Source of the DNA: an uncultured Bacilli bacterium
Lineage (GTDB): Bacteria; Bacillota_I; Bacilli_A; RF39; UBA660
DNA length: 64,000 nucleotides
Assembly: GCA_947588765.1 (NCBI GenBank)
Contig: CANPZG010000003.1
Location: forward strand, 2,032 to 66,031
Direction: 5' to 3'
The notes beneath the pieces were generated by a model. The model saw nothing but the letters and a program-made list of their open reading frames with translations. It had not been told where the DNA came from and made no database searches. The position numbers were made by a program, and so were the translations under genes. This document shows positions 1-64,000 of this stretch, one piece after another; the first letter of the stretch is position 1; every line of letters starts with the position of its first letter.

Positions 1-1007
1 AAACAATCCATATCACTAGTAAATAAACGTGAACGACAGAATAGACATTTTATACTTTGACGAATTGAATTTCTTCTTTTCATGTATTCAATAAAACTGG
101 TAAAATCACTACCACCATAATAAATATAACTATCTTTTTCCATTCTTTCAATAGCTTTTTTATTATGAATATAACGTGGTATATTATGGAAGAAGTTTAC
201 AACATTTCGACCGAATTTATTCTTTTCATAATCATATGTTTTTTGAATACCATAGTATCTATCATAATTATTGATTCTATTTCTAAAATAACTATGAAAT
301 TCTTCATAAGATGAATCTGCTGAAATTAATTTAATAGCTTTATTTTCTTCTTTAGTTGCTTCTGGGAAAATAAAATCTTCACTAGTAGTTGTACTTCTTT
401 TGCTTTCAACTGGGAAATCAAATTCAATTTCTTTATTTAGTTCTTTTGGATCAATTGCCACAGATTTTGCAGCTTTCTTTGGTGTTGGATTTAAGTTTCT
501 GCGATTATAAGTGTTTTCCTTACAAAGCATACTACGTAACTTTTCAAGTTCTTCTTTACTTAAATTATCATAATTACTTACTAATTTATCAATTTCACTT
601 AAATTGTTTTCTCTTTTAGAGTAACGTAAAAATGTCGCAATAGAATTTCTTAAAGAAGATGCTTTATCTTGATATTTTGTCATTAATTCTTCGCTAACAC
701 CACGAGATTTTAATTCATTTTTGATTTTATTAATGTAATAGTTTAATTTTTTTCTAATGGCAATAACTTCATCAGCACTTTTAGCGTCCATTATTTCTTC
801 AGTTAAACTTACAATTAATTCTTGAGCTTTAACTACAGCTTCATATTTTTTTACGTTTACTTCATCAGTTTTTAAAACTTTTTGAGTTTCTTCAGCTATA
901 CTAGCAAAATTATCTTTATTATTTAAGATATTTTCTTTAGCCATATTTAATAATTCAATATGTTCAGCTTTGATTTTTTCAATTCGATTATTCATATGAT
1001 TTGTCAT
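1..1007 (-). CDS. hypothetical Lys/Glu-rich (coiled-coil-like) protein; the gene runs off the left edge
   Basis: Open minus-strand frame from ATG 1007-1005 to position 1 (335 codons, no stop). It is absent from the ORF track because it is truncated. Its start overlaps the upstream mini-ORF stop in TAATG. Confidence 0.55.
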   Translation of the reverse strand, partial: MTNHMNNRIEKIKAEHIELLNMAKENILNNKDNFASIAEETQKVLKTDEVNVKKYEAVVKAQELIVSLTEEIMDAKSADEVIAIRKKLNYYINKIKNELKSRGVSEELMTKYQDKASSLRNSIATFLRYSKRENNLSEIDKLVSNYDNLSKEELEKLRSMLCKENTYNRRNLNPTPKKAAKSVAIDPKELNKEIEFDFPVESKRSTTTSEDFIFPEATKEENKAIKLISADSSYEEFHSYFRNRINNYDRYYGIQKTYDYEKNKFGRNVVNFFHNIPRYIHNKKAIERMEKDSYIYYGGSDFTSFIEYMKRRNSIRQSIKCLFCRSRLFTSDMDC

Positions 1008-1114
1008 TAATTCATACCTTCTTCCTTTTTTAATACATCGTCCATTCCTTCTAAAATAGACTTTAACTCTACAAGAGTTTCATCGTCTAATGTAGATAAA
1101 TCAATATTTTCCAT
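1007..1114 (-). CDS. 35-aa acidic mini-protein (MENIDLSTLDDETLVELKSILEGMDDVLKKEEGMN)
   Basis: A GGGGGG Shine-Dalgarno lies 5 nt before ATG 1114-1112. A consensus promoter sits just upstream, and the stop overlaps the next ATG. Confidence 0.4.
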   Translation of the reverse strand: MENIDLSTLDDETLVELKSILEGMDDVLKKEEGMN

Positions 1115-1146
1115 ATAATCCCCCCATTTACATTAGATAGTTTGCT

Positions 1147-1175
1147 ATTATAAAATAAGAAAAAGAAATTGTCAA
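1147..1175 (-). promoter_or_regulatory. sigma-A type promoter TTGACA-17-TATAAT
   Basis: Minus strand: TTGACA at 1175-1170, a 17-nt spacer, then TATAAT at 1152-1147. Confidence 0.6.
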
Positions 1176-1220
1176 TCATAAATTATATTTGATAAAACAA
1201 CCAATTTTTGGGTAATATAA

Positions 1221-1251
1221 AAAGATGCTAGTCAAATAACATCGCATCTTT
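1221..1251 (-). terminator. intrinsic terminator hairpin downstream of the 1330-3234 gene
   Basis: AAAGATGC (1221-1228) pairs with GCATCTTT (1244-1251). T-rich runs flank it on both strands. Confidence 0.55.
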
Positions 1252-1329
1252 TATTCTATTTTTTCAATTATTTCTTTAAATTTGATATACTTTTTTATAT
1301 TTAATTGCTCAAAGGCAAGTATTAAAATA

Positions 1330-3234
1330 TTAAATTTTTAAAGTATATGGATTTTCAATTGTACCAATACCACCATTCAATATAGCATCATTAGTTATAT
1401 AAAATGTAGGGCGGACTACATATGTGTAACCGCCACTAACACTGTAGTCGACACTACCAGTGCTACGCACAGCAAATGTACCTGAAGGCAAATTAGTTTC
1501 ACTAGTATAATCACATCTTTGAGTTATTAACCATTCCCATAACCCCATATATAACCAGTTACTATCCGTTGTTGAACGATAATCATTGTTTACTTGTTTT
1601 TTTGAGAAACCTCCCGCTGGGTTCCCAAATTTATCTATTTTTGTTCCATCACTTGTATTACCATATGTTCCAGTAAATGGTTTTTTATTCCAATTACTTG
1701 GTGTTGCTCCATATAAATAGTCACTTACATATAGCAATCCTATATTTTCCGGTTCTGTTGTTTTTCGATTAGTTGTTGAATTTGTTCCTATTTCATAATC
1801 ATATACTGATTTTGAGTTTGTTCCTAATGCTATATTATCGAATGTTGCATTATCATTTCCCCATATCCACGTATAAGGTGTTATTAAGCTTCGATATGTT
1901 GAATCTATAGAATTATAATAATTTGTATTTAAATGTATTGTGTTTAATAGTGCAGTTTTCCAATCTGCAGGTGTTGATTCACTTCCGTTTTCTTGCCATC
2001 TATATCTATCCACTTGAGTAAGATTTCCTTTGTATCTATGCGTAAATGCATCTTTTTCGCTGTTAGTTCCAGTTGTTGCGTTATATGAATAGCTCGTGTA
2101 AGAACCATTTGTTTTTGGATCAGCTTGAGATAAATCAGTTGGAGTTGTTGTTCCAGCACCTAATAATTCTTTATTTGCATAATCTGCTTTTACTACTTTT
2201 ATTCCATCATTACCAAATGTTCCTACTATTCTAAATAGATTATCTTTATTACTATTACAATCAGTCCCTAAACATATGTAGTTGTTTACTTTTTCATATG
2301 AACCGCTATAGCGATATGATGAGTCTCCTGCTTCTAATTCTCCTGCTGTTTCTCCCCTGGCTTCATCATTTTCTCCATCATGATATATTAAATTACTTGC
2401 TCCATATACTGATTTGTCATGTAATTGTTGAATACAATCAGCTAATAAACCACCTTCACTACATACATCCATTAAATCATTCGCTATCTTTTCGGCTTGG
2501 ATTATTATTCTTCCATTAAATGTTTTTTTTGTATTTAATTCTTGATCTGTTTCTAAATTTTTAAATGTTACTGTTATATTCCATTCATCTGTCTTTTTAT
2601 GGTCTGTTTCTTTATCTGTTACATTTATTGCTACATCTTCGGCTATTGGATATATTCCTTCTCTTAATTCTGTTATATCATAACTATCATCTGTTTCTCT
2701 TAATGTTGCTTTTGTTAAATTTGGTATTTCTTTATCGAAACTATTTGGTCCAGTTATGGTTAAGAATAACTCTGGTATTGGATTATATCCTTTTGTTAAT
2801 CCATTATAATCTCTATTATTTCCTAATGTTTTATCATATTCGTTCGTAAATACTAAATCTTCATATTCTTCTTCTGGGTCTGTATATGATGAATATTCAA
2901 AATCATTGGCTGTTATTTCTAAATAAACATTATAACTTGCTGTCGCTGTATTTGTACTATTATTGGCTACCAATGTCGCACTTACATTTGTTGAACCCGT
3001 TTTATTTCCACTTGTTTCTGTAAAATTTTGTTGCGTTGCTTTTATTGTTATATCATTACCTTTATTAAAGGTTAGATTATCTACTGTACTTGTTGTGGCA
3101 TTTAAATTTGCTATAGCATTATTTCCTGTTACTGCTTGAAAATAGGCATATGTTGCACCTGCTATTAAAGCTAATAATGTTACTAATGCTATTATCAAAT
3201 ATATTATTCCTTTTCTTTTATTTTTTTCTTCCAT
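1330..3234 (-). CDS. signal-anchored secreted or surface protein, family member 1 (paralogs at 22598-24202 and 38617-39831)
   Basis: Long ORF. The likely start is MEEKNKRK, preceded by AAGGAGAG (the track ORF extends to 3285). It has an N-terminal TM helix ending in ATYAYFQA, the shared motifs YRYSG..NNY.C....LFRIVG and IGLLYVSDY, and a C-terminal VRPTFYI...GTIENPYTL. Confidence 0.8.
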   Translation of the reverse strand: MEEKNKRKGIIYLIIALVTLLALIAGATYAYFQAVTGNNAIANLNATTSTVDNLTFNKGNDITIKATQQNFTETSGNKTGSTNVSATLVANNSTNTATASYNVYLEITANDFEYSSYTDPEEEYEDLVFTNEYDKTLGNNRDYNGLTKGYNPIPELFLTITGPNSFDKEIPNLTKATLRETDDSYDITELREGIYPIAEDVAINVTDKETDHKKTDEWNITVTFKNLETDQELNTKKTFNGRIIIQAEKIANDLMDVCSEGGLLADCIQQLHDKSVYGASNLIYHDGENDEARGETAGELEAGDSSYRYSGSYEKVNNYICLGTDCNSNKDNLFRIVGTFGNDGIKVVKADYANKELLGAGTTTPTDLSQADPKTNGSYTSYSYNATTGTNSEKDAFTHRYKGNLTQVDRYRWQENGSESTPADWKTALLNTIHLNTNYYNSIDSTYRSLITPYTWIWGNDNATFDNIALGTNSKSVYDYEIGTNSTTNRKTTEPENIGLLYVSDYLYGATPSNWNKKPFTGTYGNTSDGTKIDKFGNPAGGFSKKQVNNDYRSTTDSNWLYMGLWEWLITQRCDYTSETNLPSGTFAVRSTGSVDYSVSGGYTYVVRPTFYITNDAILNGGIGTIENPYTLKI

Positions 3235-3336
3235 TTTACTTCTCTCCTTTATTATAAAATAATTATACTCCGTATTTCTCCACAATTCAAGAATAAAATG
3301 TGGAATAATGAGACAATTATATTAGGTGATAAAGGA

Positions 3337-3576
3337 ATGATAGGAAAAATACTTAAAACTATGCGAAGAGAAAGTAATATTACTCAAGAAGAATTATCTA
3401 AAAAAACATTTATTGGAAGAAGTACTTTAAGCGATTATGAAAGAGAAAAAACTGATATTAATTTTGAAAATATTGAAAAAATAGCTGACATTTGTAATTA
3501 TGATATATGTTTTATTAAAAGAGATAATCCTAAACATGTATTAAATTCTAAAAATATAGATCGTGAAGAAATATAA
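3337..3576 (+). CDS. XRE-family helix-turn-helix transcriptional regulator
   Basis: Contains the HTH_3-like pattern ITQEELSKKTFIGRSTLSDYEREKTDINFENIEKIA. The probable start is MIGKILK after AAAGGA (the track ORF starts at 3298). It is divergent from the 1330-3234 gene. Confidence 0.7.
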   Translation: MIGKILKTMRRESNITQEELSKKTFIGRSTLSDYEREKTDINFENIEKIADICNYDICFIKRDNPKHVLNSKNIDREEI

Positions 3577-3578
3577 AA

Positions 3579-3611
3579 AATAATAGTCAAAGTAATTGAC
3601 TATTATTTTTT
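3579..3611 (+). terminator. intrinsic terminator of the XRE gene
   Basis: A 12-bp stem, AATAATAGTCAA pairing with TTGACTATTATT, is followed by a T-run. Confidence 0.7.
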
Positions 3612-3697
3612 ATAACTTAAAACCCATTTTACTAAAGTTTAAAACATGAAAAAAACTAAAAATTTATGTCGAATATTTTCTAGTTTTGTCGAAGTCC

Positions 3698-3725
3698 TTG
3701 ATTTATTATTTTTATATTCTATAAT
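3698..3725 (+). promoter_or_regulatory. candidate promoter TTGATT-16-TATAAT for the small-peptide transcript
   Basis: TTGATT at 3698-3703 and TATAAT at 3720-3725. Confidence 0.4.
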
Positions 3726-3828
3726 AGAGTATTTGTTACCTGGTTAGTAGCACCTACCACATTTATGAGTAATTTTTCTTGAGGGGGTTTTGAACTCGAC
3801 TTTAGTTAATGAAAGTAGGTGATTGGCA

Positions 3829-3897
3829 ATGAACAGAGATTATTTACTCTTAGTAATTATAATTTTGTTAATCATAGTTATTCTACGATTAGCTTAA
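3829..3897 (+). CDS. 22-aa hydrophobic peptide MNRDYLLLVIIILLIIVILRLA (candidate type I toxin)
   Basis: AGGTGA lies 6 nt before the ATG. The peptide forms a single TM-like helix with charged ends. The ORF sits in an otherwise non-coding 420-bp gap and is too short for the ORF track. Confidence 0.4.
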   Translation: MNRDYLLLVIIILLIIVILRLA

Positions 3898-3962
3898 AAA
3901 AGATGCTAGCCTAATGGCGTAGCATCTACAGAAATTGTAGGTGTTACCTAACTGGGTAACAT
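3896..3962 (-). ncRNA. candidate antisense RNA overlapping the 3' end of the peptide transcript
   Basis: Minus-strand promoter TTGTAA (3997-3992), 17-nt spacer, TATACT (3974-3969). The hairpin AGATGCTA/TAGCATCT (3901-3927) is followed by a U-run on the minus strand. That hairpin could equally be just the murF terminator. Confidence 0.25.
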
Positions 3963-3999
3963 ATCTATAGTATACTCTATTTTTTTATATATTACAATA

Positions 4000-5370
4000 T
4001 TATTGTATTTTTTCAACTATTTCTTTAAAGTTTAAGGCTTGGGATGCTTTAACTAATATTTTATCATCACTTTCTTTAATTTTATTAATTAATTTTATAG
4101 CATCTTCATTATTATTAAAATGATATGAATTTTCTTTTTTTATGCCATTACTTATAGCTCTTTCATTAATTAGTTCTGTATAATCACCAACCGTAACTAA
4201 AATATCAATATCTTCTTTAGCAATAACATCCCCTATTTTAGCATGTAAATCTTCGGAATATTCACCAAGTTCTAGCATGGTACCTAAACAAGCAATTTTT
4301 CTTCCCATTAGACTACCTAAATATTTAATACTATAACTTAAAGAATCAAAATTAGAATTATAGCAATCATCAATTACCGTAATACCATTATTTTCAATAA
4401 TATGCATTCTATTTCTGGATAATTCAAAATTATTTATGCCTTTTTCTATTTCTTGATGATTAAGATTTAATATTGTTCCCACACTTATAGCTGATAAGGC
4501 ATTATAAATAAAATGTTCTCCTCCAATAGGGACACGATATAATTCATCATTACAAATAAAAGTACTATAATTTTCTTCTTCCGTTATATTTGTCGCTTTA
4601 AAATCACTTTTTTTATTTATACTAAAAGTTTTAATATTATATTTATCTTTATTATTGTTATACCAATCACTTAGTAAATCATTATCAATATTAATAATTA
4701 AAGTTCCATCTTTATCTAATCCTTCTAAGATTTCTAATTTAGCTTTTAAGATATTTTTACGACTTCCTAAATTACCAATATGAGCTGTTCCAACATTAGT
4801 AATAACGGCAATATTAGGTTTAGCAATATTAGTCAAATAACTAATTTCTTTTAAATGGTTCATACCCATTTCTACAACTAATATATCTTTATCTTCTTCC
4901 ATAGATAGAATTGTTAAAGGTAGGCCAATATGATTATTTTGATTACCAATAGTTTTATGAGCATTATATTTTTCTTTTAAAACACTATAAATCATATCTT
5001 TCGTACTAGTCTTACCAGCACTACCTGTTATTGCTACAACTGGTTTTGTAAAAGTACTTCTTTTATATTTAGCTAGACTACCTAAAGCCATAACAGTATC
5101 TTTAACTAAGATAACACATTTATTATTACTTTTTAAATAATTTATTAATTCTGGAGTTTTTGCAATATTTGATACTATAACGATAGAGGCTCCCTTATTA
5201 AAGGCATCCATATAATGTAAATTTCCATCAAAGTTTTCACCTTTTATTCCGATATAAAGGTCATTATCATGAATCTTTCTAGTATCAATAGATATATTAT
5301 TAATAACAGTATCTATTTTATTTATTATTTCTAAGGCATCAATATTTTCAAATATATCTATGCTTCTCAT
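4000..5370 (-). CDS. murF: UDP-N-acetylmuramoyl-tripeptide--D-alanyl-D-alanine ligase
   Basis: Mur ligase motifs (ITGSAGKTSTKD, NVGTAHIG, DDCYNSN) and a typical length of 456 aa. Confidence 0.9.
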   Translation of the reverse strand: MRSIDIFENIDALEIINKIDTVINNISIDTRKIHDNDLYIGIKGENFDGNLHYMDAFNKGASIVIVSNIAKTPELINYLKSNNKCVILVKDTVMALGSLAKYKRSTFTKPVVAITGSAGKTSTKDMIYSVLKEKYNAHKTIGNQNNHIGLPLTILSMEEDKDILVVEMGMNHLKEISYLTNIAKPNIAVITNVGTAHIGNLGSRKNILKAKLEILEGLDKDGTLIINIDNDLLSDWYNNNKDKYNIKTFSINKKSDFKATNITEEENYSTFICNDELYRVPIGGEHFIYNALSAISVGTILNLNHQEIEKGINNFELSRNRMHIIENNGITVIDDCYNSNFDSLSYSIKYLGSLMGRKIACLGTMLELGEYSEDLHAKIGDVIAKEDIDILVTVGDYTELINERAISNGIKKENSYHFNNNEDAIKLINKIKESDDKILVKASQALNFKEIVEKIQ

Positions 5371-5402
5371 TTCATCACTCCCTTTAATATAGTAATTATA
5401 AC

Positions 5403-7667
5403 CTATTTAAAAACTTTTGTATATAATTCTTTAAATTCATTTATACATCTTATGTCTAGTTTTTCTTTTATAATGTTAGGTAAATCCTCTAACTCTTTTT
5501 TATTAGCTCTAGGTATATATACTATATTTACATCATTATTATATGCAGTAATTAGTTTTTCCTTTAATCCGCCTATGGCAAGTATTTCGCCATTTAAAGT
5601 TATTTCACCAGTAAAAGCCATATTTTTAGGCACTTTTTTCTTTTTAACAATACTGGTTAAAGCTACTAGTATAGCGAGTCCCCCACTTGGGCCATCCTTC
5701 TTTGTCGCCGCATCTAAAAAGTGAATATAAACATCCTTTTTATCTAAAGTAATTTTATAATTAGTTTTAATGTAACTTAAAGCAACATAAATACTTTCCT
5801 TTAAGATATCACCTACGGAACCAGTGAAATAATATTTACCAGTTCCTTCAACTATTTTGGCTTCAACTTTCGAACAAAAACCGCCATAAGAATTTACTCC
5901 TAGAATATTAGCTTCCCCTATTTTACCAGTAGCTAAAGGAATATTTTCCTCCATCGGATTACCCAAAAGAATAGGCAAATCTTTACTAGTTAATTTTTTT
6001 CTACTCGCAATAACCATCTTTCTTACTACTTTTTCTAGTTTTCGTTCTAATTCCCGAACTCCAGCTTCTTTCGTATAATTATTAATGATTGTCTTTATAA
6101 GTTCATCACTTATAGTTATTTCATAATTATATTCTTTATAAATTTTAGGTAATAAATAATATTTAGCAATATCTTTTTTATCAAATATCGTATAACTATT
6201 TAAATTAATTACTTCCACTCTATCTAATAAAACTTCCGGAATATCATTGATATTATTAGCCGTCAAAATAAATAAAATATCACTTAAATCAAATGGTTCT
6301 TCAATATAGTTATCGCGAAACATTTTATTTTGGATTGGATCAATTATTTCGAGTAGGGTACTCGCCGGATCCCCATGATAATTTTTCGTCATTTTATCGA
6401 CTTCATCAATTAGCATAACGAGATTTTTACTTCCACAGCTTTTTAAACCTTGAATTATTTTACCGGGATTAGCTCCAAGATAAGTACGACGCGAACCAAT
6501 TAATTCAGTGGAATCATTCAAACCTCCTACGGAAATCTTATAAAATTTACGATTTAAAACTTCCGCAATAGCCATGGCAATAGATGTTTTACCAACTCCT
6601 GGTGGTCCAATTAAGCAAATAATTGGCGTTTTAATATTATTATTTTTAGCTTTGACGGCGATATATTCACTAATTCTTTCTTTAATTTCGGTTAAACCAT
6701 AATGGGTTTGATTTAATTTTTCAATTATTTCATCTGGATTGATTGGATCTTTCGTTTTATTATTCCATGGTAAATTAATTAACCAATCAATATAAGTTCT
6801 AATAACTCCCATTTCAGGACTTGATTCGTTAATTAAAGAAAACTTTTCAATTTCATTTTCTAACTTTTTTTGAATACTACTAGTTAATTTTAAAGTATTA
6901 AGTTTATTAATAAACTCTTCCGTTTCTTGTTCTTGAGTAGATCTTTCTCCAAGTTCTTCTTTGATAACTTTTATCTTTTCTTTTAAAATAAATTCTTTTT
7001 GATTAGCCTCTATTACTTCACTAACTCTTTCATCTAACTCATCTTCTAGTTTAATAATCGCTATTTCTTCTTTTAAATCATTAAGTAAATTTTTGGCTCG
7101 ATTTAAAGGATTATAGTTTTGCATATATTCACATTTTTTTTCATAATTAAAATTTAGGAATGATGCTATAATATCTGTGATATGGTCTAAAGATTTTGCT
7201 TTAGTAACTGTTGTCAAAATACTATTAGATATATTATTGGAGGAATCAATATATTCTTTTAAAGTAGCAATTAATTTGCGAGTTAAAGCTTTTTCTTCTT
7301 CCGGGGCAAACTTTGGTAATTCTATTTTTTGATATTCTGCATTTAAAACATCTTCATTCCAGTTAGATACAAAATATTTAGTTACAACGACACGAACTAA
7401 TCCTCTTAAAGTTAAGCGAACATTACCACTGGGAAGTTGAATTTTACTTTTGATTTTGGCGATAATTCCGACATTAGGTAAATCATCAACACTCGGTTCT
7501 TCTTCCTTTTTATCAAGAGGTGCCACTACTAAAACTTTACTATCATATTCAAGGGTACTTTTCTTGATAATTAATTTACTTATTTTATTATTTAACTCTA
7601 TTTTTATCTCTTGATTGGGGAGGATAATTAACTCTTTTAAAAGGATAACTGGGATTGTGTTTTTCAA
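5403..7667 (-). CDS. lon: ATP-dependent Lon protease
   Basis: LON N-domain, Walker A GPPGVGKTS, Walker B MLIDEVDK, and the protease motif KDGPSGG. It uses a TTG start after GGAGGTGA. Confidence 0.95.
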   Translation of the reverse strand: MKNTIPVILLKELIILPNQEIKIELNNKISKLIIKKSTLEYDSKVLVVAPLDKKEEEPSVDDLPNVGIIAKIKSKIQLPSGNVRLTLRGLVRVVVTKYFVSNWNEDVLNAEYQKIELPKFAPEEEKALTRKLIATLKEYIDSSNNISNSILTTVTKAKSLDHITDIIASFLNFNYEKKCEYMQNYNPLNRAKNLLNDLKEEIAIIKLEDELDERVSEVIEANQKEFILKEKIKVIKEELGERSTQEQETEEFINKLNTLKLTSSIQKKLENEIEKFSLINESSPEMGVIRTYIDWLINLPWNNKTKDPINPDEIIEKLNQTHYGLTEIKERISEYIAVKAKNNNIKTPIICLIGPPGVGKTSIAMAIAEVLNRKFYKISVGGLNDSTELIGSRRTYLGANPGKIIQGLKSCGSKNLVMLIDEVDKMTKNYHGDPASTLLEIIDPIQNKMFRDNYIEEPFDLSDILFILTANNINDIPEVLLDRVEVINLNSYTIFDKKDIAKYYLLPKIYKEYNYEITISDELIKTIINNYTKEAGVRELERKLEKVVRKMVIASRKKLTSKDLPILLGNPMEENIPLATGKIGEANILGVNSYGGFCSKVEAKIVEGTGKYYFTGSVGDILKESIYVALSYIKTNYKITLDKKDVYIHFLDAATKKDGPSGGLAILVALTSIVKKKKVPKNMAFTGEITLNGEILAIGGLKEKLITAYNNDVNIVYIPRANKKELEDLPNIIKEKLDIRCINEFKELYTKVFK

Positions 7668-7755
7668 AGTTTGTCACCTCCAAACATAATAATTTATTAT
7701 AAGTGGTTAGGTGGTAAAAGTAAAGAAAAAAGTTAACTTTTTGACGAGTTAACTA

Positions 7756-8859
7756 TTAATTTTTATTTACTTGAATATTTTCGGAAATTTCACTAACATC
7801 AGGGATACTTTCACCTATCGCATAATACCTTTCCAGAATGTTTTTTAAAGCCGAATTTTCGGTATTTAATTTTTCAATTGTTGCTTCTAATTCGTGAATT
7901 TTGGCAACATTATCAGCGATATCAGTGGAATAAGTATCACTAGATGGTTCAGTATCATATAAAAACTCTTCTTCGGGTATTGTAGTCTTCACTCCAGCAT
8001 CCGGTATTGTTGGACTTTCCACCGCGTAAGTCTTTTTTTGTTTTTCTTTATTTGCTTCTTCTTCATGCCGTTTTATTAAATCATATACTGATAAGTCTTC
8101 ATATTGGATATTAGGGTTTCTAATTTCTGCGACACGAGTTAGTCCAACCATTAAATCTAAACCTAGAGATTTAAAATAATTATTGGCAGTAATATCTAAA
8201 TTATTACTTTCCTTGCGATAGACTTCACAAGAGTTAATGAACTCATCATTTGGCCATACCACATGAGATATAGCTAAAGGTCTTTCCCCTACACTAATAA
8301 GAGGCATATTATAAAGCATCCGAAGAGCATTTTTATTCGAAACAATATCTGATGCAATTTTTCCCACTTGATCACGATGATTTAAACTTTTTTTAGCTTT
8401 ACTTAATTCTTCATATTTGATAAATTCATATCTTACAAAAGGTAAAGTTGGTTCATTACCCATACGAAAATATTCTTCATCTAAAGGTGCATCATCAATC
8501 AATTCTTCACTAGGAAAATATACATCTTCTCCTTTAACTAAATTATAACGGCGATATATATCAATGCTTTTTTTAGCATATTTAGCAAATTGCCTTAGAA
8601 ACTTTTCATCATTAGGCCATAGTAAATAAGATACAAAAACAGTCTTAGCTTTAGCTAAATTTTCTTCAGATAAAGTAAGATTTCTTTTTTCTTGCATTTC
8701 CTTAAAGAAATTATTGGCAACTTCCATAGCAATAGGATAAGCTTTACGCCTATTTATCCGATCAACAATTGCTTCTCTTAGTAGTTTATTTTTGGCTATT
8801 TCTATTACTGCTGCCGCTTCAATATTTTGTAAATTATCTAACTTTATCATTCCTATCAC
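7756..8859 (-). CDS. hypothetical protein with an internal duplication (WPNDE motifs) and a C-terminal coiled coil
   Basis: Long ORF with its own terminator at about 7700-7730. No family was recognised. Confidence 0.7.
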   Translation of the reverse strand: MIGMIKLDNLQNIEAAAVIEIAKNKLLREAIVDRINRRKAYPIAMEVANNFFKEMQEKRNLTLSEENLAKAKTVFVSYLLWPNDEKFLRQFAKYAKKSIDIYRRYNLVKGEDVYFPSEELIDDAPLDEEYFRMGNEPTLPFVRYEFIKYEELSKAKKSLNHRDQVGKIASDIVSNKNALRMLYNMPLISVGERPLAISHVVWPNDEFINSCEVYRKESNNLDITANNYFKSLGLDLMVGLTRVAEIRNPNIQYEDLSVYDLIKRHEEEANKEKQKKTYAVESPTIPDAGVKTTIPEEEFLYDTEPSSDTYSTDIADNVAKIHELEATIEKLNTENSALKNILERYYAIGESIPDVSEISENIQVNKN

Positions 8860-8950
8860 CTATTATAAGAATACACTAAGAAAGGCAAAAAGTCAAATAG
8901 ATTAACCAAAATAAAATTTAATGCATAAAATACTTTGTTAGGAGGTAAAT

Positions 8951-9742
8951 ATGGTTTCTTTACTCGCAAATATGGATTATACTTTAATGGCTTTTTTAGC
9001 TACTATCTTTACCTGGAGTATTACTGCCTTAGGGGCAAGTATTGTTTTTGCTTTTCGTAAAATTAATAAAAATATCATGGATGCCATGTTAGGTTTTTCC
9101 GCGGGAGTTATGATTGCGGCATCATTTTGGTCACTACTTTCTCCAGCCATTGATATGGCAATTAGTCTTAATATGATTGCTTGGCTAGTAGCCTTCCTTG
9201 GCTTTTTTACTGGAGGACTACTACTTTTTATTGGAGATAAAATTTTTGATAAATTATTAAAAAAAGAAAATAAGAATAAAATCAAACGCAGTTTAATGCT
9301 AATATTTTCGATAACTTTGCATAATATTCCTGAAGGTTTAGCGGTCGGTGTTGCTTTTGGTTCTCTTGCCTATGGTATAAATGGAGCAACTTTATCTAGT
9401 GCCATTATGTTAGCAATAGGAATAGGACTGCAAAACTTTCCCGAAGGTACAGCTGTATCTGTTCCGTTACTTAGAGAAGGATTTTCGAAGAAAAAAGCTT
9501 TCTTTTATGGTCAGTTAAGTGGTTTAGTTGAACCAATCGCGGGAGTAATCGGAGCTCTTCTAGTAATCAAGGTTCGCACAATCTTACCTTTTTTACTTGC
9601 CTTTGCTGCCGGTGCTATGATTTATGTTGTCGTGCAAGAACTAATTCCAGAAAGTCAAACCAATAAGAAAAAAGACCTAATGGCCTTATTTACAATGATT
9701 GGTTTTTCCATAATGATGATTTTAGATATTGCTTTAGGTTAG
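8951..9742 (+). CDS. ZIP-family divalent metal transporter (ZupT/GufA-like)
   Basis: Multi-TM protein with HNIPEGLAVG and QNFPEGTAVS motifs, preceded by an AGGAGG RBS. Confidence 0.8.
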   Translation: MVSLLANMDYTLMAFLATIFTWSITALGASIVFAFRKINKNIMDAMLGFSAGVMIAASFWSLLSPAIDMAISLNMIAWLVAFLGFFTGGLLLFIGDKIFDKLLKKENKNKIKRSLMLIFSITLHNIPEGLAVGVAFGSLAYGINGATLSSAIMLAIGIGLQNFPEGTAVSVPLLREGFSKKKAFFYGQLSGLVEPIAGVIGALLVIKVRTILPFLLAFAAGAMIYVVVQELIPESQTNKKKDLMALFTMIGFSIMMILDIALG

Positions 9743-11331
9743 TTTTGTTTAATATAAACAAAACTATTTTTTCCATCTTGACTTAGTAAATAATAATCAT
9801 CTTTAATTGGTCTAATTACCGCATTTTCAATTTCATCATATAATTTATCTTTTGCATATATTTTAGTATTTTTATTTTCTTCACTAAAGATTAAGTTTTT
9901 AACTTTAAAAACATAATTACTAATATTAAAATCACTAACTGTATAAGATTTATCTACTTTTCCTGAATTTATCCGATAATAATCATATCTAATTTTATTA
10001 TCTCTAGCTTTTAACTCTAAATATAATTTATTAGTATCTAATATCATAACTTTATCTATTTTAGTATTTAAATCAGTCATTAATCTTATTTTCTTATCAC
10101 TACCCTCATATATACTAGTAGTACCATCATAAACTACATAATATCCTTTTTTATCAAAGAAATATTCATAATAACTAATTTCTTTTAATTCATTAACTAA
10201 ATTTAACTTTTTATCTTTAGTTAATATTAATTCATATTCTCCATCTTTTACTATATCTTTAATTTGATAAAATTGTTCATACTTAGTTAAATTTATATTA
10301 TCATTTACAGTTTTATATTCGCCCTTAGATAATTCATTTAAATTACTAGTATAAATATCCAATGTCTTATCTTTTAAAGTAAAAATATAGTCATCTGTTA
10401 CATAAATATCATCATATACAAAATCAAAAACAGTTGTACCAAAAGTATTAATTAAACCATATTTATCATTTCTTTTAACCGCGAAATAACTAACATCATT
10501 AGTTTCTAATTTAATTGTTTGGTTATCTAATTTTATAATGACATTTTCATTTAAATCCATTAGTCCTTGGTTATTTACACTTTGGAAAACAAAGTATTTT
10601 TCACTATCATTTTTAACTTTCATATTATTAACTTTATCAAAAACTAATTTATAATAATTAAGTAATTTTTTATCATTATTAATATCTAATAAGTAATTAC
10701 TAATACTTTCAACATATAAGTATTTTACTTCGTTATTAATTTCTACTTCATAGGCATTTTTTACTGTTTTATCTATAACTTGCCCGGTTATCGTATTAAT
10801 TAATACTCCTTCATCAGCTTTAGCATAAGCATAATGACCTGAGATAAAAGCAATTTCTTTATTAACGATATTTTTAATATATAATTGATTAATATAAGGT
10901 GCCGATTCATCTTGATAAACAGTTTCTTTTGGACCATTCATATCAACTTTAGACACAATACTATTATTTTTTTTTAATGTATAATTATCATCTATCTTTA
11001 TTAAATAATAACCATCATATAAACAAAATACATTGTCTTTAGATCCATTTACTTTTTCGATTAAAGATAAATCATCTCTTAAAATAAGCGTATTAATAGT
11101 ATCATTTTCTTTTTCTTCTATTATATAATATCCTGCATCGCAATAACTAGGATTTTGATAATTTTCATTTACTTCTTTTCTTTCGTAACTTAACGGTAAT
11201 TCTTCTTCCCTTTTTGGTGCTTTATTCATTACATTCATAAATAAGTGATATATTATTAATATACCTACGAAAGCAATTACACAGATAATTAAAACTTTAA
11301 TAGTTTTGATAATTTCTTTTTTATCTTGCAT
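9739..11331 (-). CDS. membrane-anchored protein with WG/KWG-like beta-repeat units
   Basis: N-terminal TM helix followed by repeated segments of the type KYGLINTFGTTVFDFVYDDI. The domain call is tentative. Confidence 0.65.
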   Translation of the reverse strand: MQDKKEIIKTIKVLIICVIAFVGILIIYHLFMNVMNKAPKREEELPLSYERKEVNENYQNPSYCDAGYYIIEEKENDTINTLILRDDLSLIEKVNGSKDNVFCLYDGYYLIKIDDNYTLKKNNSIVSKVDMNGPKETVYQDESAPYINQLYIKNIVNKEIAFISGHYAYAKADEGVLINTITGQVIDKTVKNAYEVEINNEVKYLYVESISNYLLDINNDKKLLNYYKLVFDKVNNMKVKNDSEKYFVFQSVNNQGLMDLNENVIIKLDNQTIKLETNDVSYFAVKRNDKYGLINTFGTTVFDFVYDDIYVTDDYIFTLKDKTLDIYTSNLNELSKGEYKTVNDNINLTKYEQFYQIKDIVKDGEYELILTKDKKLNLVNELKEISYYEYFFDKKGYYVVYDGTTSIYEGSDKKIRLMTDLNTKIDKVMILDTNKLYLELKARDNKIRYDYYRINSGKVDKSYTVSDFNISNYVFKVKNLIFSEENKNTKIYAKDKLYDEIENAVIRPIKDDYYLLSQDGKNSFVYIKQN

Positions 11332-11407
11332 ATTATTTTCACCCTACTTAAAGATTAACAAAAAATAAATATTTTTGCAATAAAAAATTAATTAGGACGC
11401 ACCCTAA

Positions 11408-12655
11408 TTAATTATTTTCTGTTAAAATTTCCATTGCTTTACGCATTTTCATATCGTATTTAACAATTTCTTTAGTACCATAAGCTTTAAGTAATTCTTC
11501 TACGGTAATACCATAACCATCAGCCATTTCTTGAGCTCTCTTATCAACTTCTTTTTCCGTGAAATCAATTTTTTCCGCATCGGCAATAGCTTCAATTAAA
11601 TAACGATATTGAATTCTTTTCTTAGCTTCTGGTTCCATTTGTTTATGAAGTTCTTCTGGTTTAGTACCAGTTATTTCATAATATTTTTCAATATTTAAAC
11701 CTTGTTGGGCTAATTGATTAGCATATTGATCAATCATTCTATGAACTTCTTCATCAATGATTTCTTCATTAATATCTACTTTTAAATTACTAGCGGCTTT
11801 TTCTAGACAAGCATCTAAAAATTTATCTTCTACTTCATGTTCTTTTTCATGAGTTATATCAGCTTTAATTTTTTTCTTTAAGTCATCAAGTGTTTTAACA
11901 TCTTCATAACCTAAATCTTTAAAGAAATCATCATTAATTTCTGGTAGGCTACGAGTTTTTACTTCATTAACTGTAACTTCAAATTTAACATCTTTATTTT
12001 TTAAATCTTCGACATAATTTTCTGGAAATTTTAAATTTAAAGTTTTAGTTTCCCCTGCTTTTAAACCAACAAGTCCTTCTTCAAAACCAGGAATAAATGA
12101 ATGAGAACCTATTTCAAGTGGGAAGTTTTCACCACTACCACCTTCTAATTCTTTACCATCAACATAACCTTTGAAACTAACAACTGCTGTGTCTCCTACC
12201 GCAACTTCGCCATTTTCTTTTGTAATGATATCAGCCATATGTATTCTTAGATGTTCAATTTCATCATCGACTTCTTTCGCCGTAACAGTTACTTTATCTT
12301 TCTTTAATCCTAAATTTTTATATTCCCCTAAAGTTACTTCTGGATGCGTAATAATTGTAAATTTTAAGATAATATTAGTATCACTAATTCCCGTAATATC
12401 AACTGTAGGTTCAATAATAGGAACTAGCTTTTCTTCATCTAAAATCTTGCGATAAGCAACTTGAATCGCATCATTCGCTGCATCTGGATATAATGATTCT
12501 ATCCCAAAATTTTTAATATAAATATCTTTAGGTACTTTTCCTTTTCTAAATCCTGGAACTTTAGCATCTTTAGATTTTTTAACAAAAGTTTTATCTAAAC
12601 ATTCTAACCATTCTTTTTCTAATTTAACTTCTTTTTCAAAAACATTTTTTTTCAT
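11408..12655 (-). CDS. tig: trigger factor
   Basis: Contains the GFRKGKVP ribosome-binding motif, a central FKBP-type PPIase region (FIPGFEEGLVG) and a C-terminal chaperone arm. Confidence 0.9.
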   Translation of the reverse strand: MKKNVFEKEVKLEKEWLECLDKTFVKKSKDAKVPGFRKGKVPKDIYIKNFGIESLYPDAANDAIQVAYRKILDEEKLVPIIEPTVDITGISDTNIILKFTIITHPEVTLGEYKNLGLKKDKVTVTAKEVDDEIEHLRIHMADIITKENGEVAVGDTAVVSFKGYVDGKELEGGSGENFPLEIGSHSFIPGFEEGLVGLKAGETKTLNLKFPENYVEDLKNKDVKFEVTVNEVKTRSLPEINDDFFKDLGYEDVKTLDDLKKKIKADITHEKEHEVEDKFLDACLEKAASNLKVDINEEIIDEEVHRMIDQYANQLAQQGLNIEKYYEITGTKPEELHKQMEPEAKKRIQYRYLIEAIADAEKIDFTEKEVDKRAQEMADGYGITVEELLKAYGTKEIVKYDMKMRKAMEILTENN

Positions 12656-12728
12656 TTATATACCTTCTTTCAAACTGACCTTATTATATTATAATCTTTT
12701 ATTTTTAGCAAGAAATATCGTCATATAT

Positions 12729-13664
12729 TTACGCACAAACATCAACTAAGAAACTTATTAAGGCTACATCTTTATCTAAAGCTCCAGTTTTTATGCCAAT
12801 ATCAACATTAGCAAGCTTCTTTATATTAGATAAAAGTTCTTCTTCCGTATAGGCTAAACTATTTTGATATAGCTTATTTACTTGCCAATCTTGTAAACTT
12901 AACTTCTTACTTATTTCTCTAATTTGCAATTTTTTACTTTGATATCTTTTTAAATAATACATTAATCTATATTCCCGAGCCAGTAAATTTATTAAAGCTA
13001 AACTTTCGACTTTATATACTTTTAAATTATTATAAAGTTTTAATGATTCTTGTAAATTTTTAACAATCACCGCATTTACAAAATGAAAATTATTATTATC
13101 TATTAGTGAACCAACTATTTTTTTAACATCCTCAAGCTTAATATTAATTTTACTATTGTAATATAAAAATACTTTATCTAACTCATTATAAATCATATCT
13201 AAAGATGACGTATTATTTAAAATATATTGTTTAGCATTAGTATCAATGGTAAAACCATTTTCTTTAACATAATTAGTTATCGCATCATCTTTTTCTTGAT
13301 AATTAAATGGTAAAATATTAATTAATGTGTATTTATCTTTAATCATTTTCGTTATTTTTTTTCTTAAATCAATACCATTTAATGTGGTAAATATTATTAC
13401 TGTATTAGGATTAGGTTTATTTAAATAACTAACTAATAAATCATTATCTTTATCCGTTATTTTAGCGGTACCAAAAGTACTTGCATTACTTACCACAATA
13501 TATTTTATATTATTATCAAAAGAAAAATAATTAGCTTCTTTTATAATATCTTCTAAAGTTACTTTATTTAAATTCATAACAAAATAATCGTTATTTTTAA
13601 CAATTTTTTTAATTTCTTTATCAATTAAACGATAACTTTCAGATGATATTAAATAATTATTCAT
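12729..13664 (-). CDS. holA: DNA polymerase III subunit delta
   Basis: Size (311 aa) and position downstream of comEC as in B. subtilis. Sequence similarity is only generic. Confidence 0.6.
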   Translation of the reverse strand: MNNYLISSESYRLIDKEIKKIVKNNDYFVMNLNKVTLEDIIKEANYFSFDNNIKYIVVSNASTFGTAKITDKDNDLLVSYLNKPNPNTVIIFTTLNGIDLRKKITKMIKDKYTLINILPFNYQEKDDAITNYVKENGFTIDTNAKQYILNNTSSLDMIYNELDKVFLYYNSKINIKLEDVKKIVGSLIDNNNFHFVNAVIVKNLQESLKLYNNLKVYKVESLALINLLAREYRLMYYLKRYQSKKLQIREISKKLSLQDWQVNKLYQNSLAYTEEELLSNIKKLANVDIGIKTGALDKDVALISFLVDVCA

Positions 13665-13727
13665 ATGTACTCCTTAATAATTATTTTATCATAAAAAGCA
13701 TAAACTAAAAAGCAAATAATATTTAAA

Positions 13728-14915
13728 TTATTTGCCTAGATAAGTTATTCGAGCATAACCATTGCCTCTTTTGGCATACTGGCTTATTGGGCTTTCACTA
13801 GCGTTATTGGTAGTATAGGTTCGAGTATCATCAGCAGTACTTTCAGTACAATTATAACAATACATGACTTTATTTTTTAAAAGAGGATTACCTATATATC
13901 CAGAACCACCTCCAGCTCCAGCATGGCCTCTTGAGCTACCACCCCCACCATAGTAGCCACCGCCACCGCCGGCACCAGCACCATAAAAGTTAGCTTCTTC
14001 CAGTGCATCTATATAATATTTACCACCTTGGCCAAAAGTACCTAAAGCTACATCATTTGTAAAATAAATATCATCTCCCCCTTTTTCTTGTGTGGCTCCA
14101 GTACCATAAAATTGTATATATGGGGATGCAGAGTTTATTCCATTCATGCCTTGAAAACCACCTCCAGAGCCACCATAAGCACTTGAGTTAGTACCACCAT
14201 TTCCACCTCCTCCACCAGCAACAATTATTAATTGATCTTGTTGATCTTTTAATGTAGAAAGCAACCCCTTTACTCTTGCAATATGAGTAGCTCCACCACC
14301 GGCAAATGCAAATTGGCCTTTATAGGCTGAACCACCAATACCACCTCCATTGTATCCCCCTTGATAATCACGTTGATTTGCTGCTCCTATACCATTATAA
14401 AATTCGCCTTGTCCACCAACTACTATATAAATTTTTTCATTTGTTTTTAAATCTATTTCACCAGATGCATAACCACCTAATCCTCCTACTTCTATTGCGC
14501 TATATGTTGCTCCACCTTGAGCACCCCATACTTCTAATTTATAGGTCCCATCAATAGGTGCTATAAATTCTTGAATACTATTTGTATATTCAAAATTTTT
14601 TTCTTTTTTATCAAAATAAATGTTACATTTATCACTTTTATTGCCAGTAATTTGAACTTTGTTATTTACCCAATTTAAAATTGAATCATTTTCACAACTA
14701 CTTTTTACTTTGTTTAACACATAACCATCAGTTGGCCAATTTCTTTTTGTTGTTTGTTCGTATACATTATTATTTTTTTCAATATAATAACTTATTAATC
14801 CTTTTATATTATTTTTTAATTTTTCATTTTCTTTTTGTTTTGGATACACTAATCCAAGAGACAAAACTAAAATTAAAATTAATCCTAAACACATATAAAT
14901 ATTTTTCTTTTTCAT
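13728..14915 (-). CDS. secreted glycine-rich domain protein
   Basis: Signal peptide followed by G-rich blocks (VWGAQGG, GGLGGYASG, VVGGQG, AGGGGGNGG, GAGAGGGGGYYGGGGS), as in bacterial glycine-rich-domain proteins. Confidence 0.8.
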   Translation of the reverse strand: MKKKNIYMCLGLILILVLSLGLVYPKQKENEKLKNNIKGLISYYIEKNNNVYEQTTKRNWPTDGYVLNKVKSSCENDSILNWVNNKVQITGNKSDKCNIYFDKKEKNFEYTNSIQEFIAPIDGTYKLEVWGAQGGATYSAIEVGGLGGYASGEIDLKTNEKIYIVVGGQGEFYNGIGAANQRDYQGGYNGGGIGGSAYKGQFAFAGGGATHIARVKGLLSTLKDQQDQLIIVAGGGGGNGGTNSSAYGGSGGGFQGMNGINSASPYIQFYGTGATQEKGGDDIYFTNDVALGTFGQGGKYYIDALEEANFYGAGAGGGGGYYGGGGSSRGHAGAGGGSGYIGNPLLKNKVMYCYNCTESTADDTRTYTTNNASESPISQYAKRGNGYARITYLGK

Positions 14916-14945
14916 TATTCAAATACCTCTATTTTTCCTGATATC

Positions 14946-14972
14946 ATTATATATATATATATATTCTGTCAA
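14946..14972 (-). promoter_or_regulatory. promoter TTGACA-15-TATAAT whose spacer is a (TA)n tract
   Basis: Minus strand: TTGACA at 14972-14967 and TATAAT at 14951-14946. The spacer is only 15 nt and consists almost entirely of TA repeats. Confidence 0.5.
14948..14964. repeat. (TA)8 dinucleotide microsatellite
   Basis: Plus strand reads TATATATATATATATAT. Confidence 0.95.
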
Positions 14973-15101
14973 GTAATATATTTAAATTTAACAATTTTTG
15001 ACAACAAAAAAGGATCTAAAGCTTTAGACCCCTTTATCTATATAAACATTAATTAATGTATTATATTTTATGAATTTAAAATTTAAAAGTATAGGCAAGT
15101 A

Positions 15102-17180
15102 TTATGGTGCATAAGTATTTATTTTAAAATTATTATTTTTAATCTTAAACATAATTGTGCCATCAATATCAGTCCGATATATTTTAGAATTACTTAAATT
15201 AGTAATTGTTTCCTCATTAGGGTGCCCATATCGATTATTTTTGCCTACACTAATAATAGAATAAGTAGGTTTTATTGTATTAATAAATTTAGAACTAGAG
15301 CTTGTATTCGAACCATGATGGCCTACTTTTAATACCAAAGGATTTAATTTATATTTACTAATTATTTCTTCTTCCACCATTTTAGGAGCATCACCCATGA
15401 AAAGAAAACCATAATTATTGATTTCAAAATATAAAACTAAACTACTTTCATTTTCATCTTCACTAACATAATTATTTAAACTATACATATTAAAATTAGA
15501 ACTAGTTATTGTTTTAGTAACTTTATTTGTTTTAATTAGAGATTCTTCTAAAGTATTAAAACCATTATTATTCAATATTATTTTCTCTACTTTAAAATTA
15601 TTAATAATATTTAAAGCTTCTCCTCCATGATCATTATCTCCATGGGTAATAATTAATTTATTTATTTTTGAGATGCCTAAACTTTTTAAAAACTTAATGG
15701 TATTATCACTTAAATTATAACTTTTAGTACTTTTTTGCCAGTCTTCTTTTTCATAAGTAATCTTTCCTCCGGTATCAATCATAATTACTTCTTTTTGATG
15801 AGAGCTAATTAAAACTGCTGAATCACCTTGTCCGACATCTAAATAATAAATATAATAACTACTATCTATTTTAGGAATAAACTTATTTAGAATAATTATT
15901 AATAATACCACAATAAATAATTTCTTTATTTTAAAACTTAAAAGTAAAAACAGATAATAAAGAATAATTAAAATTATATTCATTTTAGACATAACAATTA
16001 AGAAACTTAATTTATCAAAGAAATGATTAAAGAATGATAATATATTTAAAGAAACATTAAATATGGGACTAAATATAGTAAAAATAAAAGTTAATAACGC
16101 TAAAGGATAAACAACTAATGAAATAAAAGGAACAAATATTAAATTAGCAATAATACTAGTTAAATTAATTTCATAATTTAAGCTAATGGTTATTGGTAAA
16201 CTAAATAAAAAGGATATTAGACTTAAAGTGAATAATTGTCTTAAGTAGGAACCTTTTATTAGTTTAGTATTTAAAATAATACCACCAGTTATTACAAAAG
16301 AATAAATAAAACCAATATCATAGATAATAAAAGGATTAATAATTATTAAAATACCAGCAGTTAAAAGCAATACTTTAAAATTACTTATTTTTAAATTAAA
16401 TATTTTTTTAATATTAAGTAAAGAGTAGAATAATACAGCTCTAAGTATTGAGGAAGCAAAGTTAGTTAAGAAAGCAAAGAAAAACAATATTAAAGAAATC
16501 ACAATAGTTTTCTTAGTTAATTTCATTTTACTTAAAAACATATCTAGTATTTTTAATAAAATACCAATATGCATTCCTGATATAGCTAATAGATGACTTA
16601 CGCCATTAATTTGAAATTCATTGTAATCTTCACTACTAATCAAACTTTTATCTCCTAAAATAAATATTTTTAAATAATCACTATTAGGTAACTTATTAGT
16701 TCTTTTATAAAAATAATCTTTAATTTTAGCTAAAATATTATTATCTTTATTTACCTTAAAATTAGATATATTAATTGTATAGTATATTTTTTTATTATAT
16801 AAATATTTCTTATAATTAAAAGTATTAGGAATAGTATTATTACTTGGTTCAGTTAATGTTCCATTTATATTTATAGAACACCCAATACATATATTATTTA
16901 ACCAATATTCCTTTTCTTCTTTTGTTTTAAAATAATATGTTCCTTTGAGTTTTTCTTTTGCCTTAATATCTAAAGATAATTTATCGCCATTGATAGCATA
17001 ATTAGTTATTTTACCTTCAAAGTAAGTATCATTAATATTATATTTTGATTGATAAACAATAAATTTAGTAAATACTAAAACATAAATAATTATAAATACT
17101 AATAAGACAATAAAGAATTTATTAAACAGTAATAAATTCTTTAATTTTGTCATATATTTTTTCTCCAATACCTTTGACAT
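15102..17180 (-). CDS. comEC: DNA internalisation competence protein ComEC/Rec2
   Basis: Polytopic competence domain plus a C-terminal metallo-beta-lactamase domain (ITHGDNDHGG, VGHHGS). The exact start is uncertain because the ORF overlaps the comEA 3' end. Confidence 0.9.
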   Translation of the reverse strand: MSKVLEKKYMTKLKNLLLFNKFFIVLLVFIIIYVLVFTKFIVYQSKYNINDTYFEGKITNYAINGDKLSLDIKAKEKLKGTYYFKTKEEKEYWLNNICIGCSININGTLTEPSNNTIPNTFNYKKYLYNKKIYYTINISNFKVNKDNNILAKIKDYFYKRTNKLPNSDYLKIFILGDKSLISSEDYNEFQINGVSHLLAISGMHIGILLKILDMFLSKMKLTKKTIVISLILFFFAFLTNFASSILRAVLFYSLLNIKKIFNLKISNFKVLLLTAGILIIINPFIIYDIGFIYSFVITGGIILNTKLIKGSYLRQLFTLSLISFLFSLPITISLNYEINLTSIIANLIFVPFISLVVYPLALLTFIFTIFSPIFNVSLNILSFFNHFFDKLSFLIVMSKMNIILIILYYLFLLLSFKIKKLFIVVLLIIILNKFIPKIDSSYYIYYLDVGQGDSAVLISSHQKEVIMIDTGGKITYEKEDWQKSTKSYNLSDNTIKFLKSLGISKINKLIITHGDNDHGGEALNIINNFKVEKIILNNNGFNTLEESLIKTNKVTKTITSSNFNMYSLNNYVSEDENESSLVLYFEINNYGFLFMGDAPKMVEEEIISKYKLNPLVLKVGHHGSNTSSSSKFINTIKPTYSIISVGKNNRYGHPNEETITNLSNSKIYRTDIDGTIMFKIKNNNFKINTYAP

Positions 17181-17910
17181 TTAAGATATCTTCAATTGCT
17201 TTAAATGGTCCATTAGCATTACGATAATCAATAATAGCTTGAGCTTTAGATTCCCCTATGCCATTTAATTTAGTTAGTTCAGTAATTGTTGCTGTATTAA
17301 TATTTACAATAACTACTTCATCTTCTTTTACAGTGTCATCATTAATTTCATTATCTGTTTGGCTTTCACTTACTATTGGAGTATTATTTTCAGTATTTTC
17401 CGTTTTTGATGATGTACTTTCTTCATATTTACTCGTAATAGTTACTTTACCTTTTTCTACTTCTTTTGATGTATCTTGATTATTAGTAGTTGATTTTTGA
17501 GTTTCAACTTTTGTAACCTCTTTATTAGTTTCTTTACTGGTATTAATACTTGGAATAACAACTAACATTTCATCAGTTAAAAGTGTACTTAAACTAATAT
17601 TTTTAATATTCGCTTTATCAGTTAAACCACCAGAAGAATTAATTAAATCATTAATGGTACTTCCTTCATCTAATTCATAAACTCCAGCATTAGCAATCTC
17701 ACCTTTAACATTAACTTTTAGTTTAGCTAGAGTATTAATTTCTTCAACATCTTCTTTTTCAACAACTAGATTTTCTTCAACTTTATTATTTCTATTATGT
17801 AATTTTATTATTACACATATAAGTAAAACTATAATAACAATAAATAAAATACTATCTATTATTATAGCAACATATTTATTATTAATTATTTTTCTAAAAA
17901 ATTCTTGCAT
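17122..17910 (-). CDS. comEA: competence DNA receptor ComEA
   Basis: N-terminal TM helix, an SLBB-like region and a C-terminal tandem helix-hairpin-helix (LNGIGESKAQAIIDYR...VKGIGEKIYDKI). Confidence 0.85.
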   Translation of the reverse strand: MQEFFRKIINNKYVAIIIDSILFIVIIVLLICVIIKLHNRNNKVEENLVVEKEDVEEINTLAKLKVNVKGEIANAGVYELDEGSTINDLINSSGGLTDKANIKNISLSTLLTDEMLVVIPSINTSKETNKEVTKVETQKSTTNNQDTSKEVEKGKVTITSKYEESTSSKTENTENNTPIVSESQTDNEINDDTVKEDEVVIVNINTATITELTKLNGIGESKAQAIIDYRNANGPFKAIEDILNVKGIGEKIYDKIKEFITV

Positions 17911-18037
17911 CTTTCCTCCTTTTAAAATTAGAATTTTTTATGCTATTTTCTTATACCCTTCACTTATATATATTTCCCCTTACCCCTTGATTTCCTTTTT
18001 TTTGAGTGAAATTTTTTAAATTTGTTAAAAAATTTGT

Positions 18038-18064
18038 CGAAAAAACTTCATCAAATGATGAAGT
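18038..18064 (-). terminator. intrinsic terminator downstream of the toxN-like gene
   Basis: Minus strand: ACUUCAUC-AUUU-GAUGAAGU followed by UUUUUU. Confidence 0.7.
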
Positions 18065-18145
18065 AAATTTAGTCCTAAATATTTATTATAATAAATTTTT
18101 TTGTATTTTTAATTTCAGCAAAAAAGAATTTTGTGATTCTATAAT

Positions 18146-18625
18146 TTATTTACATTTCATTTTATTTTCTTCTAACATTTTTTCTTTTAGTTTATCTATA
18201 TCCGTGAAAAATAAATTTGTACCTCTCTTCTTTAATCCTATCATATTTTTAAATAAAATTTTAATTTCATTTTGCAAATCTGTTGGGACTCTTAATGGTA
18301 CCCCATCAATAGTATGAACGTGATCAATATATTTTTCTAATGTTGGAAAAGCATTTTGTAATAATATAGCCGCATTTTCATTAGCAATCTTTCTAATTAT
18401 TATTGTATTACAAAAAACATATTTTTCAATTTTTTTATCAATTATCTTTTGATATTTAATTACTTTAGAACTCACCGGAATAAACCATAATATATTATCA
18501 TCTCTTATTGTAAAATATGTTGGCCTTTTTTTTCCTCTTTCATGATTTTGCATTAAACTTTCATCGTTAACGATATCAAAATATTCATCTTTGATATGAT
18601 ATAAATAGCCTGTTTTTATTTGCAT
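18146..18625 (-). CDS. ToxN/AbiQ/CptN-like type III toxin (putative endoribonuclease)
   Basis: The N-terminal pattern YLYHIKDEYFDIV...KRPTYFTI...WFIPVSSK resembles ToxN/AbiQ. The protein is about 159 aa and follows an RNA repeat array plus terminator. The likely start is MQIKTG after AAGGAA (the track ORF extends to 18634). Confidence 0.65.
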   Translation of the reverse strand: MQIKTGYLYHIKDEYFDIVNDESLMQNHERGKKRPTYFTIRDDNILWFIPVSSKVIKYQKIIDKKIEKYVFCNTIIIRKIANENAAILLQNAFPTLEKYIDHVHTIDGVPLRVPTDLQNEIKILFKNMIGLKKRGTNLFFTDIDKLKEKMLEENKMKCK

Positions 18626-18654
18626 TGTCGTCATTTCCTTAGATAATATATCAT

Positions 18655-18688
18655 AAATAAAAAGAAAACTCCATCAAATAATGAAGTT
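18655..18688 (-). terminator. intrinsic terminator between the repeat RNA and the toxin ORF
   Basis: Minus strand: AACUUCAU-UAUUUG-AUGGAGUU followed by a U-rich run. Confidence 0.65.
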
Positions 18689-18700
18689 ATCTTACATTTT

Positions 18701-18798
18701 CAACCAGGATTATTTATTAGTCGCACCACCTGGAAGCGAAAAACATTGTCGCCTGGAATCATTTATTAGTCGCACCATCCAGAAGCGAGAAACATTTA
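18701..18798 (-). ncRNA. ToxI/CptI-like antitoxin RNA: 2 tandem 49-nt repeats
   Basis: The core ATTTATTAGTCGCACCA occurs at 18712-18728 and 18761-18777. A 5-bp stem is preserved by three compensatory changes (CCAGG/CCTGG versus CTGGA/TCCAG). Confidence 0.65.
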
Positions 18799-18819
18799 CA
18801 CACTTTTCAGTGCAATTTA

Positions 18820-18848
18820 AATATACTATATTTTTAAGAAAATGTCAA
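18820..18848 (-). promoter_or_regulatory. promoter TTGACA-17-TATATT driving the repeat RNA and toxin
   Basis: Minus strand: TTGACA at 18848-18843 and TATATT at 18825-18820. Confidence 0.6.
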
Positions 18849-18878
18849 ATAGTACATTAATAGTATATTCAGATTTTA

Positions 18879-21509
18879 TTATTTATTCTTCTTTTCTAAT
18901 ATTGCAGCTCTAGCAGCAGCAAGTCTGGCAATAGGAACTCGATATGGAGAACAAGATACATAATTAAATCCTAATTTATGACAAAAAGCAATTGAGGCAG
19001 GGTCTCCACCATGTTCACCACAAATACCTAAAGAAATATTTGGTCTAACTTTTCTTGCTTGTGTAGCTGCCATTTCCATTAATTTACCAACACCATCTTC
19101 ATCAATACGACTAAATGGATCAGATTCAAAAATTCTCTTTTCATAATAAGAACCTAGAAATTTACCAGCATCATCACGACTAAAGCCATATGTCATTTGC
19201 GTTAAGTCATTAGTACCAAAGCTAAAGAATTCTGCTTCTTCAGCAATTCTATCGGCTAAAAGAGCTGCTCTTGGGATTTCAATCATTGTTCCAACTTGAT
19301 ATTTAATATCTAAGCCTGATTCTTTAATTAGTTCATCAGCTACTTCGACAACGACATTTTTAACATATTTTAATTCATTAACATCACCAACAAGCGGAAT
19401 CATTATTTCTGGTTCAATAGTTGTACCTTTTTTAGTTACGTTAATTGCTGCTTCAATTACCGCTCTTGTTTGCATTTTAGCTATTTCTGGGTATGTCACT
19501 GCTAAACGACAACCACGATGCCCCATCATTGGATTGAATTCTTTTAGTGATGCAATAACATCTTTTAATTCTTGTTCTTTTTTACCTAAATCTTTCGCAA
19601 GTTCTTTAATTTCTTCATCAGTTTTAGGTAAAAATTCATGTAGAGGTGGATCAAGATAACGTATTATAACTGGATATGGAGCCATAGCTTCAAATAAGCC
19701 TTCAAAGTCTTCTCTTTGATAAGGTAAAATTAATTCTAAAGCTTTTTCTCTTTCTTCCACTGTTGTTGCACAAATCATTTTTCTAAAATTAAATATTCTA
19801 TTCTTTTCAAAAAACATGTGTTCTGTCCGACATAAGCCAATTCCTTCAGCTCCAAAAAGTCTTGCTTGTTTCGCATCTTTTGGAGTATCAGCATTAGTTC
19901 TAATACTTAAAGTTCTTGCTTTATCAGCCCAAGACATAAAGGTTTCAAAATCACCACTTATCGTCGCAGCAACTTTTTCAATTTTTCCTTCATAAACTTT
20001 ACCAGTAGTTCCATCAACAGAAATATAATCACCTTCATGTAAAACTAAACCATCTTTTGTTTTTAAAGTTTTTTCTTCTTCATTTAAAGTAAAGTCTCCT
20101 ACTCCAGATACACAGCAAATACCCATACCACGAGCAACAACGGCCGCATGGCTAGTCATACCACCACGAATAGTAAGTACTCCTTCACTTGAATTCATTC
20201 CTTCAATATCTTCAGGAGATGTTTCTAAACGAACTAAAACTGCTTCTTCACCATTTTTCTTCGCTTCAATAACTTTACTTGATTCAAAATAAATTTTACC
20301 TGAACCAGCCCCAGGTGAAGCCGCCAAACCTTGACCTATAACTTTCTTGGTTTTTAAATCTTTTTCGCTAAATGTAGGATGAAGTAAAGCATCTAATTGT
20401 TTAGGGTCAACCATACATACGGCATCTTCTTCACTAATACGACCTTCTTTAACTAAATCAACCGCAATTTTAACCGCAGCTGTAGCCGTTCTTTTACCAT
20501 TTCTCGTTTGTAAAATGAATAATTTACCATTTTCAATTGTAAATTCCATATCTTGCATATCGTTATAATGATTTTCAAGCTTTTCAGCAATATTAACAAA
20601 TTCTTGATATACTTCTGGCATAACTTTAGCTAAAGTATCAATTTCCGCAGGGGTACGAACACCTGCAACAACATCTTCACCTTGCGCATTAATTAGGTAT
20701 TCGCCAAAAATTTTCTTTTCGCCGGTAGCTGGATTTCTGGTAAATGCTACACCAGTACCAGAGTTATCGTTCGTATTACCATAAACCATTTCTTGAACAT
20801 TAACAGCCGTTCCCCATGAACCTGGAATATCATTTAGTCTTCTGTAATAGATTGCTCTTTCATTATTCCAACTTCTAAATACCGCTTTAACTGCTTCAAT
20901 TAATTGCACAAATGGATCTTGAGGAAATTCTTCACCAGCATTTCTTTTATATTCTTCTTTGAACTTCTTAGTTAAATAAACCATGTCATCTTCATCAAGT
21001 TCAATATCTAATTTTTTACCTTTTTCATTTTTTACTTCATCGATAATTTCTTCAAATTTTTTCTTTGAGTATCCCTTTACAACATCACTAAACATTTGAA
21101 TAAATCTACGATATGAGTCATAAACAAATCTTTTGTTATTACTTCTTTTCGCAAAAGATTCCGCAATTTCATCATTTAAACCTAGATTAAGAATAGTATC
21201 CATCATTCCTGGCATACTTACTCTTGCCCCACTACGGACACTAACTAAAAGGGGATTATCTAAATCACCAAATTTCTTTCCAGTTAATTTTTCTAATTCA
21301 CTTATTTTTGTTTTGATTTCCGTAACAATATTATCGGCAATTTTTTCATTATTGTTATAATATTCGTTACAAGCATCAGTTGTAATGATAAATCCTTGAG
21401 GTACTGGTAAGCCAATATTTGTCATTTCGGCAAGATTAGCACCTTTACCACCAAGTAAATTTTTCATATCTTTGTTTCCTTCATGAAACATATAAACATA
21501 CTTTTCCAT
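18879..21509 (-). CDS. ppdK: pyruvate, phosphate dikinase
   Basis: Full-length PPDK pattern (GGKGANLAEM, the GGMTSHAAVVARG phospho-His loop, GLCRTEHMF, and a C-terminal PEP-utilising TIM barrel). The likely start is MEKYVYMF after GGAGGA. Confidence 0.95.
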   Translation of the reverse strand: MEKYVYMFHEGNKDMKNLLGGKGANLAEMTNIGLPVPQGFIITTDACNEYYNNNEKIADNIVTEIKTKISELEKLTGKKFGDLDNPLLVSVRSGARVSMPGMMDTILNLGLNDEIAESFAKRSNNKRFVYDSYRRFIQMFSDVVKGYSKKKFEEIIDEVKNEKGKKLDIELDEDDMVYLTKKFKEEYKRNAGEEFPQDPFVQLIEAVKAVFRSWNNERAIYYRRLNDIPGSWGTAVNVQEMVYGNTNDNSGTGVAFTRNPATGEKKIFGEYLINAQGEDVVAGVRTPAEIDTLAKVMPEVYQEFVNIAEKLENHYNDMQDMEFTIENGKLFILQTRNGKRTATAAVKIAVDLVKEGRISEEDAVCMVDPKQLDALLHPTFSEKDLKTKKVIGQGLAASPGAGSGKIYFESSKVIEAKKNGEEAVLVRLETSPEDIEGMNSSEGVLTIRGGMTSHAAVVARGMGICCVSGVGDFTLNEEEKTLKTKDGLVLHEGDYISVDGTTGKVYEGKIEKVAATISGDFETFMSWADKARTLSIRTNADTPKDAKQARLFGAEGIGLCRTEHMFFEKNRIFNFRKMICATTVEEREKALELILPYQREDFEGLFEAMAPYPVIIRYLDPPLHEFLPKTDEEIKELAKDLGKKEQELKDVIASLKEFNPMMGHRGCRLAVTYPEIAKMQTRAVIEAAINVTKKGTTIEPEIMIPLVGDVNELKYVKNVVVEVADELIKESGLDIKYQVGTMIEIPRAALLADRIAEEAEFFSFGTNDLTQMTYGFSRDDAGKFLGSYYEKRIFESDPFSRIDEDGVGKLMEMAATQARKVRPNISLGICGEHGGDPASIAFCHKLGFNYVSCSPYRVPIARLAAARAAILEKKNK

Positions 21510-21588
21510 AATATCCTCCAATAATTATTTTATCATGCAATAAAAAAGTAAACAATTAAATTGTTCACTTTTAACACATTTTTACCAT

Positions 21589-22017
21589 TTAACCACCATA
21601 TTTGGCATAAACAATATTATTTTCTAGCCAAATATAGACTATTTTATCATTTACACTTTCACCAGTTACATCATTAATCATTACTTTATTATCTGAACTA
21701 TCTCGATCATCAGTAGTAACATAATTTCTTTTTAATAAATAATCAATCGTAATTTCTAAACAATGATATGATTCTTCGCCTTCACTTTCCATGAAAGTAC
21801 ATTTACTAGTTCCATCCGCCATCATTAAATAACGATTATCTTCTCCAAAAGAAGCCGCACCATTTTCAATTAATTTTATCTTATTATTCCAAAGATTAGT
21901 TTTAATTATTTTGGATACTTCTGAAATACTATATGAACCTAAAACAGCCACAATTGCTAAAATTGTAATAACACCTAATAATTCCACTAGGGTAAACCCA
22001 TTTTTCTTCATATTCAC
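21589..22017 (-). CDS. prepilin-type N-terminal cleavage/methylation domain protein (ComGC or type IV pilin-like)
   Basis: The N-terminus KKNG|FTLVELLGVITILAIVAV has the class III signal with Glu at +5. The start is either the GTG at 22017 or the ATG at 22011. Confidence 0.8.
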   Translation of the reverse strand: MNMKKNGFTLVELLGVITILAIVAVLGSYSISEVSKIIKTNLWNNKIKLIENGAASFGEDNRYLMMADGTSKCTFMESEGEESYHCLEITIDYLLKRNYVTTDDRDSSDNKVMINDVTGESVNDKIVYIWLENNIVYAKYGG

Positions 22018-22575
22018 CTACTTTAGCATTAATTTTAATGCTTCTTTAACTTGATTTTCTAATGTTTCACTTGGATTAACAGAAGGAATTACTTTTTTAA
22101 TTTCACTTAATTTATATCCTAAACTTTCTAAAACACTCATTAATTCTTCAGTATTATTATTTTCTTCTTCAACATTACCTTCAATATTAATTTTATTTTT
22201 TAAATCTAAAATAATTTGTTTAGCTAACTTTTCACCAATTTTAGGAAATTTAGTTAAATATAAAATATTTTCTCTATTTATTGCATCAACTATACCATTG
22301 ATAGAACCAGTAGCTATAATTGGTAAAGCTAATTTAGGACCTAATCCTTTAACCGAAATAAGTTTTAAAAATAATTCATATTCTTCTTTTATTTTAAATC
22401 CAAATAAAGATACATCATCCTCACTTATCTTAGTATAAACATATACTTTATATTCATTATCTATATTATAACTAAAAGGGTTAGGTACATATATTTTATA
22501 CCCAACTCCATTACAATCAACAGTTATATTATTACCTTCAATTTCAGTAACTATTCCTTTAAAATATGTATACAT
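22018..22575 (-). CDS. ruvA: Holliday junction branch migration complex subunit RuvA
   Basis: N-terminal OB fold (MYTYFKGIV...V.CNGVGY.I), HhH motifs (VKGLGPKLALPI, FPKIGEKLAKQI) and domain III. Confidence 0.85.
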   Translation of the reverse strand: MYTYFKGIVTEIEGNNITVDCNGVGYKIYVPNPFSYNIDNEYKVYVYTKISEDDVSLFGFKIKEEYELFLKLISVKGLGPKLALPIIATGSINGIVDAINRENILYLTKFPKIGEKLAKQIILDLKNKINIEGNVEEENNNTEELMSVLESLGYKLSEIKKVIPSVNPSETLENQVKEALKLMLK

Positions 22576-22597
22576 ATATTTCTCCCACTTTTACTAA

Positions 22598-24202
22598 TTA
22601 TGATAAATCTAAACGATATGGACTTTCCATTGTACCAATTGTATCAATACTGTTTTTAACTTTAGTTGATGCAGTAATATAAAAGGTAGGTCTAACAGAT
22701 ACAGCATCAGACGTTACTGTATGACTATTACTTGTCCACACATAATTTTTGTATCTATTAACATATGAATCTGTTCCACGCGGTGTACGAGAAATAGTCC
22801 ATTCCACAAGGCCTTCATATAACCAATTATTATCAATTATCTTATCAATTTCATAATTAAGGAATGACTCGTTCCAATTATTTGATGTGGTAGCATACAT
22901 ATAATCACTCTTATACATTAATCCTATTTTTGCTATATATGTTAGATCATTTACTTGATTGCATAATCTTTTAGTATTAATTATTAAAGTTTTACTTTTT
23001 TGAGTATAACAATTACCATTAGTAGTAGTTTTATTTTTACCCAATTCATTTTCATATGTGACTTTGGCATTTCCTAATTCACTTATACCACCAACTACCC
23101 AAATATTATTTGAAATATGGTTTACAAGTCCAGCAACATTTGAGGTTAAATAATTTAAATAAAAATTGTTAAGATTCATTTTATTTAGATTACTTTCTTC
23201 CCACATATCCGAATTTATATTCTTTTCTTCATTTGGAAGAGAGTTATTAAAAGCATAATAGTTATTTTGACCTATATACGCACCTCCAATAATTGCTGAA
23301 TCCCCTAATTGTTCCTTAGTTGCTTCCTTAGCCTTAATAAGTTTCATTTCATATAAATTTTCATCATTTTTAAATAAGCCAATAATACGATAAAGATTCA
23401 TATCTCCATTTTGACAAGCGCCTTCAGTAGTTACACCGTCTAAACAAACATAATTGTTTTTTACTACATCATTTCCACCACTATAGCGATATGAATAGTC
23501 TTCGGCATCCATTATTTGTCCGTCTATTTTTATCGTTCCATTATGATAAAGTAATGTATCATCTTTCTTATTAATTAAATATTCAGCCATACTTTCAACT
23601 CTATCAAAAGATTTAACAGAAACTCCTATTTTAAAGCTTTGATTCATTGGAACATTTTCTGTCTTGCTACTATCAAGCCATATATGTAATTTATATTCAC
23701 TTTCTCCTTTTAAAGGAATATTATTTGTAAATACTTTATATATCTTTTTATAACCTTTTGTTACACCACTATTTAATTGATTTTTTTCGGCATCAGTTAA
23801 ATCTTTTTCTCCATCAGGCATACTTGTTAATATATCACTAGCCAAAACTGTATCATTTTTACTTGTTATAGCAAATTTAATTGTACCATCATCTATTTCT
23901 GATTCATAAGTAGTTAAGTATAAATCAAAGCCAACGTAATTATCACATGTACTTGATACTGTAAAATCATAGGCGTCCGTTTGTAATCCCATTTCATCAT
24001 CCATAGGATACATATTTGTTAAATTAATAGTATTACTATTTTCTTTTAATGAAATCTTAGCACAACTATTAACCTTTACATCAGTATTTTTATCACCACT
24101 TGTTTTACTCTTCATATAGGAATATGTTGCATTTAAAGATAATATTGCAACAATTAATGTTCCTAAAAAAGTTAATAATATTACTTTTGTTCTCTTATTC
24201 AT
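22598..24202 (-). CDS. signal-anchored secreted or surface protein, family member 2
   Basis: N-terminal TM helix ending in ATYSYMKS, with YSYRYSGG..NNYVC...LYRIIGLF, IGLMYKSDYMY, NWLYEGLVEWTISR, and a C-terminal VRPTFYI...GTMESPYRL. Confidence 0.8.
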   Translation of the reverse strand: MNKRTKVILLTFLGTLIVAILSLNATYSYMKSKTSGDKNTDVKVNSCAKISLKENSNTINLTNMYPMDDEMGLQTDAYDFTVSSTCDNYVGFDLYLTTYESEIDDGTIKFAITSKNDTVLASDILTSMPDGEKDLTDAEKNQLNSGVTKGYKKIYKVFTNNIPLKGESEYKLHIWLDSSKTENVPMNQSFKIGVSVKSFDRVESMAEYLINKKDDTLLYHNGTIKIDGQIMDAEDYSYRYSGGNDVVKNNYVCLDGVTTEGACQNGDMNLYRIIGLFKNDENLYEMKLIKAKEATKEQLGDSAIIGGAYIGQNNYYAFNNSLPNEEKNINSDMWEESNLNKMNLNNFYLNYLTSNVAGLVNHISNNIWVVGGISELGNAKVTYENELGKNKTTTNGNCYTQKSKTLIINTKRLCNQVNDLTYIAKIGLMYKSDYMYATTSNNWNESFLNYEIDKIIDNNWLYEGLVEWTISRTPRGTDSYVNRYKNYVWTSNSHTVTSDAVSVRPTFYITASTKVKNSIDTIGTMESPYRLDLS

Positions 24203-24282
24203 ATATCCTCACCTTACAATAAAATAATAACATTATCTTATAATTTTTTCAACAAAAAACTAGTATTATAGACAAATACTAG

Positions 24283-25551
24283 TTAACCTTTAAATTCAAA
24301 AATATAATCCATAATTTGAATTTCATCACCTGGTTTTGCTCCAAGACGTTCTAATTCATCATCTACACCCATACCTTTAAGTTTTCTCGCAAATCTTAAA
24401 ACTCCCTCTTCTTCCTCGAATCTAGTCATTTTAAATAGTTTTTCGATTTTTTCACCTTCAACAATCCAAATATCATCTTCTTTATGAATTTTAAATGGTT
24501 TATCATCTTCATAAGTATAAGTTTTTTCTTCGACATCGAGATTATATAAATTTTCATCAGGTATTTCTTCTAGTAAATCCATTAAAGTTGTAAGTAAAGC
24601 TTCAATTCCAGTATTATTAATCGAACTTATTGGGAAGATTAATTTATCCGGATATTTTTCTTTAAATTTCTTTAGATTTTCATTTGACGAAGCAACATCC
24701 ATTTTATTAGCCACAATTACTTCCATTTTGTTAGCTAATTTTTCATCATATTCTTCAATTTCTTTTCGAATAACTTTATAGTCTTTAATTGGATCTCTTC
24801 CTTCAGTAGCTGCCATATCAATAACATGGGCTAGTATCTTTGTTCTTTTCGCGTGTTTCAAAAAGCTTGTGCCTAGACCTACGCCTTCACTAGCGCCTTC
24901 AATTAAACCCGGTAAATCAGCCATAACAAAGGAACGATAATCTTTAAGACGAACTACCCCAAGATTTGGTGATAAAGTCGTAAAGTGATATGCCGCAATC
25001 TTAGGTTTTGAAGCGGATATTTGGGATAATAAGGTACTCTTACCAACACTAGGCATACCAATTAAACCGACATCGGCTAAAACTTTTAATTCCAATTTAA
25101 TTGTTTTTTCTTCGCCCGGTTCCCCTTTTTCACTAAATTTTGGTGCTGGATTATCATGCGTCGCAAAAGCTTTATTACCACGTCCGCCACGACCACCTAA
25201 AGCAACAACAAATTCTTCTTTATCTTGAGTCATATCCGCTAAAACAGTATTTGATTCATTATCAATAATTGTTGTACCTGCTGGTACTAATAAATAAATA
25301 TCTTCCGCATTAGCTCCATATTTATTAGAACCTTTACCATTTATTCCTTTTTCCCCTTTAATTATTTTTTTATAACTAAAATCAATTAAAGTTTTTAAAT
25401 TATTATCTACTTTAAAAATTATACTGGCACCTTTGCCACCATTGCCACCATCTGGTCCCCCCATAGGAACAAATTTTTCACGACGAAATGAAGTACATCC
25501 ATCTCCCCCAGCACCTGCAATAACTTTTATGACAATTTCATCAACAAACAT
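24283..25551 (-). CDS. obg: GTPase Obg/CgtA
   Basis: Obg fold with glycine-rich repeats (GGDGGNGGKG, GGRGGRGN), G1 GMPSVGKST, G3 DLPGLIEGA, G4 NKMD and an OCT domain. The likely start is MFVDE after GGTGA. Confidence 0.95.
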   Translation of the reverse strand: MFVDEIVIKVIAGAGGDGCTSFRREKFVPMGGPDGGNGGKGASIIFKVDNNLKTLIDFSYKKIIKGEKGINGKGSNKYGANAEDIYLLVPAGTTIIDNESNTVLADMTQDKEEFVVALGGRGGRGNKAFATHDNPAPKFSEKGEPGEEKTIKLELKVLADVGLIGMPSVGKSTLLSQISASKPKIAAYHFTTLSPNLGVVRLKDYRSFVMADLPGLIEGASEGVGLGTSFLKHAKRTKILAHVIDMAATEGRDPIKDYKVIRKEIEEYDEKLANKMEVIVANKMDVASSNENLKKFKEKYPDKLIFPISSINNTGIEALLTTLMDLLEEIPDENLYNLDVEEKTYTYEDDKPFKIHKEDDIWIVEGEKIEKLFKMTRFEEEEGVLRFARKLKGMGVDDELERLGAKPGDEIQIMDYIFEFKG

Positions 25552-25621
25552 TTTTATCACCAACTTTTTATATTGTTATTATATAAAAGTTCCCAAAAGT
25601 TTGCAAGAGAAGTTAAGAGTT

Positions 25622-26290
25622 TTATTTCCATCTTGTTAAATACATATATTCTTCAATATGCATTTGATGATAATTATCATCATATTCCATCATCTCATTA
25701 TATAACTCCATGAATGGTCCATTGAATGGACGATACCGGCATCCATCATTACAAAAACGAATGGTAACATCGGGAATAAAATCTTTTAAAGATTCTTCTT
25801 TTTTTACTTTTACTTTAAATTGCAGCAACATACCATCAACTATTGGTTTAATTATAACCCAACTCGGAGGAAACTCATTATCCCATCCTTCATCTTTAAT
25901 ACAATCTTCACTATACCAAATTATTTTATCATCAAAAACTAATTTACTTCTTTCGAAGAAAAATAATCTTTTTTCTTCCTCAATTACTTTTTTATAATCT
26001 GCTATGTTACGCCAACAACGATTTTCTAATTCAAAATTCGTTATTTTAGATTTATAAAAAAATATTTTATTATATAAATCTCTAAATTTTTCATATAAAT
26101 CATAATCTTCTTTGGTAATTACAAAATCATAATAAACATAAGGAAATTCAATTTTAGAATGTTTACCTGTTATATGCCAATATAAATCACCATTTCCCCC
26201 ATAAGTCATGTATAAACTATTATCTTTATTTTTATATTCAATATCTTGACATTTAAAATGAGGATTATTTATTTTTCTAATTTCAATCAT
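25622..26290 (-). CDS. hypothetical cytoplasmic protein (222 aa)
   Basis: Clean ORF with no recognised family. It lies in an insertion between rpmA and obg. Confidence 0.7.
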   Translation of the reverse strand: MIEIRKINNPHFKCQDIEYKNKDNSLYMTYGGNGDLYWHITGKHSKIEFPYVYYDFVITKEDYDLYEKFRDLYNKIFFYKSKITNFELENRCWRNIADYKKVIEEEKRLFFFERSKLVFDDKIIWYSEDCIKDEGWDNEFPPSWVIIKPIVDGMLLQFKVKVKKEESLKDFIPDVTIRFCNDGCRYRPFNGPFMELYNEMMEYDDNYHQMHIEEYMYLTRWK

Positions 26291-26400
26291 TTTGTTTTCC
26301 TTTAACTTTCATTAAATATAAATATTCTTCAATTTGTATTTTCTTGATTATTTTTTCATCTATAATTCTTTAATGACATAAATTAAATTTCAATTATTAT
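26291..26400 (-). pseudogene. decayed remnant of a paralog of the 25622-26290 gene
   Basis: A short frame ..IIDEKIIKKIQIEEYLYLMKVKGKQND* mirrors the C-terminus ..MHIEEYMYLTRWK*, with about 25/29 nt identity between 26303-26333 and 25634-25664. A mini-start, ATGATAATAATTGAAATTTAA, resembles ATGATTGAAATT. Confidence 0.3.
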
Positions 26401-26468
26401 CATATTTGCTACTGTGCTTATATTATATTATTTATACCATAATTAAACCAATTAAATAAAAGTTAACA

Positions 26469-28091
26469 TTATATTTTTCTAACTTTGTTCATTATTTCTT
26501 CTTTAGGATGAACAATATTTTCTAATGACTCTAAAATATATTCTCTAACATCATTATTATCATAATCTTTATCCATAGTATAAGTTTTGAAATATTTTTG
26601 ACAATATTTAAAAAACTCTTTAAGTTTAGAACTTTCCAAACTAGAAATCAAAACTTTTCGATATTCTTGATAATCAAATTTTATATAACCTTCATCTGAA
26701 TATTTCCATACACTATCACTAGTTCCACTTTCAAATCCACACGAATGACTTCTACCTCTTGTTGTTAGATGTAGTTTAGTTTTACATTTACTATCTAATA
26801 TAAATTTTTTAATTTCTAAAAAAGATAATAAAATATTTCTTGCATCTTCTCTTTGACAAATTTGCTCTAAAGCATTAATTTGTTCTTTAAAGAAGGTTTG
26901 AAATTTTAAAATATAGTAAAAATAGCCGTCATAAAAATTTTCCCGTAATAAATCACCAATAGAATTTTTTTCTGTATCGTAATAGAGTGTTTTAATGGTA
27001 TCATTTTGAAAATTATAAGTACTACCATCAATAGTATAATGATGTTTTCTATTGTAATCACCTTTTAGTAACATATTATATAAATTATAAGAAAAATAGC
27101 GATCATCAAATAACTCACTTTTAAAAGCTCCATAATAACTATCTTTATTAAGCAAATCATCATAAAATGCTTCATTAAGATAAGGAAAATATAAATTCAT
27201 TGGTTTTATAAATTCTAAAATCATTTTTTTATTTTTAGCATCACAATTATTCATTAATTCTATATATCTATTAAATGTCTTCATATCTAATTTATATAAA
27301 CACAATGTTAAAATTTCGTCTCTAGTTATATTAGAATATTTTTTTAATAATTCATCAACATCAATATTTAATAAAATAGAATTTTGAAAAAGAACAATTA
27401 ATTCATGAAAAGGATAAGTTGAAAAATTATATTTAGAATAATTAGCATAGTAAAGTTCATACATTCTATTTATGTCTGGACTATATTTTTGGATAAATTT
27501 AGGACTTAAGATTCTAGTATAAACAGTTTCTTTATCATCTTGTATAACTTTTTTATAACCTAATTCATTTACCCATGCTTTTTTTAAAGTATTAAAACCA
27601 CTGCCTTCTTTTAAGTTAGTTTCTGTAACTTCTTTATCTAGGCCAAATTTGCCTAAAACATCCCAAATATTTATAACAGAAAAAAGCAAAGTTAAAATAT
27701 CAATATTAAAACGGTCTAAAACATCGTTAGTGGTAATCATATTTTCAAGACGATGCAAACCATTAGAATCTTTTCCAAAAATAAATGCAATTCCCCACCT
27801 ATAAAATTCATGAATACTTTCATCTAGACTTTTCAATAAATGTATATAAATTTCCCTTCTAGATTTATTGTATTCTTTAACTTCTTCATAAAACTTTTGG
27901 CCTTCAATAGTAATTGGATTTTTTATATACGATTTTTCTTCTTTTATACTTCTATCATCTGTTATAAGAAAAGCAAAGTAATACAAAAATGTATCTAAAG
28001 CTTTTTTGATTTCTTCATCATTTTTATCTTTTGAAAAGATTCCTAACTTAAATTTTTCACTTATTTCCTCTAAACTATGAGTCATAACCAA
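26469..28091 (-). CDS. hypothetical cytoplasmic protein (540 aa)
   Basis: Long ORF rich in Tyr, Phe, Lys and Asn. No motif was recognised. Confidence 0.7.
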   Translation of the reverse strand: MVMTHSLEEISEKFKLGIFSKDKNDEEIKKALDTFLYYFAFLITDDRSIKEEKSYIKNPITIEGQKFYEEVKEYNKSRREIYIHLLKSLDESIHEFYRWGIAFIFGKDSNGLHRLENMITTNDVLDRFNIDILTLLFSVINIWDVLGKFGLDKEVTETNLKEGSGFNTLKKAWVNELGYKKVIQDDKETVYTRILSPKFIQKYSPDINRMYELYYANYSKYNFSTYPFHELIVLFQNSILLNIDVDELLKKYSNITRDEILTLCLYKLDMKTFNRYIELMNNCDAKNKKMILEFIKPMNLYFPYLNEAFYDDLLNKDSYYGAFKSELFDDRYFSYNLYNMLLKGDYNRKHHYTIDGSTYNFQNDTIKTLYYDTEKNSIGDLLRENFYDGYFYYILKFQTFFKEQINALEQICQREDARNILLSFLEIKKFILDSKCKTKLHLTTRGRSHSCGFESGTSDSVWKYSDEGYIKFDYQEYRKVLISSLESSKLKEFFKYCQKYFKTYTMDKDYDNNDVREYILESLENIVHPKEEIMNKVRKI

Positions 28092-28178
28092 AATCCTCCT
28101 TATTAATTATCTTAATTTTAGCAAAAACAAATTTTATAGTCAATCAATTTATAAAAAAAATCAACCAATAAAGGTTGA

Positions 28179-28472
28179 TTAAGCTGCTTCATAAACACTG
28201 ACTTTTTTACGAGATTTTCCACTTCTTTCATACTTAACTGTACCATTAACTAAGGCAAATAAAGTATGATCTTTTCCCATTCCCACATTCTTACCTGGGA
28301 AAATTTTTGTTCCTCTTTGACGATAAATTATAGCTCCAGCTTTAGCTACTTGACCATCAGCAAGTTTTGCACCAAGTCTACGACCAGCTGAATCACGACC
28401 GTTATCAGTAGATGATTGTCCTTTTTTATGGGCAAAACGTTGAATATCTAACTTAATATATAACTTAAACAT
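28179..28472 (-). CDS. rpmA: 50S ribosomal protein L27 with an N-terminal propeptide
   Basis: AHKKGQSST...GRDS..RLG.K and IIYRQRGTK are L27 motifs. A 13-aa extension, [13 protein letters not shown], precedes them. Confidence 0.95.
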
Positions 28473-28775
28473 TTATTTTCCTCCTTTTTTAGTAATTTTA
28501 ATATTTTCAGGATATTGATTTTCTAAATTTTCTAATAACCCAATCATATTATCTAGTAAAATAGTTACGACAGTACTTTTTCTTAAAATGGTTATTTTAA
28601 GTAATTTTTCATTATCCACGAAATCAATTGCACTTTTATCAATATTGAAGATGCCATTTACCGTAGTATAGATAATACTAGAGACACTAGCACAAACAAT
28701 ATCTTTCCCATTTTCATCAGCACCAGCATGACCTTTTACACTAATTTCATTTTTTTTAACTTCAATTGTTATCAT
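28473..28775 (-). CDS. prp: ribosomal-processing cysteine protease Prp
   Basis: GHAG....G.DIVCASVS motif, and a position between rplU and rpmA. Confidence 0.85.
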   Translation of the reverse strand: MITIEVKKNEISVKGHAGADENGKDIVCASVSSIIYTTVNGIFNIDKSAIDFVDNEKLLKITILRKSTVVTILLDNMIGLLENLENQYPENIKITKKGGK

Positions 28776-28777
28776 TA

Positions 28778-29077
28778 TTAACCATTAATCTTTTTAACTA
28801 CTAAACAAGTATATGGTTGACGATGTCCTTGAGTTTTACGATATTTTTTCTTTGGACGATATTTGAAGACTTTTATTTTTTTGTTTTTACCATGTTTTTC
28901 CACTGTACAAACAACACTGGCTCCATTAACATAAGGATTACCAGACTTTCCATCAACAAATAATACCTTATCAAAAGTAATATCTTTTCCAACTTCAGCA
29001 TCTAATAGTTCAACATATATTTTATCATTTTCAGATACATAATATTGTTTTCCACCTGTTTCAAATATAGCTTTCAT
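28778..29077 (-). CDS. rplU: 50S ribosomal protein L21
   Basis: The pattern [13 protein letters not shown] and the C-terminal KYR.KK.YR...GHRQ.YT.L are typical of L21. Confidence 0.95.
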
Positions 29078-29201
29078 TTCATACCTCCTAACTAAGACGC
29101 GCCGTTAAGGTAACGTAATGTTTTTAAAACCTTTTTCGAGCGGTTTTTTTCGAAATTACTTAAAACTATTTAAGTTTATCAAAAATATTAGGCTTTGTCA
29201 A
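29078..29201 (-). promoter_or_regulatory. rplU operon promoter (TTGACA-17-TAAACT) plus a ~88-nt structured leader, possibly an L21-leader-type element
   Basis: Minus strand: TTGACA at 29201-29196 and TAAACT at 29178-29173. The leader contains the hairpin AAAACC..GGUUUU. The identity with the known L21 leader was not verified. Confidence 0.4.
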
Positions 29202-29280
29202 TTGCTTTTAAGTAATTTTTGCCTAATATACCTTATATTTTATTTTTTAATTAAAGATAAAATTACTAATTAAATTAAAA

Positions 29281-29308
29281 TAAAAAAGATTGAAAATTTC
29301 AATCCCTT
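29281..29308 (-). terminator. intrinsic terminator ending the 3 x 38-nt repeat RNA
   Basis: Minus strand: GGGAUUGAAAUUUUCAAUC followed by UUUUUUAUUUU. Confidence 0.65.
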
Positions 29309-29310
29309 TT

Positions 29311-29426
29311 AAACCTATTTTTAACTGGAATAGTAAAACCGCTTTATACACCCATTTTTTAACTAGTTTGGTAAAACTTCTTTATAAATCCATTTATTTA
29401 CTGGTTTGGTAAAACCGCTTTTAAAC
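29311..29426 (-). ncRNA. small RNA made of 3 tandem 38-nt direct repeats (ToxI-like architecture, no adjacent recognisable toxin)
   Basis: The landmarks TTAACTGG (29321), TTAACTAG (29359) and TTTACTGG (29397) give a 38-nt period. The array lies between its own promoter and terminator. The hairpin GGTTT-GGTA-AAACC (29403-29416) is kept as AGTTT-GGTA-AAACT (29365-29378) by a compensatory change. Confidence 0.55.
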
Positions 29427-29432
29427 AACTTA

Positions 29433-29461
29433 ATTTTATATAAATTTATATCCTCTGTCAA
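29433..29461 (-). promoter_or_regulatory. promoter TTGACA-17-TAAAAT for the repeat RNA
   Basis: Minus strand: TTGACA at 29461-29456 and TAAAAT at 29438-29433. The -35 lies 11 nt downstream of the stop of the 29473-30381 gene. Confidence 0.6.
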
Positions 29462-29472
29462 GCAAAATATAA

Positions 29473-30381
29473 TTATTTTTTTAAAGTTAAAGTTAGCCCT
29501 TCTTTAGAATCTAAAAATTTCTTTATATTATCCATATTATTTTGAAATATTACTTTACTCTGCTCTCCAGTTAAAAAATGTGTTAATCCAAAATAATCTA
29601 AATCATTTAACTCGGGCATACAAACTGCTACTAAACGTGAAAATAAACCATTTGTTAAGTAATCCAATTCGAGAAAATGAACATCATAACCAACATCAAT
29701 GCCTTTGATATAAAGCCACATATCATGAAATATATTTTTAGTAGTAACATCGTGATTTCTAATAGAATAATCTTTGCCATTTTTGTATTCCTTAACTAAA
29801 ATAGTTTGCATTTTTTTATTTTCTATGGTAACAGTAGCTTTAGTTTGACAATTCTCATTTATATTTTCTGTTAAATGGTCAAATTCTATTTTTTCATCAT
29901 CTTGGCTTAAAGTATAATAATCTCTAATGTGTTTATACTTAGTTCTATCAATTCTTTCTAAAATAAGTTTATTTTGATTTGGTATAATTAACTCTATTTT
30001 TTTTTGACTATCACTTATTACTTGCAATTTGGCACTAGCATAACATAATCCTTTAAGAGGATAACAAATTGTAAATACTAAATTATATTCATAATTACCT
30101 TTCAAAAATTTATAATTATCTTTAAAAAGATGACAATTTATAACATCATCTTCTCCATGATTATTTAATTTATAATTAGCATTAAATTTAAAGCCATCGT
30201 ATTCGCCATTAAAATTAATATAGTTAGAAGTAATATAAGCATAACCTACTTCTTTTTCATCTTTATAAATCTTACCAATATTTATCCATTTGTTGCATTC
30301 TTTATTAACATCTAATTTTAAACCTAAAGTATTTAAAAATATTATACCCGGTCTTATTCTTTCTTCATAATTTACATTCAT
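29473..30381 (-). CDS. hypothetical protein (302 aa), paralog of the 30384-31271 gene
   Basis: Shares the N-terminal motif IIFLNTLGLKLD (versus ITFLNSLGLTLD), a similar length and an overall similar layout. No known domain was recognised. Confidence 0.75.
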   Translation of the reverse strand: MNVNYEERIRPGIIFLNTLGLKLDVNKECNKWINIGKIYKDEKEVGYAYITSNYINFNGEYDGFKFNANYKLNNHGEDDVINCHLFKDNYKFLKGNYEYNLVFTICYPLKGLCYASAKLQVISDSQKKIELIIPNQNKLILERIDRTKYKHIRDYYTLSQDDEKIEFDHLTENINENCQTKATVTIENKKMQTILVKEYKNGKDYSIRNHDVTTKNIFHDMWLYIKGIDVGYDVHFLELDYLTNGLFSRLVAVCMPELNDLDYFGLTHFLTGEQSKVIFQNNMDNIKKFLDSKEGLTLTLKK

Positions 30382-30383
30382 AA

Positions 30384-31271
30384 TTAATTTTTCCTTTCTC
30401 TAATCAAAGTTTTAATTTCATCTTGACAAATAATATCTTCCATTGAGAACCCAAATAAAGTTTCTAAATCATTTTTTTCATAATCTGGTAACGCTAAAGA
30501 TAAAATTTTAGGTAACCAGCCGCTCATTCCCAATTCAATATTTTTTAATATATCGTAATATCTAGGATTAAACTTAATCATTATATCTACTACTTGGTTT
30601 ATTATATTTTCTTCTTCCTCTTCTTCTTTATAAATGACTTTATCGAAAGCGCTACTAGCAATTGTTACTTCTTGCGTACCTCTTCTATCTATAAGTAATG
30701 TTCCATCATATTTTGTATAGTAATCATCTACTACTATTTGTTCTTTTATTTCTTGCATTCCTTTAAAATAATAAGAATAAGTTAAATACGGATTATTCCT
30801 TATATTTAAAGGAGCTATAAGTAATTTTTCCTTTTCCCCATTATTATTAACTTTTTCATAACTAAAATCTTTATCCTTACCTACTACTAAATGCCAACTA
30901 TCACCAATTAAATTATCAAATTTAGCATCTAATACAATATGATCTTCAGCAAACGTAAATGTTCCTTTTAAAATACTTTCACCTAATTTAAGCATGCGAT
31001 AACTTAGACTTTCAAAATTATCTTTACCATAGGTAGCCTTAATTTCTAAACCATTATCTTTAGCAAATACTTGAATATAATCTTTATCATCAATGGCTAA
31101 ATTACCGGCAATAAAGCCATACTTATTATAGATTTTTATCATATCTAAATTATTTAATAAATTTCTTTTTTTATTATCTAAACTATCTAAGGTTAACCCT
31201 AAGCTATTTAAAAAAGTTATTGCTAGTGTTAATTTTTCTTCTAAAGTTTTTGTTTCCATATTTGTTTCCAT
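30384..31271 (-). CDS. hypothetical protein (295 aa), paralog of the 29473-30381 gene
   Basis: See its partner. The two genes are tandem with a 2-nt gap, and this one has an acidic EEEEEE stretch. Confidence 0.75.
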   Translation of the reverse strand: METNMETKTLEEKLTLAITFLNSLGLTLDSLDNKKRNLLNNLDMIKIYNKYGFIAGNLAIDDKDYIQVFAKDNGLEIKATYGKDNFESLSYRMLKLGESILKGTFTFAEDHIVLDAKFDNLIGDSWHLVVGKDKDFSYEKVNNNGEKEKLLIAPLNIRNNPYLTYSYYFKGMQEIKEQIVVDDYYTKYDGTLLIDRRGTQEVTIASSAFDKVIYKEEEEEENIINQVVDIMIKFNPRYYDILKNIELGMSGWLPKILSLALPDYEKNDLETLFGFSMEDIICQDEIKTLIRERKN

Positions 31272-31294
31272 AAACCCTCCAACTATTAAATTAA

Positions 31295-32068
31295 TTATAG
31301 TTTATTGCTTATATCTTTGTCAAATCTTTCTTGTAATTTTTGTTTTTCACTGATGGCCTTTTTTCCTTCAATAAAATATTGATACGTATCTTTTTTTAAA
31401 ATATCAATAGTTCCTTTATTACTTTTAATATTTTTAAAAGCATAATTTTTTAAATATCGTTCCAATAAAAATCGATTATAAATATATTTATAATTTTTAA
31501 TATAATCAATTGTTTTAATAATTAATAAACTGCATATTAAATAATTATTTAGTGATTTACTAATATCTATTATTAAAAATAAAATTATGCCTATACAAGA
31601 AATAACAATCTGCCAAATGTAAGAAATTTTAAACGAAAAAAATTTATTAATTAAAGCATTAACAATAATACTTCCATCCAAAGGAATAATGGGTAACATA
31701 TTAAAAAATATTATCGCGGTATTATATTTAAAAATTAATTCTTTAGTTATATCCCTAAAAATAGGTATAAATAAAAGAAGATATAAAACTAATTGAAAAA
31801 ATATGCCCCCGAAAGCAATAATTAATTCCCTATTAATAGGAGTATTAAGATCTTTATTAATTATTGTTACTCCTCCGAAAGGATAAATGGTTATTTTTTC
31901 TATTTTGTAACCTAAAATAAATGAGAAAAAAACATGCCCTAATTCATGAATTAAGACAATACTAAAAATAATTAAAGCCGATTTTATTAAGCCACAAAAA
32001 AAGAAAAGTAGTAAAAAGTAAATGGTGAAAGCATTAATTTTGATAATCTTCATATTTAATAAATTCAT
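31295..32068 (-). CDS. M50 site-2 metalloprotease (SpoIVFB-like)
   Basis: Polytopic protein with HELGHVF (HExxH) and NMLPIIPLDGS (NxxPxxxLDG). Confidence 0.8.
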   Translation of the reverse strand: MNLLNMKIIKINAFTIYFLLLFFFCGLIKSALIIFSIVLIHELGHVFFSFILGYKIEKITIYPFGGVTIINKDLNTPINRELIIAFGGIFFQLVLYLLLFIPIFRDITKELIFKYNTAIIFFNMLPIIPLDGSIIVNALINKFFSFKISYIWQIVISCIGIILFLIIDISKSLNNYLICSLLIIKTIDYIKNYKYIYNRFLLERYLKNYAFKNIKSNKGTIDILKKDTYQYFIEGKKAISEKQKLQERFDKDISNKL

Positions 32069-32663
32069 TATCTTTTTTGATAACTAAATATAAAGTGTCA
32101 TCTATTGTTTCTCCAATAGTTGTTTCCTTTTCAATATAATCATATAACTTGACAGAAATGTTTTGTAAGTTACCATACCAGATATCGGCTCCATCATTCC
32201 CTTGAATAATTACTGTATTACCATAGCCTTCTTTATCACCTATGAAAACAACAATTCCCCCATTTAAATTACTTACTAAAGAATTATTATTAACTGTTAG
32301 TTTTTCGCCATCTAAATAATCTGTAATTTCTTTATAAATTAACTTTCCACTGAAAACTGTTTTTTCTTGATTACTGTTTGGTATGACTTCGCCAAATAAA
32401 TCTTCATAAGCATTTTTAATTTTTGTAAATGGTAAAGATTCACTAAAAACATATTCTTTATATAACAATAAATTTTGATTACTTGATTTTATATAGATTA
32501 GGCTTCCTAAAAAGACAATAATAGCTACTAGTATCTTGGTTATAAAAATACTTTTCTTGGATGTATTCTTCTTTAATTTAATTTTTAAAGTTCCAGTATT
32601 TCTTCTTTTTTTCTTAAAACTTTCAAGACAAGCACTAACATCATCCATATCAAAATCACCCAA
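32034..32663 (-). CDS. membrane-anchored degenerate M23/LytM-domain protein (SpoIVFA-like position)
   Basis: TM helix plus a C-terminal GGIVVFIGDKEGYGNTVIIQGNDGADIWYGNL. This looks like a LytM fold without the usual His ligands. Synteny with spoIVFA-spoIVFB supports the call. Confidence 0.5.
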   Translation of the reverse strand: MGDFDMDDVSACLESFKKKRRNTGTLKIKLKKNTSKKSIFITKILVAIIVFLGSLIYIKSSNQNLLLYKEYVFSESLPFTKIKNAYEDLFGEVIPNSNQEKTVFSGKLIYKEITDYLDGEKLTVNNNSLVSNLNGGIVVFIGDKEGYGNTVIIQGNDGADIWYGNLQNISVKLYDYIEKETTIGETIDDTLYLVIKKDNEFIKYEDYQN

Positions 32664-33045
32664 TTAAGTCTATGCTTGTCTTCCTAAATTTATAACTGAT
32701 AAGTATACCAACACTATTTATTAATATAATAAATAAAAGATAATTTAAACTTATATATTTAAATGATAAATTCATTACTAAATAATAAATAAGCATAATT
32801 ATTAAATTAAAACTATAATAAATTAAAAAATTATTTAAATTTATTTTGAGATAATATTTTCTTAATAAGTAAATACTGGTTAAAAATATCGTATTTAAAA
32901 ATAAAGTATGTAAAACTAATAAATCTAAAAATAAGCCAACTACCAATACTTTTAAATAATCACGGGTATTTAAATTAAGAATAAAAAATAAACTTGGTAA
33001 GGCTGTGTAATTATAAATTAAAATATCAATTAAAAGAAATATCAT
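32656..33045 (-). CDS. mreD: rod shape-determining protein MreD
   Basis: Small polytopic protein immediately after mreC, with an ATGA overlap. Confidence 0.6.
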   Translation of the reverse strand: MIFLLIDILIYNYTALPSLFFILNLNTRDYLKVLVVGLFLDLLVLHTLFLNTIFLTSIYLLRKYYLKINLNNFLIYYSFNLIIMLIYYLVMNLSFKYISLNYLLFIILINSVGILISYKFRKTSIDLIG

Positions 33046-33692
33046 TTGGCACCTACAACATAGACATAATTGATTTTGTTAAAATTAACAGTAGGACTAA
33101 TCGTAATAATTTTCTCAATTCCTAGATTATCAGTCGTAATTTCGCTTACAGTACCAATTAAAATATTACCAATTAAATGGCCTATACCCGAAGTATATAC
33201 TTTATCACCAACCTCAACATTTTCATAATTAGTAATATTACTTACGATTAATTTACCATCATTTGTTTTTAATACCCCAAATGATTCATTTATTTTTACC
33301 GAAATATTAGTTTCTTTGTTAGTTATAAGACGAACTATCGAACTATTTTCTTCCGTTTTAGTAATTATGCCTATTAATCCTTCATTATTAAAAACAGCAT
33401 TTTTTTCTTTTAAATTATCCTTAGATCCTTTATAAATAGTTATCTCATCTAAAAAATTATAAACATTACGATATTTTACTTTAGAAATAGTACATTCATT
33501 ATTTATTTTTTCTAAATTAATTTCCGTATGAATATTATTTAATTCTTCTTTTAAATTATCATTTTCTAGATTACTTACTATTTCAGCTTTTAAGATGCTA
33601 TCACTATTTATCACTAAAGCATCAAGATTATTACGAAAAATATACACTATTAAAACAATAATTATTAAAATTATATTAACTTTTCTTTTCAT
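33042..33692 (-). CDS. mreC: rod shape-determining protein MreC
   Basis: N-terminal TM helix and coiled coil, then GLIGIITK...SIVRLI and GDKVYTSGIG..IGNILIGTV motifs. Confidence 0.8.
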   Translation of the reverse strand: MKRKVNIILIIIVLIVYIFRNNLDALVINSDSILKAEIVSNLENDNLKEELNNIHTEINLEKINNECTISKVKYRNVYNFLDEITIYKGSKDNLKEKNAVFNNEGLIGIITKTEENSSIVRLITNKETNISVKINESFGVLKTNDGKLIVSNITNYENVEVGDKVYTSGIGHLIGNILIGTVSEITTDNLGIEKIITISPTVNFNKINYVYVVGAK

Positions 33693-33701
33693 AATAAATT
33701 A

Positions 33702-34148
33702 TTATGCTCCATAATAATTTAAAAATGTATCTAAAGAACTTTGACATACTTTATTAATAACATCATCTTCATTTGTTTTATTAAGTAATTGTTCATAATT
33801 ACTTAAATCATTAGCCATCATTTTAGTATCTTTTATTTTTTTAACAAAATATTCGATTTCCTTTTTATCATAATATTTTATTAATTTATCTTTATTTTCT
33901 TCCGTAGTAGTTAGGCAAGTAAAAACTCGGTAATATTCATCATTATGATAAATTATTTTACTAGCTAAATTATTAGCTAAATCCGTAGCATTAACTTCAT
34001 TTTTAAAAACACCAACTTGAAATAAATATAATTCATTATTCGAATTAGTTAGTGCACTTACTTCACTTTTAATATCGCGATAAAAAAGATAAGCAAACAA
34101 ACTCCCAATTAATACTGCTCCTACTGCTAATTTTAAATATGTTTTCAT
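33702..34148 (-). CDS. membrane-anchored protein with a possible SPOR-like domain
   Basis: TM helix followed by LYLFQVGVFKNEVNATDLANNL....YYRVFTC, which resembles a SPOR beta-alpha-beta pattern. The call is tentative. Confidence 0.6.
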   Translation of the reverse strand: MKTYLKLAVGAVLIGSLFAYLFYRDIKSEVSALTNSNNELYLFQVGVFKNEVNATDLANNLASKIIYHNDEYYRVFTCLTTTEENKDKLIKYYDKKEIEYFVKKIKDTKMMANDLSNYEQLLNKTNEDDVINKVCQSSLDTFLNYYGA

Positions 34149-34223
34149 AGTATCACCAACTATGTTATACCATATAACTTAAGAAAAAATTGTCGAATTA
34201 GGAAGATAAATTAAATTTTTTAA

Positions 34224-34252
34224 TAAAAAAAGTATTAATATAAAATTAATAC
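34224..34252 (-). terminator. intrinsic terminator ending the 35-nt repeat RNA
   Basis: Minus strand: GUAUUAAU-UUUAU-AUUAAUAC followed by UUUUUUUA. Confidence 0.6.
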
Positions 34253-34257
34253 CTAAC

Positions 34258-34336
34258 CTTTTAATCTTCCCTTTTGACGGTTGGGGTTCCCTCTTTTAAT
34301 TTTCCCTGTTAACGGTCGGGGGTTACTTCTGTTAAT
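34258..34336 (-). ncRNA. small RNA with about 2.3 tandem 35-36-nt repeats
   Basis: Plus strand: CTTTTAAT at 34258 and 34293, and CTGTTAAT at 34329. Each unit has a CCC..GACGGTTGGGG-type block. The array is flanked by its own promoter and terminator. Confidence 0.5.
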
Positions 34337-34346
34337 ACAATTTAAT

Positions 34347-34375
34347 ATTTTACAATAAGTAAACATTAATGTCAA
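34347..34375 (-). promoter_or_regulatory. promoter TTGACA-17-TAAAAT for the 35-nt repeat RNA
   Basis: Minus strand: TTGACA at 34375-34370 and TAAAAT at 34352-34347. The -35 starts 1 nt after the stop codon of the small ORF upstream. Confidence 0.6.
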
Positions 34376-34376
34376 T

Positions 34377-34538
34377 TTATTTATCCATTTTTTTCATCAT
34401 TTTATTAGCTTCATCAGCAGCATTATTTAATATTTTATTTACTTTTTCTTGTTTTTTCTTATCCATCATCATATATGCTGCACCACCCATCATTGCTACT
34501 ACGGCCATACCAGCCATTACTTCCATTGCTTTTTTCAA
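34377..34538 (-). CDS. 53-aa small membrane protein ((M)KKAMEVMAGMAVVAMMGGAAYMMMDKKKQEKVNKILNNAADEANKMMKKMDK)
   Basis: AGAGGTG lies 9 nt before a TTG start. The protein has a Met/Gly/Ala-rich helix and a charged tail. It is shorter than any ORF listed in the track. Confidence 0.4.
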   Translation of the reverse strand: MKKAMEVMAGMAVVAMMGGAAYMMMDKKKQEKVNKILNNAADEANKMMKKMDK

Positions 34539-34582
34539 TTTTCTAAACACCTCTAAAAATAGTATGGATTTTATTTTTAGAT

Positions 34583-36760
34583 TTATACATTATAAACTTG
34601 CAGTAATTTTTCTTTTAAACTAGTCTTGCGATTATTAGCATAGTTATTTTTAACGGCATTAACAAATGATTGAACTTCCCCAACCATCGTTAATGATTTT
34701 TTAGCTCTAGATACTCCCGTATAAACCAATTTATTATAAAGCATTTTGTAATAATTATGACAAACTGGGAAGATAACATGGTCAAATTCACTACCTTGAC
34801 TCTTATGAATGGTTATTGCATAGGCATGTTTTATTTGTTTTAAATCTTTCTTTTCATAAACAACAACATTACCATCAAAATTAATTTTTATTTTATTAGC
34901 CACGATACTTTCAATATAACCAATATCACCATTAAAAACATTATGGTCTAGGTCATTAACTAATTGTAATACTTTATCATTTTCCCGATAGATAACATCG
35001 CCATAAATAATTTCGGCTTTACTTCTTTTACTAGGGTTATATATATTTTGTAAAATTACATTTAAATTATCTATGCCATTTTCACCCTTATACATTGGCA
35101 CTAATACTTGCATACTTTTTTCATCGATATTCTTTTTGCGACTTATTTGGATAATTTCTTCGATTGTTTTCTTGATATCACTCGCTGGAGTTTGAAAGAA
35201 AGCAAAGTCATCCTTTTTCGTTAAAAAGTCTTCACTTAAATCAACATTTTTTATTTCTTTAGCTAGATATGGAATATAAGAGTTAGAACTTTGGCGATAA
35301 ATTATATTTAAAGGAGCATAATTAAATAAATCACTACTTATTAAATCATTTAAAACATAGCCAGGACCAACACTAGGGAGTTGGAAAGTATCGCCCACTA
35401 AAATTAATTTTACATTAATATTAATCCCACTTAATAAAGCATAAAATAAACTAACATCAATCATAGATACTTCATCAACTATAATTAATTTATGCGGAGT
35501 TTTATTTTCTTCATTATAGAAAAAATTATTTCGATCTTTATTCCATTTTAAATAACGGTGAATAGTATATGCTGGTAAATTAGTCGACATCGCCATCTTT
35601 TTACTAGCTCTACCTGTTGGAGCTAAAAGAGCAATAGTTTCCATAATATCATAAGGGGACAAGCGATATTCTTCTTTATATAAAGCCACAATCGCATTAA
35701 TAATTGTTGTTTTCCCAGTTCCTGGACCTCCAGAAATAATAGTAACATTATTATTTAAAGCACTAATAATAGCATTTTTTTGATCATCATTATAAGTAAT
35801 ACCTAATCGTTTTTCTAAATTAGCAAGTTTTTCTTCCAACGCAGAAATTTTAGTTAAAGGCATACTATCAATTATTTTTAAATTACGAGCTATATTACTT
35901 TCCGCTTCATAATATTTTTTTAAATAATATCTTTTATTTTCTTGAATAACTTTTCCTTGGTCCACTAAATTAGCTAATTTTTCTTCTAAAATTTCTTCTT
36001 CTAAATAAATATTAAATTCTTTTTGTAAATAAATAATTATTTCCTCCGTGAAAGAATAGGTATCTCCTAAAGAAGAAGTTAAAAGCTCCATGGCCTCAAT
36101 TATGCAAGCATCAGTTCTAATATCATTATCACCATAGTTTTGCATGTATATGCTATCAACTCTTTTAAAATCAATTAATTCTTTGATATCATAAAAATCT
36201 TCATTTTTTATTTCTAATATTCTGTCTTTAAATCGATTATATATTTTGGAACATTCTTCAATAGTAAATCCTAGATTTTGGAATTCTAAAATAATATCAC
36301 TACTTTTAGAAAAATTAATTAAGGAGTTATATATTTTTTCGGCTTTAGACTCACTCATACCTTCAATACATAATAAATTATCTTTACTTTCTTTTATTTT
36401 ATCTAAAGTCTCTTCCCCATAATAATCAACTATCTTCTTAGCCGTTTTTTCGCCACAAGAAGCAATAAAATTACTAGCTAAGAATTCAATAATAGCTTCT
36501 TTTGTTGTCGGTTTATCAATTTCAAAACGGGTAAAACGATATTGTTTACCAAACTTTTCATTATTGACAAATTCCCCATATAAAATAATATTTAAATCAA
36601 TTTTAACTTCGGTTAAATTACCAGTTACGGTTATGGTTTTATTTAAATACTCTTTTGCTTCTTCATCATTAGTGTCTTTAACACGAAAAAGAGCAACAAC
36701 ATAACCATTGTCTTCATTATAGTAGATAGTATTGCGAATTTTTCCTTTTATATAGTTCAT
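34583..36760 (-). CDS. recD2: ATP-dependent RecD-like DNA helicase (RecD2/YrrC type)
   Basis: SF1 helicase motifs (ISGGPGTGKTT, LIIVDEVSMID, VGDTFQLPSVGPG, TIHKSQGSEF, YTGVSRAK) and an N-terminal HhH region. Confidence 0.9.
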   Translation of the reverse strand: MNYIKGKIRNTIYYNEDNGYVVALFRVKDTNDEEAKEYLNKTITVTGNLTEVKIDLNIILYGEFVNNEKFGKQYRFTRFEIDKPTTKEAIIEFLASNFIASCGEKTAKKIVDYYGEETLDKIKESKDNLLCIEGMSESKAEKIYNSLINFSKSSDIILEFQNLGFTIEECSKIYNRFKDRILEIKNEDFYDIKELIDFKRVDSIYMQNYGDNDIRTDACIIEAMELLTSSLGDTYSFTEEIIIYLQKEFNIYLEEEILEEKLANLVDQGKVIQENKRYYLKKYYEAESNIARNLKIIDSMPLTKISALEEKLANLEKRLGITYNDDQKNAIISALNNNVTIISGGPGTGKTTIINAIVALYKEEYRLSPYDIMETIALLAPTGRASKKMAMSTNLPAYTIHRYLKWNKDRNNFFYNEENKTPHKLIIVDEVSMIDVSLFYALLSGININVKLILVGDTFQLPSVGPGYVLNDLISSDLFNYAPLNIIYRQSSNSYIPYLAKEIKNVDLSEDFLTKKDDFAFFQTPASDIKKTIEEIIQISRKKNIDEKSMQVLVPMYKGENGIDNLNVILQNIYNPSKRSKAEIIYGDVIYRENDKVLQLVNDLDHNVFNGDIGYIESIVANKIKINFDGNVVVYEKKDLKQIKHAYAITIHKSQGSEFDHVIFPVCHNYYKMLYNKLVYTGVSRAKKSLTMVGEVQSFVNAVKNNYANNRKTSLKEKLLQVYNV

Positions 36761-37986
36761 AATTTTCTTTTATATATTCTCCCTATTTCTAATTCTTCAT
36801 CTAAAACTACTTCTAAATAATTATTGGTATGACCATAACTTTTATTGTTTTCATGCTTTTCGACTAGAATATCTACTTCTTGACCTTTAAATTTGTGATA
36901 GTAAGCATCCTCTAATTTAGTAGATAAAGCCATTAGTCTTTTTACGCGGTCTTTTTTAGTTTTCTCATCAACTTGATTTTCCATTTTAGCGGCCACAGTT
37001 CCTTCCCTTGGTGAAAAAGGAAAAACATGGATTTTACTAAAACCAAACTTTTCGGCATTAATTAAAGTTTCGTTAAAATCTTCTTCCGTTTCATTAGGAA
37101 ATCCTACGATAATATCCGTTGTAATGGAAATATCCGGTCTAATATTTCTAATTTCTTGTAATTTATTTTCAAAATAAGCTAAGTCATATTTACGATTCAT
37201 TAGTTTTAATACTTTATCGCTACCTGCTTGTAATGGAATATGCAAGTGGCTACATAACTTTGGCGTATTTTTTAATACTTTTAAAAACTTTTCATTTAAT
37301 TCTGTTACTTCAATACTTGATACTCTTATTCTCTCTAAACCATCTATTTTACTTAAATCCGCGATTAAATCACTTAAATCATAAGTGCCATCTAAATAAT
37401 GCCCGGTGTGAATTCCCGTTAAAATTATTTCTTTATGAGTTTGGGCCAAAGCACAAGCTTCTTTTAAAACTGTAATATGGTCTTTGCTTCTAACACTACC
37501 CCGAACATAAGGAATAATGCAATAAGAACAAAAATTATCACATCCATCTTCAATTTTGATAAAGGCTCGAGCATGTTTATCTTGAGATATTTCCATATCT
37601 TCAAAATCTTTTTCCCGAGATTTATCCACTGAAACTACTTTATTTTTATCCTTGATATAGTTAGTTAAGATATCAGCTATTTTGGACTTATCTTTAGTTC
37701 CTAGAATAATATCGATACCTAACTTTTCATACATTTCGGGTTTATTTTGCACAGAACAACCTAATACGACACTTATTTTATCGGGATAATTTCGTAAATA
37801 TCTTTTAACTAATTTTAGGCATTTTTTATCAGCCGTATCCGTAACCGTACAAGTATTAATGATAAAGATATCGGCATCAAGTGGATTTTCAACATACGAA
37901 AAATTATGATGAAGCAAATTTTCCTTCATCATATTCGATTCATATTGATTGACTTTACATCCAAAAGTATAAATTGTAAATTTCAT
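36757..37986 (-). CDS. mtaB: radical SAM methylthiotransferase, MtaB-like (MiaB/RimO family)
   Basis: An MTTase N-domain (FGCKVNQYES), the radical SAM cluster motif CDNFCSYC and a length of 409 aa. Confidence 0.8.
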   Translation of the reverse strand: MKFTIYTFGCKVNQYESNMMKENLLHHNFSYVENPLDADIFIINTCTVTDTADKKCLKLVKRYLRNYPDKISVVLGCSVQNKPEMYEKLGIDIILGTKDKSKIADILTNYIKDKNKVVSVDKSREKDFEDMEISQDKHARAFIKIEDGCDNFCSYCIIPYVRGSVRSKDHITVLKEACALAQTHKEIILTGIHTGHYLDGTYDLSDLIADLSKIDGLERIRVSSIEVTELNEKFLKVLKNTPKLCSHLHIPLQAGSDKVLKLMNRKYDLAYFENKLQEIRNIRPDISITTDIIVGFPNETEEDFNETLINAEKFGFSKIHVFPFSPREGTVAAKMENQVDEKTKKDRVKRLMALSTKLEDAYYHKFKGQEVDILVEKHENNKSYGHTNNYLEVVLDEELEIGRIYKRKL

Positions 37987-37998
37987 TATGCCCCCATA

Positions 37999-38505
37999 TT
38001 ATTGTAAACCATTTTGTAATTGCTTTAAGGCTTGTAAAAAAGCTTCCTCCTTTTCAAAACTAATTACTCTTCCTTTAAATATAGGTTTTTCATCAGTTTC
38101 TTTTCTCGTTACCAAATGATCTAAATCAAATTTTTTTACGGATAAATCATCTAAATATTCTTCTTTTTCATAATTTATTTCATAATTATTATCTTGTTTT
38201 AATAATTCATCATAACTAATAATAGCTTTTTCTTCTTGGTCTTTTTCATAATCTGTAAAATCAATATTAGACCGTGGTTCGTCATGAGCTATAGCCTCAT
38301 TAATTTCTTTTACTATTTGCATTTCTTGGGTTTCTTCTTTTGGTTTCTTTTTCTTTTTATCACTTTCTAAAACATCATCATTAATTTTGATGAAATAAAA
38401 TAAAGTAATAACTAAAATCATTAACACTAGAACTGCAAAAAAGAAAACATAATCGACAAATGCTAAACTTTTTAAAAAGTTAAGAATATCTGTAAAAATT
38501 TTCAT
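37999..38505 (-). CDS. hypothetical single-pass membrane protein with an acidic/Lys-rich cytoplasmic region
   Basis: ORF with a TM helix. The likely start is MKIFTD after GGTGG (the track ORF extends to 38520). Confidence 0.6.
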   Translation of the reverse strand: MKIFTDILNFLKSLAFVDYVFFFAVLVLMILVITLFYFIKINDDVLESDKKKKKPKEETQEMQIVKEINEAIAHDEPRSNIDFTDYEKDQEEKAIISYDELLKQDNNYEINYEKEEYLDDLSVKKFDLDHLVTRKETDEKPIFKGRVISFEKEEAFLQALKQLQNGLQ

Positions 38506-38616
38506 CTTTAACCACCACATAATTATTTTACCATTAAAGTGTCAAATAGTTAATGGCAAATATCGTATATTTACAATTGTTGTGTAAATATAATGTATAT
38601 TATACTATGAAATAAC

Positions 38617-39831
38617 CTAAATGTCTAATAAAACATAGGGATTTTCTTTCGTTCCATTTCCAGTTGCGGATATATTTTTAATAATATTAATAACTGGTCT
38701 AATCCCTTTAGATTGATTAGCATTAGTGTTAAATGATAAAGCCCCATTTACTTCCACGATATATGGGAAGTAACCACTACTAGTTTTCTTAGCACTCGTC
38801 ATCGTATAATAATCCGTTTTTATATCCTCATTATATAAGTAATATTCTTTATTATCATCCGTGCTCGCTCCAGCCATAACAACTTCATCAGCAGAAAGTA
38901 ACCCAATATTAGTGGTTACAACAGTTCCCAAGCAAGAATTATTTGGAATATAATTTTTATTTAAACGATTATAAGCTGCATAATATTCACTACCTTCATC
39001 TATCACTAAATCATTACAAAAATTATGATTAGCTATTTTAGAAGAATAACTTTTTAAATATACAGTGTACCAATCATTTAAAGAACTTTGAATTTGGGAA
39101 CCATCAAATTCATACTTATCACCAGAGGCATAACTACTATTCCCTTCAATTAAATTATTAAGAACTATTTTTACCGAACCATCCTCATTTATCTTAACAA
39201 TACGCCATAAGTTATCGGCGAATGTTACATAATTATTCGTGATATTACCCCGATAGTAATAAACTATGCCATCTTCTGTTTCATTTTTAATTAATCCTTC
39301 ATTAGATGAAGCAATTTCTTTAAAAGATGTTGTTGGATTATCTAAAATATTACTATTATCTTTAATGATATCCGCGAAAGTTGAACTATCTTTTGAACCC
39401 TTAGCTACAATTATTTCCCCGTGATAACTTTCTTTACCGGATGTTATTTCTAATTCATAAGCCAAAGTAGTATTGGCTGCTATTTTAACTTCACTTACCA
39501 CAATTGAAGATATTAAATCATTAGAAATATTTAAATCATCATCAATTCCTTTTAAGGTATATTTTTCTTTAGAAGCATACACATTAGCTAATTTTATATA
39601 AAAAGATTCTTCTTCAGTACTATTATTTGTAACCATAAATTTTAAAGTTTTATTTTTTTTATTACTAAAATCATTCCCATTTTGATAATTAATAGTTAAA
39701 GCCTCATCAGCAATAACTAAAGCTTTTTCATAAAAATATCCCATATAAATATGATAGGTTACTCCTAAAGCTAAACAACCTAGTATTAATATAAATAGAA
39801 TAAATAAAGTAGACTTATATCTTAACCTCAA
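38617..39831 (-). CDS. signal-anchored secreted or surface protein, family member 3 (short form)
   Basis: TTG start, a TM helix ending in VTYHIYMG, then YYYRGNITNNYVTFADNLWRIVKI, IGLLSADEV, and a C-terminal IRPVINI...GTKENPYVL. A TTGACA-17-TATACT promoter lies at about 39885-39857. Confidence 0.75.
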   Translation of the reverse strand: MRLRYKSTLFILFILILGCLALGVTYHIYMGYFYEKALVIADEALTINYQNGNDFSNKKNKTLKFMVTNNSTEEESFYIKLANVYASKEKYTLKGIDDDLNISNDLISSIVVSEVKIAANTTLAYELEITSGKESYHGEIIVAKGSKDSSTFADIIKDNSNILDNPTTSFKEIASSNEGLIKNETEDGIVYYYRGNITNNYVTFADNLWRIVKINEDGSVKIVLNNLIEGNSSYASGDKYEFDGSQIQSSLNDWYTVYLKSYSSKIANHNFCNDLVIDEGSEYYAAYNRLNKNYIPNNSCLGTVVTTNIGLLSADEVVMAGASTDDNKEYYLYNEDIKTDYYTMTSAKKTSSGYFPYIVEVNGALSFNTNANQSKGIRPVINIIKNISATGNGTKENPYVLLDI

Positions 39832-39929
39832 CTACATCATTCCTAACTTAATTAAAGTATACAAAAAAGGTGTATTTTTGTCAATTGTCTTTACCAAAAT
39901 AAAAACAGATAAAAGGGCATATAATTCTA

Positions 39930-40559
39930 TTATCTGTTTTTTCTTCTTACTCTTTTAGGAAATTCGTCATCTTTATTTAAACTATATTCATTTTGTTTTT
40001 CTGATTCTATTAATTTTTCTTTTACTTCAGGAATGGATGTTAATTCTCCACTTTCTTCGATAAAATGGTATTTCTCTTTTAACATATTTATTTCATCGAT
40101 TAACTTTGGTTCTCTTTCCTTTAATTTAGCCAATGTTTTTTCATAACCATTTATTAATTCTTTGCGAATTTTTTTAGTACCATAAGTATCTATACTATCT
40201 GCCTTAAACATTGCGCATAAAGATGCTGGTATGACTAGTGCTACACATATCATAAATTCATCTGCAGGATTAAAGCCTTTAAGAAATGACAAACCCAAAA
40301 ACATTATTATAGTTAGAGCAACAAAAACTAAAAACAAATAATTATCTTTTTTGGCTGCTTTATCATCTTTATTTATTTTTGCTATTTTTTGCATTAAATC
40401 ATTCTTTTCATTCATTAAAGTTTCTAATTCATCTTCTTTAAGCAAAATATTTTTTATTTCACCATCTAAAATATCATTTGTTTTAATTAACCGAATTTCA
40501 CCTTCTTCATTAGTAACTATCCATTCATTAGGATTATTTTGATAAACGCTTTTATTCAT
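39930..40559 (-). CDS. hypothetical 2-TM protein with flanking coiled-coil segments
   Basis: AAGGAGAG RBS and two central hydrophobic helices. It is the last gene of the AAA+ operon, and a hairpin terminator lies at about 39900-39936. Confidence 0.7.
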   Translation of the reverse strand: MNKSVYQNNPNEWIVTNEEGEIRLIKTNDILDGEIKNILLKEDELETLMNEKNDLMQKIAKINKDDKAAKKDNYLFLVFVALTIIMFLGLSFLKGFNPADEFMICVALVIPASLCAMFKADSIDTYGTKKIRKELINGYEKTLAKLKEREPKLIDEINMLKEKYHFIEESGELTSIPEVKEKLIESEKQNEYSLNKDDEFPKRVRRKNR

Positions 40560-40598
40560 ATAAAATCACTCTCCTTAAATAATATAACATACTTCTAT

Positions 40599-42080
40599 TT
40601 ATTTCACAATTGAATTAGTTTTTATTAATTTTAAAGTAGAATTTCTTTTTAAATTATTTTTTATATTTCTAATTTTTTCTTCTTTTCGAGAATCATTTAT
40701 ATCCGGATTAACATTGATTGCATAAATAATATCTTCAATCGTTAACTCGTTTTTTTCACTATAGACAGCTTTCGCAAAAGCTAATTTTAAAATATCTAAG
40801 ACTAAATCAGGATTCTTTTTCGAATTAGTTACGCCATCTTTCGTAGTTACATAAGAATTAGTAGTTAAATTAACTAACTCATTCCATAAGATATTTCTTT
40901 CGGCATCCGTAAAATTAAATTCGATTTGATATTTATTTATTAATTCTTCTAAAACATAATCTAAAATTTTAAATAAATCATTTTTAGCTGGTTCTTTTAT
41001 TTCAATTACTTTAAAACGACGATCAAAAGCATTATCTGTCTTTATATATTTAGTGTATTCTTCTTTTGTGGTATCCCCAATTATTCTTATATTACCATTT
41101 GCTAAATAAGGTTTTAAAGTATTAACAAAATCTAGACCAGAATCTTCAGTTTTACCTAAGCCAACCATAGAATGCATCTCTTCAATATATAAAACTATAT
41201 CTTGATTATTTTGGACTTCTCTAATAATTTCTTCTACTCTATTTTCAAACTCACCCCGATATTTAGTACCACTTATTAAAGCATTAATATTTAACTTAAT
41301 AATTTCTAAGTTTTTCAAAAAACTAGGAACATTTCCTTCTTTGATGTCTTTAGCTAAAGAATAAACAATACTAGTTTTACCAACGCCAGCATCTCCCACC
41401 AAAAGAAGAGATTTTTCTTGTAACAATAAATTAATTTTAATTTCTTCAAGTTCTTTTTCTCGACCAATCGCTGGATTACGACTATAATCTTTTTGAGTTA
41501 ATATCTCACTATATTTACTTAAAGTATTACTTGCTCCTTCGGGAATGCGATATCTAATATTTAACCTATTTATTTTTTCACTAACTACGCCAGCGAGATA
41601 AGTTTTTATTAAATTATAGGTAGGAATATAATCACTAAAGGTATCTTTAAATAACTTAATTATGATATTAGAATGAGTTAACTCTTCACAAAATAAATTA
41701 TATAAAATTAATTCTTCAAAAAGGTTTTCTTTTCGTATAACTTCTAAAGTATTAGGTAACTTACTTAAATAAATTAAACGGGATTTAAAAACTTGGAAAT
41801 ATTTATGGCGATTAATCATTGATACATCATCAAGGCTACCTTTAATACCATAAAAATTCGCTGGATTAAGTTTATTACAAAAAGCTTTATTCATCATTTC
41901 CGAAAACCCATAGTTAGTATTTAAACCCGCAAGAAATAAAGAAATATAGACCTTTTCTGTATCTTGATATTTATTACCTTTTTTATCTAATGCTTGATAA
42001 TTACGCATCGCACATATGATATAATTACGCATTCTCGCATCAATTTTTGCAAAATATGTTAAATAATTATATTCTTCCAT
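40599..42080 (-). CDS. single-domain Clp-like AAA+ ATPase (ClpA/B/C D1-type), paralog 2
   Basis: GREKELEEI..LLL, Walker A GDAGVGKTS, RYRGEFE, Walker B-like LYIEEMH, IGDTT and FDRRFK. The likely start is MEEYNYL after AGGTGG (the track ORF extends to 42101). Confidence 0.8.
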   Translation of the reverse strand: MEEYNYLTYFAKIDARMRNYIICAMRNYQALDKKGNKYQDTEKVYISLFLAGLNTNYGFSEMMNKAFCNKLNPANFYGIKGSLDDVSMINRHKYFQVFKSRLIYLSKLPNTLEVIRKENLFEELILYNLFCEELTHSNIIIKLFKDTFSDYIPTYNLIKTYLAGVVSEKINRLNIRYRIPEGASNTLSKYSEILTQKDYSRNPAIGREKELEEIKINLLLQEKSLLLVGDAGVGKTSIVYSLAKDIKEGNVPSFLKNLEIIKLNINALISGTKYRGEFENRVEEIIREVQNNQDIVLYIEEMHSMVGLGKTEDSGLDFVNTLKPYLANGNIRIIGDTTKEEYTKYIKTDNAFDRRFKVIEIKEPAKNDLFKILDYVLEELINKYQIEFNFTDAERNILWNELVNLTTNSYVTTKDGVTNSKKNPDLVLDILKLAFAKAVYSEKNELTIEDIIYAINVNPDINDSRKEEKIRNIKNNLKRNSTLKLIKTNSIVK

Positions 42081-42087
42081 AACCCAC

Positions 42088-44115
42088 CTACTTTGTTCCA
42101 AAATCTTGAGGAATCCGAATTAATTTATGTTTACTTGGAACTACTTTAGCCTCAAAAAGATAATTTAATTTATTAATAATGGTCTTTTTTCGACTTTCAT
42201 ATATTCCTTCAGCATTCATTATTCCTTCATATATATCACTTTTTTCTACTTCTTCGTGATTATAGTATTTAGCATACGCAAAAATAAGTTTTAAAACATC
42301 TAAAACTAAATCGGGATTATTTTTGGTATCATTTATTCCATCTTCTTTAATCATAATCATACCCTTGGTTAAATTAATTAATTCTTGAAATATTAATTGC
42401 TTTCTTTCCGGGTTACCAAAAGAGATATGATATTGTTCTTCTAAAACATCACAAACACTATTAATAATCTTTAAAAGTGATACATCATTTGGTTCTTTAA
42501 TAGTTATTGTTTTAAACCGACGACGAAAAGCATTATCCTCTAAAATATACTTATGATATTCTTCTATTGTAGTATCGCCAATAATTCTAATTTTACCATC
42601 TGATAAGTACGATTTTAAAATATTAGCAAAATCAAGAGGGGCACCTTCAGAAGTGCCTAAACCAATTGTTGTATGCATTTCTTCTAAATACATAATTGTA
42701 TCAGGATTTTTTATTAATTCTTCAATTAAGTTTTTTACTTTTTCTTCAAAATCTCCCCGATATCTAGTTCCTGCAAGTAAATTATTGATATCTACTTTAA
42801 GAATTTTGATATCTTTTAAATAATTATTAATATTTCCTTGTTGGATATTATAAGCTAAACCTTTAACAATACTGGTTTTACCTACTCCTGCATTACCAAT
42901 TAAAAGAATTGATTTTTCCGGCAATAATAAATCAATTTCTAACTCTTTTAATTCACTATCTCTACCTACAGCTGGATTATATGAAAAAGTTTCTTCATTT
43001 AAATAGTAACCATAGGTTAACAACTTCGAAGTTTTACCCTTTTTAGAATTAGCATTAGGAGATGTTTTAACTTTCGATTTTTCCTCTGCTATCTTTTCTG
43101 CTTTTAATTCCCTTATTTCTAATTTTTCTTCTTCAAAGTTATTTTTTTTAATTTCTTCTTGATAATCAACTTTACAATACAAAGCATTCATAAATTTAAT
43201 ATAACTAGTATCAACTAATATTTGATCAGCACTATATTTTTCATGCCATTTGTCTTTAAATACATATTGATAAATATTAATTAAAATTTCTTTATATTTT
43301 TGGGTATTAAAAATATAATAAAAATAAACAATTGGTTTTAATTTTTGTAAATCAACTTGCCATTCTAAAGTCTTAATTAATCCTTCGTATTTAGGCCAAA
43401 CTTGTTCTTTATATTCTTTAGTTACAGAATCTTTTATATCAATATTAAAATAATCTAATACTAATTTAGCATTTTCACTATCCGTAATATTTAAACCCAT
43501 ATTAGCCAAATTTTTACTAGCATAGCATACAATACTTATAAAAAGAGAATTCAAGATATTATATGAATCATTATATAAAGTATTTTTTTTAGTTAAAGCT
43601 TGATAAACACACATTGCCTTATTAATAATAGATATATTAGAAATATTCATTTTAGTTATATATTTTTCATAATTATTTTGTGTTTTTCCTTTTTCTTTAG
43701 GACTATTAACTAAATTTAAAAATTTTTTAACTATTTCTTCCTTTTGTAAATCACGTAACAAATGATTAATATCAATACCATTCAAACTAGAAAGACTTGA
43801 AAATTCTAAAAATGTGTCAACATAATAACCATATTCTTTAAATTCTTCATCTATAAAATTAATAGGTAAAACATTTTTATAACCAATATAAGAAAATATA
43901 TTATCAATTTCTTTATCCGTAAAAGGACAATTAGTTAAAAGATTACGATTATTTAAAATAGCCAAAAATAAACTCAAATATCTTACTTTTTTAGGACTTA
44001 TATAACCCATATTAGTAGGACTATCAGCCATAAGAAGTTCATTATACCAGACAAAATCTATGAATACTTTTTTCATATTTTCATCAGCTTGCATAAATAT
44101 TTTTTCGTAATCCAT
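42088..44115 (-). CDS. single-domain Clp-like AAA+ ATPase (D1-type) with a long unique N-terminal region, paralog 1
   Basis: GRDSELKEL, Walker A GNAGVGKTS, RYRGDFE, Walker B-like MYLEEMH, IGDTT and FRRRFK. There is no second AAA module. Confidence 0.8.
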   Translation of the reverse strand: MDYEKIFMQADENMKKVFIDFVWYNELLMADSPTNMGYISPKKVRYLSLFLAILNNRNLLTNCPFTDKEIDNIFSYIGYKNVLPINFIDEEFKEYGYYVDTFLEFSSLSSLNGIDINHLLRDLQKEEIVKKFLNLVNSPKEKGKTQNNYEKYITKMNISNISIINKAMCVYQALTKKNTLYNDSYNILNSLFISIVCYASKNLANMGLNITDSENAKLVLDYFNIDIKDSVTKEYKEQVWPKYEGLIKTLEWQVDLQKLKPIVYFYYIFNTQKYKEILINIYQYVFKDKWHEKYSADQILVDTSYIKFMNALYCKVDYQEEIKKNNFEEEKLEIRELKAEKIAEEKSKVKTSPNANSKKGKTSKLLTYGYYLNEETFSYNPAVGRDSELKELEIDLLLPEKSILLIGNAGVGKTSIVKGLAYNIQQGNINNYLKDIKILKVDINNLLAGTRYRGDFEEKVKNLIEELIKNPDTIMYLEEMHTTIGLGTSEGAPLDFANILKSYLSDGKIRIIGDTTIEEYHKYILEDNAFRRRFKTITIKEPNDVSLLKIINSVCDVLEEQYHISFGNPERKQLIFQELINLTKGMIMIKEDGINDTKNNPDLVLDVLKLIFAYAKYYNHEEVEKSDIYEGIMNAEGIYESRKKTIINKLNYLFEAKVVPSKHKLIRIPQDFGTK

Positions 44116-44195
44116 CTAAATCCCTTCCTTAATATGTAGTTATTATCTTATCATAATTTAATAAAAAGTCAAATAAAAAACCAGTTTGAAACTGA

Positions 44196-44384
44196 TTATT
44201 TACTTTCTTCTTCGACTTTAATTACTTCTTCACCTTTGTAGTATCCACATTTAGTACATGCACGATGTGGTCTTAAAGTTGCTCCACACTTAGGACAAGT
44301 AGTTAATGCTCCAACTTCTTTTTTCAAATGGGTTCTCCGCATTCTTTTTTTAGTTTTACTAGTTCTTCTAAAAGGAACTGCCAT
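44196..44384 (-). CDS. rpmF: 50S ribosomal protein L32
   Basis: [17 protein letters not shown] and the CPKCG...C.KCG zinc ribbon. Confidence 0.95.
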
Positions 44385-44426
44385 ATTTATTCACCACCTT
44401 TAAGTCTATTTTTTTTATTTTAGATT

Positions 44427-44849
44427 CTATTTATTTGAATCTCCATTTAATTCCCAACCTTCACCATGAGCTTGTAGCCCAGAGTTATGAGTTAAACTAA
44501 TGGGAACTTCCAATACAATATTTTCCCATAAAATTTCATTTATATCAAGTATATTTTGCTTTTTTTTCATAAATTTTTGAAAATCTTCACTATTTTCATC
44601 GTAAATTTCATATATTGGGAAATCTAAAGCATAGGAAATATCGTCTAAAGTGATAGCATCGGGAATAATCATTTTCCCCGTGACATTTAAATTTATTTCA
44701 ATTTCTTCACTCAAAGTATATTTAAGATACCCACTTATATGCAAATTTTTAACTTCTTTGATAACATTTGAGACAACATTATTTAAAATTATATCCCTAT
44801 CAATATCAATTCTTCCTTTATTATATAATTCATTTAAATTAATTTCCAT
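44427..44849 (-). CDS. YceD/DUF177-family protein
   Basis: Small acidic protein directly upstream of rpmF, which is the conserved yceD-rpmF arrangement. Confidence 0.6.
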   Translation of the reverse strand: MEINLNELYNKGRIDIDRDIILNNVVSNVIKEVKNLHISGYLKYTLSEEIEINLNVTGKMIIPDAITLDDISYALDFPIYEIYDENSEDFQKFMKKKQNILDINEILWENIVLEVPISLTHNSGLQAHGEGWELNGDSNK

Positions 44850-46615
44850 TATAATACCCTCCTAAACATTTTTTCTAAATCATAGGCTGAATATTTCATT
44901 ATTGATGGTCTGCCATGACAACAGTTATAAGGATTATCACATTTGACTAAATCATTAAGCAATTGTTCCATTTCAATAAATGATAAATCTTCATTAGCTT
45001 TAACACTCATCTTACAAGAAACCATTTTCGCCATACTATCTAAAAACTTGGCTTTTTCAAATTGTTTGTCACTCGCAATAACTAAATCCACGATAGTTCT
45101 AATACTTTCTTCTTCAAAGCCACTCTTTAACCAAGTTGGATGTCCCTTTATCGCAATCGTATTAATACCATAATCTTCAATCTTAAAGCCTAATTCGGTT
45201 AAAATATCCTTGCGTTCCATAAAGATTTTATAATCAGCAGCATTAAGTTCAAATATTAAAGGAATAAGCATATCCGTAACAAATACTTCGGCTTCCTTAA
45301 ACTTTTGGGTAATCATTTCATAGTTTATTCGTTCATGAGCCGCATGTTGGTCTAAAATATACATATTACCTTCATCTTGGGCAATAATATAAGTTTTATG
45401 AACTTGTCCCACGGGATAAAGTTTTAATTGTTTAAATTCTTCATTAACTTGTTCTTCTAACTCTTCATAACCAATATTTAATTGTTGTTGTTCGATTTCG
45501 ACAGGAATATCTTTGATAGCAACACTTGGTTCACTGAAAGAATGGTTATATGGCTTGTAATTTTCTTTACTCTCTTCTTTAAAGGTAAAATTACTTTCTT
45601 TTTCTTCTGGGGTAATCGCATCCGGGATAAGTAAATTTTTATATAAAGTATCTTTAATAGTTCGATAGATTAAATCTGTTAGTTTATCAATTTTACTCAT
45701 TTTTATATCTTGTTTCGTGGGATGAATATTAACATCGACTAAAGTTGAATCAACAAAGATATTAATAACCACAACGGGATAAAATCCTTCATGTTTATAA
45801 GTATTGTAAGCATCATTAATGGCTTTATTAAGTTCATTATTTCTGACGATTCTTCCATTTACAAATGTATGCATATGAAGACGATTTTTCTTCAAAACAC
45901 TTGGTTTAGCTACATACCCCGATATTTCAAAATCATCAGAGAAAGCTTTAATTTCTAACATATTACTAGAAGTATTTAAACCATATATTTCATGAATTGT
46001 TTTCAGTAAATTATTAGTTCCACTTGTTTTAAGTAATAACTTATCATTATTAGTTAATTGAAAAGCAATATTCGGTTTAGATAAAGCTAAGCGTTCAATA
46101 AATTGGAGACAATTATTTAATTCTGTCGCTTCACTTTTTAAATATTTTAAACGAGCTGGAGTATTAAAAAATAAATTAGTAATGGTAATCGTTGTTCCAA
46201 CTCTTTCTTCGCCCGACCGAGTTTCTAAAATTTCACCACCTTTAATATGAACATAAGTGCCTTCAATTCCATTACAAGTCTCTAATTCTACTTCACTTAC
46301 ACTAGCAATGGAGGCCAAAGCTTCACCCCGAAAACCTAAAGTTTCAATAAAGAATAAATCATCAGCTTTATATATTTTACTGGTAGCATGACGCGAAAAA
46401 GATAGAACCGCATCTTCTTTATCCATCCCGATACCATTATCAATAACTTGGATTTTTTTAATTCCCCCATCTTCTAAGTTAACTTTAATGATTTTGGCAT
46501 CAGCATCGATAGCATTTTCGACAAGTTCTTTAACAACAGAAGCACATTTTTCAATAACTTCTCCCGCGGCGATCATATTAGCCATGTTTTCACTCATAAC
46601 TTTTATTTTACTCAT
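44849..46615 (-). CDS. mutL: DNA mismatch repair protein MutL
   Basis: GHKL ATPase motifs (IAAGEVIE..SVVKELVENAIDA, DNGIGM, LGFRGEAL) and a C-terminal dimerisation domain. The likely start is MSKIKV after GGAGG. Confidence 0.9.
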   Translation of the reverse strand: MSKIKVMSENMANMIAAGEVIEKCASVVKELVENAIDADAKIIKVNLEDGGIKKIQVIDNGIGMDKEDAVLSFSRHATSKIYKADDLFFIETLGFRGEALASIASVSEVELETCNGIEGTYVHIKGGEILETRSGEERVGTTITITNLFFNTPARLKYLKSEATELNNCLQFIERLALSKPNIAFQLTNNDKLLLKTSGTNNLLKTIHEIYGLNTSSNMLEIKAFSDDFEISGYVAKPSVLKKNRLHMHTFVNGRIVRNNELNKAINDAYNTYKHEGFYPVVVINIFVDSTLVDVNIHPTKQDIKMSKIDKLTDLIYRTIKDTLYKNLLIPDAITPEEKESNFTFKEESKENYKPYNHSFSEPSVAIKDIPVEIEQQQLNIGYEELEEQVNEEFKQLKLYPVGQVHKTYIIAQDEGNMYILDQHAAHERINYEMITQKFKEAEVFVTDMLIPLIFELNAADYKIFMERKDILTELGFKIEDYGINTIAIKGHPTWLKSGFEEESIRTIVDLVIASDKQFEKAKFLDSMAKMVSCKMSVKANEDLSFIEMEQLLNDLVKCDNPYNCCHGRPSIMKYSAYDLEKMFRRVL

Positions 46616-47528
46616 GTTTACCTCCAATGATTGTTGGTCTAGTTTCTAGTAAATTAGCGGTAAAATCTGTTTTAATTAAACTTCCCTTTTTAATTAAAAT
46701 AAAACCTAAACCTTTAATAATTAAATCTGTATTATCATTAACATTTATTTCCGTCGGTAAATTCATTTTTTTAACTCGTTTATCTACCCTAATTTCGTTA
46801 GTCAAATAAAGAACTAAATTATTATCAATATCACTACATAAATAATTATCATTTAGTTTTAATTCATATTTATTCTTTAATTGGTAAGTAACTGGTCTAA
46901 TTATACTTTTTGGTAACATATTATCTAAAAAATTTTTAGGTACAAAACCTGGGCTATCAAAAATAATGCCTTCTTCGGTTTTAATTTTAATAAAATCTAA
47001 AGTTGTATTAGCTCTTTTACTAATAGTTAAATTACTATTACTTAATATATTAATTAAACTACTTTTACCTGAATTAGTAAACCCCAGAAAATATACTTTT
47101 TCTTTTACAGTAATTATATTTTTTAAAACATTTAAATTTTCTTTATGTTTACTACTAGTAAAAATAATATCTTCATTTATTTTATAATACCTTTTTATAT
47201 TATTAACTAAAATATCTTTTTTGATATTTTTAGGTATTAAATCAGATTTTGTAATAACTATCATTTTAGGTAATTTTATTTTTTGGTAAGCAGCAATTAT
47301 TTCTTTATAGATATTTAAAAAATCCAAAAGAAAAATAACAAAACCTTTTTGTTTGTTTATATTTGTAATTATATCTTCGTTTAAAATTGGTTTAATATTC
47401 GTAATATTTTCCCCATAGTGTTTGATTTTAAAACATCTTTGACATAATTTATTATCTAAATTTGGGGTATATCCATCTAAAGTTGGATCAGTATTTTGTA
47501 ATAATGTGCCACAACCTATACATTTCAT
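46608..47528 (-). CDS. yqeH: ribosome biogenesis GTPase YqeH
   Basis: N-terminal zinc finger CIGCG...CQRCF, a circularly permuted GTPase (TKSD ... GFTNSGKSSLIN), and yqeG nearby. Confidence 0.75.
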   Translation of the reverse strand: MKCIGCGTLLQNTDPTLDGYTPNLDNKLCQRCFKIKHYGENITNIKPILNEDIITNINKQKGFVIFLLDFLNIYKEIIAAYQKIKLPKMIVITKSDLIPKNIKKDILVNNIKRYYKINEDIIFTSSKHKENLNVLKNIITVKEKVYFLGFTNSGKSSLINILSNSNLTISKRANTTLDFIKIKTEEGIIFDSPGFVPKNFLDNMLPKSIIRPVTYQLKNKYELKLNDNYLCSDIDNNLVLYLTNEIRVDKRVKKMNLPTEINVNDNTDLIIKGLGFILIKKGSLIKTDFTANLLETRPTIIGGKHE

Positions 47529-47583
47529 AAATTACCTACTTCCTCATATTTATTATACAATAAAAGACTTAAAAACTTAAGTC

Positions 47584-48264
47584 TTAATTTATTGTTCTCT
47601 TACGTGGTTCATAATACAAAGTATCTTTGGTTGCTTTATGAAAATGTAAATCCAGTTTACTCTTATCAGCATTAAAGAATTCTAATGTATGTTTAACATC
47701 CGTTACCTTTATAGTATCTACTAACTCTTTGGCAAAAATTTTTTCAAAGCGTTCTTTATAGTAAAGAGTTCCTCTTTGATTTTTATTGTAATCCGCGAGA
47801 ATAATTAATTTATCAAGTTCTTTTAGCATTTGATTTCTTTCCTGAGTATTATCAGTTACTAAATTATTTATTTTTTCATTTTTATAAGCAATTAATTTTT
47901 CATAATCAACTTTTTCTTCAAACTTAGCATATAATAGACTTTGAATATTACCATTTAAAATGTTATCAATGATAGTCACCAATTTAGGATATTCATAAAA
48001 ATCATAACTATAACGATGTGCATTAGGTAAATGAATATTTTTCCGATAAACATCCACTTCTTCTAATTCAACAACATTACGATTTTCCCCATTAACAAAA
48101 TAATATTCTAAAGGAGAAAAAGTTAATACCGCTGTTTCATGATAAATAGTTGAACATTTTTCAATTAATTCTTTTTTTAATTGAATTAATTCTAATTTAT
48201 CATATGTTATTAAATATTTTTCAAAAACATCACCATTTTGAACTAAAAAATATTGTTGTTCCAT
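47584..48264 (-). CDS. hypothetical protein (226 aa), paralog of the 48272-48955 gene
   Basis: Shared motifs are QNGD..E.YLI.., EL..L..E..EKC, YEKLI and ERFEKI. Confidence 0.7.
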   Translation of the reverse strand: MEQQYFLVQNGDVFEKYLITYDKLELIQLKKELIEKCSTIYHETAVLTFSPLEYYFVNGENRNVVELEEVDVYRKNIHLPNAHRYSYDFYEYPKLVTIIDNILNGNIQSLLYAKFEEKVDYEKLIAYKNEKINNLVTDNTQERNQMLKELDKLIILADYNKNQRGTLYYKERFEKIFAKELVDTIKVTDVKHTLEFFNADKSKLDLHFHKATKDTLYYEPRKRTIN

Positions 48265-48271
48265 ATCCCAC

Positions 48272-48955
48272 CTATTTATTATCTTTAGGTTTATATACTA
48301 AAGTTTTACCTTCATAATCAAAACCTAAATCTTTTATATCTAAATTGCAAAAACTTATACAATCTTTAAAATCAGATAATTTAATTTTACTTATTAACTT
48401 TAGCTTAACAATTTTTTCAAATCTTTCTTGAAAGGCTATAGTACCTAATTGATTTTCGGAAGCTTTAGCTTCTTCTACCCAAGTTTGTAAAACTTCTAAA
48501 GCTTTTATTTTTTCTTTCGTATTCATATTATCAATCTTATCAACTTCCATATAAGCATCATTAATTAGTTTTTCATAATTAGGTTTTTCATTAAATTTAA
48601 TTAAACCAAAGATGCGCTTATCTCCATTTAATAAATCATCAATTAAAACTACTTCTTCCGGATATAAATGTAATGTGTAACTATATTTATAATAAGTCAC
48701 ATCTGGTGCTGTTCCTTTGGAATCAACTTTGGAAACTCCTAAATTCCAAACTTTAGAAAAACTCCTATCATCAAATTCCATTGTTTGAGGATTTTTAGAA
48801 AATTCACCAATTTGATTAGGGATTATTCGGCAACATTTTTCTCTCATTTCATCTCTTAGTTTTCTTAATTCACTTTCCGCAAAAGAAATCAAATACTCTT
48901 CTAAAAAATCTCCGTTTTGTTTATAATAATACATTACTTTCATTTCTTTTTTCAT
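48272..48955 (-). CDS. hypothetical protein (227 aa), paralog of the 47584-48264 gene
   Basis: See its partner. The two genes are tandem with a 7-nt gap. Confidence 0.7.
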   Translation of the reverse strand: MKKEMKVMYYYKQNGDFLEEYLISFAESELRKLRDEMREKCCRIIPNQIGEFSKNPQTMEFDDRSFSKVWNLGVSKVDSKGTAPDVTYYKYSYTLHLYPEEVVLIDDLLNGDKRIFGLIKFNEKPNYEKLINDAYMEVDKIDNMNTKEKIKALEVLQTWVEEAKASENQLGTIAFQERFEKIVKLKLISKIKLSDFKDCISFCNLDIKDLGFDYEGKTLVYKPKDNK

Positions 48956-48979
48956 TTAAATCCTCCTTTGTATTATATA

Positions 48980-49498
48980 TTAATTGTAATATTCTCCTTT
49001 TACTAATAGTTTCTTTTTAGCTAGTCTCCTAGCAATAAATTTTTCAAAAAAACGATTTATTCTGGTGGGAACAGTTTCAAAAGGAGCAAGCTTATTAACT
49101 AAAATTGAGGTAAAGCCCATGCGATTAGCTCCTAGAATATCCGTAAGTAATTGATCTCCCACACAAGCAATTTCATCTTCTTTAAAATGATATAAACTCA
49201 TTATCTTTTTATATTTAGTTTTCATGGGTTTACGACTACTATAAGCGACATCTAAATTAAGTTGTTCTTTAAATGGTCGTAATCTATTTTTACCACTATT
49301 AGAAATAATTATAATTTTGAATTCATTACTAATAATTGAAAATAAATCTTTTATTTTAGGTGTTGGTTCCATTGTTTTATAAGGAACTAAAGTATTATCT
49401 AAATCAAATAATAAGCATTTAATTCCATTTTTCTTTAATTTTTTATAATTTATTGTATAAATACTTTGTGCATATATATCCGGTATAAATAAATCCAT
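48980..49498 (-). CDS. yqeG: YqeG-family HAD-IIIA phosphatase
   Basis: HAD motifs LLFDLDNTL, ISNS and VGDQLLTD, with a length of 172 aa. Confidence 0.8.
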   Translation of the reverse strand: MDLFIPDIYAQSIYTINYKKLKKNGIKCLLFDLDNTLVPYKTMEPTPKIKDLFSIISNEFKIIIISNSGKNRLRPFKEQLNLDVAYSSRKPMKTKYKKIMSLYHFKEDEIACVGDQLLTDILGANRMGFTSILVNKLAPFETVPTRINRFFEKFIARRLAKKKLLVKGEYYN

Positions 49499-49528
49499 TA
49501 GTCTAACCTCCTAAAATATTATAGCATA

Positions 49529-50500
49529 CTAATTATTATTTTGCTTATTTTTAGATATTACTTTTTCTAAAAATATTCTTTTATCAAAGCCACCATTTTT
49601 CGTTCTTTTTAAAGTAGCAACCTCTTCAATTTCTGACATGGTTAAGTCTTTGGCTTTTATCATGGCGAGTAACACCTCATATAAATCCGCAAGTTCTTTT
49701 TTAGCTTCATCACGTGTTTCTGCTTCTTCAACTTCCCTTAGTTCTTCTGTAACTTTCGTACATAAATAATGCCAATATTCTTCTTCGTTTAATGTTCTTA
49801 CTATAGGTTCTTCTCCATTATTTTTAATAATATCTGGAATATTATTTCTTACTAACTTATGGTATTTTCCAGCATTCTCATTTGTAGGAATAGATAATCT
49901 TATATATTCGGAAACATCTAAGACATCATTTATTCTTAATCTAACATCATTTAAATTAACATTATATAAATTAGCTATTTGTTCTATTAACTCATAATTA
50001 GGAATATTAGTTCCTACTAAAAAGCTCAATATGGATTTATAAGGTAATTGATAAGCCCGAAGCAAATAATCTTTTTCGATTTTCATCTTAAAATTTTTAT
50101 TTATATCTTCAATTGATTTCATATTTTTACTTAACCAATTTTCCAAATATAGTTTTCTTTCTTTGGTTAAATGTTCTTCTTCGGTATAAATTAATGGTTT
50201 AACTCTTCTAACATCTTGGATTCTTTTTATGACATCTTCTTTAGTTACGTCATATTTTTTAGCTAAATCACTAATTAATTTTATCTCATCGGGTTTTACT
50301 TTAGATGCATCATAATCATTTATAACCTTTAACATTTCTTTTAAAGGCATATTAAAGGAACGAATTAAATATTCACTTTCGTCAGTTTTAAAATTTTTAT
50401 GAGCATAATCAGTAAAACTTTTTCTTGTATGTAACGCTCCATACTTATCGACATGTTTTTCTAAAACTAACATATCATTAACTAAAATTTTATTTTTCAT
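49529..50500 (-). CDS. protein with a duplicated N-terminal module and a C-terminal MazG-like all-alpha NTP pyrophosphohydrolase domain
   Basis: The C-terminus reads KLVRNNIPDII...EEY...L..KVTEELREV.......ELADLYEVLLA...K..KNGGFDKRIFL. The N-terminus has two about 55-aa repeats (YLIRSFNMPLKEML.. and YLLRAYQLPYKSIL..). Confidence 0.6.
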   Translation of the reverse strand: MKNKILVNDMLVLEKHVDKYGALHTRKSFTDYAHKNFKTDESEYLIRSFNMPLKEMLKVINDYDASKVKPDEIKLISDLAKKYDVTKEDVIKRIQDVRRVKPLIYTEEEHLTKERKLYLENWLSKNMKSIEDINKNFKMKIEKDYLLRAYQLPYKSILSFLVGTNIPNYELIEQIANLYNVNLNDVRLRINDVLDVSEYIRLSIPTNENAGKYHKLVRNNIPDIIKNNGEEPIVRTLNEEEYWHYLCTKVTEELREVEEAETRDEAKKELADLYEVLLAMIKAKDLTMSEIEEVATLKRTKNGGFDKRIFLEKVISKNKQNNN

Positions 50501-50510
50501 AAATCCTCCT

Positions 50511-53500
50511 TTAGAACAAACTCATTTGTGCACTTTCCGGCATTCCTTCAAAAATACCTAGTTCTCTTAATTTATCTAGAGTTGTCTTATTAACTTTCCC
50601 CCGTTCAGCAAAGTCTTCAACACAATAGAAATCTTTCTTGGATCTTTCTTCCACTATTTTATTAGCAACACTTTCACCTAGACCATCAACAGCCATGAAT
50701 GGAATTATCAACTCTTTATTTTCTTCATCAATATAGAAAGTCTTGGCTAAAGATTTTTCAATATCAATGTTTTTAAATTTATAGCCCCGAGCTAACATTT
50801 CTAAAGCTACAGCTAGAGTATCAGCAACAGCTGTTTCTTTAGCCGTGGCTGTATTACCTTTTTCTTTTATTTCAATTAATCTTCTTTTAATGCCATCATA
50901 TCCTTTTAGCATAGCTTCAATATCGAAATCACTTCTTCTAATACTAAAAAAGGCTGAATAATAATATAATGGATAATAGACTTTAAACCAAGCAACTCTA
51001 AAGGCCATCATTACATAAGCACAAGCATGAGCCTTAGGGAACATGTATTCTATTCTCCGGCAACACTCAATAAACCATTCTGGTACATTATATTCCCGCA
51101 TCACACTTACATGTTCTAACCAAGCATCAGGTTCTTTTTTAGGTTTTCCCTTACGAACGAATTCACTTATTTTGAAGGCTTTAGATGAATCAATACCATA
51201 ATTGATTAGACTTGTCATAATATCGTCCCGACAACCAACAACTTCATCGAAAGATGCAATTTTGTTAACAATTATATCCCGCACATTACCAGCCCAGACA
51301 TTAGTACCATGAGAAAGCCCAGCAATCTTAACTAAATCAGCAAATTCTTTAGGTTTAATTTCTAAAAGCATATTGATGGTAAAATTAGTACCAAATTCGG
51401 GAATTCCTAAAGTACCAGTTTTACATAAAATTTCATCTGGAGTAACTCCTAAAGCTTCAGGAGAATTAAATAAACTTAAAACTTTTTCATCATCAAAAGG
51501 AATATCCAAAATATTTACTTTCGTGGTATCACCAAGATAACGAAGCATGGTTGGATCATCGTGACCGAGAATATCTAGTTTTAAGACATTATCATGAATG
51601 GCATGGAAATCAAAATGCGTTGTATACCAAGTACTATCTGGTTCATCCGCTGGATATTGATATGGGGTAAAATCAAAGACATCCATATATTGAGGAATAA
51701 CGATTATACCACCAGGGTGTTGGCCAGTTGTTCTTTTTACTCCGGTACATCCTTTCGCAATTCGATCAGCTTCAATTCTATTTATGATAATATTATTATC
51801 TTCAAAATAACCTAAGACAAAACCAATCGCGGTTTTTTCGGCAACAGTCGAAATCGTTCCAGCACGATAAGCATGGTCTTCTCCAAACAATACTTTAACA
51901 TGGTTATGCGCATCAGCTTGATTATCTCCTGAGAAGTTTAAATCAATATCAGGAACTTTTTCGGCTTTAAATCCTAAGAAAGTAGCAAAAGGCATATCTT
52001 GACCTTCTTTTTTCATTTTGGTACCACATTCACAGATATGATCTGGCATATCATAACCACTATGATATTTACTAGCTAAAGTAACTCCATCTATTTCAAA
52101 TAAAGATTTTTTACATTTAGGACATACATAATGAGGTGGAAGCCCATTAACTTCAGTTATTCCCATCATCGTAGCAACCAAAGACGAACCAACTGAACCA
52201 CGGGAACCAACAAAATAACCATCCGCATTACTCTTTTTAACTAACTTTTCGGCAATTAAATAAATTACATCGAAACCATTGGTAATAATCCCATTTAGTT
52301 CGGTATCCAATCGATCTTGAATAATACTAGGTAGCTCTTCCCCATATATTTCATGAGCTCTTTTGAAAACCATTTCGCGACAAATTTCTGCGGAGTTTTC
52401 TAACACTGGCGTATATAATTTATCTTTAATAATTTGTAACTCTTCAACCATATCCGCAATTTTATTTGGATTATCAATTACTATCTCTTTCCGTGTTTTT
52501 TCATCTAAGAATGAAAATGCATCTAACATTTCTTTTGTAGTTAAAAACCACATATTAGGTATTTCAATACCAGGTCTATTTAAAGGATGAAGTTTACCAT
52601 TACTCTTTTGATGGACAATAACTTTTCGATAAATTAAATCATCAGGATATAAATTATGAACATCTCCGGTAGCACAAACCATTTTACCTTTATCTTTTGC
52701 CACTTTAATTAATCTTTTTAAATAACCTTGATATTCATATTCGGTATGGAAAGTAGAATTCATATTTATAATATGACTACAACTAGAAGCTGGATTAACT
52801 TCAATATAATCATAGAAATCCATCATATCGCCTAGCTCTTCATCAGTTAAATTTACTCCCTTTTCAAATACTTCCCCATTAATACATCCACTACCAATAA
52901 GTAAACCTTCCCTTAGATTTAAAATATCTCTTCGTGGTATTTTAGGTTCTTTTCCTTTATATAAATATCTTGTATTAGCTAAAGATACTATTTTAAATAA
53001 ATTTTTTAAACCTACACTATTTTTAGCTATAATTGTTAAATGAAAAGGTACGGCAAATTTAATAGCTGTTTCTTCATCAATTAATTTTTCTAAATCTAAA
53101 GTTGTATTATATTCCCCCTTTATTTCCATAAACATTTTGTATAAACATTTGGCCGTTCCTTCACAGTCATAATCAGCACGATGGTGTTTATCTTCGTCCC
53201 ATTCAACTTCTAAATTTCGAACTAAAGTTGATAATTTATGATTGCGCCATTCAGGATGTAAGTTTCTCGCTAAACCCATAGTATCTAAAACTGTATATTT
53301 AAATTCTCCCAAATTATATTTTTCCATGGCATGAGAGACAAAGCCAATATCAAAAGTGGCATTATGGGCTACTAAAGGTAAATCACCACAGAACTCTAAA
53401 AATCTTTTCGTTACATTTTCTTCACTATCTTTACCTACTAACATTTCATCTGTTATTTGCGTTAAGTCAGTTATAACTTTAGGTAAAGGTCTAGGACACG

Positions 53501-54830
53501 CTATTAATTCATCAAAACGGTCAATGATTTCATTGTTTTTAATTTTAACAGCCCCAATTTCAATCATTTGATCAACACCATAATTTAAACCAGTTGTTTC
53601 GGTATCAAAAACAACATATTCTTGGTCAAACAAAGGATATTCTTTATTATTAAATACTATTAAAGAATCAATATCGACAACATTTAATTCCAAACCATAT
53701 AAAGCTTTAAATTTATTATTTTCATCTCGTGATTTATTTATAGCTTTAACCGTATTATATATTTCAGGATAAGCTTGTAAAACATTATGGTCCGTAATAG
53801 CTACAGCTTTATGACCAAGACTTGCCGCCAAATTAACTAAATCAGCCGGTCTAACTACTCCATCCATCATACTCATCATCGTATGCGCATGTAATTCAAC
53901 TCTTTTTTCTTCTTCCTCATCCACTAACTTTATTCCTTTAGAAGGGATTATTTCAATATCTCGAGCATTTAAAATCATTGATTTTAAGTAATCATCTCGA
54001 GCTACACTGCCATGAACTCTAATCCAAGCACCTTTATCTTGTTTACCTTGCATCCCTTTAAATTCTTTAACAACCTTCTTAAATTTATCTTCATCTTTAG
54101 TGAATAATTTTAATAAATAACTATCCGTTTTATCACTAATTTTAGCCATAATAATATAAAACGGACCATTTTTACCCATCTTTTCTTGACCATCATAATC
54201 AAAAACATAAGCTTCAACAATAATATTTCGAGTTTCCCCTAAAATATTATTAATTGGTGTAATCTCCCCATCAACATGTTTACCAATTAGATATGGACTA
54301 GGTTTAACCTCTTCAACCTTTTCTTTACCTTCAGCAATTTCGGCTTTTACCTCATTTCTTATTTCTTCATTTACTTCAACTTTTATCTGTAAATCATTTA
54401 AGCCAAAATCTTGTAACTTTTGTTCTAAAGTATTCTTTTCTTTAGTAAATTCTTCTTTTTCGGTAATACTACCTACCCCAATAGTTATATCTTTATCATT
54501 TATTTCTATCTTGCTATTTTTTAAATTAACTAAAGATGGACGATCTATAATAATACTATCTAATAAATAATCGAGATAAGATTTTATATCATCTTCGGTG
54601 AATGATTTAAATACTAAATGAACACGACATTTTTTCGAACTATTTATTCCATTTTCCGCACACAAAAATAATCTGTTTACTTCTTCAATGGGTACACAAT
54701 TAGGATTTTCTAAATAAACATCAAAACTTTCATCTTTCCGATTTAAAATAACTTTGGTTACTGTCGTATCTTTAAAAGCATCACTTTCGCAATTAATACT
54801 TGCTAAAAAACGTTTCATTTCATCGTTCAT
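50511..54830 (-). CDS. polC: DNA polymerase III PolC-type alpha subunit
   Basis: About 1440 aa, with a PHP domain (ELHAHTMMSMMDG), an inserted DEDDh exonuclease (VVFDTETTGL ... HRADYD) and a polymerase core. The start is the ATG at 54842 or the ATG at 54830 (after GGTGA). Confidence 0.95.
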   Translation of the reverse strand: MNDEMKRFLASINCESDAFKDTTVTKVILNRKDESFDVYLENPNCVPIEEVNRLFLCAENGINSSKKCRVHLVFKSFTEDDIKSYLDYLLDSIIIDRPSLVNLKNSKIEINDKDITIGVGSITEKEEFTKEKNTLEQKLQDFGLNDLQIKVEVNEEIRNEVKAEIAEGKEKVEEVKPSPYLIGKHVDGEITPINNILGETRNIIVEAYVFDYDGQEKMGKNGPFYIIMAKISDKTDSYLLKLFTKDEDKFKKVVKEFKGMQGKQDKGAWIRVHGSVARDDYLKSMILNARDIEIIPSKGIKLVDEEEEKRVELHAHTMMSMMDGVVRPADLVNLAASLGHKAVAITDHNVLQAYPEIYNTVKAINKSRDENNKFKALYGLELNVVDIDSLIVFNNKEYPLFDQEYVVFDTETTGLNYGVDQMIEIGAVKIKNNEIIDRFDELIACPRPLPKVITDLTQITDEMLVGKDSEENVTKRFLEFCGDLPLVAHNATFDIGFVSHAMEKYNLGEFKYTVLDTMGLARNLHPEWRNHKLSTLVRNLEVEWDEDKHHRADYDCEGTAKCLYKMFMEIKGEYNTTLDLEKLIDEETAIKFAVPFHLTIIAKNSVGLKNLFKIVSLANTRYLYKGKEPKIPRRDILNLREGLLIGSGCINGEVFEKGVNLTDEELGDMMDFYDYIEVNPASSCSHIINMNSTFHTEYEYQGYLKRLIKVAKDKGKMVCATGDVHNLYPDDLIYRKVIVHQKSNGKLHPLNRPGIEIPNMWFLTTKEMLDAFSFLDEKTRKEIVIDNPNKIADMVEELQIIKDKLYTPVLENSAEICREMVFKRAHEIYGEELPSIIQDRLDTELNGIITNGFDVIYLIAEKLVKKSNADGYFVGSRGSVGSSLVATMMGITEVNGLPPHYVCPKCKKSLFEIDGVTLASKYHSGYDMPDHICECGTKMKKEGQDMPFATFLGFKAEKVPDIDLNFSGDNQADAHNHVKVLFGEDHAYRAGTISTVAEKTAIGFVLGYFEDNNIIINRIEADRIAKGCTGVKRTTGQHPGGIIVIPQYMDVFDFTPYQYPADEPDSTWYTTHFDFHAIHDNVLKLDILGHDDPTMLRYLGDTTKVNILDIPFDDEKVLSLFNSPEALGVTPDEILCKTGTLGIPEFGTNFTINMLLEIKPKEFADLVKIAGLSHGTNVWAGNVRDIIVNKIASFDEVVGCRDDIMTSLINYGIDSSKAFKISEFVRKGKPKKEPDAWLEHVSVMREYNVPEWFIECCRRIEYMFPKAHACAYVMMAFRVAWFKVYYPLYYYSAFFSIRRSDFDIEAMLKGYDGIKRRLIEIKEKGNTATAKETAVADTLAVALEMLARGYKFKNIDIEKSLAKTFYIDEENKELIIPFMAVDGLGESVANKIVEERSKKDFYCVEDFAERGKVNKTTLDKLRELGIFEGMPESAQMSLF

Positions 54831-57660
54831 TATCTTCACCATCTTTCTTGATATTATTAACTATTATTTGTAATTTGTCAAATCTTTTTGAGACTTGCCC
54901 TAATACAATAATAACATCTTCTTTTTTTAAATCCTTTATTAAGGGATAATTTGGAGCAAACACGGTTAAAGAAACTTTACCAGTTTCATCAACCGCATCA
55001 ATAAAAGCCATATTTTCTCCTTGTTTTGTTTTTAAACTTTTAATATGTTTAACTAATAAAGCCATTTTTATCCTTTTAAATTCATATTTTTTGATATCTA
55101 CAGCTTTCACAAAACCATTTTGATAAATACTCGTGGGATGATTTAAAGCATAAAAACCAAAACATTCCATTTCTTCTTTATTTTTTAGTGTCCCAGTATC
55201 ATCAAGATATTCTTTAATTGTTGGGGCATTAGTTAAATCATCCATCGCAATATCACAATAATTTAAAGCATTTTCCATATTATTTAATAATGTCGGATGA
55301 TTTAAACCTAAAAAGTCTAAAGCTCCCGCTTTAATTAAAACTTTAATTTGGTCTTCATTTAATAAATCTTTAGTTTTAATAAAGAAATCAAAATAATTAT
55401 TTAAATTATTGGGAATAACTTCATTTATTTTACTGGCTAATTCTCTTGAGATACCTTTAATAACTCTTAAAGGCATAGATAAAACCTTATTTTCAATAAC
55501 AAAATCTAAATTTTTATTTAATAAACTAGGTTTATTTATCTTGATACCTTTTTTCTTAAATTCAATTAATAAATCCCCTATATTATCTTTCGTACCAGCA
55601 TTTATTCTTTCTAACATAAAGTATTCATAATAATAAGTTTTTAAGTAAGCCATTTGGTACGCTAAAAGAGCATACGCAACACTATGGGATTTATTAAATC
55701 CATAATTAGCAAATAAAGATATATCATCATATATTTTTGTAGCGGTAGCCTCATCATAACCATTTTCCTTAGATGAAACTAAAAACTTCTTTTTTTCCTC
55801 TACAATAATACTTTCTTTTTTCTTCGAAATTGCTCTTCTAATTAAATCTGCTTCATGTAAAGAATAACCCCCAATTTTAGTTAAAATAGCCATAATTTGT
55901 TCTTGATATAAAATAATACCATAAGTTTCTTTTAATATTGGCTCTAAACTAGGATGTAAATAAGTTATCTTTTCTTTACCTTTTTTTCTTGCTACATATA
56001 AATCTAAATAGTTTTTAGCTCCAGGTCGAGCCAAAGCTAAAACCGCAATTAAATCATTAAAGGAATCAATTTTAAATTTTTGTAATACTTGCCTCATCGC
56101 CATTGTTTCAAATTGGAATATTCCATCAACATCAATATTATTAAAAATAGCAAATACATTTTTATCATTTAAATTAATCTTATCTAAATCCAAATTATTA
56201 ATGTGTTTTAAAACTTTGGCAATAAAAGTTAAGTTATCTAAACTTAAAAAATCCATTTTCAATAAGCCTAATTTTTCCACATAATCTAAAGGAATTCTTT
56301 TATCTTCCCCCACTTGATATATAGCACTAATTTCTTTTAAAGGAACGCTTGATATTACAATACCCGCGGCATGCATAGACATATTTTTCTTTAAAGATTC
56401 TAAATGCATGGCTACTTGATATAACTTTTTTATTTCAGGATAGTTACTTATATATTTTCTAACTACTTCATTTTGATAATTTTCTTTTAATTTTTTACTA
56501 GCATCAATTACTCTAATGAACCTATCAAAAACAATAGGATTAGTTTTTAATATCTTTGCCACATCTCTTAGGACTAACTTACTTTTCATTGTCGCATAAG
56601 TTAAGCCATGAGCAACATTATCTACGCCATATTTATTAATAACATAATTAATTACTTCATCTTTTCTTGAGGCATCAAAATCGATATCAATATCAGGCAT
56701 TGATATTCTCGCCGGATTTAAAAATCTTTCAAATAATAAATTATACTTAAGAGGATCAATTGAAGTTATCCCAATTGAATAGCTTACTAAAGAACCAGCG
56801 GCCGAACCCCGACAACCTACTAAAATATTATTTTTCTTTGCATATAAAACATAATCATAAACAATTAGAAAATAATCAACAAAACCCATATCTTTAATTA
56901 CTTTTAATTCATAATTAAGTCTATCTAAATAAGCTTTAGGTACATTACCCTTTAATCTTTTCTTTAATCCTTGATGAGCTAAAGAAAACAAAAATTTTTC
57001 AGAATCTTCCCTATACTTAGGAATATATCTTTTATCTAAAGGTATTTCTACATTTAATTTAGCTATTACTTCCTCTAATTTACCTAAATCAGTGATATTT
57101 TTTTCATAATAATTTAAGTGATAATCCCCTTTTTCTCTTTCACTAATTAAATCTAAAGCATTTAAGTATCTCACATTATTAACATCTAAACACTTAATAT
57201 CATTAACATATAAAACTTTATCTGTTAAAAGTAAACAATTATTTTTTTCATATTCATTACGATAAGCCATATAAGTATCAAAACCACTTAATAATTTATA
57301 ATTATCAATACTTTTAAAAGGCACAATAAATAAAATATTATCTTTTACTTTTTCTAAATCAATAATTGCAATATTTCTTTCTTGTTTAATTATTGATATA
57401 TCAATTAAATCTTGATAACCATGATAATTTTTCGCATATAAATATATTTCTAAATCATTTAAAATAATACTTAACCCAATTATTGGTTTAATATTATTTT
57501 CCTTACATTTAAGATAAAACTCTACTGCTCCATATAAATTATCATCACATATTCCACAAGCTTTAATATTATTTTCCAGTAAAAACAAAATTAAGTCATC
57601 TATCTTAATTAAGCTATTTAATAAAGTATAATCTGTTGTTATCTTAAGTGGTGTATACAT
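54820..57660 (-). CDS. dnaE: DNA polymerase III alpha subunit DnaE
   Basis: Polymerase III alpha core (PDIDIDF, GRGSAAGS-like CRGSAAGSLV, HAAG.VIS, FNKSHSVAYA) and a C-terminal OB fold. Confidence 0.9.
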   Translation of the reverse strand: MYTPLKITTDYTLLNSLIKIDDLILFLLENNIKACGICDDNLYGAVEFYLKCKENNIKPIIGLSIILNDLEIYLYAKNYHGYQDLIDISIIKQERNIAIIDLEKVKDNILFIVPFKSIDNYKLLSGFDTYMAYRNEYEKNNCLLLTDKVLYVNDIKCLDVNNVRYLNALDLISEREKGDYHLNYYEKNITDLGKLEEVIAKLNVEIPLDKRYIPKYREDSEKFLFSLAHQGLKKRLKGNVPKAYLDRLNYELKVIKDMGFVDYFLIVYDYVLYAKKNNILVGCRGSAAGSLVSYSIGITSIDPLKYNLLFERFLNPARISMPDIDIDFDASRKDEVINYVINKYGVDNVAHGLTYATMKSKLVLRDVAKILKTNPIVFDRFIRVIDASKKLKENYQNEVVRKYISNYPEIKKLYQVAMHLESLKKNMSMHAAGIVISSVPLKEISAIYQVGEDKRIPLDYVEKLGLLKMDFLSLDNLTFIAKVLKHINNLDLDKINLNDKNVFAIFNNIDVDGIFQFETMAMRQVLQKFKIDSFNDLIAVLALARPGAKNYLDLYVARKKGKEKITYLHPSLEPILKETYGIILYQEQIMAILTKIGGYSLHEADLIRRAISKKKESIIVEEKKKFLVSSKENGYDEATATKIYDDISLFANYGFNKSHSVAYALLAYQMAYLKTYYYEYFMLERINAGTKDNIGDLLIEFKKKGIKINKPSLLNKNLDFVIENKVLSMPLRVIKGISRELASKINEVIPNNLNNYFDFFIKTKDLLNEDQIKVLIKAGALDFLGLNHPTLLNNMENALNYCDIAMDDLTNAPTIKEYLDDTGTLKNKEEMECFGFYALNHPTSIYQNGFVKAVDIKKYEFKRIKMALLVKHIKSLKTKQGENMAFIDAVDETGKVSLTVFAPNYPLIKDLKKEDVIIVLGQVSKRFDKLQIIVNNIKKDGEDNER

Positions 57661-57731
57661 ACTGTTACCTCTACTAAAATTATAACACTTCTATTATAAT
57701 ATTTCATTAAAAAAAGCATTTTTTCAATGCT

Positions 57732-58091
57732 TTATATCCAATGAGAAACATAAACTATTTTAGTTGTTTCTTCTTCATATTTATCAAATATTTTAATAAT
57801 TGATTTAATCATTTCTTTTAAGATATCCGTTACATCTTTTCTAATTCTAACTTTAACAATTTCTTTTTGGAATTCTTTTCTAAAGACATAATCATCAATA
57901 TATTTTCCTACAACATGGTCTAATTCTTGAACCATTCTTATATCATCAGGATTATTTAAATCAATTCTAAAGATATATTCCCGATATATTTTAATTATTT
58001 TATTTGTAATGTTATCACTTTCCATAGGAACAAAATTAGTTATTTTATAAAAATTTTCACAATAACTTATAACTTGTTTATTATAATTCAT
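57732..58091 (-). CDS. hypothetical protein (119 aa)
   Basis: ORF with a terminator hairpin at about 57700-57735. No motif was recognised. Confidence 0.55.
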   Translation of the reverse strand: MNYNKQVISYCENFYKITNFVPMESDNITNKIIKIYREYIFRIDLNNPDDIRMVQELDHVVGKYIDDYVFRKEFQKEIVKVRIRKDVTDILKEMIKSIIKIFDKYEEETTKIVYVSHWI

Positions 58092-58204
58092 TTACCTCAT
58101 CCTATCTTAATTAAATGATACTATAATTCTTCTTATTTGTAAAGATAAAATTATGAATTGCTTTTTTCTTAAAATAAATATACAATTATAATAGGTGAAG
58201 AGAA

Positions 58205-59167
58205 ATGAAGAAAAAATTAAAGTTAAAAAGTTCCGTTTATTACGTTTTAATTATTTTTATTGTCGGTATATTCCTAGCCTACTTTGGCATAAATAAATAT
58301 AATGAATACAAATACCATCAAACTAATGAATATAAACTTACAACTATTGGTTATACCCTAGAAGATGCGAAAAAAATTATTTCCAATCTAAGTGATGATG
58401 ATGTAGGTTATATCTTAACCATTAATAAAGATGACAGAATATTACAACTTTTAGACCAAAAATATTTCATTAAGAAAAACTTTAGAGATTATTATGATTA
58501 TGTTTTAGCTAATAAAAAGATGGAAATAAGCGAAGTTATTCCCATTATCAATTGTAAAGTTAATAATGAATACTATTCCTTAGATTTAGAAACCGATATG
58601 AGTAAAGAAGATCAAATTATAGTTAATAAATATTATCATATGAGTAGTGATTACTCTCCTACTGATTTAGTTAAAGTATCAATGGATTATTCTTGGGGTG
58701 ATTATGGTAGTGTTGTAGTTCGTCAAGTAGTTATGGATAACTTCCTAAATATGTGGCAAGCAGCGAATAATGATGGTATTTATTTAATGATTAGTTCAGC
58801 TTATAGATCATACCAAGAACAAGAAATAGTTTATAATAATTATAAAGATAGTTATGGTGAAGATTACGCTAATAGCATTGCCGCGAAACCAGGATTTTCC
58901 GAACATCAAACGGGACTAGCTATTGATATATTCTCCAAAACAAATTCTAATCGAAAAACTTTTGAAGACAGTGAAGCTGCTAAATGGTTATTTGATAATG
59001 CTTATCGTTTTGGTTTTATTCTTAGATACCCAAAAGATAAAGTTAAATATACTGGTTATGCCTATGAATCATGGCATTACCGTTATGTCGGTAAAGAAAT
59101 AGCTGAATACATTCACAATAATGACATTACTTATGAAGAATATTATGCTTACTTTTTAGATAACTAA
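58205..59167 (+). CDS. membrane-anchored D-alanyl-D-alanine carboxypeptidase (VanY/M15B family)
   Basis: N-terminal TM helix plus the motifs SAYRSY..Q, SEHQTGLAIDI and ESWHYRYVG. Confidence 0.85.
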   Translation: MKKKLKLKSSVYYVLIIFIVGIFLAYFGINKYNEYKYHQTNEYKLTTIGYTLEDAKKIISNLSDDDVGYILTINKDDRILQLLDQKYFIKKNFRDYYDYVLANKKMEISEVIPIINCKVNNEYYSLDLETDMSKEDQIIVNKYYHMSSDYSPTDLVKVSMDYSWGDYGSVVVRQVVMDNFLNMWQAANNDGIYLMISSAYRSYQEQEIVYNNYKDSYGEDYANSIAAKPGFSEHQTGLAIDIFSKTNSNRKTFEDSEAAKWLFDNAYRFGFILRYPKDKVKYTGYAYESWHYRYVGKEIAEYIHNNDITYEEYYAYFLDN

Positions 59168-59170
59168 AGA

Positions 59171-59207
59171 AAATAAAGTTTATCAAATTCGATAAACTTT
59201 ATTTTTT
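59171..59207. terminator. bidirectional terminator between convergent genes
   Basis: A perfect 14-bp stem, AAATAAAGTTTATC pairing with GATAAACTTTATTT, with a 6-nt loop. Confidence 0.75.
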
Positions 59208-61135
59208 ATATTTATTTTAATAACAATTAAACCTAAGAATAAGATAATCATTATTAACCAAGGAACAAATGAACCTGATTCAGGATTTTCAATACCATCA
59301 TCAACTAAATTAACTTTTTTTGTACTACTTGTTTTATTGGTAGTCTTCTTACTTGGCGTAACTACTGGGGTACTTTCATTCTTTTTATTTTCTTCAATTA
59401 CGGCTTGAGCATAAGTTTTATTCATCATAATTGCCGGTCTTAATATCATGTAATTATCTCCAATAATGTTTCTAAGAAAAGTTACAGCATTATTTCCAGA
59501 TAGTTTTTCCACTGTTCCATAATGTTTTCTACCTAATTCTTTATTACCCAAATATATATACGCTTTAGTTTCTTTATCTTTATATAAAACTATATCCCCT
59601 ACTTGTAAATCATTTACTTTTATTTCTCGAGCGCGATTATTATCATCTGTACTATAATAATCCCAAGCTAAAGTAGCATTAATTAATTTTTCTTCTAAAG
59701 TATTTAAACCACTAGTGTTATTATAATTATATGGAGTTACCCTTAAACCATAATAATTTAATAAAGTAATATTTTTAATATTTTGATTATCTATTGAAGC
59801 CATACATACACTATCATTAGCACAATGAGATACTCCTAAAATTGAAGTTAAATCAATATTATTTAAATATGATAAATCATAGCCAAATGCTTCATTATAT
59901 ATTTTACTAATTAATTCCGTATCAGATATATTATCATTAGTATTTTGATATATTTCTTTTATTTTAGCCACATTTTCTTTATTTAAAGCATTTAATAATA
60001 CATGTTTTATGGTTGCTGTAGCAATATCATTAACATATCCTTTCGAATATATTGTTTTACCTAATAAAGTATCATCATCAGGGATTGTAACAGAATACAT
60101 TATGGAATAACTACTCTTAGCATTTAAATTAGTTATATACCAACTTATTTTATTACCCTCTACTTTACCACTATTCGTATATTTAAAATTAACTAAAGAA
60201 TCTTTTTCTTCTGTAATAGTAATATTTCCATAATTAGTATTACTATTATTTTTAATAACTATCCTATATACTATACTACTACCGGGAACTGCAGAATCCA
60301 AACCAACACTAGCATTAGTATCAGTTATTTCAGCAGTTTTGGTTATACTAATACCCGGATACTTTATTCTTGCTATTGCTGTTTTAGTTAGATCATAACT
60401 TTTTTCTTCCATATTTTCATTTAAATAAGTACTACCATTAGTAATAAATCTTATGACACTAACTTGTAAAACACTATTACTACTTGTATTTTTATATCCA
60501 ATAGTTGTTTTTAAACGACTATTTAAAGAACTAATACTTATACTAGAGGATTCAACTTTATCAACATGATTACTAGCATCATAAAATCCTCCTCCTTTAG
60601 TATATCCTGATTCAATTATTCTAATATTATTTTTATCTTCAGCATTAATCATCATCACATGACCAGTACCATCATACCGGCGAAAAACTAATAAATCTCC
60701 AGTTTCCCAAGTAAAAGATTGATTATTATTAAACCAATTATTTAATTCTGCAATAATATTATCATTTTGCCAATTACCATTGCTATATGGAGCTTTCATA
60801 TTAAATAAAATTTTACTATTATCACTTATCTTATTAGCATATTGAGCAAGTTCATAAGAACCACTTGGTATTTCAATACCTAAAGCTTGTTTATAAACTT
60901 GATAAAGGAATATCCCACAATCAGTATATATGGTATGATTACTACTAGCATCTTCTGGTGTAGATGTCGCATCTTTCCTATAACTATCATATTGAACATA
61001 AGCATCTTTATAATAAAAAGCTTCAGCAGTTTCTAATAAAGCTTGCCTTTGTTCTTCAATTGTTGATGCTAAAACCACACTTGGTAAAAACAGAATATTC
61101 AAAAAAAGTAATATTTTCCATCCTTTTTTTAGCAT
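59183..61135 (-). CDS. surface protein with an NlpC/P60-like Cys-His region, a DUF11/CARDB-like repeat and a C-terminal sorting-signal-like tail
   Basis: Signal peptide, then TDCGIFLY...GDLLVF..YDGTGHVMMI and PGSSIVYRIVIKNNS. The C-terminus is NPESG plus a hydrophobic helix plus KINIKNKVYRI. Confidence 0.75.
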   Translation of the reverse strand: MLKKGWKILLFLNILFLPSVVLASTIEEQRQALLETAEAFYYKDAYVQYDSYRKDATSTPEDASSNHTIYTDCGIFLYQVYKQALGIEIPSGSYELAQYANKISDNSKILFNMKAPYSNGNWQNDNIIAELNNWFNNNQSFTWETGDLLVFRRYDGTGHVMMINAEDKNNIRIIESGYTKGGGFYDASNHVDKVESSSISISSLNSRLKTTIGYKNTSSNSVLQVSVIRFITNGSTYLNENMEEKSYDLTKTAIARIKYPGISITKTAEITDTNASVGLDSAVPGSSIVYRIVIKNNSNTNYGNITITEEKDSLVNFKYTNSGKVEGNKISWYITNLNAKSSYSIMYSVTIPDDDTLLGKTIYSKGYVNDIATATIKHVLLNALNKENVAKIKEIYQNTNDNISDTELISKIYNEAFGYDLSYLNNIDLTSILGVSHCANDSVCMASIDNQNIKNITLLNYYGLRVTPYNYNNTSGLNTLEEKLINATLAWDYYSTDDNNRAREIKVNDLQVGDIVLYKDKETKAYIYLGNKELGRKHYGTVEKLSGNNAVTFLRNIIGDNYMILRPAIMMNKTYAQAVIEENKKNESTPVVTPSKKTTNKTSSTKKVNLVDDGIENPESGSFVPWLIMIILFLGLIVIKINIKNKVYRI

Positions 61136-61254
61136 AGTCTATCCCTTTCCTACTTTACACTTTTATTATACCATGCTCTAAAATAATGTAAAATATTTTA
61201 CTTTTTATTTCTATCGTTAATTTACATAATTTATGTCAATATAAAAGACAAGTT

Positions 61255-62190
61255 TTAATCTAAAGCTTGTCTTTTAATTAACTTAGCGTGTAAAACAGCC
61301 TTGTCAGTTGCATTGTAACATGTTGACAATGTTAGAATCTTATCTTCCGGTGTAACTTCAACATTAAAATTATAAACACTACGAGAAAGAATCGTATCTA
61401 TAAACTTTTGAAAAGATTCATCAGTTCCAAAATTAGTCGTTATGTAATATGTTTCAGTTGGTATTTTATATACAGATATTACTTGGAATAAATAACTATT
61501 ATGAGGAGTTGCTAAATTAACAATATAATTATCAGTATCTTTATACCAATTATTTTCAAAGATATTCTTTAATGATCCAAACATTGTTTTATTTACTCGA
61601 CCATGGGCATATATAACTGAATTATCTTTTAAATTATCTAATTGATTACGAAAATCGGAAAATACCCAACCAGCTTGATTATTACTTTTATCAAAAGAAT
61701 GAGATAAGTAATAATCATTATTATCTGTTTGCACAACTGGATAATTTATATTAGTACCATTTACTTTTAGAAAAGCTACGGTATCACTATTTTTTTTCAA
61801 TAGTTCGGTAAAATCAACATTTATTAATGGTAATTTAATATATTTCCAATAGTCACTTTCATAATTACCATTATTTTGAGGTGGATTAATTATTTCTTCT
61901 TTTTCTTCATCTTCTGGTAATTCTTCAACTGTAGCCATTTCTTCAATTTCTTTTATTTGTTCATCAGTATGTTTATTATCCATTGACCACATATAAAACT
62001 CTATACCTGAAGCAATAAGACAACCCACACAAATTAAAAATAATACTAGCCATACCCATCTTCTTAATCTAAGTTTCTTTTTCTTAGGTTTCTTTTCTTC
62101 TTCAACAGGTTTTACTTCTTTTTCTTCTACTACTATTTTCTTAGTTGTAGTAGTAGTTTTTTTCTTATTTGAATTTTTTTTCGTACCCAT
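61255..62190 (-). CDS. srtB: class B sortase
   Basis: N-terminal TM helix, NDYYLSHSFD....AGWVFSDFRN, the H in IYAHGR, and TLSTCY. Confidence 0.8.
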   Translation of the reverse strand: MGTKKNSNKKKTTTTTKKIVVEEKEVKPVEEEKKPKKKKLRLRRWVWLVLFLICVGCLIASGIEFYMWSMDNKHTDEQIKEIEEMATVEELPEDEEKEEIINPPQNNGNYESDYWKYIKLPLINVDFTELLKKNSDTVAFLKVNGTNINYPVVQTDNNDYYLSHSFDKSNNQAGWVFSDFRNQLDNLKDNSVIYAHGRVNKTMFGSLKNIFENNWYKDTDNYIVNLATPHNSYLFQVISVYKIPTETYYITTNFGTDESFQKFIDTILSRSVYNFNVEVTPEDKILTLSTCYNATDKAVLHAKLIKRQALD

Positions 62191-62251
62191 AATTTCACCT
62201 TTTTCAACATTATTTTAACTCATAATACATATTAATACAAGTATTTTTATA

Positions 62252-62284
62252 TTATAAAAACGAGGTAATTTTTTTACCTCGTTT
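62252..62284 (-). terminator. intrinsic terminator of the large surface protein gene
   Basis: An 11-bp stem, AAACGAGGTAA pairing with TTACCTCGTTT, is followed by a U-run on the minus strand. Confidence 0.75.
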
Positions 62285-62312
62285 AAGAATTTTGGAATAT
62301 TTATTCAATTAA

Positions 62313-64000
62313 TTATTTTCTAATGAATTTTTTAATTGAATATCCAGCTGTACCTAGGCTTGATATTGCAAGGGTTACGATACTTACAATACTATCTAAT
62401 GTTCCTGAATTTTCATCAATAATTTCATCTGTTTTATTATCTGTTGTATTTTGATTTTCATTAGTTGATCCAGTATTATTATTGTTTTCATCACCTTTTC
62501 CTGATTCAGTTTCTTGTCCACCTGCTTCAGGATTATTTTCAGGAGTTTTTTCAGGAGTTTTTTCAGTATATTCTACTGAAACTTTTACATCTGCTGCAGG
62601 CATTGAAAATGAATATGTTCCATCTTCATTTTTAGTTACTGCTAACTCTATTGTATTACCTTCAGCATCTTCATAGCTAACTACTAATTTGCTTTCATAT
62701 CCAGTTTTAGGATTAACAGTAACTTGAACTATTTCACCTAATGTAGCTTCTTCTTTATCTACTGTTACATTTTCTGGATCTTCAACTGTTACCTTATAGC
62801 TTTCGGCTACAACTTCAGCAGTTTTTGCTATTGAAACTTCAATTTTAATATTAGCTGCAGGCATTGTCATTTCATCAGTTGCAAATGTTCTTCTAAGTAA
62901 AGACGTAGTAGCAATTTTAGCATAACTTACAGCATAGTTATCTTCATAATCTACATCATCTAATGTATAACTTACTTTATAAGTTATTGTATAACCTGCT
63001 AATTTAGAAGCAGCAGGTAATTCAGAGAATACTAATTCACTTAATTTATAAGTTTCACCAGCAACTAAAGTAAGATCAGTTTCTGTATTAAATACAAAGC
63101 CATTAATTACAGAAGAGCCTAAACCATCAAATGCCTTTAAATCAGGCACTATTGTAACTTCATGTAAAGCTTCAGCTTTTTCACCAATATATACATTTCC
63201 TTTAGTATCAGTTCCGGCTTTTGCTGGATCGTAAAATCCTTTATCCATAGTTACATTTTGATTTTTTCTAGTTGTAGTAAATACTCCACCTTTAATGAAA
63301 TCAGTTTTAGTTTTATCTCCTGCTGAGCCCATTTTAAGTGCTATAACATCGGCATTGTCAGCAATAAAATTACCATCAATGATTTCAATTTTAGTTAATG
63401 CGTCATTAGCTTCAGCTCGCGTATATTTATATACTGCAAAACCACTCTTAGATTCAAATGTACCATTGTTAATAGTTAATGACACATTTCCAGCATAGCC
63501 ATTATTAGATGTAATACTTACTGCTGAACCAGTAAGTTCAGGTGCACTAGGTTCTGGATCTGGACTCCAATTATATCCTCCATTAGCATGAAAATATCCA
63601 CCATTTATTACGAAAGTACCAGATTTAATTGATAATGCATCTAGACCAGTAAATGAACCACCATCTATAGTCCAATTAGCTTCTCCAGCAGCATAAATGG
63701 CAGGGCCAAGTGTTGATTCAAATATGGCGTTTTCGCCATTAATCTTAATATTAGCTTCTGATTTTTGAACTTTACCAAGTACACCATTTGTTGAAATAGC
63801 TGATTCTTTTGAAATGATAGTTCCTTCAAGAGTTGCATCAACATATGCTATAGTATTATCTACAGCAGGTGCAGAAATAGCAAAACCAGTATTATAACCT
63901 GTTATTTTTGAATTTTCGGTTAATTTAACAACTGTAGGATGTTCTGAATCAGTACCATAAACAGTAACTGTAGCAGCATTTTCGTTACCCTTTTTAGTTT
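62313..64000 (-). CDS. large surface protein (N-terminus beyond the right edge) with a C-terminal sorting-signal-like tail
   Basis: The frame stays open upstream of the track's GTG start at 63485, at least to about 63605 where I translated it (..NGGYFHANGGYNWSPDPEPSAPELTGSAVSITSNNGYAGN-VSLTINNG..). It probably continues to the window edge. The protein contains beta-rich repeats and a Pro/Glu/Asn/Thr linker, and ends in NSGTL plus a hydrophobic helix plus KKFIRK. Confidence 0.75.
   Translation of the reverse strand, partial: TKKGNENAATVTVYGTDSEHPTVVKLTENSKITGYNTGFAISAPAVDNTIAYVDATLEGTIISKESAISTNGVLGKVQKSEANIKINGENAIFESTLGPAIYAAGEANWTIDGGSFTGLDALSIKSGTFVINGGYFHANGGYNWSPDPEPSAPELTGSAVSITSNNGYAGNVSLTINNGTFESKSGFAVYKYTRAEANDALTKIEIIDGNFIADNADVIALKMGSAGDKTKTDFIKGGVFTTTRKNQNVTMDKGFYDPAKAGTDTKGNVYIGEKAEALHEVTIVPDLKAFDGLGSSVINGFVFNTETDLTLVAGETYKLSELVFSELPAASKLAGYTITYKVSYTLDDVDYEDNYAVSYAKIATTSLLRRTFATDEMTMPAANIKIEVSIAKTAEVVAESYKVTVEDPENVTVDKEEATLGEIVQVTVNPKTGYESKLVVSYEDAEGNTIELAVTKNEDGTYSFSMPAADVKVSVEYTEKTPEKTPENNPEAGGQETESGKGDENNNNTGSTNENQNTTDNKTDEIIDENSGTLDSIVSIVTLAISSLGTAGYSIKKFIRK

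Follow-up and report, generated by a model that had tools for sequence, protein, structure and literature searches.

The window, a 64,000-nucleotide stretch of DNA from an uncultured gut bacterium, contains on its minus strand a promoter, a short hairpin, two 49-nt repeats, a hairpin followed by a U-run, a Shine-Dalgarno box, the cptN gene, and a second hairpin with a U-run, in this order (Table 1). The locus at 18038-18869 is flanked by housekeeping genes and is very probably a chromosomal type III toxin-antitoxin module of the CptIN family. The family was defined from 33 chromosomal loci, in which the repeats are 40-48 nt long and number 1.9-3.4 copies; this range is descriptive (Blower et al. 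2012, PMC3401426). The layout in the window shows all the characters by which type III loci were recognized there, and its unit is 1 nt longer than the largest of that set.

The first-pass annotation of the region, made from the sequence alone, had proposed a type III module closest to CptIN. All testable parts of this proposal hold, as the encoded protein matches both the CptIN profile NF047359 and the CptN structure 4RMO, and the RNA is a pseudoknot. The individual elements were all found on the minus strand where that annotation had placed them: the promoter (18848-18820), the first hairpin with its U-run (18688-18655), an open reading frame of about 159 codons (18625-18146), and the second terminator (18064-18038).

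Table 1. Features of the locus in the direction of transcription.
Feature	Position	Strand	Comment
Two 11-nt direct repeats AATATACTATT / AATGTACTATT	18849..18869	-	Adjoin the -35 hexamer; Tandem Repeats Finder row 18848-18869, period 11
Sigma-70-type promoter TTGACA-17-TATATT	18820..18848	-	cptI-cptN transcript
5' leader hairpin, core GCAC...GUGU	18796..18815	-	Transcript start, upstream of the first unit border; folds in the window
CptI unit 1, 49 nt	18749..18797	-	Direct repeat D1; S1/S2 covariation; alignment to E. rectale CptI
CptI unit 2, 49 nt	18700..18748	-	Direct repeat; covariation; alignment to E. rectale CptI
Partial third unit AAAUGU	18694..18699	-	Gives unit 2 its 3' border motif; AAUGU at all three borders
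Intrinsic terminator between repeats and cptN	18655..18693	-	9-bp stem and 4-bp outer stem, then UUUUCUUUUUAUUU
Extended -10-like element TGATATATT	18645..18653	-	Between terminator and Shine-Dalgarno box
Shine-Dalgarno box AAGGA	18636..18640	-	10 nt 5' of ATG 18625; GGAG at the equivalent place in related loci
cptN, 159 aa	18146..18625	-	Endoribonuclease by homology
Distal terminator hairpin ACUUCAUC-AUUU-GAUGAAGU and U-run	18038..18064	-	Downstream of cptN

The toxin and related loci

The product of cptN scores 153.4 bits with the NCBIfam CptIN equivalog profile NF047359, whose cut-off is 90 (E = 3.8e-45, profile positions 1-150 of 150). It also matches CptN of Eubacterium rectale (PDB entry 4RMO, chain A) with E = 1.2e-19 over residues 7-152 (146 residues), at 38% identity in the MAFFT alignment, reckoned to its first sequence. 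By contrast, the Pfam model PF13958 (ToxN_toxin) scored 15.5 bits (E = 0.021), under its gathering score of 25. To judge from its sequence, the protein is CptN and not ToxN proper, and the two are related at the superfamily level only. Thus, of the ToxN/AbiQ pattern initially read in its N-terminus, the superfamily relationship stands, whereas the assignment passes to CptN; the HMM search suggested at that time as a check places the protein above the cut-off of the CptIN profile and below the threshold of ToxN_toxin. In Pfam and NCBIfam, at E-values up to 1, no TenpN-type family was found, CptIN being the sole strong match.

The first in-frame ATG lies at 18634. However, homologues begin with M-[EK]-IKTGYLYH, and this, together with the spacing from the AAGGA box, makes the start at 18625 preferable; the same start had been chosen in the first-pass annotation. 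Two plus-strand open reading frames, 18006-18317 and 18681-18860, are mechanical products of AT-rich DNA that lie antisense to conserved features, and they are unsupported.

The active site of CptIN toxins is a Ser-Ser/Thr-Arg triad, and in CptN of E. rectale Asp81, Ser85 and Tyr104 read the scissile adenine (PMC4627078). The motif IPVSSKV of the window protein aligns with IPLSSRI of CptN (4RMO), and it has the form IP[VI]SSK in the clade. The pair Ser52-Ser53 is invariant among 30 homologues, whereas the triad arginine is replaced by lysine, a change that the window shares with at least 90% of the relatives. Throughout the clade Ser85 is replaced by alanine and Tyr104 by histidine, and the equivalent of Asp81 is asparagine in the window and aspartate in most relatives. 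Since both the adenine-reading residues and the triad arginine are replaced, the exact cut site may differ from that of E. rectale. An AlphaFold2 model built with 30 homologues, all at least 81% identical, had pLDDT of 40.5 and pTM of 0.26, and was discarded as unusable.

The family is large, with 2664 proteins at E <= 1e-3 in a database clustered at 90% and, at this same threshold, 963 clusters at 50% identity. A relative is encoded in 355 species-level genomes. The best 80 of the 355 (72-92% identity) all belong to uncultured gut Bacilli, some of them labelled Tenericutes or Erysipelotrichaceae; they come from rabbit, Hadza human, goat and mouse samples, and include one closed 1.52-Mb chromosome. 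The upstream regions of related loci share the layout almost base for base. Two units spaced by 49-51 nt were observed in 75 of the best 80 loci. The spacing is 49 nt in 54 loci and 50 nt in one, and 51 nt occurs 23 times, partly in second arrays and in a sister clade. The 226-nt control region can be aligned along its whole length across 59 distinct loci.

Homologues were also sought among viruses. In the INPHARED phage genomes we found neither a CptN homologue nor array-like DNA, and thus no phage-borne antitoxin mimic. In IMG/VR, relatives with their own two-unit arrays are present on five contigs. The 3-kb flanks of two of these contigs contain no phage hallmark genes, and therefore the viral origin of these relatives is not established.

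The control region and the repeat RNA

In a scan of 1.3 kb the promoter is the top site, with 11 of 12 positions matching. Among the 59 aligned loci, no variation is seen in its TTGAC or in most of the -10 hexamer. The 11-nt repeats adjoining it may represent an UP element or an operator. A stretch resembling ATATACTA..AATGTATACTA precedes TTGACA in most related loci, some of which do not have ppdK upstream. A leader hairpin begins the transcript in each of the 59 distinct loci; its mean energy is -6.3 kcal/mol, and its stems vary (GCAC/GUGC, CUAC/GUGG, CCAU/AUGG, GUAC/GUAC, UCAC/GUGA). It may have a role in stabilisation of the RNA.

The internal terminator, AACUUCAUU-AUUU-GAUGGAGUU followed by a U-run, folds with -11.1 kcal/mol (z = -3.47). 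All 59 distinct loci have the hairpin, with energies of -11 to -17 kcal/mol and with varied stem sequences. It was not called by a consensus terminator scanner, since the scanner needs at least three G-C pairs and the hairpin has too few. Between this terminator and the Shine-Dalgarno box, the columns T-G-x-T-A-T-x-x-T are at least 90% conserved in the 59-locus alignment, while adjacent columns vary, and a TGnTAnnnT motif precedes cptN in 52 of the 59 loci. This element is a candidate second, weak promoter of cptN. The hairpin downstream of cptN was found by the scanner at 18064-18045 and folds with -9.1 kcal/mol (z = -3.2); it is 83% identical to the internal terminator over 30 nt (direct repeat D3). 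It may be the distal terminator of the module, or else what is left of a second module, one without repeats, of the kind seen in two related loci (L071 and L077).

The two contiguous 49-nt direct repeats were called at 18694-18742 and 18743-18791 and are 78% identical. The repeats of the first-pass annotation (18798-18701) are the same array in a different register. The junction motif AAUGU occurs three times with the period of 49, so that the array holds approximately 2.1 units. We set the register by the conserved G-A, the inferred cut site. In unit 1, stem S1 is formed by 18789-18785 and 18773-18769, stem S2 by 18782-18778 and 18757-18753, and the A-rich loop L2 is ACUAAUAAAUGAU. In unit 2, S1 is formed by 18740-18736 and 18724-18720, and S2 by 18733-18729 and 18708-18704; its 3' end is GUUGA, as in the E. 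rectale unit. Tandem Repeats Finder did not report the 49-nt array, which is expected with just two copies at 78% identity. This miss and that of the terminator scanner reflect limits of the tools, and thus are no evidence against the array or the hairpin.

To analyse the pairing, 64 distinct repeat units from related genomes were aligned. Stem S1 pairs columns 8-12 with columns 27-31 (UCGC/GCGA and variants), and stem S2 pairs columns 15-19 with columns 44-48. The two 5-bp helices are interleaved, and so each unit forms an H-type pseudoknot. Standard pairs were found in 96.1% of the cells, compared to 87.6% in column shuffles and 30-53% when the 3' partners were slid by 1-3 columns. Double changes affecting both sides were seen in six of the ten pairs, and the observed covariation score was reached by none of 500 shuffles. 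The shuffle control ignores relatedness of the loci; the slid control accounts for it, and there the pairing collapses. Both units of the window have every base pair intact. The presence of this architecture in 75 related loci and the excess of pairing over both controls place it far beyond chance.

Selection on RNA structure had been suggested earlier from three compensatory double changes between the two repeats of the window. These changes are real: S2 is CUGGA/UCCAG in unit 1 and CCAGG/CCUGG in unit 2, and all five pairs are kept. The 64 units bear out the pairing and add the second helix that makes it a pseudoknot. Until now, the CptI pseudoknot has rested mainly on one crystal structure, and the present data provide comparative support for it.

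The units of one array are often different. S2 differs between the two units in 59 of 75 loci, and the exact combination seen in the window is kept in 47 of the 75. Non-identical units were also found in more distant relatives on IMG/VR contigs. The cptI repeats were described as nearly identical in a 2025 survey (PMC12283969), whereas these loci show that non-identical units occur often and can persist stably. The commonest form of unit 2 is shared without any change by 41 related loci, although adjacent synonymous sites differ by 40-60%, and therefore the RNA sequence itself, and not the pairing alone, is strongly constrained. Unit 2 of the window differs from this form by one base in L2 (AAAUAAU vs AAAUGAU).

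For comparison with E. rectale, the 45-nt CptI sequence was derived from a primer given in PMC4627078 and checked against the numbering of that paper. Aligned with it, the unit retains the 5' A-GUUU tail and the two S1 arms, as well as the L2 bases A29-U30-A31-A32-A33-U34 and the terminal G44-A45. Mutation of A29 or of the kink base U30 destroys the antitoxin activity of E. rectale CptI (PMC4627078). In Rfam, only chance matches to snoRNA and miRNA families were obtained at E-values up to 10; CptI is not represented there.

Selection, genomic context and possible roles

For cptN of the relatives compared to the window, dN is 0.05-0.20 and dS is 0.6-1.7 (dN/dS 0.06-0.27, pS 0.41-0.67). For ppdK in the same genome pairs, dN is 0.16-0.31 and dS is 0.84-1.5. 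Thus cptN is under purifying selection, and at the protein level it is more constrained than ppdK, a central metabolic enzyme. Since the dS values are of the same order, cptN is old in these lineages and not a recent arrival. Recent horizontal spread was considered as an explanation for the stronger conservation of CptN and rejected, as dS is of the same order for both genes and near saturation; stronger protein-level constraint accounts for most of the difference. However, the identity of cptN does not track that of ppdK (rho = -0.35, p = 0.05), and hence some exchange of cptN is possible. What these genomes show directly is that the toxin is a homologue of CptN, that the layout is conserved, that the RNA is base-paired, and that both parts of the module are under selection.

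Downstream of the module in the window are the genes of trigger factor, holA, comEC and comEA, and upstream are ppdK, a pilin-like gene, ruvA and obg. These neighbours do not make up a defence island, and a mobile element is not evident. Roughly one third of related loci have ppdK directly upstream, and several others have it at a distance of up to 2 kb; what follows downstream is variable.

By analogy with the CptIN family, from which cleavage, complex formation, toxicity and the trigger are carried over, the module could act as follows. The strong sigma-70 promoter would drive a transcript that begins with the short hairpin and continues with the two repeats of 49 nt. The intrinsic terminator would stop most transcripts, so that the RNA is in excess over the toxin message, and the cptN mRNA would arise by read-through and possibly also from the weak extended -10 promoter just past the terminator. 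CptN, an endoribonuclease of the ToxN/CptN fold, would cut the precursor at the junction (G-A)(A/C)AAUGU into two 49-nt units, most likely after G-A as in E. rectale; homology predicts the sites between 18749 and 18748 and between 18700 and 18699. The motif recurs at all three unit borders. However, the leader border in the window reads G-U instead of G-A, and thus the first site may be cut poorly. Each unit would fold into the H-type pseudoknot with S1 of UCGC/GCGA, S2 of CUGGA/UCCAG or CCAGG/CCUGG, and the loop AUAAAU packing on S1. The units and CptN would then assemble into a closed protein-RNA ring with the active site blocked; the ring of E. rectale consists of two proteins and two RNAs. 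If RNA synthesis stopped, because of loss of the locus or phage shut-off of host transcription, the RNA would decay, and the freed CptN would degrade cellular RNA and arrest growth.

The benefit of such a machine for the cell could be of different kinds. The first-pass annotation had assigned it to abortive infection of phages. This function is established for ToxIN, AbiQ and TenpIN, but for CptIN itself toxin and antitoxin activity and plasmid stabilisation were reported, while in E. coli there was no protection against six, and then more than 200, coliphages (PMC3401426, PMC4627078). One possibility is that the same molecular machine is a selfish chromosomal addiction module, or a housekeeping RNase switch, and not a phage defence. 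We consider this quite possible, though somewhat doubtful. Toxicity with rescue and plasmid stabilisation are indeed the only reported phenotypes of CptIN (PMC3401426, PMC4627078), the neighbours in the window are housekeeping genes rather than a defence island, PADLOC has no model matching the module in the window, and the synonymous divergence of cptN, similar to that of ppdK, indicates long residence, unlike the rapid turnover of defence genes. On the other hand, the phage tests used coliphages in a distant heterologous host, and the sister families do abort infection (PMC4627078, PMC3401426). Moreover, several related loci carry a second, stacked cptIN module and one is adjoined by a seemingly different type III array, which resembles diversification of defence genes, and the lack of correlation between cptN and ppdK identities also counts against an addiction or housekeeping role. 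A more elaborate variant is that the two-unit array encodes two deliberately different antitoxin RNAs, possibly joined one of each in an asymmetric ring with CptN, and that the module is a long-resident, strongly constrained fixture of small-genome gut Bacilli, having its own toxin promoter and a host function rather than one in mobile defence; we regard this as unlikely.

Two further readings concern the activity of the module. The copy in the window might be decaying or inactive, with a weakened toxin and RNA unprocessed at the first site, as could be suggested by the asparagine at the Asp81 position, the G-U at the leader border, and the interrupted cptN frames known in three related loci (L027, L033, L079). 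However, the open reading frame is of full length, the residues invariant in 30 homologues are all intact, both units keep all base pairs, the promoter, terminator and Shine-Dalgarno box are undamaged, and an identical protein is encoded on two further contigs. Thus decay is very unlikely. Even less probable, and in our opinion hardly credible, is that the repeats are a cis-acting leader, for example an attenuator, that regulates only cptN and yields no trans-acting antitoxin. The repeats do lie in the 5' part of the cptN transcription unit, ahead of a terminator, and they match nothing in Rfam beyond chance. However, every unit forms a pseudoknot by itself, both its sequence and its topology are homologous to those of CptI as crystallized with CptN, and the border motifs repeat with the unit period. 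In addition, seven related loci have a gap of about 100 nt with a full promoter between the array and cptN, and therefore a separate RNA product fits better than a leader.

Comparison with known type III systems

The closest characterized relative of a toxin-antitoxin module of this kind is CptIN of E. rectale. Rao et al. (2015, PMC4627078) described its pseudoknot and its 2:2 ring, and showed that it processes itself, is specific for the cognate RNA and stabilises plasmids. Both loci encode homologous toxins with the Ser-Ser pair in the same motif (4RMO, PMC4627078), both have two tandem repeats upstream and a terminator before the toxin gene, and both are chromosomal loci of gut Bacillota. 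The RNA units share the H-type pseudoknot with a short L1 and a long A-rich L2 containing AUAAAU, the 5' A-GUUU tail and the 3' G-A. The differences are as follows. The unit is 49 nt in the window and 51 nt in the sister clade, compared to 45 nt in E. rectale. The units of the window are just 78% identical and have three compensatory changes in S2. The toxin has lysine for the triad arginine, alanine for Ser85, histidine for Tyr104 and asparagine for Asp81. Finally, the clade has a conserved 5' leader hairpin and an extended -10-like motif before cptN.

The ToxIN systems of Pectobacterium atrosepticum and Bacillus thuringiensis have the same order of promoter, tandem RNA repeats, terminator and endoribonuclease toxin. 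They also follow the same logic, as the toxin processes its own antitoxin and is inhibited by the pseudoknot units in a closed protein-RNA ring. However, ToxI units are 36 nt long (31 to 62 nt in the toxIN family) and are present in more copies, as opposed to two copies of 49 nt in the window. The ToxIN complex is a 3:3 triangle, in contrast to the 2:2 ring of CptIN, and abortive infection by ToxIN is proven (PMC4627078, PMC3401426). The protein of the window stays below the threshold of the ToxN Pfam model (15.5 vs 25 bits). AbiQ/antiQ of Lactococcus lactis is likewise a type III system of a low-GC Gram-positive bacterium, in which a repeat RNA precedes a ToxN-like RNase, but it belongs to the toxIN family (PMC3401426), is plasmid-borne, and is a proven phage defence; direct similarity between AbiQ/antiQ and the module of the window was not detected. 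TenpIN of Photorhabdus luminescens and its relatives resembles the window in having about two repeats of roughly 50 nt, and many tenpIN loci have non-identical repeats, predicted pseudoknots and a conserved stretch of A (PMC12283969). Unlike TenpIN, the toxin of the window is CptN, both by the profile and by the match to the sequence of the solved structure.

The module in the window is thus an ordinary, though well conserved, representative of the CptIN family, of a kind that is already known and that is already named by NCBI annotation models. Compared to the published CptIN loci, it has a 49-nt unit, a conserved heterogeneity of the units, Ser-Ser-Lys in the active site, altered adenine-reading residues, a hairpin in the leader and possibly an internal promoter. 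All of these are matters of detail and involve no new mechanism. For the family, the result is the addition of a large and coherent clade from uncultured hosts, comprising hundreds of species-level genomes of gut Bacilli. Its practical value lies in better annotation and in the natural variants of the RNA and of the protein that it provides for studies of toxin-antitoxin co-evolution.

Sequences downstream of cptN and additional modules

Of 355 species-level genomes encoding a CptN relative, related loci were considered among the best 80, which are all from uncultured gut Bacilli (loci denoted by L and a number). Tandem second cptIN modules were found downstream of the first in L002, L006, L013, L031, L049 and L061. 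The second toxin of L031 shares only 64% identity, and the stems of the second-module repeats differ (AACCGC…CUCAGA…). In L071 and L077, cptN is followed by a repeat-less copy of the promoter, leader, 'GAAAAUGU' and terminator. The window contains a promoter-like element and a hairpin resembling the internal terminator of its own module (see the table); together this region (18038-18112) may represent the remains of a second module that has decayed further. Downstream of cptN in L073, approximately 150-330 nt past the stop codon, three ~37-nt repeats (AAAGCGGTGATCCTAGCCATTAAATTAGGAACGAAC…) form an array of another kind, followed by a terminator and the start of an ORF. These elements probably make up a second type III module, resembling ToxIN, that adjoins cptIN.

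A conserved stretch (…AAGTCATTTTAAAAATAATATTTTATAAATTTAATCTTATTCATCCCGAATGAGATTGTGGTACAAGC…), about 100 nt long, occupies the first ~100 nt past the cptN stop codon in many related loci (L003, L005-L010, L013, L015, L016, L020, L034, L054, L055, L064, L071, L072, L074, L077). It is absent from the window. There, the stop codon is directly followed by a weak AT-rich hairpin with a T-run, AGAAU-CACAAA-AUUCU. This hairpin, which the terminator scanner did not call, might serve as an initial, leaky terminator.

Features of the window and positions of second modules (window coordinates unless a related locus is named)
Feature	Position	Remark
Promoter-like TTAAAA-16-TATAAT	18112-18085	downstream of cptN
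Hairpin after promoter-like element	18064-18045	83% identity over 30 nt to internal terminator of the module
Weak AT-rich hairpin	18120-18140
395-aa ORF	13728-14915 (-)	between holA and comEC
534-aa ORF	22598-24202 (-)	between ruvA and obg
comEA-like ORF	17122-17910
comEC ORF	15102-17180
Second cptIN module, L002	~4600-4770
Second cptIN module, L006	~6800-6960
Second cptIN module, L031	4871-5341

Promoter insertions and interrupted toxin genes

The cptI terminator and cptN are separated by an insertion of about 100 nt with a full promoter (TTGACG…TATATT) in L019, L038, L040, L041, L043, L048, L051, L057 and L059. Thus antitoxin and toxin appear to be separately transcribed in these loci. The cptN reading frame is interrupted in L027, L033 and L079 (66 aa, 25 aa, or shifted), owing either to pseudogenization or to misassembly.

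Neighbouring genes

The 395-aa ORF matches the Pfam glycine-rich domain ALK_LTK_GRD (E = 2e-38), an unexpected family name for a bacterial housekeeping neighbourhood. At E <= 1e-5, no Pfam family matches the 534-aa ORF. As listed, the comEA-like and comEC ORFs overlap by 59 nt (17122-17180), and the true comEC start is probably further downstream.

Homologues on plasmids and phages

Distant homologues of CptN (28-41% identity) were found on seven plasmids, for example NZ_CP048628.1 of Megamonas funiformis and NZ_CP075965.1 of Clostridium perfringens, every one annotated as a hypothetical protein. In the 2012 survey of Blower et al. (PMC3401426), cptIN occurred on chromosomes only. A tblastn search of INPHARED with the window toxin matched no record. 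The toxin (18146-18625) matches phrog_33519, labelled unknown function (E = 1.1e-21), and thus CptN-like proteins are encoded by some phage genomes.

Follow-up and report, generated by a model that had tools for sequence, protein, structure and literature searches.

Our preferred reading, to which we assign a probability of about 0.4, is that a single interval of this genome holds one complete type III toxin-antitoxin (TA) locus and two toxin-less genes of the same architecture that are solo antitoxin-type arrays. The interval spans positions 18,038 to 34,375 of the window, the 64-kb stretch of DNA from an uncultured Bacilli bacterium that was analysed as a whole. Coordinates below are window positions, and all features listed are on the minus strand. 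The three genes, here called cassettes 1, 2, and 3, each consist of a promoter, 2.2 to 3.3 tandem units (49, 38, and 35 nt, respectively), and a hairpin followed by a U-run. Their sigma-70 promoters each match the consensus at 11 of 12 positions and are all aimed into the repeats, and they take three of the top four places among 136 promoter-like sites in the 17.5 kb scanned. These features bear out, at all three places, the minus-strand promoter-repeat-terminator cassettes of the first-pass annotation. A consensus terminator scanner left the three array terminators unflagged, probably because their stems are AT-rich; RNAfold gives them hairpins of 9 to 14 bp, followed by U-runs. A TAARTTG motif that follows the -10 element in all three promoters was set aside as chance, as it is not kept in the cassette 2 homologues.

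The arrays stand out from the intergenic DNA around them. The window is 93% coding and has 13 intergenic gaps of at least 100 nt. Significant tandem repeats, in which the best repeat exceeds all 200 shuffles, occur in only three of these gaps, and the three are cassettes 1, 2, and 3; the remaining 10 have random-like tandem repeats by the same test. In the loci of relatives (535 kb, 179 gaps), comparable arrays are homologues of cassettes 1 to 3, apart from two unrelated matches, an operator-like palindrome pair (L014) and a 29-nt duplication (L036). Similar repeats are thus no ordinary feature of intergenic DNA in the window or in its relatives, and a refutation named in the first-pass annotation, repeats of this kind in random intergenic DNA, fails. 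The earlier suggestion of a lineage-specific expansion of repeat-RNA genes is not supported: relatives hold homologues of these three cassettes or none. Tandem Repeats Finder (TRF) did not call cassette 1 in the window, whereas an offset scan did, and TRF called its L014 homologue. A joint search of the three arrays against the fetched loci gave no cross-matches between their units. In Rfam, both at the gathering cut-off and at E up to 10, only the L21 leader matched, and no family was found for any cassette.

Cassette 1 is, by its sequence features, a canonical type III CptIN locus. Its promoter (TTGACA-17-TATATT, 18848-18820, 11/12 consensus matches) precedes the cptI array (18796-18694), which is made up of two 49-nt units (18796-18748 and 18747-18699) and a 5-nt partial third, a copy number of 2.1-2.2. 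The units are 78% identical to each other, a value reached by 0 of 200 shuffles. A terminator or attenuator (18688-18659), with a 9-bp hairpin and U-run in both the MFE and the centroid folds, lies between the repeats and the cptN toxin gene (18634-18146). The gene encodes 162 aa from its first ATG; gene callers place the start at the ATG at 18625, giving 159 aa, and a 159-aa product is on record. The terminator 3' of cptN (18064-18039), which the terminator scan did flag, is near-identical to the post-repeat terminator, aligning with 18667-18688. The product scores 153.4 bits against NCBIfam NF047359 (CptIN; cut-off 90) and matches PDB 4RMO chain A (CptN) over residues 7-152 with an E-value of 1.2e-19. 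The cptI units fit an H-type pseudoknot. Its first stem, S1, pairs UCGC with GCGA (columns 8-12/24-28), while S2 (columns 15-19/40-44) pairs CUGGA with UCCAG in unit 1 and CCAGG with CCUGG in unit 2. In this pseudoknot 91% of cells are paired and five pairs covary through double changes, a result given by 0 of 500 shuffles; slid controls are 26-56% paired. The first-pass annotation had counted three ToxI-like cassettes, one with a recognisable toxin. That count is confirmed, but the toxin is a member of the CptN family, which makes the locus cptIN and not toxIN.

Cassette 1 resembles CptIN of Eubacterium rectale (PDB 4RMO), of the family described by Blower et al. (2012; PMC3401426), in its CptN-family toxin, its two same-strand tandem units 5' of the toxin with a terminator between, its H-type pseudoknot with a long A-rich loop, and its chromosomal location in a Firmicute. 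It differs in its host, an uncultured reduced-genome gut Bacilli lineage, and in its unit of 49 nt, which is 1 nt over the published 40-48 nt (1.9-3.4 copies; PMC3401426). No mechanistic difference is apparent from the sequence. The strong promoter would drive two 49-nt CptI pseudoknot units, and the terminator would attenuate read-through into cptN, a predicted ToxN/Kid-like endoribonuclease. If E. rectale CptIN is a guide, the toxin would cleave the repeat RNA, and the resulting units would bind and inhibit the toxin. On its own, cassette 1 is routine.

Toxin-less cptI arrays exist nearby. On the chromosome of a relative (L014), cptI repeats occupy the same post-ppdK site as cassette 1 and cptN is precisely absent. 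The L014 units share 43 nt without a mismatch with a unit of a complete cptIN carried by a mobile-element contig (L111), and this cptIN copy is 69% identical to cassette 1. A phage contig (L110) also carries a cptI-like array without a toxin; in a BLAST search of cultured phages, neither the cassette 1 array nor CptN was matched. The two near-identical terminators on either side of cptN in the window could mediate a deletion like that in L014. Because such toxin-less cptI arrays exist, a solo antitoxin-like RNA is a plausible, though unproven, reading of cassettes 2 and 3.

Cassette 2 has its promoter at 29461-29433 (TTGACA-17-TAAAAT, 11/12), conserved in L089 and in the L084 group. The array (29421-29308) consists of three 38-nt units (29421-29384, 29383-29346, and 29345-29308; TRF 3.3 copies, score 144), and a hairpin with a U-run follows at about 29307-29282. 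The units are identical to those of L033 at 79 of 82 positions (about 96%), whereas the third codon positions of rplU and rpmA in L033, which serve as the neutral comparison, are 70-72% identical to the window. The conservation spans the whole unit bar three positions. In L033 another sequence has taken the place of the terminator, and in L084 the terminator is altered; the hairpin and U-run are retained in both. In the L084 group the promoter is kept though the neighbouring u302 protein is just 75% identical. By this comparison cassette 2 is under purifying selection, and unit conservation above neutral sites, together with a terminator that is replaced yet kept, points to a functional RNA. 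Conservation of nearly the whole unit is more in keeping with a structured or protein-bound module than with a short seed. There are two units in L033 and three in the window, and unit number varies likewise in type III arrays. Among the fetched loci, cassette 2 ranges within about one genus only. Its unit can form a 5-bp hairpin (GGUUU-UACC-AAACC), in which unit 2 shows the one compensatory event, a double change from G-C to A-U, and a second stem of 2-3 bp is possible. Unit 3 has lost the hairpin partner and retains AAAGCGGUUUUAC.

No toxin lies downstream of cassette 2, which sits between a lineage-specific gene insertion and the L21 leader of rplU. The leader (29155-29085; Rfam RF00559, 36.1 bits) has its own promoter (29201-29173) and is not part of the cassette. 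Upstream are two lineage-specific paralogues, u302 (30381-29473) and u295 (31271-30384), whose proteins matched no family of Pfam, NCBIfam, PADLOC, or PHROG. They have just 9 representatives among 1.84 billion proteins, and an AlphaFold model has a pLDDT of 48. They are the sole candidates for the non-ToxN partners proposed earlier, and that proposal gained no support: both paralogues are present without the cassette in L093, so they were rejected as obligate partners of cassette 2.

The promoter of cassette 3 (TTGACA-17-TAAAAT, 34375-34347, 11/12) begins two bases past the stop codon of u57, a small membrane-protein gene. It is followed by an array (34329-34259) of two units, 34329-34294 (36 nt) and 34293-34259 (35 nt), which TRF scores at 102 with 2.2 copies, and by a terminator with a 9-bp hairpin and U-run (34253-34224). 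Each unit has an AACCCC(C)RACCGU core and an ANGGGA motif. The array is C-rich and carries 3 of the 19 CCCC on its strand of the window (GC 26.6%). Beyond the terminator its fold has no significant structure (z +0.76), with just four near-identical units to compare, and its three ANGGGA motifs are not in predicted loops. Cassette 3 was seen in this species and one strain only and is absent from L033, L093, and L101. In L089 the array is 91% identical, and an IS element is inserted exactly at the terminator. The cassette heads a u148-mreC-mreD cluster, and u148-mreC is also conserved in relatives without the cassette. Both u57, considered as a type I toxin, and u148, considered as a toxin, were rejected as partners since they are conserved in relatives without the cassette; the array lies on the same strand as both genes and is not antisense to them. 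Cassettes 2 and 3 sit at variable points of an otherwise Bacillus-like gene order, in line with the earlier remark that two of the cassettes lie at synteny breaks or operon heads.

Searches for a toxin linked to cassettes 2 and 3 were negative throughout. No toxin-family open reading frame (ORF) follows either cassette in any lineage compared, and the flanking ORFs have no toxin-family match. None of the other unannotated ORFs of at least 80 aa in the window showed any resemblance to a type III toxin, in a scan that set all such ORFs of the 64 kb against Pfam or NCBIfam, most of them against just one of the two, and in which Pfam overlooked even the window's own CptN. The small ORFs that can be read within the cassettes have at most 3 codons. 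BLAST of cassettes 2 and 3 against a plasmid collection gave no match. Pattern scans for their units in viral contigs and JGI metagenomes gave chance hits only (ABC-transporter and other coding sequence, coding repeats, and iterons). High-GC phage repeats with a AACCCCGACCGTCAGGGA core (L118, L123) were considered as relatives and judged coincidental. No array related to either cassette, adjoining a toxin or in any other place, was found in Rfam, plasmids, viral contigs, or JGI metagenomes.

We predict that cassettes 2 and 3 are independently transcribed, terminated, non-coding small RNAs (sRNAs) of about 150 and 100 nt, with three and two units. Their presence, their promoter and terminator framing, their non-coding nature, and the lack of a linked toxin are established at the level of sequence, and as they now stand neither is a cis-linked TA module. 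Promoter, repeat length, copy number, and terminator (38 nt x 3.3 and 35 nt x 2.2) fall within type III ranges, with published toxI arrays having 31-62 nt units and 1.9-5.6 copies (PMC3401426). Like ToxIN/ToxI arrays, both cassettes have a constitutive-type promoter, head-to-tail units of 35-38 nt in 2.2-3.3 copies, A-rich unit junctions, and a terminator directly after the array. They differ from them in having no toxin gene, no detected sequence or Rfam kinship, and no demonstrated pseudoknot, and in being followed by housekeeping operons with their own promoters. If they are solo antitoxin-type arrays, every unit would serve to bind a protein that is provided in trans. This partner would most plausibly be a ToxN-superfamily RNA-binding nuclease, either encoded at another locus or delivered by a mobile element, and the RNA may act as a multivalent decoy. 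The cassettes likely originated from a type III-like locus that lost its toxin gene, an event that leaves exactly a promoter, repeats, and a terminator.

Several points weigh against this solo antitoxin reading. To our knowledge, all solved type III antitoxins are pseudoknots, whereas cassette 2 has just a 5-bp hairpin with one compensatory event and a possible second stem, and cassette 3 shows no significant structure. We know of no precedent for a chromosomal antitoxin maintained for a toxin acting in trans. That cassette 2 is kept toxin-free across roughly genus-level divergence fits any functional sRNA equally well. In the survey of Blower et al. (2012; PMC3401426) every type III locus was cis-linked, in a search that began from toxin genes. 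One of the closest known systems comes from phage PhiTE, whose pseudo-ToxI is a ToxI-like array of repeats with no toxin gene that acts as an antitoxin mimic and neutralises a toxin made elsewhere (PMC3475682). It seems to have direct parallels in the phage contig array (L110) and in the orphan cptI of L014. Pseudo-ToxI is a recognisable ToxI homologue with a known target toxin; cassettes 2 and 3, in contrast, are chromosomal, and neither a homologous antitoxin nor a target toxin was found for them.

A tentative and somewhat unlikely alternative is that cassettes 2 and 3 are ordinary trans-acting regulatory sRNAs with no tie to TA systems, in which a seed or binding motif has been doubled or tripled by internal duplication. 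The C-rich motifs of cassette 3 would hit G-rich ribosome-binding sites in the manner of RsaE/RoxS and LhrC, or its ACAGGGA, AGAGGGA, and AAAGGGA would form a CsrA-type sponge, and cassette 2 would work via its invariant AAAGCGGUUUUAC segment. The concentration of CCCC in a largely unstructured RNA of a 26.6% GC sequence suits this proposal, as does the retention of AAAGCGGUUUUAC in cassette 2 unit 3 despite the lost hairpin partner. The purifying selection on cassette 2 and the standing of both cassettes without a linked toxin are also consistent with it. Cassette 3 resembles CsrB/RsmZ sponges and the C-rich RsaE/RoxS and LhrC of Firmicutes in that its RNA, about 100 nt long, mostly unstructured, and closed by a terminator, repeats ANGGGA and CCCC motifs. 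Its motifs, however, lie inside regular 35-nt tandem units and not in hairpin loops, and despite the C-rich motifs it has no Rfam match to RsaE/RoxS (RF01820) at E up to 10. Neither cassette matches CsrB/Rsm or any other family at that limit, regular head-to-tail units of 35-38 nt are unusual among base-pairing sRNAs, and the conservation of cassette 2 extends over about the whole unit, beyond a seed. In-window target prediction gave no standout; RNAduplex was uninformative in such AT-rich sequence, and exact-complement ranking singled out no target.

Local control of rplU-prp-rpmA by cassette 2 is very improbable. Here the sRNA would open the L21 leader or compete with its ligand, AGCGGUUUU of each unit being complementary to AAAACCGCU of the leader, which comprises the unpaired 5' flank and the 5' strand of the outer helix; in another version, the cassettes would be attenuator leaders whose read-through feeds the operons that follow. 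In both RNAs the 9-nt perfect complement falls within the best-conserved part, a C-to-U change in two L089 units preserves pairing as G-U, and the cassette is directly upstream of the putative target in every lineage that carries it. The complementarity, however, has p of about 0.04 against shuffles for a single target and ranks second among about 50 in-window targets, and window unit 2 drops 2 of the 9 pairs while a compensatory change keeps the internal hairpin. The conserved promoter of rplU lies downstream of the cassette 2 terminator, the same leader occurs in relatives without cassette 2, and cassette 3 is left unexplained. It is also improbable that both cassettes are non-functional or act at the DNA level, as recent tandem duplications, decaying TA remnants, or protein-binding direct repeats with incidental framing. 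The narrow range of cassette 3 and its tolerance of an IS insertion in the L089 terminator would agree with this. The excess of unit conservation in cassette 2 over neutral sites, its functionally replaced terminator and conserved promoter, and three 11/12 promoters aimed into repeats speak against it, as does the scarcity of comparable repeats in other gaps (none in the window's other 10, two non-homologous cases among the relatives' 179).

A broader proposal, which we hold to be unlikely, is that cassettes 2 and 3 and the orphan cptI of L014 are selected chromosomal solo antitoxins. They would neutralise ToxN-superfamily nucleases of phages or conjugative elements, as an RNA-based anti-addiction or anti-abortive-infection immunity, or else would be partners of a wholly new protein such as the fast-evolving u295/u302. 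If true, a class of type III-like systems would be invisible to toxin-centred searches. The three type III TA families were defined in a 2012 survey that took the toxin gene as its starting point (PMC3401426), so arrays without a toxin would have been systematically missed. If solo repeat-RNAs are functional decoys, they would add an RNA layer to the conflict between host, phage, and mobile elements in gut Firmicutes, and a simple rule (a promoter, tandem 30-60 nt units, a terminator, and no ORF) could be used to search for them. If they are instead ordinary regulatory sRNAs, they would count among the earliest such candidates from this uncultured, reduced-genome lineage. As L014 shows, cptI repeats can outlast the precise loss of cptN, and two more arrays of the same architecture are toxin-less, of which cassette 2 is, by its conservation, clearly under purifying selection.

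The first-pass annotation described three minus-strand cassettes, each built from a promoter, tandem repeats and a terminator, near 18.7, 29.3 and 34.3 kb of the window (cassettes 1, 2 and 3). All three are present, with a promoter, tandem repeats and, at the 3' end, a hairpin followed by a U-run seen at every one. The promoters (TTGACA-17-TA(T/A)A(T/A)T) match the consensus at 11 of 12 positions each and are three of the top four among 136 promoter-like sites in the 17.5 kb scanned. A tandem repeat better than all 200 shuffles is found only in the three cassettes among the 13 intergenic gaps of at least 100 nt in the window. The same scan of 179 gaps in relatives (535 kb) returned homologues of the cassettes and two unrelated matches, a pair of operator-like palindromes (L014) and a duplication of 29 nt (L036). 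Comparable repeats, which by the first-pass annotation's own terms would have counted against it, are therefore not a feature of ordinary intergenic DNA in the window or in the relatives' gaps. The palindromes in L014 (AGTTTTACGGTTGTGGCCGTAAAACT and ACTTTTACGGTTATAACCGTAAAAGT, two in tandem, 26 bp each, L014:6843-6900) directly precede a TTGACA promoter located after rpmA; they resemble operators and form no RNA cassette. A search of Rfam gave no family matching cassette 1, 2 or 3. The proposal that repeat-RNA genes have undergone a lineage-specific expansion is not borne out: the relatives have these same cassettes or none.

The window has a GC content of 26.6% and is 93% coding, with nearly everything on the minus strand. 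Its nearest relatives are uncultured gut Bacilli or "Tenericutes" MAGs, the closest genome being a rabbit MAG, L033 (Obg 77% and L21 94% identical). The minus-strand order is RecD2, u57 (a small membrane protein), cassette 3, u148, MreC, MreD, an M23 peptidase, an M50 peptidase (SpoIVFA/B-like), u295, u302, cassette 2, the L21 leader, rplU, prp, rpmA, two unknown genes, obg, an unknown gene, ruvA, a pilin-like gene, ppdK, cassette 1, cptN and comEA. On the basis of domain matches, this order follows that of Bacillus, as known from B. subtilis. The 534-aa unknown protein of the obg-ruvA interval (22598-24202, minus strand) is 56% identical in L089, where all neighbours are 98-100% identical; its gene is hypervariable within a conserved backbone. 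A 395-aa protein (13728-14915, minus strand) matches Pfam PF12810, the ALK/LTK glycine-rich domain (E 2e-38), which is unusual in a gut Firmicute with a reduced genome.

Cassette 1, a canonical cptIN locus, is routine by itself. The ORF 3' of its terminator scores 153 bits (cut-off 90) against the NCBIfam "type III toxin-antitoxin system CptIN family toxin" and matches the CptN chain of PDB 4RMO with an E of 1e-19. Its array, cptI, has units of 49 nt in about 2.2 copies, and the published range for cptIN is 40-48 nt and 1.9-3.4 copies (PMC3401426). The unit folds as an H-type pseudoknot with an A-rich third loop, in agreement with CptI as described (PMC4627078). Its first stem (S1) is UCGC:GCGA; for the second (S2), unit 1 has CUGGA:UCCAG and unit 2 has CCAGG:CCUGG. 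In an alignment of seven units, taken from the window and from L014, L111 and L110, 91% of cells are paired and changes on both sides occur in five pairs; none of 500 shuffles matches its covariation. Near-identical terminator hairpins (ACTTCAT(T/C)ATTTGATG(G/A)AGTTTT) bracket cptN at 18667-18688 and 18045-18064 on the minus strand. The pair is an obvious substrate for deletion: a recombination event joining the two would remove the toxin, with promoter, repeats and terminator left behind.

Arrays of cptI are also found apart from the toxin. In the relative L014 (Obg 70% identical), two 49-nt units occupy the same site after ppdK (L014:19062-19253) and are 88-93% identical to those of the window. 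The toxin gene is precisely absent from this locus, and past its terminator the L014 sequence aligns with what lies downstream of cptN in the window. Over 43 nt the orphan units are identical to unit 2 of a complete cptIN on L111 (IMGVR_UViG_3300011008_002676, ~4610-5239), whose CptN is 69% identical to that of the window. This contig and L110 were found by a pattern scan of viral contigs. On L111, cptIN adjoins genes for a SpaA adhesin and a HerA/VirB4-like (HerA/DUF87) ATPase, and the element, catalogued as viral, looks conjugative instead; with a cptIN on such a contig, the subfamily is therefore mobile. L110 (IMGVR_UViG_3300031521_000065) is a phage contig encoding 14 tRNAs and a GIY-YIG nuclease. 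Two divergent cptI-like units (~2700-2800, minus strand), both with S1 and a compensated S2, lie on it, and no CptN is detectable there; this array is a candidate phage-encoded antitoxin mimic (pseudo-CptI). Toxin-less CptI arrays thus occur in a chromosome and in a phage, and they parallel the pseudo-ToxI of phage PhiTE (PMC3475682).

Cassette 2 specifies a predicted RNA of about 150 nt with three 38-nt units (29308-29421) and no ORF longer than 3 codons. On its 3' side lies the Rfam L21 leader, which has a conserved promoter to itself, followed by rplU. Its homologues are 97% identical in the strain-level contigs L089-L091 and 88% identical overall in the L084-L088 group, where the units are nearly identical. 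The homologue in L033 has two units, identical at 79 of 82 positions, whereas rplU and rpmA are 70-72% identical at third codon positions. There is good comparative evidence that cassette 2 is a functional RNA, because its units are conserved above third codon sites, the L033 terminator has a different sequence that still forms a hairpin and U-run, and the L084 group retains the promoter beside a u302 protein that is down to 75% identity. Units 1 and 2 contain the hairpin GGUUU-UACC-AAACC. Unit 2 of the window shows a G-C to A-U double change in it, and a sixth pair was created twice independently by single changes, in L089 and in L033. A possible second stem has only 2-3 bp, so any pseudoknot is tentative. 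Every unit also contains AGCGGUUUU, which is perfectly complementary to AAAACCGCU of the neighboring L21 leader (29140-29150, minus strand), where AAAACCGCU forms the 5' flank and 5' strand of the outer helix.

Upstream of cassette 2, u295 and u302 (29473-31271) belong to a lineage-restricted family that is very small, with 9 representatives in a set of 1.84 billion proteins, and evolves fast. Its members are tandem paralogues of about 290 aa whose N-terminal part is beta-rich and whose helical C-terminus bears a P-E/D-Y/L-x-D motif; they also occur in L084/L087 (three paralogues), L033:3228-5173 and L093:5078-6796. Between strains with ribosomal proteins at 98-100% identity, they are down to 75%. 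Family searches assigned none to either protein, and the structure model was unusable. L093 has the paralogues and lacks cassette 2. The M50-rplU junction is a variable hotspot, since some relatives have neither.

Cassette 3 encodes a predicted RNA of about 100 nt with two units of 35-36 nt, starting two bases past the u57 stop codon. Of the 19 same-strand CCCC of the window, 3 lie in this cassette, as do three ANGGGA motifs, and structure prediction on it gave nothing significant. L089 has it at 91% identity, with an IS element (L089:4380-6230; a DDE_Tnp_1_6 transposase of 539 aa) sitting exactly in the terminator hairpin; the terminal inverted repeat of the IS forms a new hairpin beside the U-run. 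At the corresponding site, L033, L093 and L101 lack the cassette and have just a short gap or a terminator. Tandem repeats of 29-34 nt with AACCCCGACCGTCAGGGAGGGG occur in viral contigs of 66% GC (L118:1211-1256, L118:4979-5019 and L123:261-305), one array lying just upstream of a ribosome-binding site. Their core resembles the cassette 3 unit (AACCCC[C]GACCGT..CAGGGA), probably by coincidence.

Cassettes 2 and 3 share the architecture of type III antitoxins. No ToxN-, CptN- or TenpN-like ORF lies 3' of either, and because a linked toxin is the defining test, they are not classifiable as toxin-antitoxin loci. Among the unannotated ORFs of the window compared with Pfam or NCBIfam (most with one library; Pfam misses CptN), none is type III toxin-like, and no related arrays were found in plasmids, viral contigs or JGI metagenomes. 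We tentatively favor, at a probability of about 40%, solo antitoxin-type repeat RNAs whose partner is supplied in trans. This is favored because of the architecture, the conservation of whole units, the variable unit number and the position in insertion hotspots, and because a route to such arrays is directly observed in the toxin loss of L014 and the duplicated terminators.

That both cassettes are conventional regulatory sRNAs is nearly as likely, though still doubtful. A weak lead for one such target is that cassette 2 may pair through AGCGGUUUU with AAAACCGCU of the L21 leader; its support is a 9-nt match with p ~0.04 against shuffles, second among targets in the window. A cassette 2 without function is unlikely, and the young cassette 3 is possibly non-functional.

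Elsewhere in the window, a non-repeat small-RNA candidate (3890-3998, minus strand) has a TTGTAA-17-TATACT promoter followed by about 70 nt that include two hairpins and a U-run (z -3.98; 1 of 200 shuffles equally stable). It lies inside a 423-nt gap beside a divergent XRE-type HTH gene (3298-3576, plus strand), and a CCCCC tract is found further downstream, at about 3786.

Follow-up and report, generated by a model that had tools for sequence, protein, structure and literature searches.

RESULTS

Organization of the locus

The whole stretch of DNA analysed here, called the window below, is a 64,000-nt segment of a contig from an uncultured Bacilli bacterium, and its GC content is 26.6%. On the minus strand, an unknown gene is followed by a promoter, three head-to-tail 38-nt units, a hairpin with a U6 tract that forms a terminator, and the promoter of rplU (Table 1). 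In the wider gene order, mreC, mreD, an M23 peptidase gene, a spoIVFB-like M50 peptidase gene and two unknown paralogs precede the array RNA, which is followed by rplU-prp-rpmA, two further unknown ORFs and obg.

Table 1. Features of the array RNA locus and its surroundings (window coordinates; R1 is the covariance model described below)
Feature	Position	Strand	Basis or remark
Paralog A, 295 aa, co-inherited island gene	30384..31271	-	own 12/12 promoter at 31323-31294
Paralog B, 302 aa, co-inherited island gene	29473..30381	-	no known family
-35 hexamer TTGACA of the array RNA promoter	29456..29461	-	11/12 consensus match, 17-nt spacer
-10 hexamer TAAAAT of the array RNA promoter	29433..29438	-	same 11/12 promoter
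Unit 1, derived ToxI-like unit (UUAAAAGCGGUUUUACCAAACCAGUAAAUAAAUGGAUU)	29387..29424	-	R1 match and pairing
Unit 2, most diverged, lineage-specific duplicate of unit 1 (UAUAAAGAAGUUUUACCAAACUAGUUAAAAAAUGGGUG)	29349..29386	-	R1 match and pairing
Unit 3, canonical ToxI unit (UAUAAAGCGGUUUUACUAUUCCAGUUAAAAAUAGGUUU)	29311..29348	-	full-length R1 match
3' junction motif UAAAAG and intrinsic terminator (GGGAUUGAAAUUUUCAAUC + U6)	29281..29310	-	folding
rplU promoter TTGACA-17-TAAACT	29201-29173	-	separate from array promoter
L21 leader RF00559	29155-29085	-	Rfam match

The array promoter begins 11 nt after the stop codon of the ORF at 29473-30381 and leaves 8 bases between its -10 hexamer and unit 1; from the promoter spacing alone, the transcription start is predicted at about 29426-29430. 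Tandem Repeats Finder reported a period of 38, with 3.3 copies and 77% matches, over 29306-29426. The terminator hairpin at 29308-29281 has a folding energy of -11.4 kcal/mol (z = -4.8; 0/200 shuffles equally good) and runs directly into U6, and it was overlooked by a simple terminator scan because its stem has only two G-C pairs. From the end of the array to the -35 hexamer of rplU the distance is 80 nt. The preliminary description of this DNA, made from the sequence alone, had proposed a TTGACA-17-TAAAAT promoter, three 38-nt tandem repeats, a terminator ending in U6 and a separate promoter for rplU, and all four are present where it had placed them.

Searching all 4227 families of Rfam release 15, at both E-value and gathering thresholds, gave no match within 29281-29461 even at E ≤ 10, and L21_leader was the only family matched nearby.

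Near-identical arrays precede toxN genes

A degenerate pattern that spans both types of unit, GGTTTTACYAWWCCRGTWAAWAAWWRG, matched three metagenome contigs carrying near-identical arrays. All three contigs have the same arrangement: a TTGACA/TATAAT promoter and a short 5' hairpin come first, then three 37-38-nt units and a terminator hairpin, and finally a gene preceded by a Shine-Dalgarno sequence. The gene behind the array in locus L093 encodes a full-length member of Pfam ToxN_toxin (PF13958, E = 1.5e-47). A profile built from this toxin, which has 379 homolog clusters, and its homologs matched ToxN_Bt (4ATO) at 4.9e-22 and also matched ToxN_Pa (2XD0), Escherichia coli ToxN (7D8O) and AbiQ (4GLK). 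The loci of five further ToxN homologs (L095-L109) had the order promoter, 5' hairpin, two or three units, terminator and toxN in every one examined. Like the array in the window, toxN-linked arrays end in UAAAAG and a hairpin, but their U-tract is weak.

The canonical unit of these arrays reads AAAG-N-GGUUUUA-C[CU]AUU-CC-AGU[AU]AAA-AAU[GA]G-GCAUAU. The 27-nt core of unit 3 in the window (GGUUUUACUAUUCCAGUUAAAAAUAGG) is the same as that of the middle unit in the toxN-linked arrays L093, L095 and L107, and it is invariant across all four array-carrying lineages described below. Another core, GTTTTACCAAAC, has exact copies within the 64 kb solely in units 1 and 2.

A covariance model, R1, was trained solely on 22 distinct units from toxN-linked arrays and was used to search the whole window with filters off. 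Unit 3 was matched over its full length with 60.9 bits (E = 1.9e-11) and unit 1 with 34.6 bits (E = 1.1e-5); unit 2 scored 21.0 bits when searched alone, so that its E-value is not comparable with the others. The best other match in the window had 19.8 bits (E = 0.02). Over 876 kb of related loci, strong matches (E ≤ 2e-4) were found solely in lineages already known to carry the array, and the weak matches in L081 and L064 (E about 0.04) were isolated and at chance level. A covariance-model search of relatives had been proposed as a check in the preliminary description.

The R1 matches, together with the near-identical arrays ahead of ToxN genes, therefore identify this RNA as a type III antitoxin of the ToxI family, and it is almost certainly a ToxI-family array that has no adjacent toxin. 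The units define a ToxI subfamily, GGUUUUAC-CYAUU-CCAGUNAAA-AAURG, that is absent from Rfam. The ToxI-like reading first suggested by the repeat layout is thus backed by homology, with near-identical units directly preceding Pfam ToxN_toxin genes elsewhere, and the idea of a new repeat-RNA class is not supported.

The cognate toxIN loci, i.e. those with the same unit, come from low-GC gut bacteria (22-30% GC). Some of them adjoin recombinases, some lie on contigs from the same rabbit-gut study series, and one locus is on a contig that shares a gene (67% amino-acid identity) with a Bacilli metagenome-assembled genome (MAG) of the same rplU set.

Folding of the repeat units

The 5-bp helix that characterizes the family, S2 (C[CU]AUU/AAU[GA]G), has 100% of its cells paired across the toxN-linked units. 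Among these units both-sided changes occur at 3/5 of its pairs, and 0/500 shuffles were as good. In distant arrays S2 is fully compensated with entirely different sequences, GAGCGU/AUGCUC and GAUUGU/ACAAUC; those arrays precede ToxN genes on IMG/VR contigs whose products have 47% identity to the reference toxin. Pairs in the distant units were counted by hand in a script, the MAFFT alignment of those units being out of register.

Unit 3 holds all seven pairs of the family fold: in S1, GG at 29340-29339 pairs with CC at 29328-29327, and in S2, CUAUU at 29333-29329 pairs with AAUAG at 29319-29315. From the position of the S1 CC, just after the 5' arm of S2, we infer that S1 would form an H-type pseudoknot; this part of the fold is only inferred because S1 never varies in toxN-linked units. 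The H-type pseudoknot is the fold class reported for ToxI (PMC5772629).

In units 1 and 2, 3/5 of the S2 pairs are left and S1 is kept, in unit 2 via a compensatory A-U pair (AG...CU in place of GG...CC). UU-to-AA changes and a 1-nt insertion have broken two S2 pairs and at the same time created a GGUUU/AAACC hairpin as an extension of S1, which in unit 1 pairs 29416-29412 with 29407-29403. This fold was not seen among toxN-linked units. Two details of the preliminary description need to be revised on this basis. It had reported the GGUUU/AAACC hairpin with its G-C to A-U change. Units 1 and 2 do contain this hairpin, but as an extension specific to the lineage and not as the helix of the family. 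It had also called the third unit degenerate, whereas unit 3 is the canonical one, with a core identical to that of genuine toxIN units, and units 1 and 2 are derived. Having lost two of five S2 pairs, units 1 and 2 may bind ToxN poorly; in the pseudo-ToxI of a phage, antitoxicity was lost when single bases at the ToxN interface were changed (PMC3475682).

Each of the four unit boundaries carries the motif WAAAG, which toxN-linked arrays have at this place too. An A-rich cleavage preference has been reported for ToxN and AbiQ (PMC5086642), and the WAAAG junctions, as candidate cleavage sites, fit this preference. Two other interpretations of the repeats were considered and rejected. Mini-ORFs of the form ATG-GNN-NTA-TAA, which occur at the unit junctions, lack a Shine-Dalgarno sequence, and unit 3 contains no such ORF. 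A preQ1-I-like riboswitch, suggested by a hairpin with an A-rich tail, has too short a loop and no Rfam PreQ1 match, and ToxI homology suffices to account for the sequence.

No toxin gene was found at the locus

What lies 3' of the array terminator is not a PF13958 toxin gene but rplU, which has a promoter and an L21 leader of its own. Using the L093 ToxN as query, tblastn found no ToxN either in the 64-kb window or among related loci (L001-L091), and a profile HMM run over every six-frame ORF of the window likewise found none (best E, 0.6). Because the defining toxin gene was not found on testing, the locus corresponds to the antitoxin half of a toxIN system and not to a complete one. These searches agree with the preliminary description, which had noticed no ToxN-like gene behind the array. 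Four DNA-pattern scans for the units in IMG/VR viral contigs gave no matches, and blastn of the array gave none in GenBank phages or PLSDB plasmids.

The array is patchy in relatives and strongly conserved where present

The nearest genomes are MAGs of uncultured gut Bacilli or 'Tenericutes', many of them from rabbit ('Lapin') samples. In this group the paralogs and the array RNA form a patchy insertion. L012, the closest relative by L21 (98%), and L017 run from the M50 gene straight to the rplU promoter, with neither paralogs nor array; L067 has the two paralogs and no array; L014 and L016 have the two paralogs and a two-unit array that has no unit 2. In L007-L011 unit 2 is identical to unit 1. 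The array is dispensable, because L067 has the paralogs without it and L012 has neither. An nhmmer search of 80 related rplU loci with the whole RNA as query retrieved L014 and L016 only.

The array promoter is kept in the window, L005, L007-L011 and L016, and in L014 it has been removed by an 89-nt deletion. The 5' hairpin that the relatives share with toxN-linked arrays has been deleted in the window. The right-hand boundary of the island could not be placed by alignment, the sequence upstream of the rplU -35 hexamer having diverged in all relatives.

L001-L011 are too similar to reveal selection (rplU 98-99% identical), and L016 provides the informative comparison. Between the window and L016, unit 3 is identical at 40/40 positions and unit 1 at 35/38, while identity is 87.7% for rplU, 83% for prp, 72.5% for the M50 gene and 58% for the terminator and spacer beside the units. 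The array is thus more conserved than the neighbouring ribosomal protein genes in this pair. The few substitutions within units are confined to positions that are variable among genuine arrays as well, and the terminator stem has a different sequence with its pairing retained in L007 (z = -2.7) and L016 (z = -3.9). Because the units changed so much less than rplU and the adjacent spacer, the comparison argues for purifying selection on the units, across two deep lineages (window/L005/L007 and L014/L016) that are all represented by metagenome assemblies.

The upstream paralogs belong to a rare family

Paralogs A and B have common N- and C-terminal motifs, and blastp aligned them with 30% identity over 105 aa (E = 9e-5). 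No Pfam, PADLOC or PHROGs family was matched by either, a profile search of the PDB gave no sequence match, and comparison with the ToxN profile gave an hhalign probability of 0.14%. The AF2 model of paralog B was poor (pLDDT 52.5), and Foldseek found nothing for it below E = 0.04. None of these comparisons marks either paralog as a candidate toxin. The family is small: a search of 5.8 billion clusters found 7 homologs, and one of 1.8 billion representatives found 15. Wherever context was seen, it sits between the M50 gene and rplU. When the window paralogs were used as tblastn queries, L016 gave no match and L014 only short ones (27% over 66 aa); in the family alignment the paralog types share about 16-20% identity.

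DISCUSSION

A putative orphan antitoxin acting in trans

Data from the present analysis are best explained if the locus is an orphan, i.e. toxin-less, ToxI-family antitoxin gene of the toxIN type III toxin-antitoxin system that serves as a standing antidote in trans; we regard this explanation as probable, with moderate confidence. The narrower claim that the array is a functional trans-acting antitoxin is held more tentatively, as a serious possibility that we would not yet call probable. An orphan antitoxin was among the options raised in the preliminary description, and ToxI homology together with the lack of ToxN in the window speaks for it.

In the proposed mechanism, transcription from the near-consensus sigma-70 promoter would yield an RNA of about 145 nt that ends at the strong intrinsic terminator and in which the A-rich junction motif WAAAG would part three 38-nt units. 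If events resemble those in the ToxIN complexes of solved structure, a cognate ToxN endoribonuclease would cut this precursor at the A-rich junctions and be inhibited by the units it frees (PMC5086642), each of which would fold into a small pseudoknot that blocks the active site of ToxN. With toxN gone, the leaky inter-gene terminator would have been replaced by a strong one. Because no toxN adjoins the array, its RNA could act only in trans, on a cognate ToxN that is either encoded elsewhere in the genome or arrives on a plasmid, a prophage or another mobile element. A role in immunity or anti-addiction against incoming ToxN is plausible because cognate toxIN loci occur in similarly low-GC gut bacteria.

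Comparison with known systems

In toxIN systems the mean repeat length is 38.1 nt with 2.8 copies, within a range of about 31-62 nt and 1.9-5.6 copies for the direct repeats (PMC3401426, Table 2), and in ToxI-type arrays a promoter comes before the repeats and a Rho-independent terminator after them (PMC5086642). The array in the window, with 38 nt and three copies, is typical of the family by these figures (PMC3401426). It also has its own promoter, A-rich junctions, a hairpin terminator after the last unit, and units homologous to arrays that precede PF13958 toxins, the core of unit 3 being identical. It differs from toxIN loci in that rplU and not toxN comes next, in that its terminator has a strong U6 tract in place of the weak tract of toxN-linked loci, and in the pairing of units 1 and 2, where two pairs of the family helix are gone and a 5-bp GGUUU/AAACC helix has arisen.

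In function, the closest analogue is a toxin-less ToxI-like array of Pectobacterium phage PhiTE, termed pseudo-ToxI, which neutralises ToxN in trans (PMC3475682). It is encoded by the phage and lets the phage escape abortive infection (PMC3475682). Both are ToxI-like repeat arrays without a toxin gene, and the repeat expansion described for the phage array (PMC3475682) has a counterpart here in the two versus three units of different lineages. In contrast to the phage array, the present one lies in a bacterial chromosome, between the spoIVFB-like and rplU genes, and it was not found in IMG/VR or in GenBank phages.

The nearest conceptual analogue is found among type II systems. Orphan chromosomal type II antitoxins, for example chromosomal ccd of Erwinia chrysanthemi, have been proposed as anti-addiction modules against post-segregational killing by incoming elements that carry the toxin. 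An antitoxin without its toxin is common to both cases, but theirs is a protein and the one here is a putative processed repeat RNA. CsrB and RsmZ are repeat sRNAs that sequester a protein, and the array RNA would likewise titrate a protein through multiple sites. It has no sequence or structural relation to them, however, and its partner would be an RNA-processing endoribonuclease.

Alternative explanations

The most serious alternative is that the array is a recent, non-functional relic, left when a toxIN locus at the edge of the island lost toxN, a deletion that would be harmless as long as the antitoxin stays, and now drifting towards loss. The patchiness of the array, which is missing from L012, L017 and L067, fits this explanation, as do the deleted promoter in L014, the weakened family helix in units 1 and 2, and the lack in the window of the 5' hairpin found in relatives and toxN-linked arrays. 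Drift does not agree well with the other part of the data: between lineages in which rplU is 87.7% and the adjacent spacer 58% identical, units 3 and 1 match at 40/40 and 35/38 positions, the terminator stem has diverged yet kept its pairing, the promoter is retained in 3/4 lineages, and the window lineage duplicated a unit instead of losing one. We therefore consider a relic unlikely, though of appreciable weight. The array could also work with the two upstream paralogs as a type III-like pair of inverted gene order with a non-ToxN partner, as the preliminary description had suggested. In the four lineages that have it, the array is found only right after the paralog pair; the L014 copy, which begins just behind the stop codon and has no promoter, would be co-transcribed; and the remodelled GGUUU/AAACC fold of units 1 and 2 is conserved and was not seen in toxN-linked units. 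However, co-location may stem from a single ancestral insertion, L067 has both paralogs and no array, and the proteins resemble neither ToxN (hhalign probability 0.14%) nor anything in Pfam, PADLOC, PHROGs or the PDB. They are also very divergent (27% over 66 aa; 16-20%) next to a near-identical RNA, which is unlike a specific co-evolving pair. This pairing is not supported and is improbable. We give a similarly small chance to domestication, whereby after the loss of toxN the array was taken over for a new partner, either the fast-evolving paralog pair upstream or another non-ToxN protein; the remodelled, lineage-conserved units 1 and 2, with a weak S2 and GGUUU/AAACC as S1, would then bind this partner. 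If this were true, a type III antitoxin would have given rise to a new RNA-protein system.

Two further explanations concern the RNA or DNA element as such, and both are very improbable. The array could be a cis element for the rplU operon, serving as an additional leader or, as a transcriptional insulator or terminator, keeping transcription that leaves the island from reading into rplU-prp-rpmA. It lies 80 nt upstream of the rplU -35 hexamer, and its hairpin and U6, bordered by an A-tract, could act as a bidirectional terminator. But the rplU promoter and L21 leader are conserved in the array-less L012, L017 and L067, and a terminator needs neither three conserved ToxI units nor a promoter of its own. 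The stand-alone build from promoter to terminator would also be that of a base-pairing regulatory sRNA targeting mRNAs. Against the translation-initiation regions of 52 window genes, though, the best RNAduplex energy was -23.3 kcal/mol, compared with a mean best of -28.3 kcal/mol for shuffled sequences, and ToxI homology already explains the sequence. An orphan ToxI-family antitoxin remains the preferred reading of the locus.

RNA antitoxins without a toxin

Surveys of type III systems take homologs of ToxN, CptN or TenpN as their starting point and search for repeats upstream of them (PMC3401426, PMC5086642). Because searching starts from the toxin, toxin-less antitoxin arrays escape such surveys. 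Orphan antitoxins are familiar as a concept; in the literature searched in full text, we found no orphan type III antitoxin in bacterial chromosomes, and the phage pseudo-ToxI was the sole toxin-less ToxI mimic. In a few rabbit-gut bacteria, as judged from their assembled sequences, the present array is conserved though the toxin gene is missing. The array of the window and the ToxN genes of L093 or L107 make up a directly testable pair. A chromosomal ToxI array that has its own promoter and a strong terminator, and that is more conserved than the ribosomal protein genes beside it, points to RNA antitoxins being able to persist without a toxin, and those that persist might serve as immunity or anti-addiction elements against toxIN-bearing mobile elements, which are abundant in the same kind of gut bacteria.

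Promoter and 5′ hairpin of the repeat RNA

A short hairpin lies downstream of the transcription start of the repeat RNA, ahead of its first antitoxin unit. Relatives of the window have it, as do all the toxN-linked arrays of this subfamily that we examined, and it is deleted in the window itself. This hairpin may act as a 5′ stabiliser or as a processing guide. In the relative L014, a deletion of 89 nt (L014 ∼5170-5176 versus L016 5627-5715) takes out the promoter of the RNA together with the 5′ hairpin, and the stop codon of the paralog directly abuts the first unit; such an arrangement may reflect read-through expression, inactivation or an artefact of MAG assembly.

Other ToxI-like sequences

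A different ToxI subfamily was observed in an IMG/VR contig (L121), with three repeats of ∼37 nt (GUGGACCCUACU..GUGGGAGUUUUAAAAG) standing upstream of a ToxN just 31% identical to the reference ToxN, and the UAAAAG junction motif is common to this subfamily and the window-type subfamily. Moreover, the ToxI unit model gave a weak match (19.8 bits, E = 0.02) within the M50 gene of the window, on the opposite strand; it is without the GGUUUU segment and is probably a chance match.

Neighbouring protein-coding genes

The two divergent paralogs upstream of the RNA have in common an N-terminal motif, ..FLNSLGL.LD, and a C-terminal motif, LAYPEY..EI..LFG, and are preceded by a promoter of their own. 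This family, with only 15 representatives in 1.8 billion proteins, evolves very fast, and its members stand in tandem in 2-3 copies between a spoIVFB-like gene and rplU wherever the context is seen.

In the window, the interval between rpmA and obg, which spo0B occupies in Bacillus, holds two ORFs without known family. Homologs of the 222-aa protein were found in L012, L015 and L016, and also in L014, which has two tandem copies (61% and 35% identity). For the 540-aa protein, tblastn of the related loci gave no match.

Coordinates of features in the window and in related or toxN-linked loci
Feature	Locus	Position	Strand
ORF, 222 aa	window	25622-26290	-
ORF, 540 aa	window	26469-28091	-
L21 leader	window	29085-29155	-
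Paralogous ORFs, 302 and 295 aa	window	29473-31271	-
Promoter of paralog pair, TTGACA-18-TATAAT, 12/12 match	window	31323-31294	-
Weak ToxI unit model match	window	31449-31481	+
5′ hairpin	L007	3390-3410	
5′ hairpin	L016	5673-5696	
5′ hairpin	L095 (toxN-linked)	2830-2860	
DDE transposase, PF13751/PF01609	L005	402-2021	-
Unrelated gene upstream of rplU promoter	L015	5380-5790	
ToxI repeats of different subfamily	L121	2700-2990	

Variation around rplU

The L005 contig, 96-97% identical to the window, carries a DDE transposase insertion that separates the recD2-like gene from the mreC region, and L003 is without it at the corresponding place. The L21 leader just passes the Rfam gathering score (36.1 versus 36.0 bits), and despite this marginal score its sequence is almost invariant among the related MAGs. 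Upstream of the rplU promoter, L015, a relative whose L21 is 95% identical, carries an unrelated gene instead of the M50 gene or the paralogs, and there appears to be a variable hot spot at this site ahead of rplU.

Follow-up and report, generated by a model that had tools for sequence, protein, structure and literature searches.

Organization of the locus

The window analyzed here, a stretch of 64,000 nucleotides from an uncultured rabbit-gut bacterium, contains two coupled ATPase genes (genes 1 and 2) and a small membrane-protein gene (gene 3), which form one minus-strand unit with a hairpin at either end. The features of the unit are the following:

44174..44197, minus strand: upstream boundary hairpin, weak, with a U-run, 3' of rpmF (-5.2 kcal/mol, z -2.0)
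44145..44172, minus strand: promoter-like site 5' of gene 1 (TTGACT-16-TAAGAT, with a TG extension)
42088..44115, minus strand: gene 1, 675 aa, in which a long N-terminal region specific to the family precedes a single Clp D1-type AAA+ module
42084..42089, minus strand: Shine-Dalgarno sequence of gene 2, AGGTGG, overlapping the TAG stop codon of gene 1
40599..42080, minus strand: gene 2, 493 aa, helical N-domain and a single D1-type AAA+ module
39930..40559, minus strand: gene 3, 209 aa, membrane protein with a hairpin of two transmembrane (TM) segments
39896..39941, minus strand: terminator-like hairpin with U-run (-11.7 kcal/mol, z -3.2), whose 5' arm takes in the stop codon of gene 3

The hairpin 3' of rpmF is possibly a leaky boundary. 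The -10 block of the promoter-like site, TATGATAAGATAA, recurs 5' of a homolog of the ATPases (P0243, in locus L184). For gene 2, the start codon ATG 42080 is plausible in place of the TTG 42101 of the ORF list: it has AGGTGG ahead of it and yields a length equal to that of the 493-aa ortholog in the related strain L001, in agreement with the about 493 aa assumed when the locus was first read. The position of this Shine-Dalgarno sequence (42089-42084) within the end of gene 1 suggests translational coupling, as had been proposed from the sequence alone. The tight coupling of genes 1 and 2, the gap of only 39 nt between genes 2 and 3, and the presence of a terminator only after gene 3 argue for one unit, and the hairpins 3' of rpmF and 3' of gene 3 agree with the single transcription-unit-like block described originally. 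The sequencing runs that contain the locus are DNA runs only.

Domain architecture of the two ATPases

The AAA+ module of gene 1 occupies residues about 380-675 (Walker B YLEEMH, followed by IGDTT), while gene 2, which is better conserved than genes 1 and 3, comprises a helical N-domain of about 185 aa, typical of the family described below, and a D1-type module with lid (YIEEMH, IGDTT). The motifs GR..EL, G(N/D)AGVGKTS, (R/K)YRG(D/E)FE, IGDTT and RRF are found in both translations, from which the EE of Walker B can be read directly; it is thus real in both proteins. Walker A occurs exactly once in each ATPase. The NCBIfam profiles for ClpA, ClpB and ClpV match both proteins only over profile positions about 130-375. 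The scores, 164-201 bits overall, lie far below the equivalog cut-offs of 885-1900: the two proteins reach 188 and 201 bits with ClpA (cut-off 993) and 164 and 178 bits with ClpB (cut-off 1232). Sequence and fold searches of the PDB returned matches solely to the D1 domain of ClpC, ClpC1, ClpB, ClpA and Hsp104. By the Walker A count and the extent of the NCBIfam and PDB alignments, D2 was not found in either protein. A search with the ClpP-docking pattern [ILVM]G[FL] found nothing in either ATPase beyond the conserved xGLG after Walker B and an MGL at residue 206 of gene 1, in the N-terminal region and outside any AAA module. The sequence-only reading, which described two single-module D1 Clp-like proteins with neither a second AAA module nor a recognizable ClpP-docking region, is therefore upheld on both counts.

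The AlphaFold2 model of gene 2 is confident (pLDDT 87) and shows a helical N-domain, the D1 core and a lid. The lid consists of five compact helices (residues 366-488) with no long insertion, i.e. no M-domain, and the alignment of gene 2 with ClpC1 stops at the lid. The N-terminal regions had been described as reminiscent of Clp_N, a likeness that is not supported at the sequence level: the hhalign probability for Clp_N is 8%, and neither Clp_N nor AAA_lid_9 is among the 25 Pfam families listed for 49 members of the family (the least frequent of which occurs in 2 members). Foldseek alignments of the full-length model extend over 460-511 columns of the N-domain-bearing structures of ClpC, ClpB and Hsp104, at an rmsd of about 25 A. 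The N-terminus of gene 1, about twice the usual length, matches the N-domain of the family with an hhalign probability of 82%.

An unnamed family of D1-only proteins

Genes 1 and 2 belong to a family of "half-size" Clp/Hsp100 proteins that is sizeable and has no name, defined by a single D1 module, a lid with the motif NPDLxLxIL..FAxA, a helical N-domain of approximately 150-250 aa, and a score against the family HMM above that of ordinary Clp proteins. An exhaustive profile search puts the size of the family at at least 150 clusters at 50% identity; the best 150 representatives all have E <= 1e-83. Members score at least 350 bits against the family HMM vs at most 321 bits for more than 80 ordinary Clp genes; the L001 orthologs of genes 1 and 2 score about 434 bits each, with an HMM that was trained with genes 1 and 2. 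The sequence P0004 is 36% identical to gene 2 over the whole length, including the N-domain and lid. Among the best 150 representatives, 139 are single-module proteins (median length 518 aa), and the remaining 11 are fusions with two or more D1 modules of the family. In one of these fusions (P0123), Walker A, Walker B and the pore loop are kept in both halves, and the Arg fingers are complete in the second half (RRF) and read SRF in the first.

Over 137 aligned members, the Walker A Lys (K235) is conserved in all 137, the Walker B Glu in 136, the sensor-1 Thr in 135 and the pore Tyr in 109; the two Arg fingers (RR) are present in 125 and 137, and the N and P of the lid motif in 124 and 135. 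The family is distributed mainly among uncultured low-GC gut Bacilli and Clostridia, where a member such as MBQ7140412.1 is annotated simply as [quoted passage not shown]. Singletons are located among housekeeping genes (efp, holA, ftsK, ftsY). In viral contigs, none of the best 80 loci retrieved reaches the family HMM threshold.

The EE/GDTT subclade

The Walker B EE is no private oddity of the operon: it characterizes a whole subclade, in which it goes together with a second change, IGATT to IGDTT. The two occur together in 6/6 EE sequences and in 0/130 DE sequences, and the six (of 137 family sequences) group together with a neighbor-joining bootstrap of 91/100. Judged from these sequences, EE/GDTT marks one old clade. 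Its members are 40-53% identical and retain the catalytic Glu, Walker A Lys, sensor-1 Thr and both Arg fingers, while the pore-loop Tyr is present in five of the six (Leu in P0243). Genes 1 and 2 are not sister paralogs, so no recent duplication speaks for their hetero-oligomerization.

The substitution of the Walker B Asp could lower or abolish hydrolysis, which counts against reading these proteins as unfoldases. It has to be asked, then, whether EE/GDTT proteins are pseudo-ATPases that bind ATP and serve as scaffolds or regulators instead of motors. The Mg2+-positioning Asp is replaced in both paralogs and throughout the subclade, and we did not find a natural EE variant of the AAA+ Walker B described in the literature searched. 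We nevertheless consider this very unlikely, given the retention of the catalytic residues at such divergence. Moreover, Glu for Asp is a conservative exchange that always comes together with a new Asp two positions ahead of sensor-1, so that the change looks compensatory rather than degenerative, and the only truly degenerate member of the family (P0321, with EK and ATAT) stands apart from the EE/GDTT clade.

Gene neighborhood of the relatives

The complete trio is present in one other strain, L001 (L002 and L003 are contigs of the same strain); in L007, gene 1 is followed by the beginning of gene 2, where the contig ends. In three genomes the surroundings are syntenic core genome (mutL-yceD-rpmF ... 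miaB-like-recD2), and adjacency to rpmF persists even at about 50% protein identity. The more distant EE/GDTT members (L183, L184) are single homologs, located after rpmF and/or directly before hrcA. More distant relatives of gene 3 have no D1 ATPase close by, and the only distant co-occurrence (L008) involves genes 1.2 kb apart with opposite-strand ORFs between them. As a conserved system the trio is weakly supported, with the full set in L001 and part of it in L007.

Two of the distant EE/GDTT genes lie directly upstream of the CIRCE-controlled promoter of hrcA(-grpE). Together with the singletons amid housekeeping genes, the D1 core closest to those of ClpC, ClpB and ClpA, and the gene-3-like proteins without ATPase neighbors, this would fit a general cytosolic heat-shock chaperone or disaggregase, a slimmed-down ClpB/ClpC-like protein, with genes 1 and 2 encoding redundant, separate homo-hexamers and gene 3 an unrelated neighbor. 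We regard this explanation as rather unlikely. In ClpB, D2 is the main threading motor and the M-domain serves the coupling to DnaK, and both are missing here. The D1-only genes lie upstream, not downstream, of the CIRCE operator, and there is no CIRCE within the window. The coupling of genes 1 and 2, the short gap to gene 3 and the position of the terminator also argue against gene 3 as a bystander, as does the occurrence of both hypervariable patches (see below) in one operon.

Gene 3 and divergence between strains

Gene 3 has hydrophobic segments at residues 74-94 and 103-118, with K/E-rich helical regions on both flanks. The N-terminal region, residues 1-56, is conserved, heptad-like from residue 34 and predicted to be cytoplasmic; the C-terminal region is K/E-rich with a basic tail, and the predicted topology is N-in/C-in. 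The two TM segments proposed initially are thus retained; of the coiled coils proposed on both sides, a crude heptad test supports the N-terminal one and not the C-terminal one.

Comparison of strains that are ~95% identical (background dN about 0.01) shows that high divergence is confined to gene 1 in its N-terminal region and to gene 3 in its TM hairpin:

43336..44046, minus strand: hypervariable patch of gene 1, residues 24-260 (dN 0.38, dS 0.56)
40182..40391, minus strand: hypervariable patch of gene 3, residues 57-126, the TM hairpin (dN 0.54, dS 0.69)

In gene 1 the nucleotide identity to L001 is 54-62% in the core of the patch, 77-84% at its edges and about 95% in the flanks, and the tree topology switches in the patch; the allele was replaced in the lineage of the window. 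The patch of gene 3 is 61% identical to L001 in nucleotides, while residues 127-209 have a dN of 0.015. The dN/dS of both patches is about 0.7-0.8, and their co-variation is seen between two haplotypes only. Elsewhere constraint prevails (dN 0.005 and dS 0.13 in gene 2; dN 0.029 and dS 0.27 in the AAA part of gene 1): genes 1 and 2 are under purifying selection.

These values bear on the possibility that the ATPase genes are fragments of a split, pseudogenised clpC or clpB, which might be suggested by the fact that outside the family they resemble only the D1 of ClpA, ClpB and ClpC. This is refuted by the domain content, with D1 in both genes, D2 in neither, and an own N-domain and complete lid in each; the orthologs are intact and strongly constrained, and the same architecture recurs in more than 140 independent single-module clusters. 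We consider such an origin extremely improbable.

The localized divergence raises the alternative of a conflict or defense system, in which the N-terminal region of gene 1 would sense a phage or competitor protein, the ATPases would transduce the signal, and gene 3 would be a membrane-damaging effector. Extreme, localized divergence of the two patches in an otherwise 95%-identical background and the replaced allele are what such a system might produce; furthermore, distant gene-3-like proteins adjoin an integrase and TnpV, and one (P0401) has a weak match to a PHROG membrane protein. However, PADLOC-DB v2 gave only weak generic P-loop matches for the ATPases (TRIP13, PtuA, IetA; <=25 bits, best E 2.6e-6) and none for gene 3, none of the 80 best viral-contig loci retrieved qualifies as a family member, viral contigs yielded no relative of gene 3, the locus belongs to the core genome, and gene 2 is very strongly constrained. 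A defense role is unlikely in our view.

Proposed function

Walker A, the Walker B Glu, the pore-loop Tyr, the sensor-1 Thr and the double Arg finger make up the full set that a ring-forming, substrate-threading motor requires, and their conservation leads us to infer a ClpP-independent hexameric unfoldase or remodeler, and the translational coupling, together with the two-module fusions elsewhere in the family, suggests that the products of genes 1 and 2 cooperate. Tentatively, then, we favor the interpretation that these are functional, anciently diverged D1-only paralogs that act as a ring-forming unfoldase independent of ClpP, in which gene 2 provides the motor, gene 1 variable recognition and gene 3 a membrane partner. 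The two ATPases would assemble into a mixed ring or into two rings stacked on each other. The conserved gene 2 would supply the motor subunit, and specificity for substrates or partners would be set by gene 1, whose N-terminal region is enlarged and evolves fast. Gene 3, a lineage-specific hairpin, could tether the ATPase to the membrane via its two cytoplasmic helical arms, or alternatively be its client. The proteostasis-flavored hrcA/CIRCE neighborhood of the distant subclade members counts in favor of an unfoldase, and the retention of the trio in only one narrow clade, with single genes at the same rpmF-adjacent locus in relatives, counts against. Of the two roles suggested before, membrane-associated remodeling remains our best guess, while defense drew no positive support.

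A bolder and improbable extension would be that gene 1, through its N-terminal region, and gene 3, through its co-diverging hairpin, form a matched strain-specific pair, directing a membrane-tethered unfoldase to variable envelope, phage or competitor proteins, and that the D1-only family is an unrecognized class of single-ring Hsp100 proteins in which the two-module machine was re-invented by fusion or by coupled paralogs.

The known Hsp100/Clp unfoldases are two-ring or D2-type single-ring machines. A widespread family that has kept the D1 ring alone, along with an N-domain and a lid of its own, would bring a new architecture into this group and offer a natural test of what a lone D1 ring can do, and its recurrent D1-D1 fusions and coupled paralogs bear on the origin of two-tier AAA+ machines. 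The paired changes in Walker B and IGATT provide a natural active-site variant open to mutagenesis, and the hypervariability of genes 1 and 3 a handle on partners or substrates. The current annotation implies partnership with ClpP, for which we found no basis in the sequences.

Comparison with known systems

The closest known relatives are the Class I Clp/Hsp100 proteins (ClpC, ClpA, ClpB, ClpE, ClpL, ClpV), with which genes 1 and 2 share D1 at about 30-45% identity over about 180-200 residues, including Walker A, the KYRGEFE-type pore loop, Walker B of the type hhhh(D/E)E-H, IGxTT and RRF. Foldseek superimposes them on D1 of ClpC1, ClpC, ClpA and ClpB over 275-300 columns with an rmsd of about 3 A. 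They deviate from the Class I motifs in the Asp to Glu change of Walker B and the A to D change in IGxTT. They depart from Class I proteins in lacking D2, the M-domain insertion of the lid and a ClpP-docking loop, and in having their own N-domain and the diverged NPDLxLxIL..FAxA lid, with Clp_N and AAA_lid_9 undetected by sequence. From the rest of the D1-only family they differ by EE/GDTT, the coupled pair and the membrane-protein gene alongside.

Cdc48/p97, NSF and Pex1/Pex6 are two-tier AAA+ proteins with like modules or hetero-oligomeric AAA+ pairs. What they share with the system described here is that two classical-clade AAA modules are paired; beyond the AAA fold they show no specific relation in sequence. 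In the D1-only family the modules are paired at the gene level, either through fusion (P0123 and 10 more of the representatives) or through adjacent, coupled genes.

Organization of the locus

The locus encodes two intact single-D1 proteins with full motor motifs, followed by a hairpin membrane protein, with coupled translation signals and one terminator after gene 3. The window has a G+C content of 26% and is coded nearly entirely on the minus strand; 89-98% of the sampled words of the locus are present in metagenome runs of a single rabbit gut sample, and the contigs from four other gut metagenomes that cover the locus are too fragmentary for alleles to be typed. The three genes lie between a hairpin on the rpmF side and a closing hairpin, with the coordinates and boundaries proposed in the sequence-only reading:

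44384-44196, minus strand: rpmF, the upstream neighbor of the trio
Downstream of rpmF, minus strand: weak hairpin with a U-run (-5.2 kcal/mol)
Downstream of rpmF and before gene 1, minus strand: promoter-like TTGACT-16-TAAGAT (sequence match)
44115-42088, minus strand: gene 1 (675 aa)
Plausible start ATG at 42080, minus strand: gene 2 (493 aa)
40559-39930, minus strand: gene 3 (209 aa), with its own SD and a 39-nt spacer after gene 2
End of the unit, minus strand: hairpin containing the stop codon of gene 3, then a U-run (-11.7 kcal/mol, z -3.2)
Between the closing hairpin of the trio and the next gene: strong promoter-like TTGACA-17-TATACT (sequence match)

The AGGTGG that precedes the ATG of gene 2 overlaps the TAG stop of gene 1. 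Upstream of gene 1, an extended -10 block, TATGATAAGATAA, at about 44146-44158 recurs at about 1490-1505 of contig L184, upstream of P0243 (a homologue about 50% identical), which suggests a conserved promoter. The 404-aa protein encoded at 38617-39831 (minus strand) is N-terminally anchored and has a C-terminus weakly similar to DUF6273; a strong promoter-like site precedes its gene. A motif at its C-terminus, IRP...GNGTKENPY.L, is found again in a 457-aa ORF (L184 91-1464) directly upstream of P0243, and a wider similarity between the two proteins was rejected, as the match is limited to this 29-aa motif (E 7e-4). Elsewhere in the window, two adjacent paralogous ORFs of 226 and 227 aa (47584-48264 and 48272-48955, minus strand) have clearly similar N-termini, and no Pfam family is on record for their orthologues in the close strain L001.

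Domain architecture of the two ATPases

The proteins encoded by genes 1 and 2 have one Walker A motif and one AAA domain apiece. Only the D1 part of the NCBIfam ClpA, ClpB and ClpV models aligns with them (164-201 bits vs cut-offs of 885-1232), and D1 of ClpC1, ClpC, ClpB, ClpA and Hsp104 provided the sole PDB matches, both in the sequence search and in Foldseek searches with two AF2 models (D1 alignments of 275-300 columns, rmsd about 3 A). Neither D2 nor the ClpP-docking tripeptide was found in either protein, and in the AF2 model the compact five-helix lid contains no M-domain-like insertion. The two proteins are 47% identical across the ATPase and lid, and no BLAST alignment was obtained between their N-terminal regions. 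Between the window and L001, dN is far below dS in gene 2 (0.005 vs 0.13) and in the ATPase part of gene 1 (0.029 vs 0.27), hence both are working genes. They were grouped as sisters in only 5 of 100 bootstraps, so the pair did not arise by a fresh duplication and is old or assembled.

The N-terminal regions had been described as reminiscent of Clp_N, a likeness for which we found no support in sequence: the isolated regions of genes 1 and 2 have no Pfam match, and hhalign comparison of a 74-sequence alignment of the family N-domain with 80 Clp_N domains gave a probability of 8%. Neither Clp_N nor AAA_lid_9 is among the Pfam families listed for 49 members scanned individually. Searches of Pfam, NCBIfam, PADLOC and PHROGs with the N-terminal regions, the lids, gene 3 and the neighbors of gene 3 relatives returned generic AAA matches at most. 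Residues 1-81 of gene 1 are similar to the beginning of the family N-domain (hhalign probability 82%); an internal duplication of the gene 1 N-terminal region, hinted at by MAFFT, was rejected, since the second copy reached a probability of 31% and the comparison of N1 with N2 gave nothing. The AF2 model of gene 2 built from a 49-sequence alignment (pLDDT 87) presents the N-domain as an all-helical bundle, while a 7-sequence run left most of residues 52-184 under pLDDT 50 and the N-domain unusable. With the whole gene 2 model as query, the top Foldseek ranks are taken by N-domain-bearing chains of ClpC, ClpB and Hsp104, aligned over 460-511 columns at an rmsd of about 25 A.

A large family of D1-only proteins

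A word-indexed search retrieved three gene 1 orthologues, one full-length gene 2 orthologue and a few odd relatives. The exhaustive profile search yielded E <= 1e-83 for all 150 representatives listed, where one representative stands for each 50%-identity cluster and there are at least 150 clusters. A single module is present in 139 of the 150 (median length 518 aa), and the other 11 contain at least two fused D1 modules of the family type. A clear D1-D1 fusion is the homologue P0123, both halves of which retain Walker A, Walker B and the pore loop, with SRF instead of RRF as the Arg-finger motif of the first half. The family HMM draws a clean line between members (at least 350 bits) and the ordinary Clp genes, over 80 in number (at most 321 bits). 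Among 137 aligned members, the Walker A Lys is invariant, and the Walker B Glu (136), the sensor-1 Thr (135), the Arg fingers (125 and 137) and the pore Tyr (109) are largely retained; the lid motif NPDLxLxIL..FAxA is conserved and specific to the D1-only family.

The genome-collection scan with the family alignment, which used patterns common to all Clp genes, returned ordinary two-ring Clp at 76 of 80 loci and only L013, L016 and L029 as new family members. The only name carried by the NCBI member MBQ7140412.1 is "ATP-dependent Clp protease ATP-binding subunit". In the literature searched we found neither a description of D1-only Clp proteins nor anything relevant on natural EE variants of Walker B, an absence that in neither case proves novelty. 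Genes 1 and 2 are best filed in this unnamed D1-only Clp-like family, within its EE/GDTT subclade. That they are the halves of a split clpC pseudogene is refuted, as they are intact, constrained, and members of a large single-module family.

The replacement of the Walker B DE by EE, correctly noted from the sequence, turned out to be a character of this subclade and not a peculiarity of the operon. The hhhhEE form occurs in 6 of the 137 aligned sequences, all six of which have IGDTT, and the Asp of IGDTT occurs in none of the 130 DE sequences; the sole exception to both patterns is one degenerate sequence (EK, ATAT). The six share 40-53% identity in the core and form a single clade in 91 of 100 NJ bootstraps. 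The paired change has a single origin and has been retained over deep divergence together with nearly all other catalytic residues, which argues for an active site that is working, perhaps re-tuned, rather than decaying. The same retention speaks against the proposal that these proteins are pseudo-ATPases. The new Asp may compensate for the longer Walker B Glu. A DNA pattern specific to M-H..IGDTT..E[YF] had six matches in the metagenomes scanned, all due to chance.

Genomic neighborhoods and gene 3

The sequence-only reading would have been undermined had the trio been confined to the window; it is intact in L001 (about 95% DNA identity), in the complete order mutL-yceD-rpmF-gene 1-gene 2-gene 3-404 aa-173 aa-miaB-like-recD2, although co-conservation is shallow. 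L002 and L003 belong to the L001 strain, and in L007 (about 85% identical) gene 1 and the start of gene 2 are present before the contig ends. In L001 a DDE-type transposase gene (19933-21552) lies between recD2 and the next gene; it is missing from the window at about 34150-34580, where the alignment breaks.

In several more distant relatives the ATPase gene is a singleton. P0258, a subclade member about 50% identical, is encoded right after rpmF, with a terminator next and then the beginning of an hrcA-type promoter, while the gene for P0243 immediately precedes an hrcA-grpE promoter that carries CIRCE:

L184 2966-3078, immediately downstream of the D1-only gene: CIRCE-bearing hrcA promoter, with two operators, one near-consensus, TTAGCACTG-N9-GAGTGCTAA, the other imperfect
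L183 1784-1867: region with the 29-nt stretch of L184, which includes the imperfect CIRCE element, at the end of the contig

This adjacency to hrcA would favor a plain chaperone of the heat-shock network, with gene 3 incidental to it; such a role is opposed by the absence of the M-domain, D2 and CIRCE control, no CIRCE being present in the window. DE-type singletons adjoin yet other genes: efp and a SpoIIIAH-domain gene, on either side of P0004 in the spore-former contig L004 (10001-12304); holA and a pilin-like gene in L009; ftsK and ftsY in L029, the singleton being followed by the FtsK-like membrane translocase gene (9076-11319). The singleton of L016 is followed by an overlapping 130-aa ORF with three TM segments (8927-9319). 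The neighborhood is thus of a housekeeping kind (rpmF, hrcA, efp, holA, ftsK/ftsY) and is not conserved family-wide. Also between efp and the SpoIIIAH-domain gene of L004 is a 51-aa ABC-transporter-like remnant; in B. subtilis, efp is followed by the spoIIIA operon. Ordinary ClpC-like genes also occur within a few kb in L016 and L029.

Close relatives of gene 3 are limited to the same clade and P0398 (50% identity). The positive-inside rule predicts a cytoplasmic location for the two helical arms of the hairpin protein. A subgroup of 255-263-aa proteins has the N-terminal ~60 residues and the hairpin in common with gene 3. Its member in L008 lies 1.2 kb upstream of a fused double-D1 gene, not in one operon with it, and the other three are on short contigs that contain no D1 ATPase; two of the three have an integrase or TnpV as a neighbor. 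We therefore downgraded L008 as an independent link between ATPase and membrane protein.

Hypervariable patches

In an alignment of 17.8 kb, identity between the window and L001 is 91-100% in nearly all 200-nt bins, with three bins dipping mildly (86-89%) and only two deep troughs, one at residues 24-260 of gene 1 (54-62% in its core) and one at residues 57-126 of gene 3, i.e. the TM hairpin (61%). Against a background dN of 0.005-0.013 and dS of 0.13-0.26, the values rise to 0.38 and 0.56 in the gene 1 patch, and to 0.54 and 0.69 in the gene 3 patch. The flanks support the relationship ((window, L001), L007), from which the gene 1 patch departs: L001 and L007 show their usual 75-88%, whereas each of them shares about 57% with the window allele. 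Hence the allele of the window lineage, and of the homologue P0001, has been replaced or has diverged very rapidly. The gene 3 hairpin exists in three different versions around conserved cytoplasmic parts. Blocks of 100% identity to L001 (34800-35000, 35600-35800, 41600-41800 and 44200-44400) in a background of about 95% indicate that the two strains have recombined frequently. Any co-variation of the two patches is seen in two haplotypes only, in a region that is itself a recombination mosaic.

Hypervariability is what a conflict or defense system would be expected to show; such a function is at odds with the core-genome synteny, the PADLOC results and the scans of viral contigs, in which neither a family member (among the best 80 loci retrieved) nor a relative of gene 3 was found. 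Gene 2, situated between the patches, retains 99% protein identity. As the variable patches fall in genes 1 and 3, with the conserved gene 2 between them, this arrangement suggests a conserved motor subunit (gene 2) with a variable specificity subunit (gene 1) and a variable membrane partner (gene 3).

Proposed function

The sequence-only reading rested on a real and well-described observation, and its interpretation as a membrane-associated remodeling or defense-type ATPase system was partly right. A coupled ATPase pair occurs here with a lineage-specific membrane protein, a unit whose function we infer as follows. The products of genes 1 and 2 would assemble into rings and thread substrates without ClpP; the N-terminal region of gene 1 may serve as the recognition module, and gene 3 could be either a tether or a client of the ATPases. 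The two paralogues would cooperate in a manner analogous to the fused members of the family.
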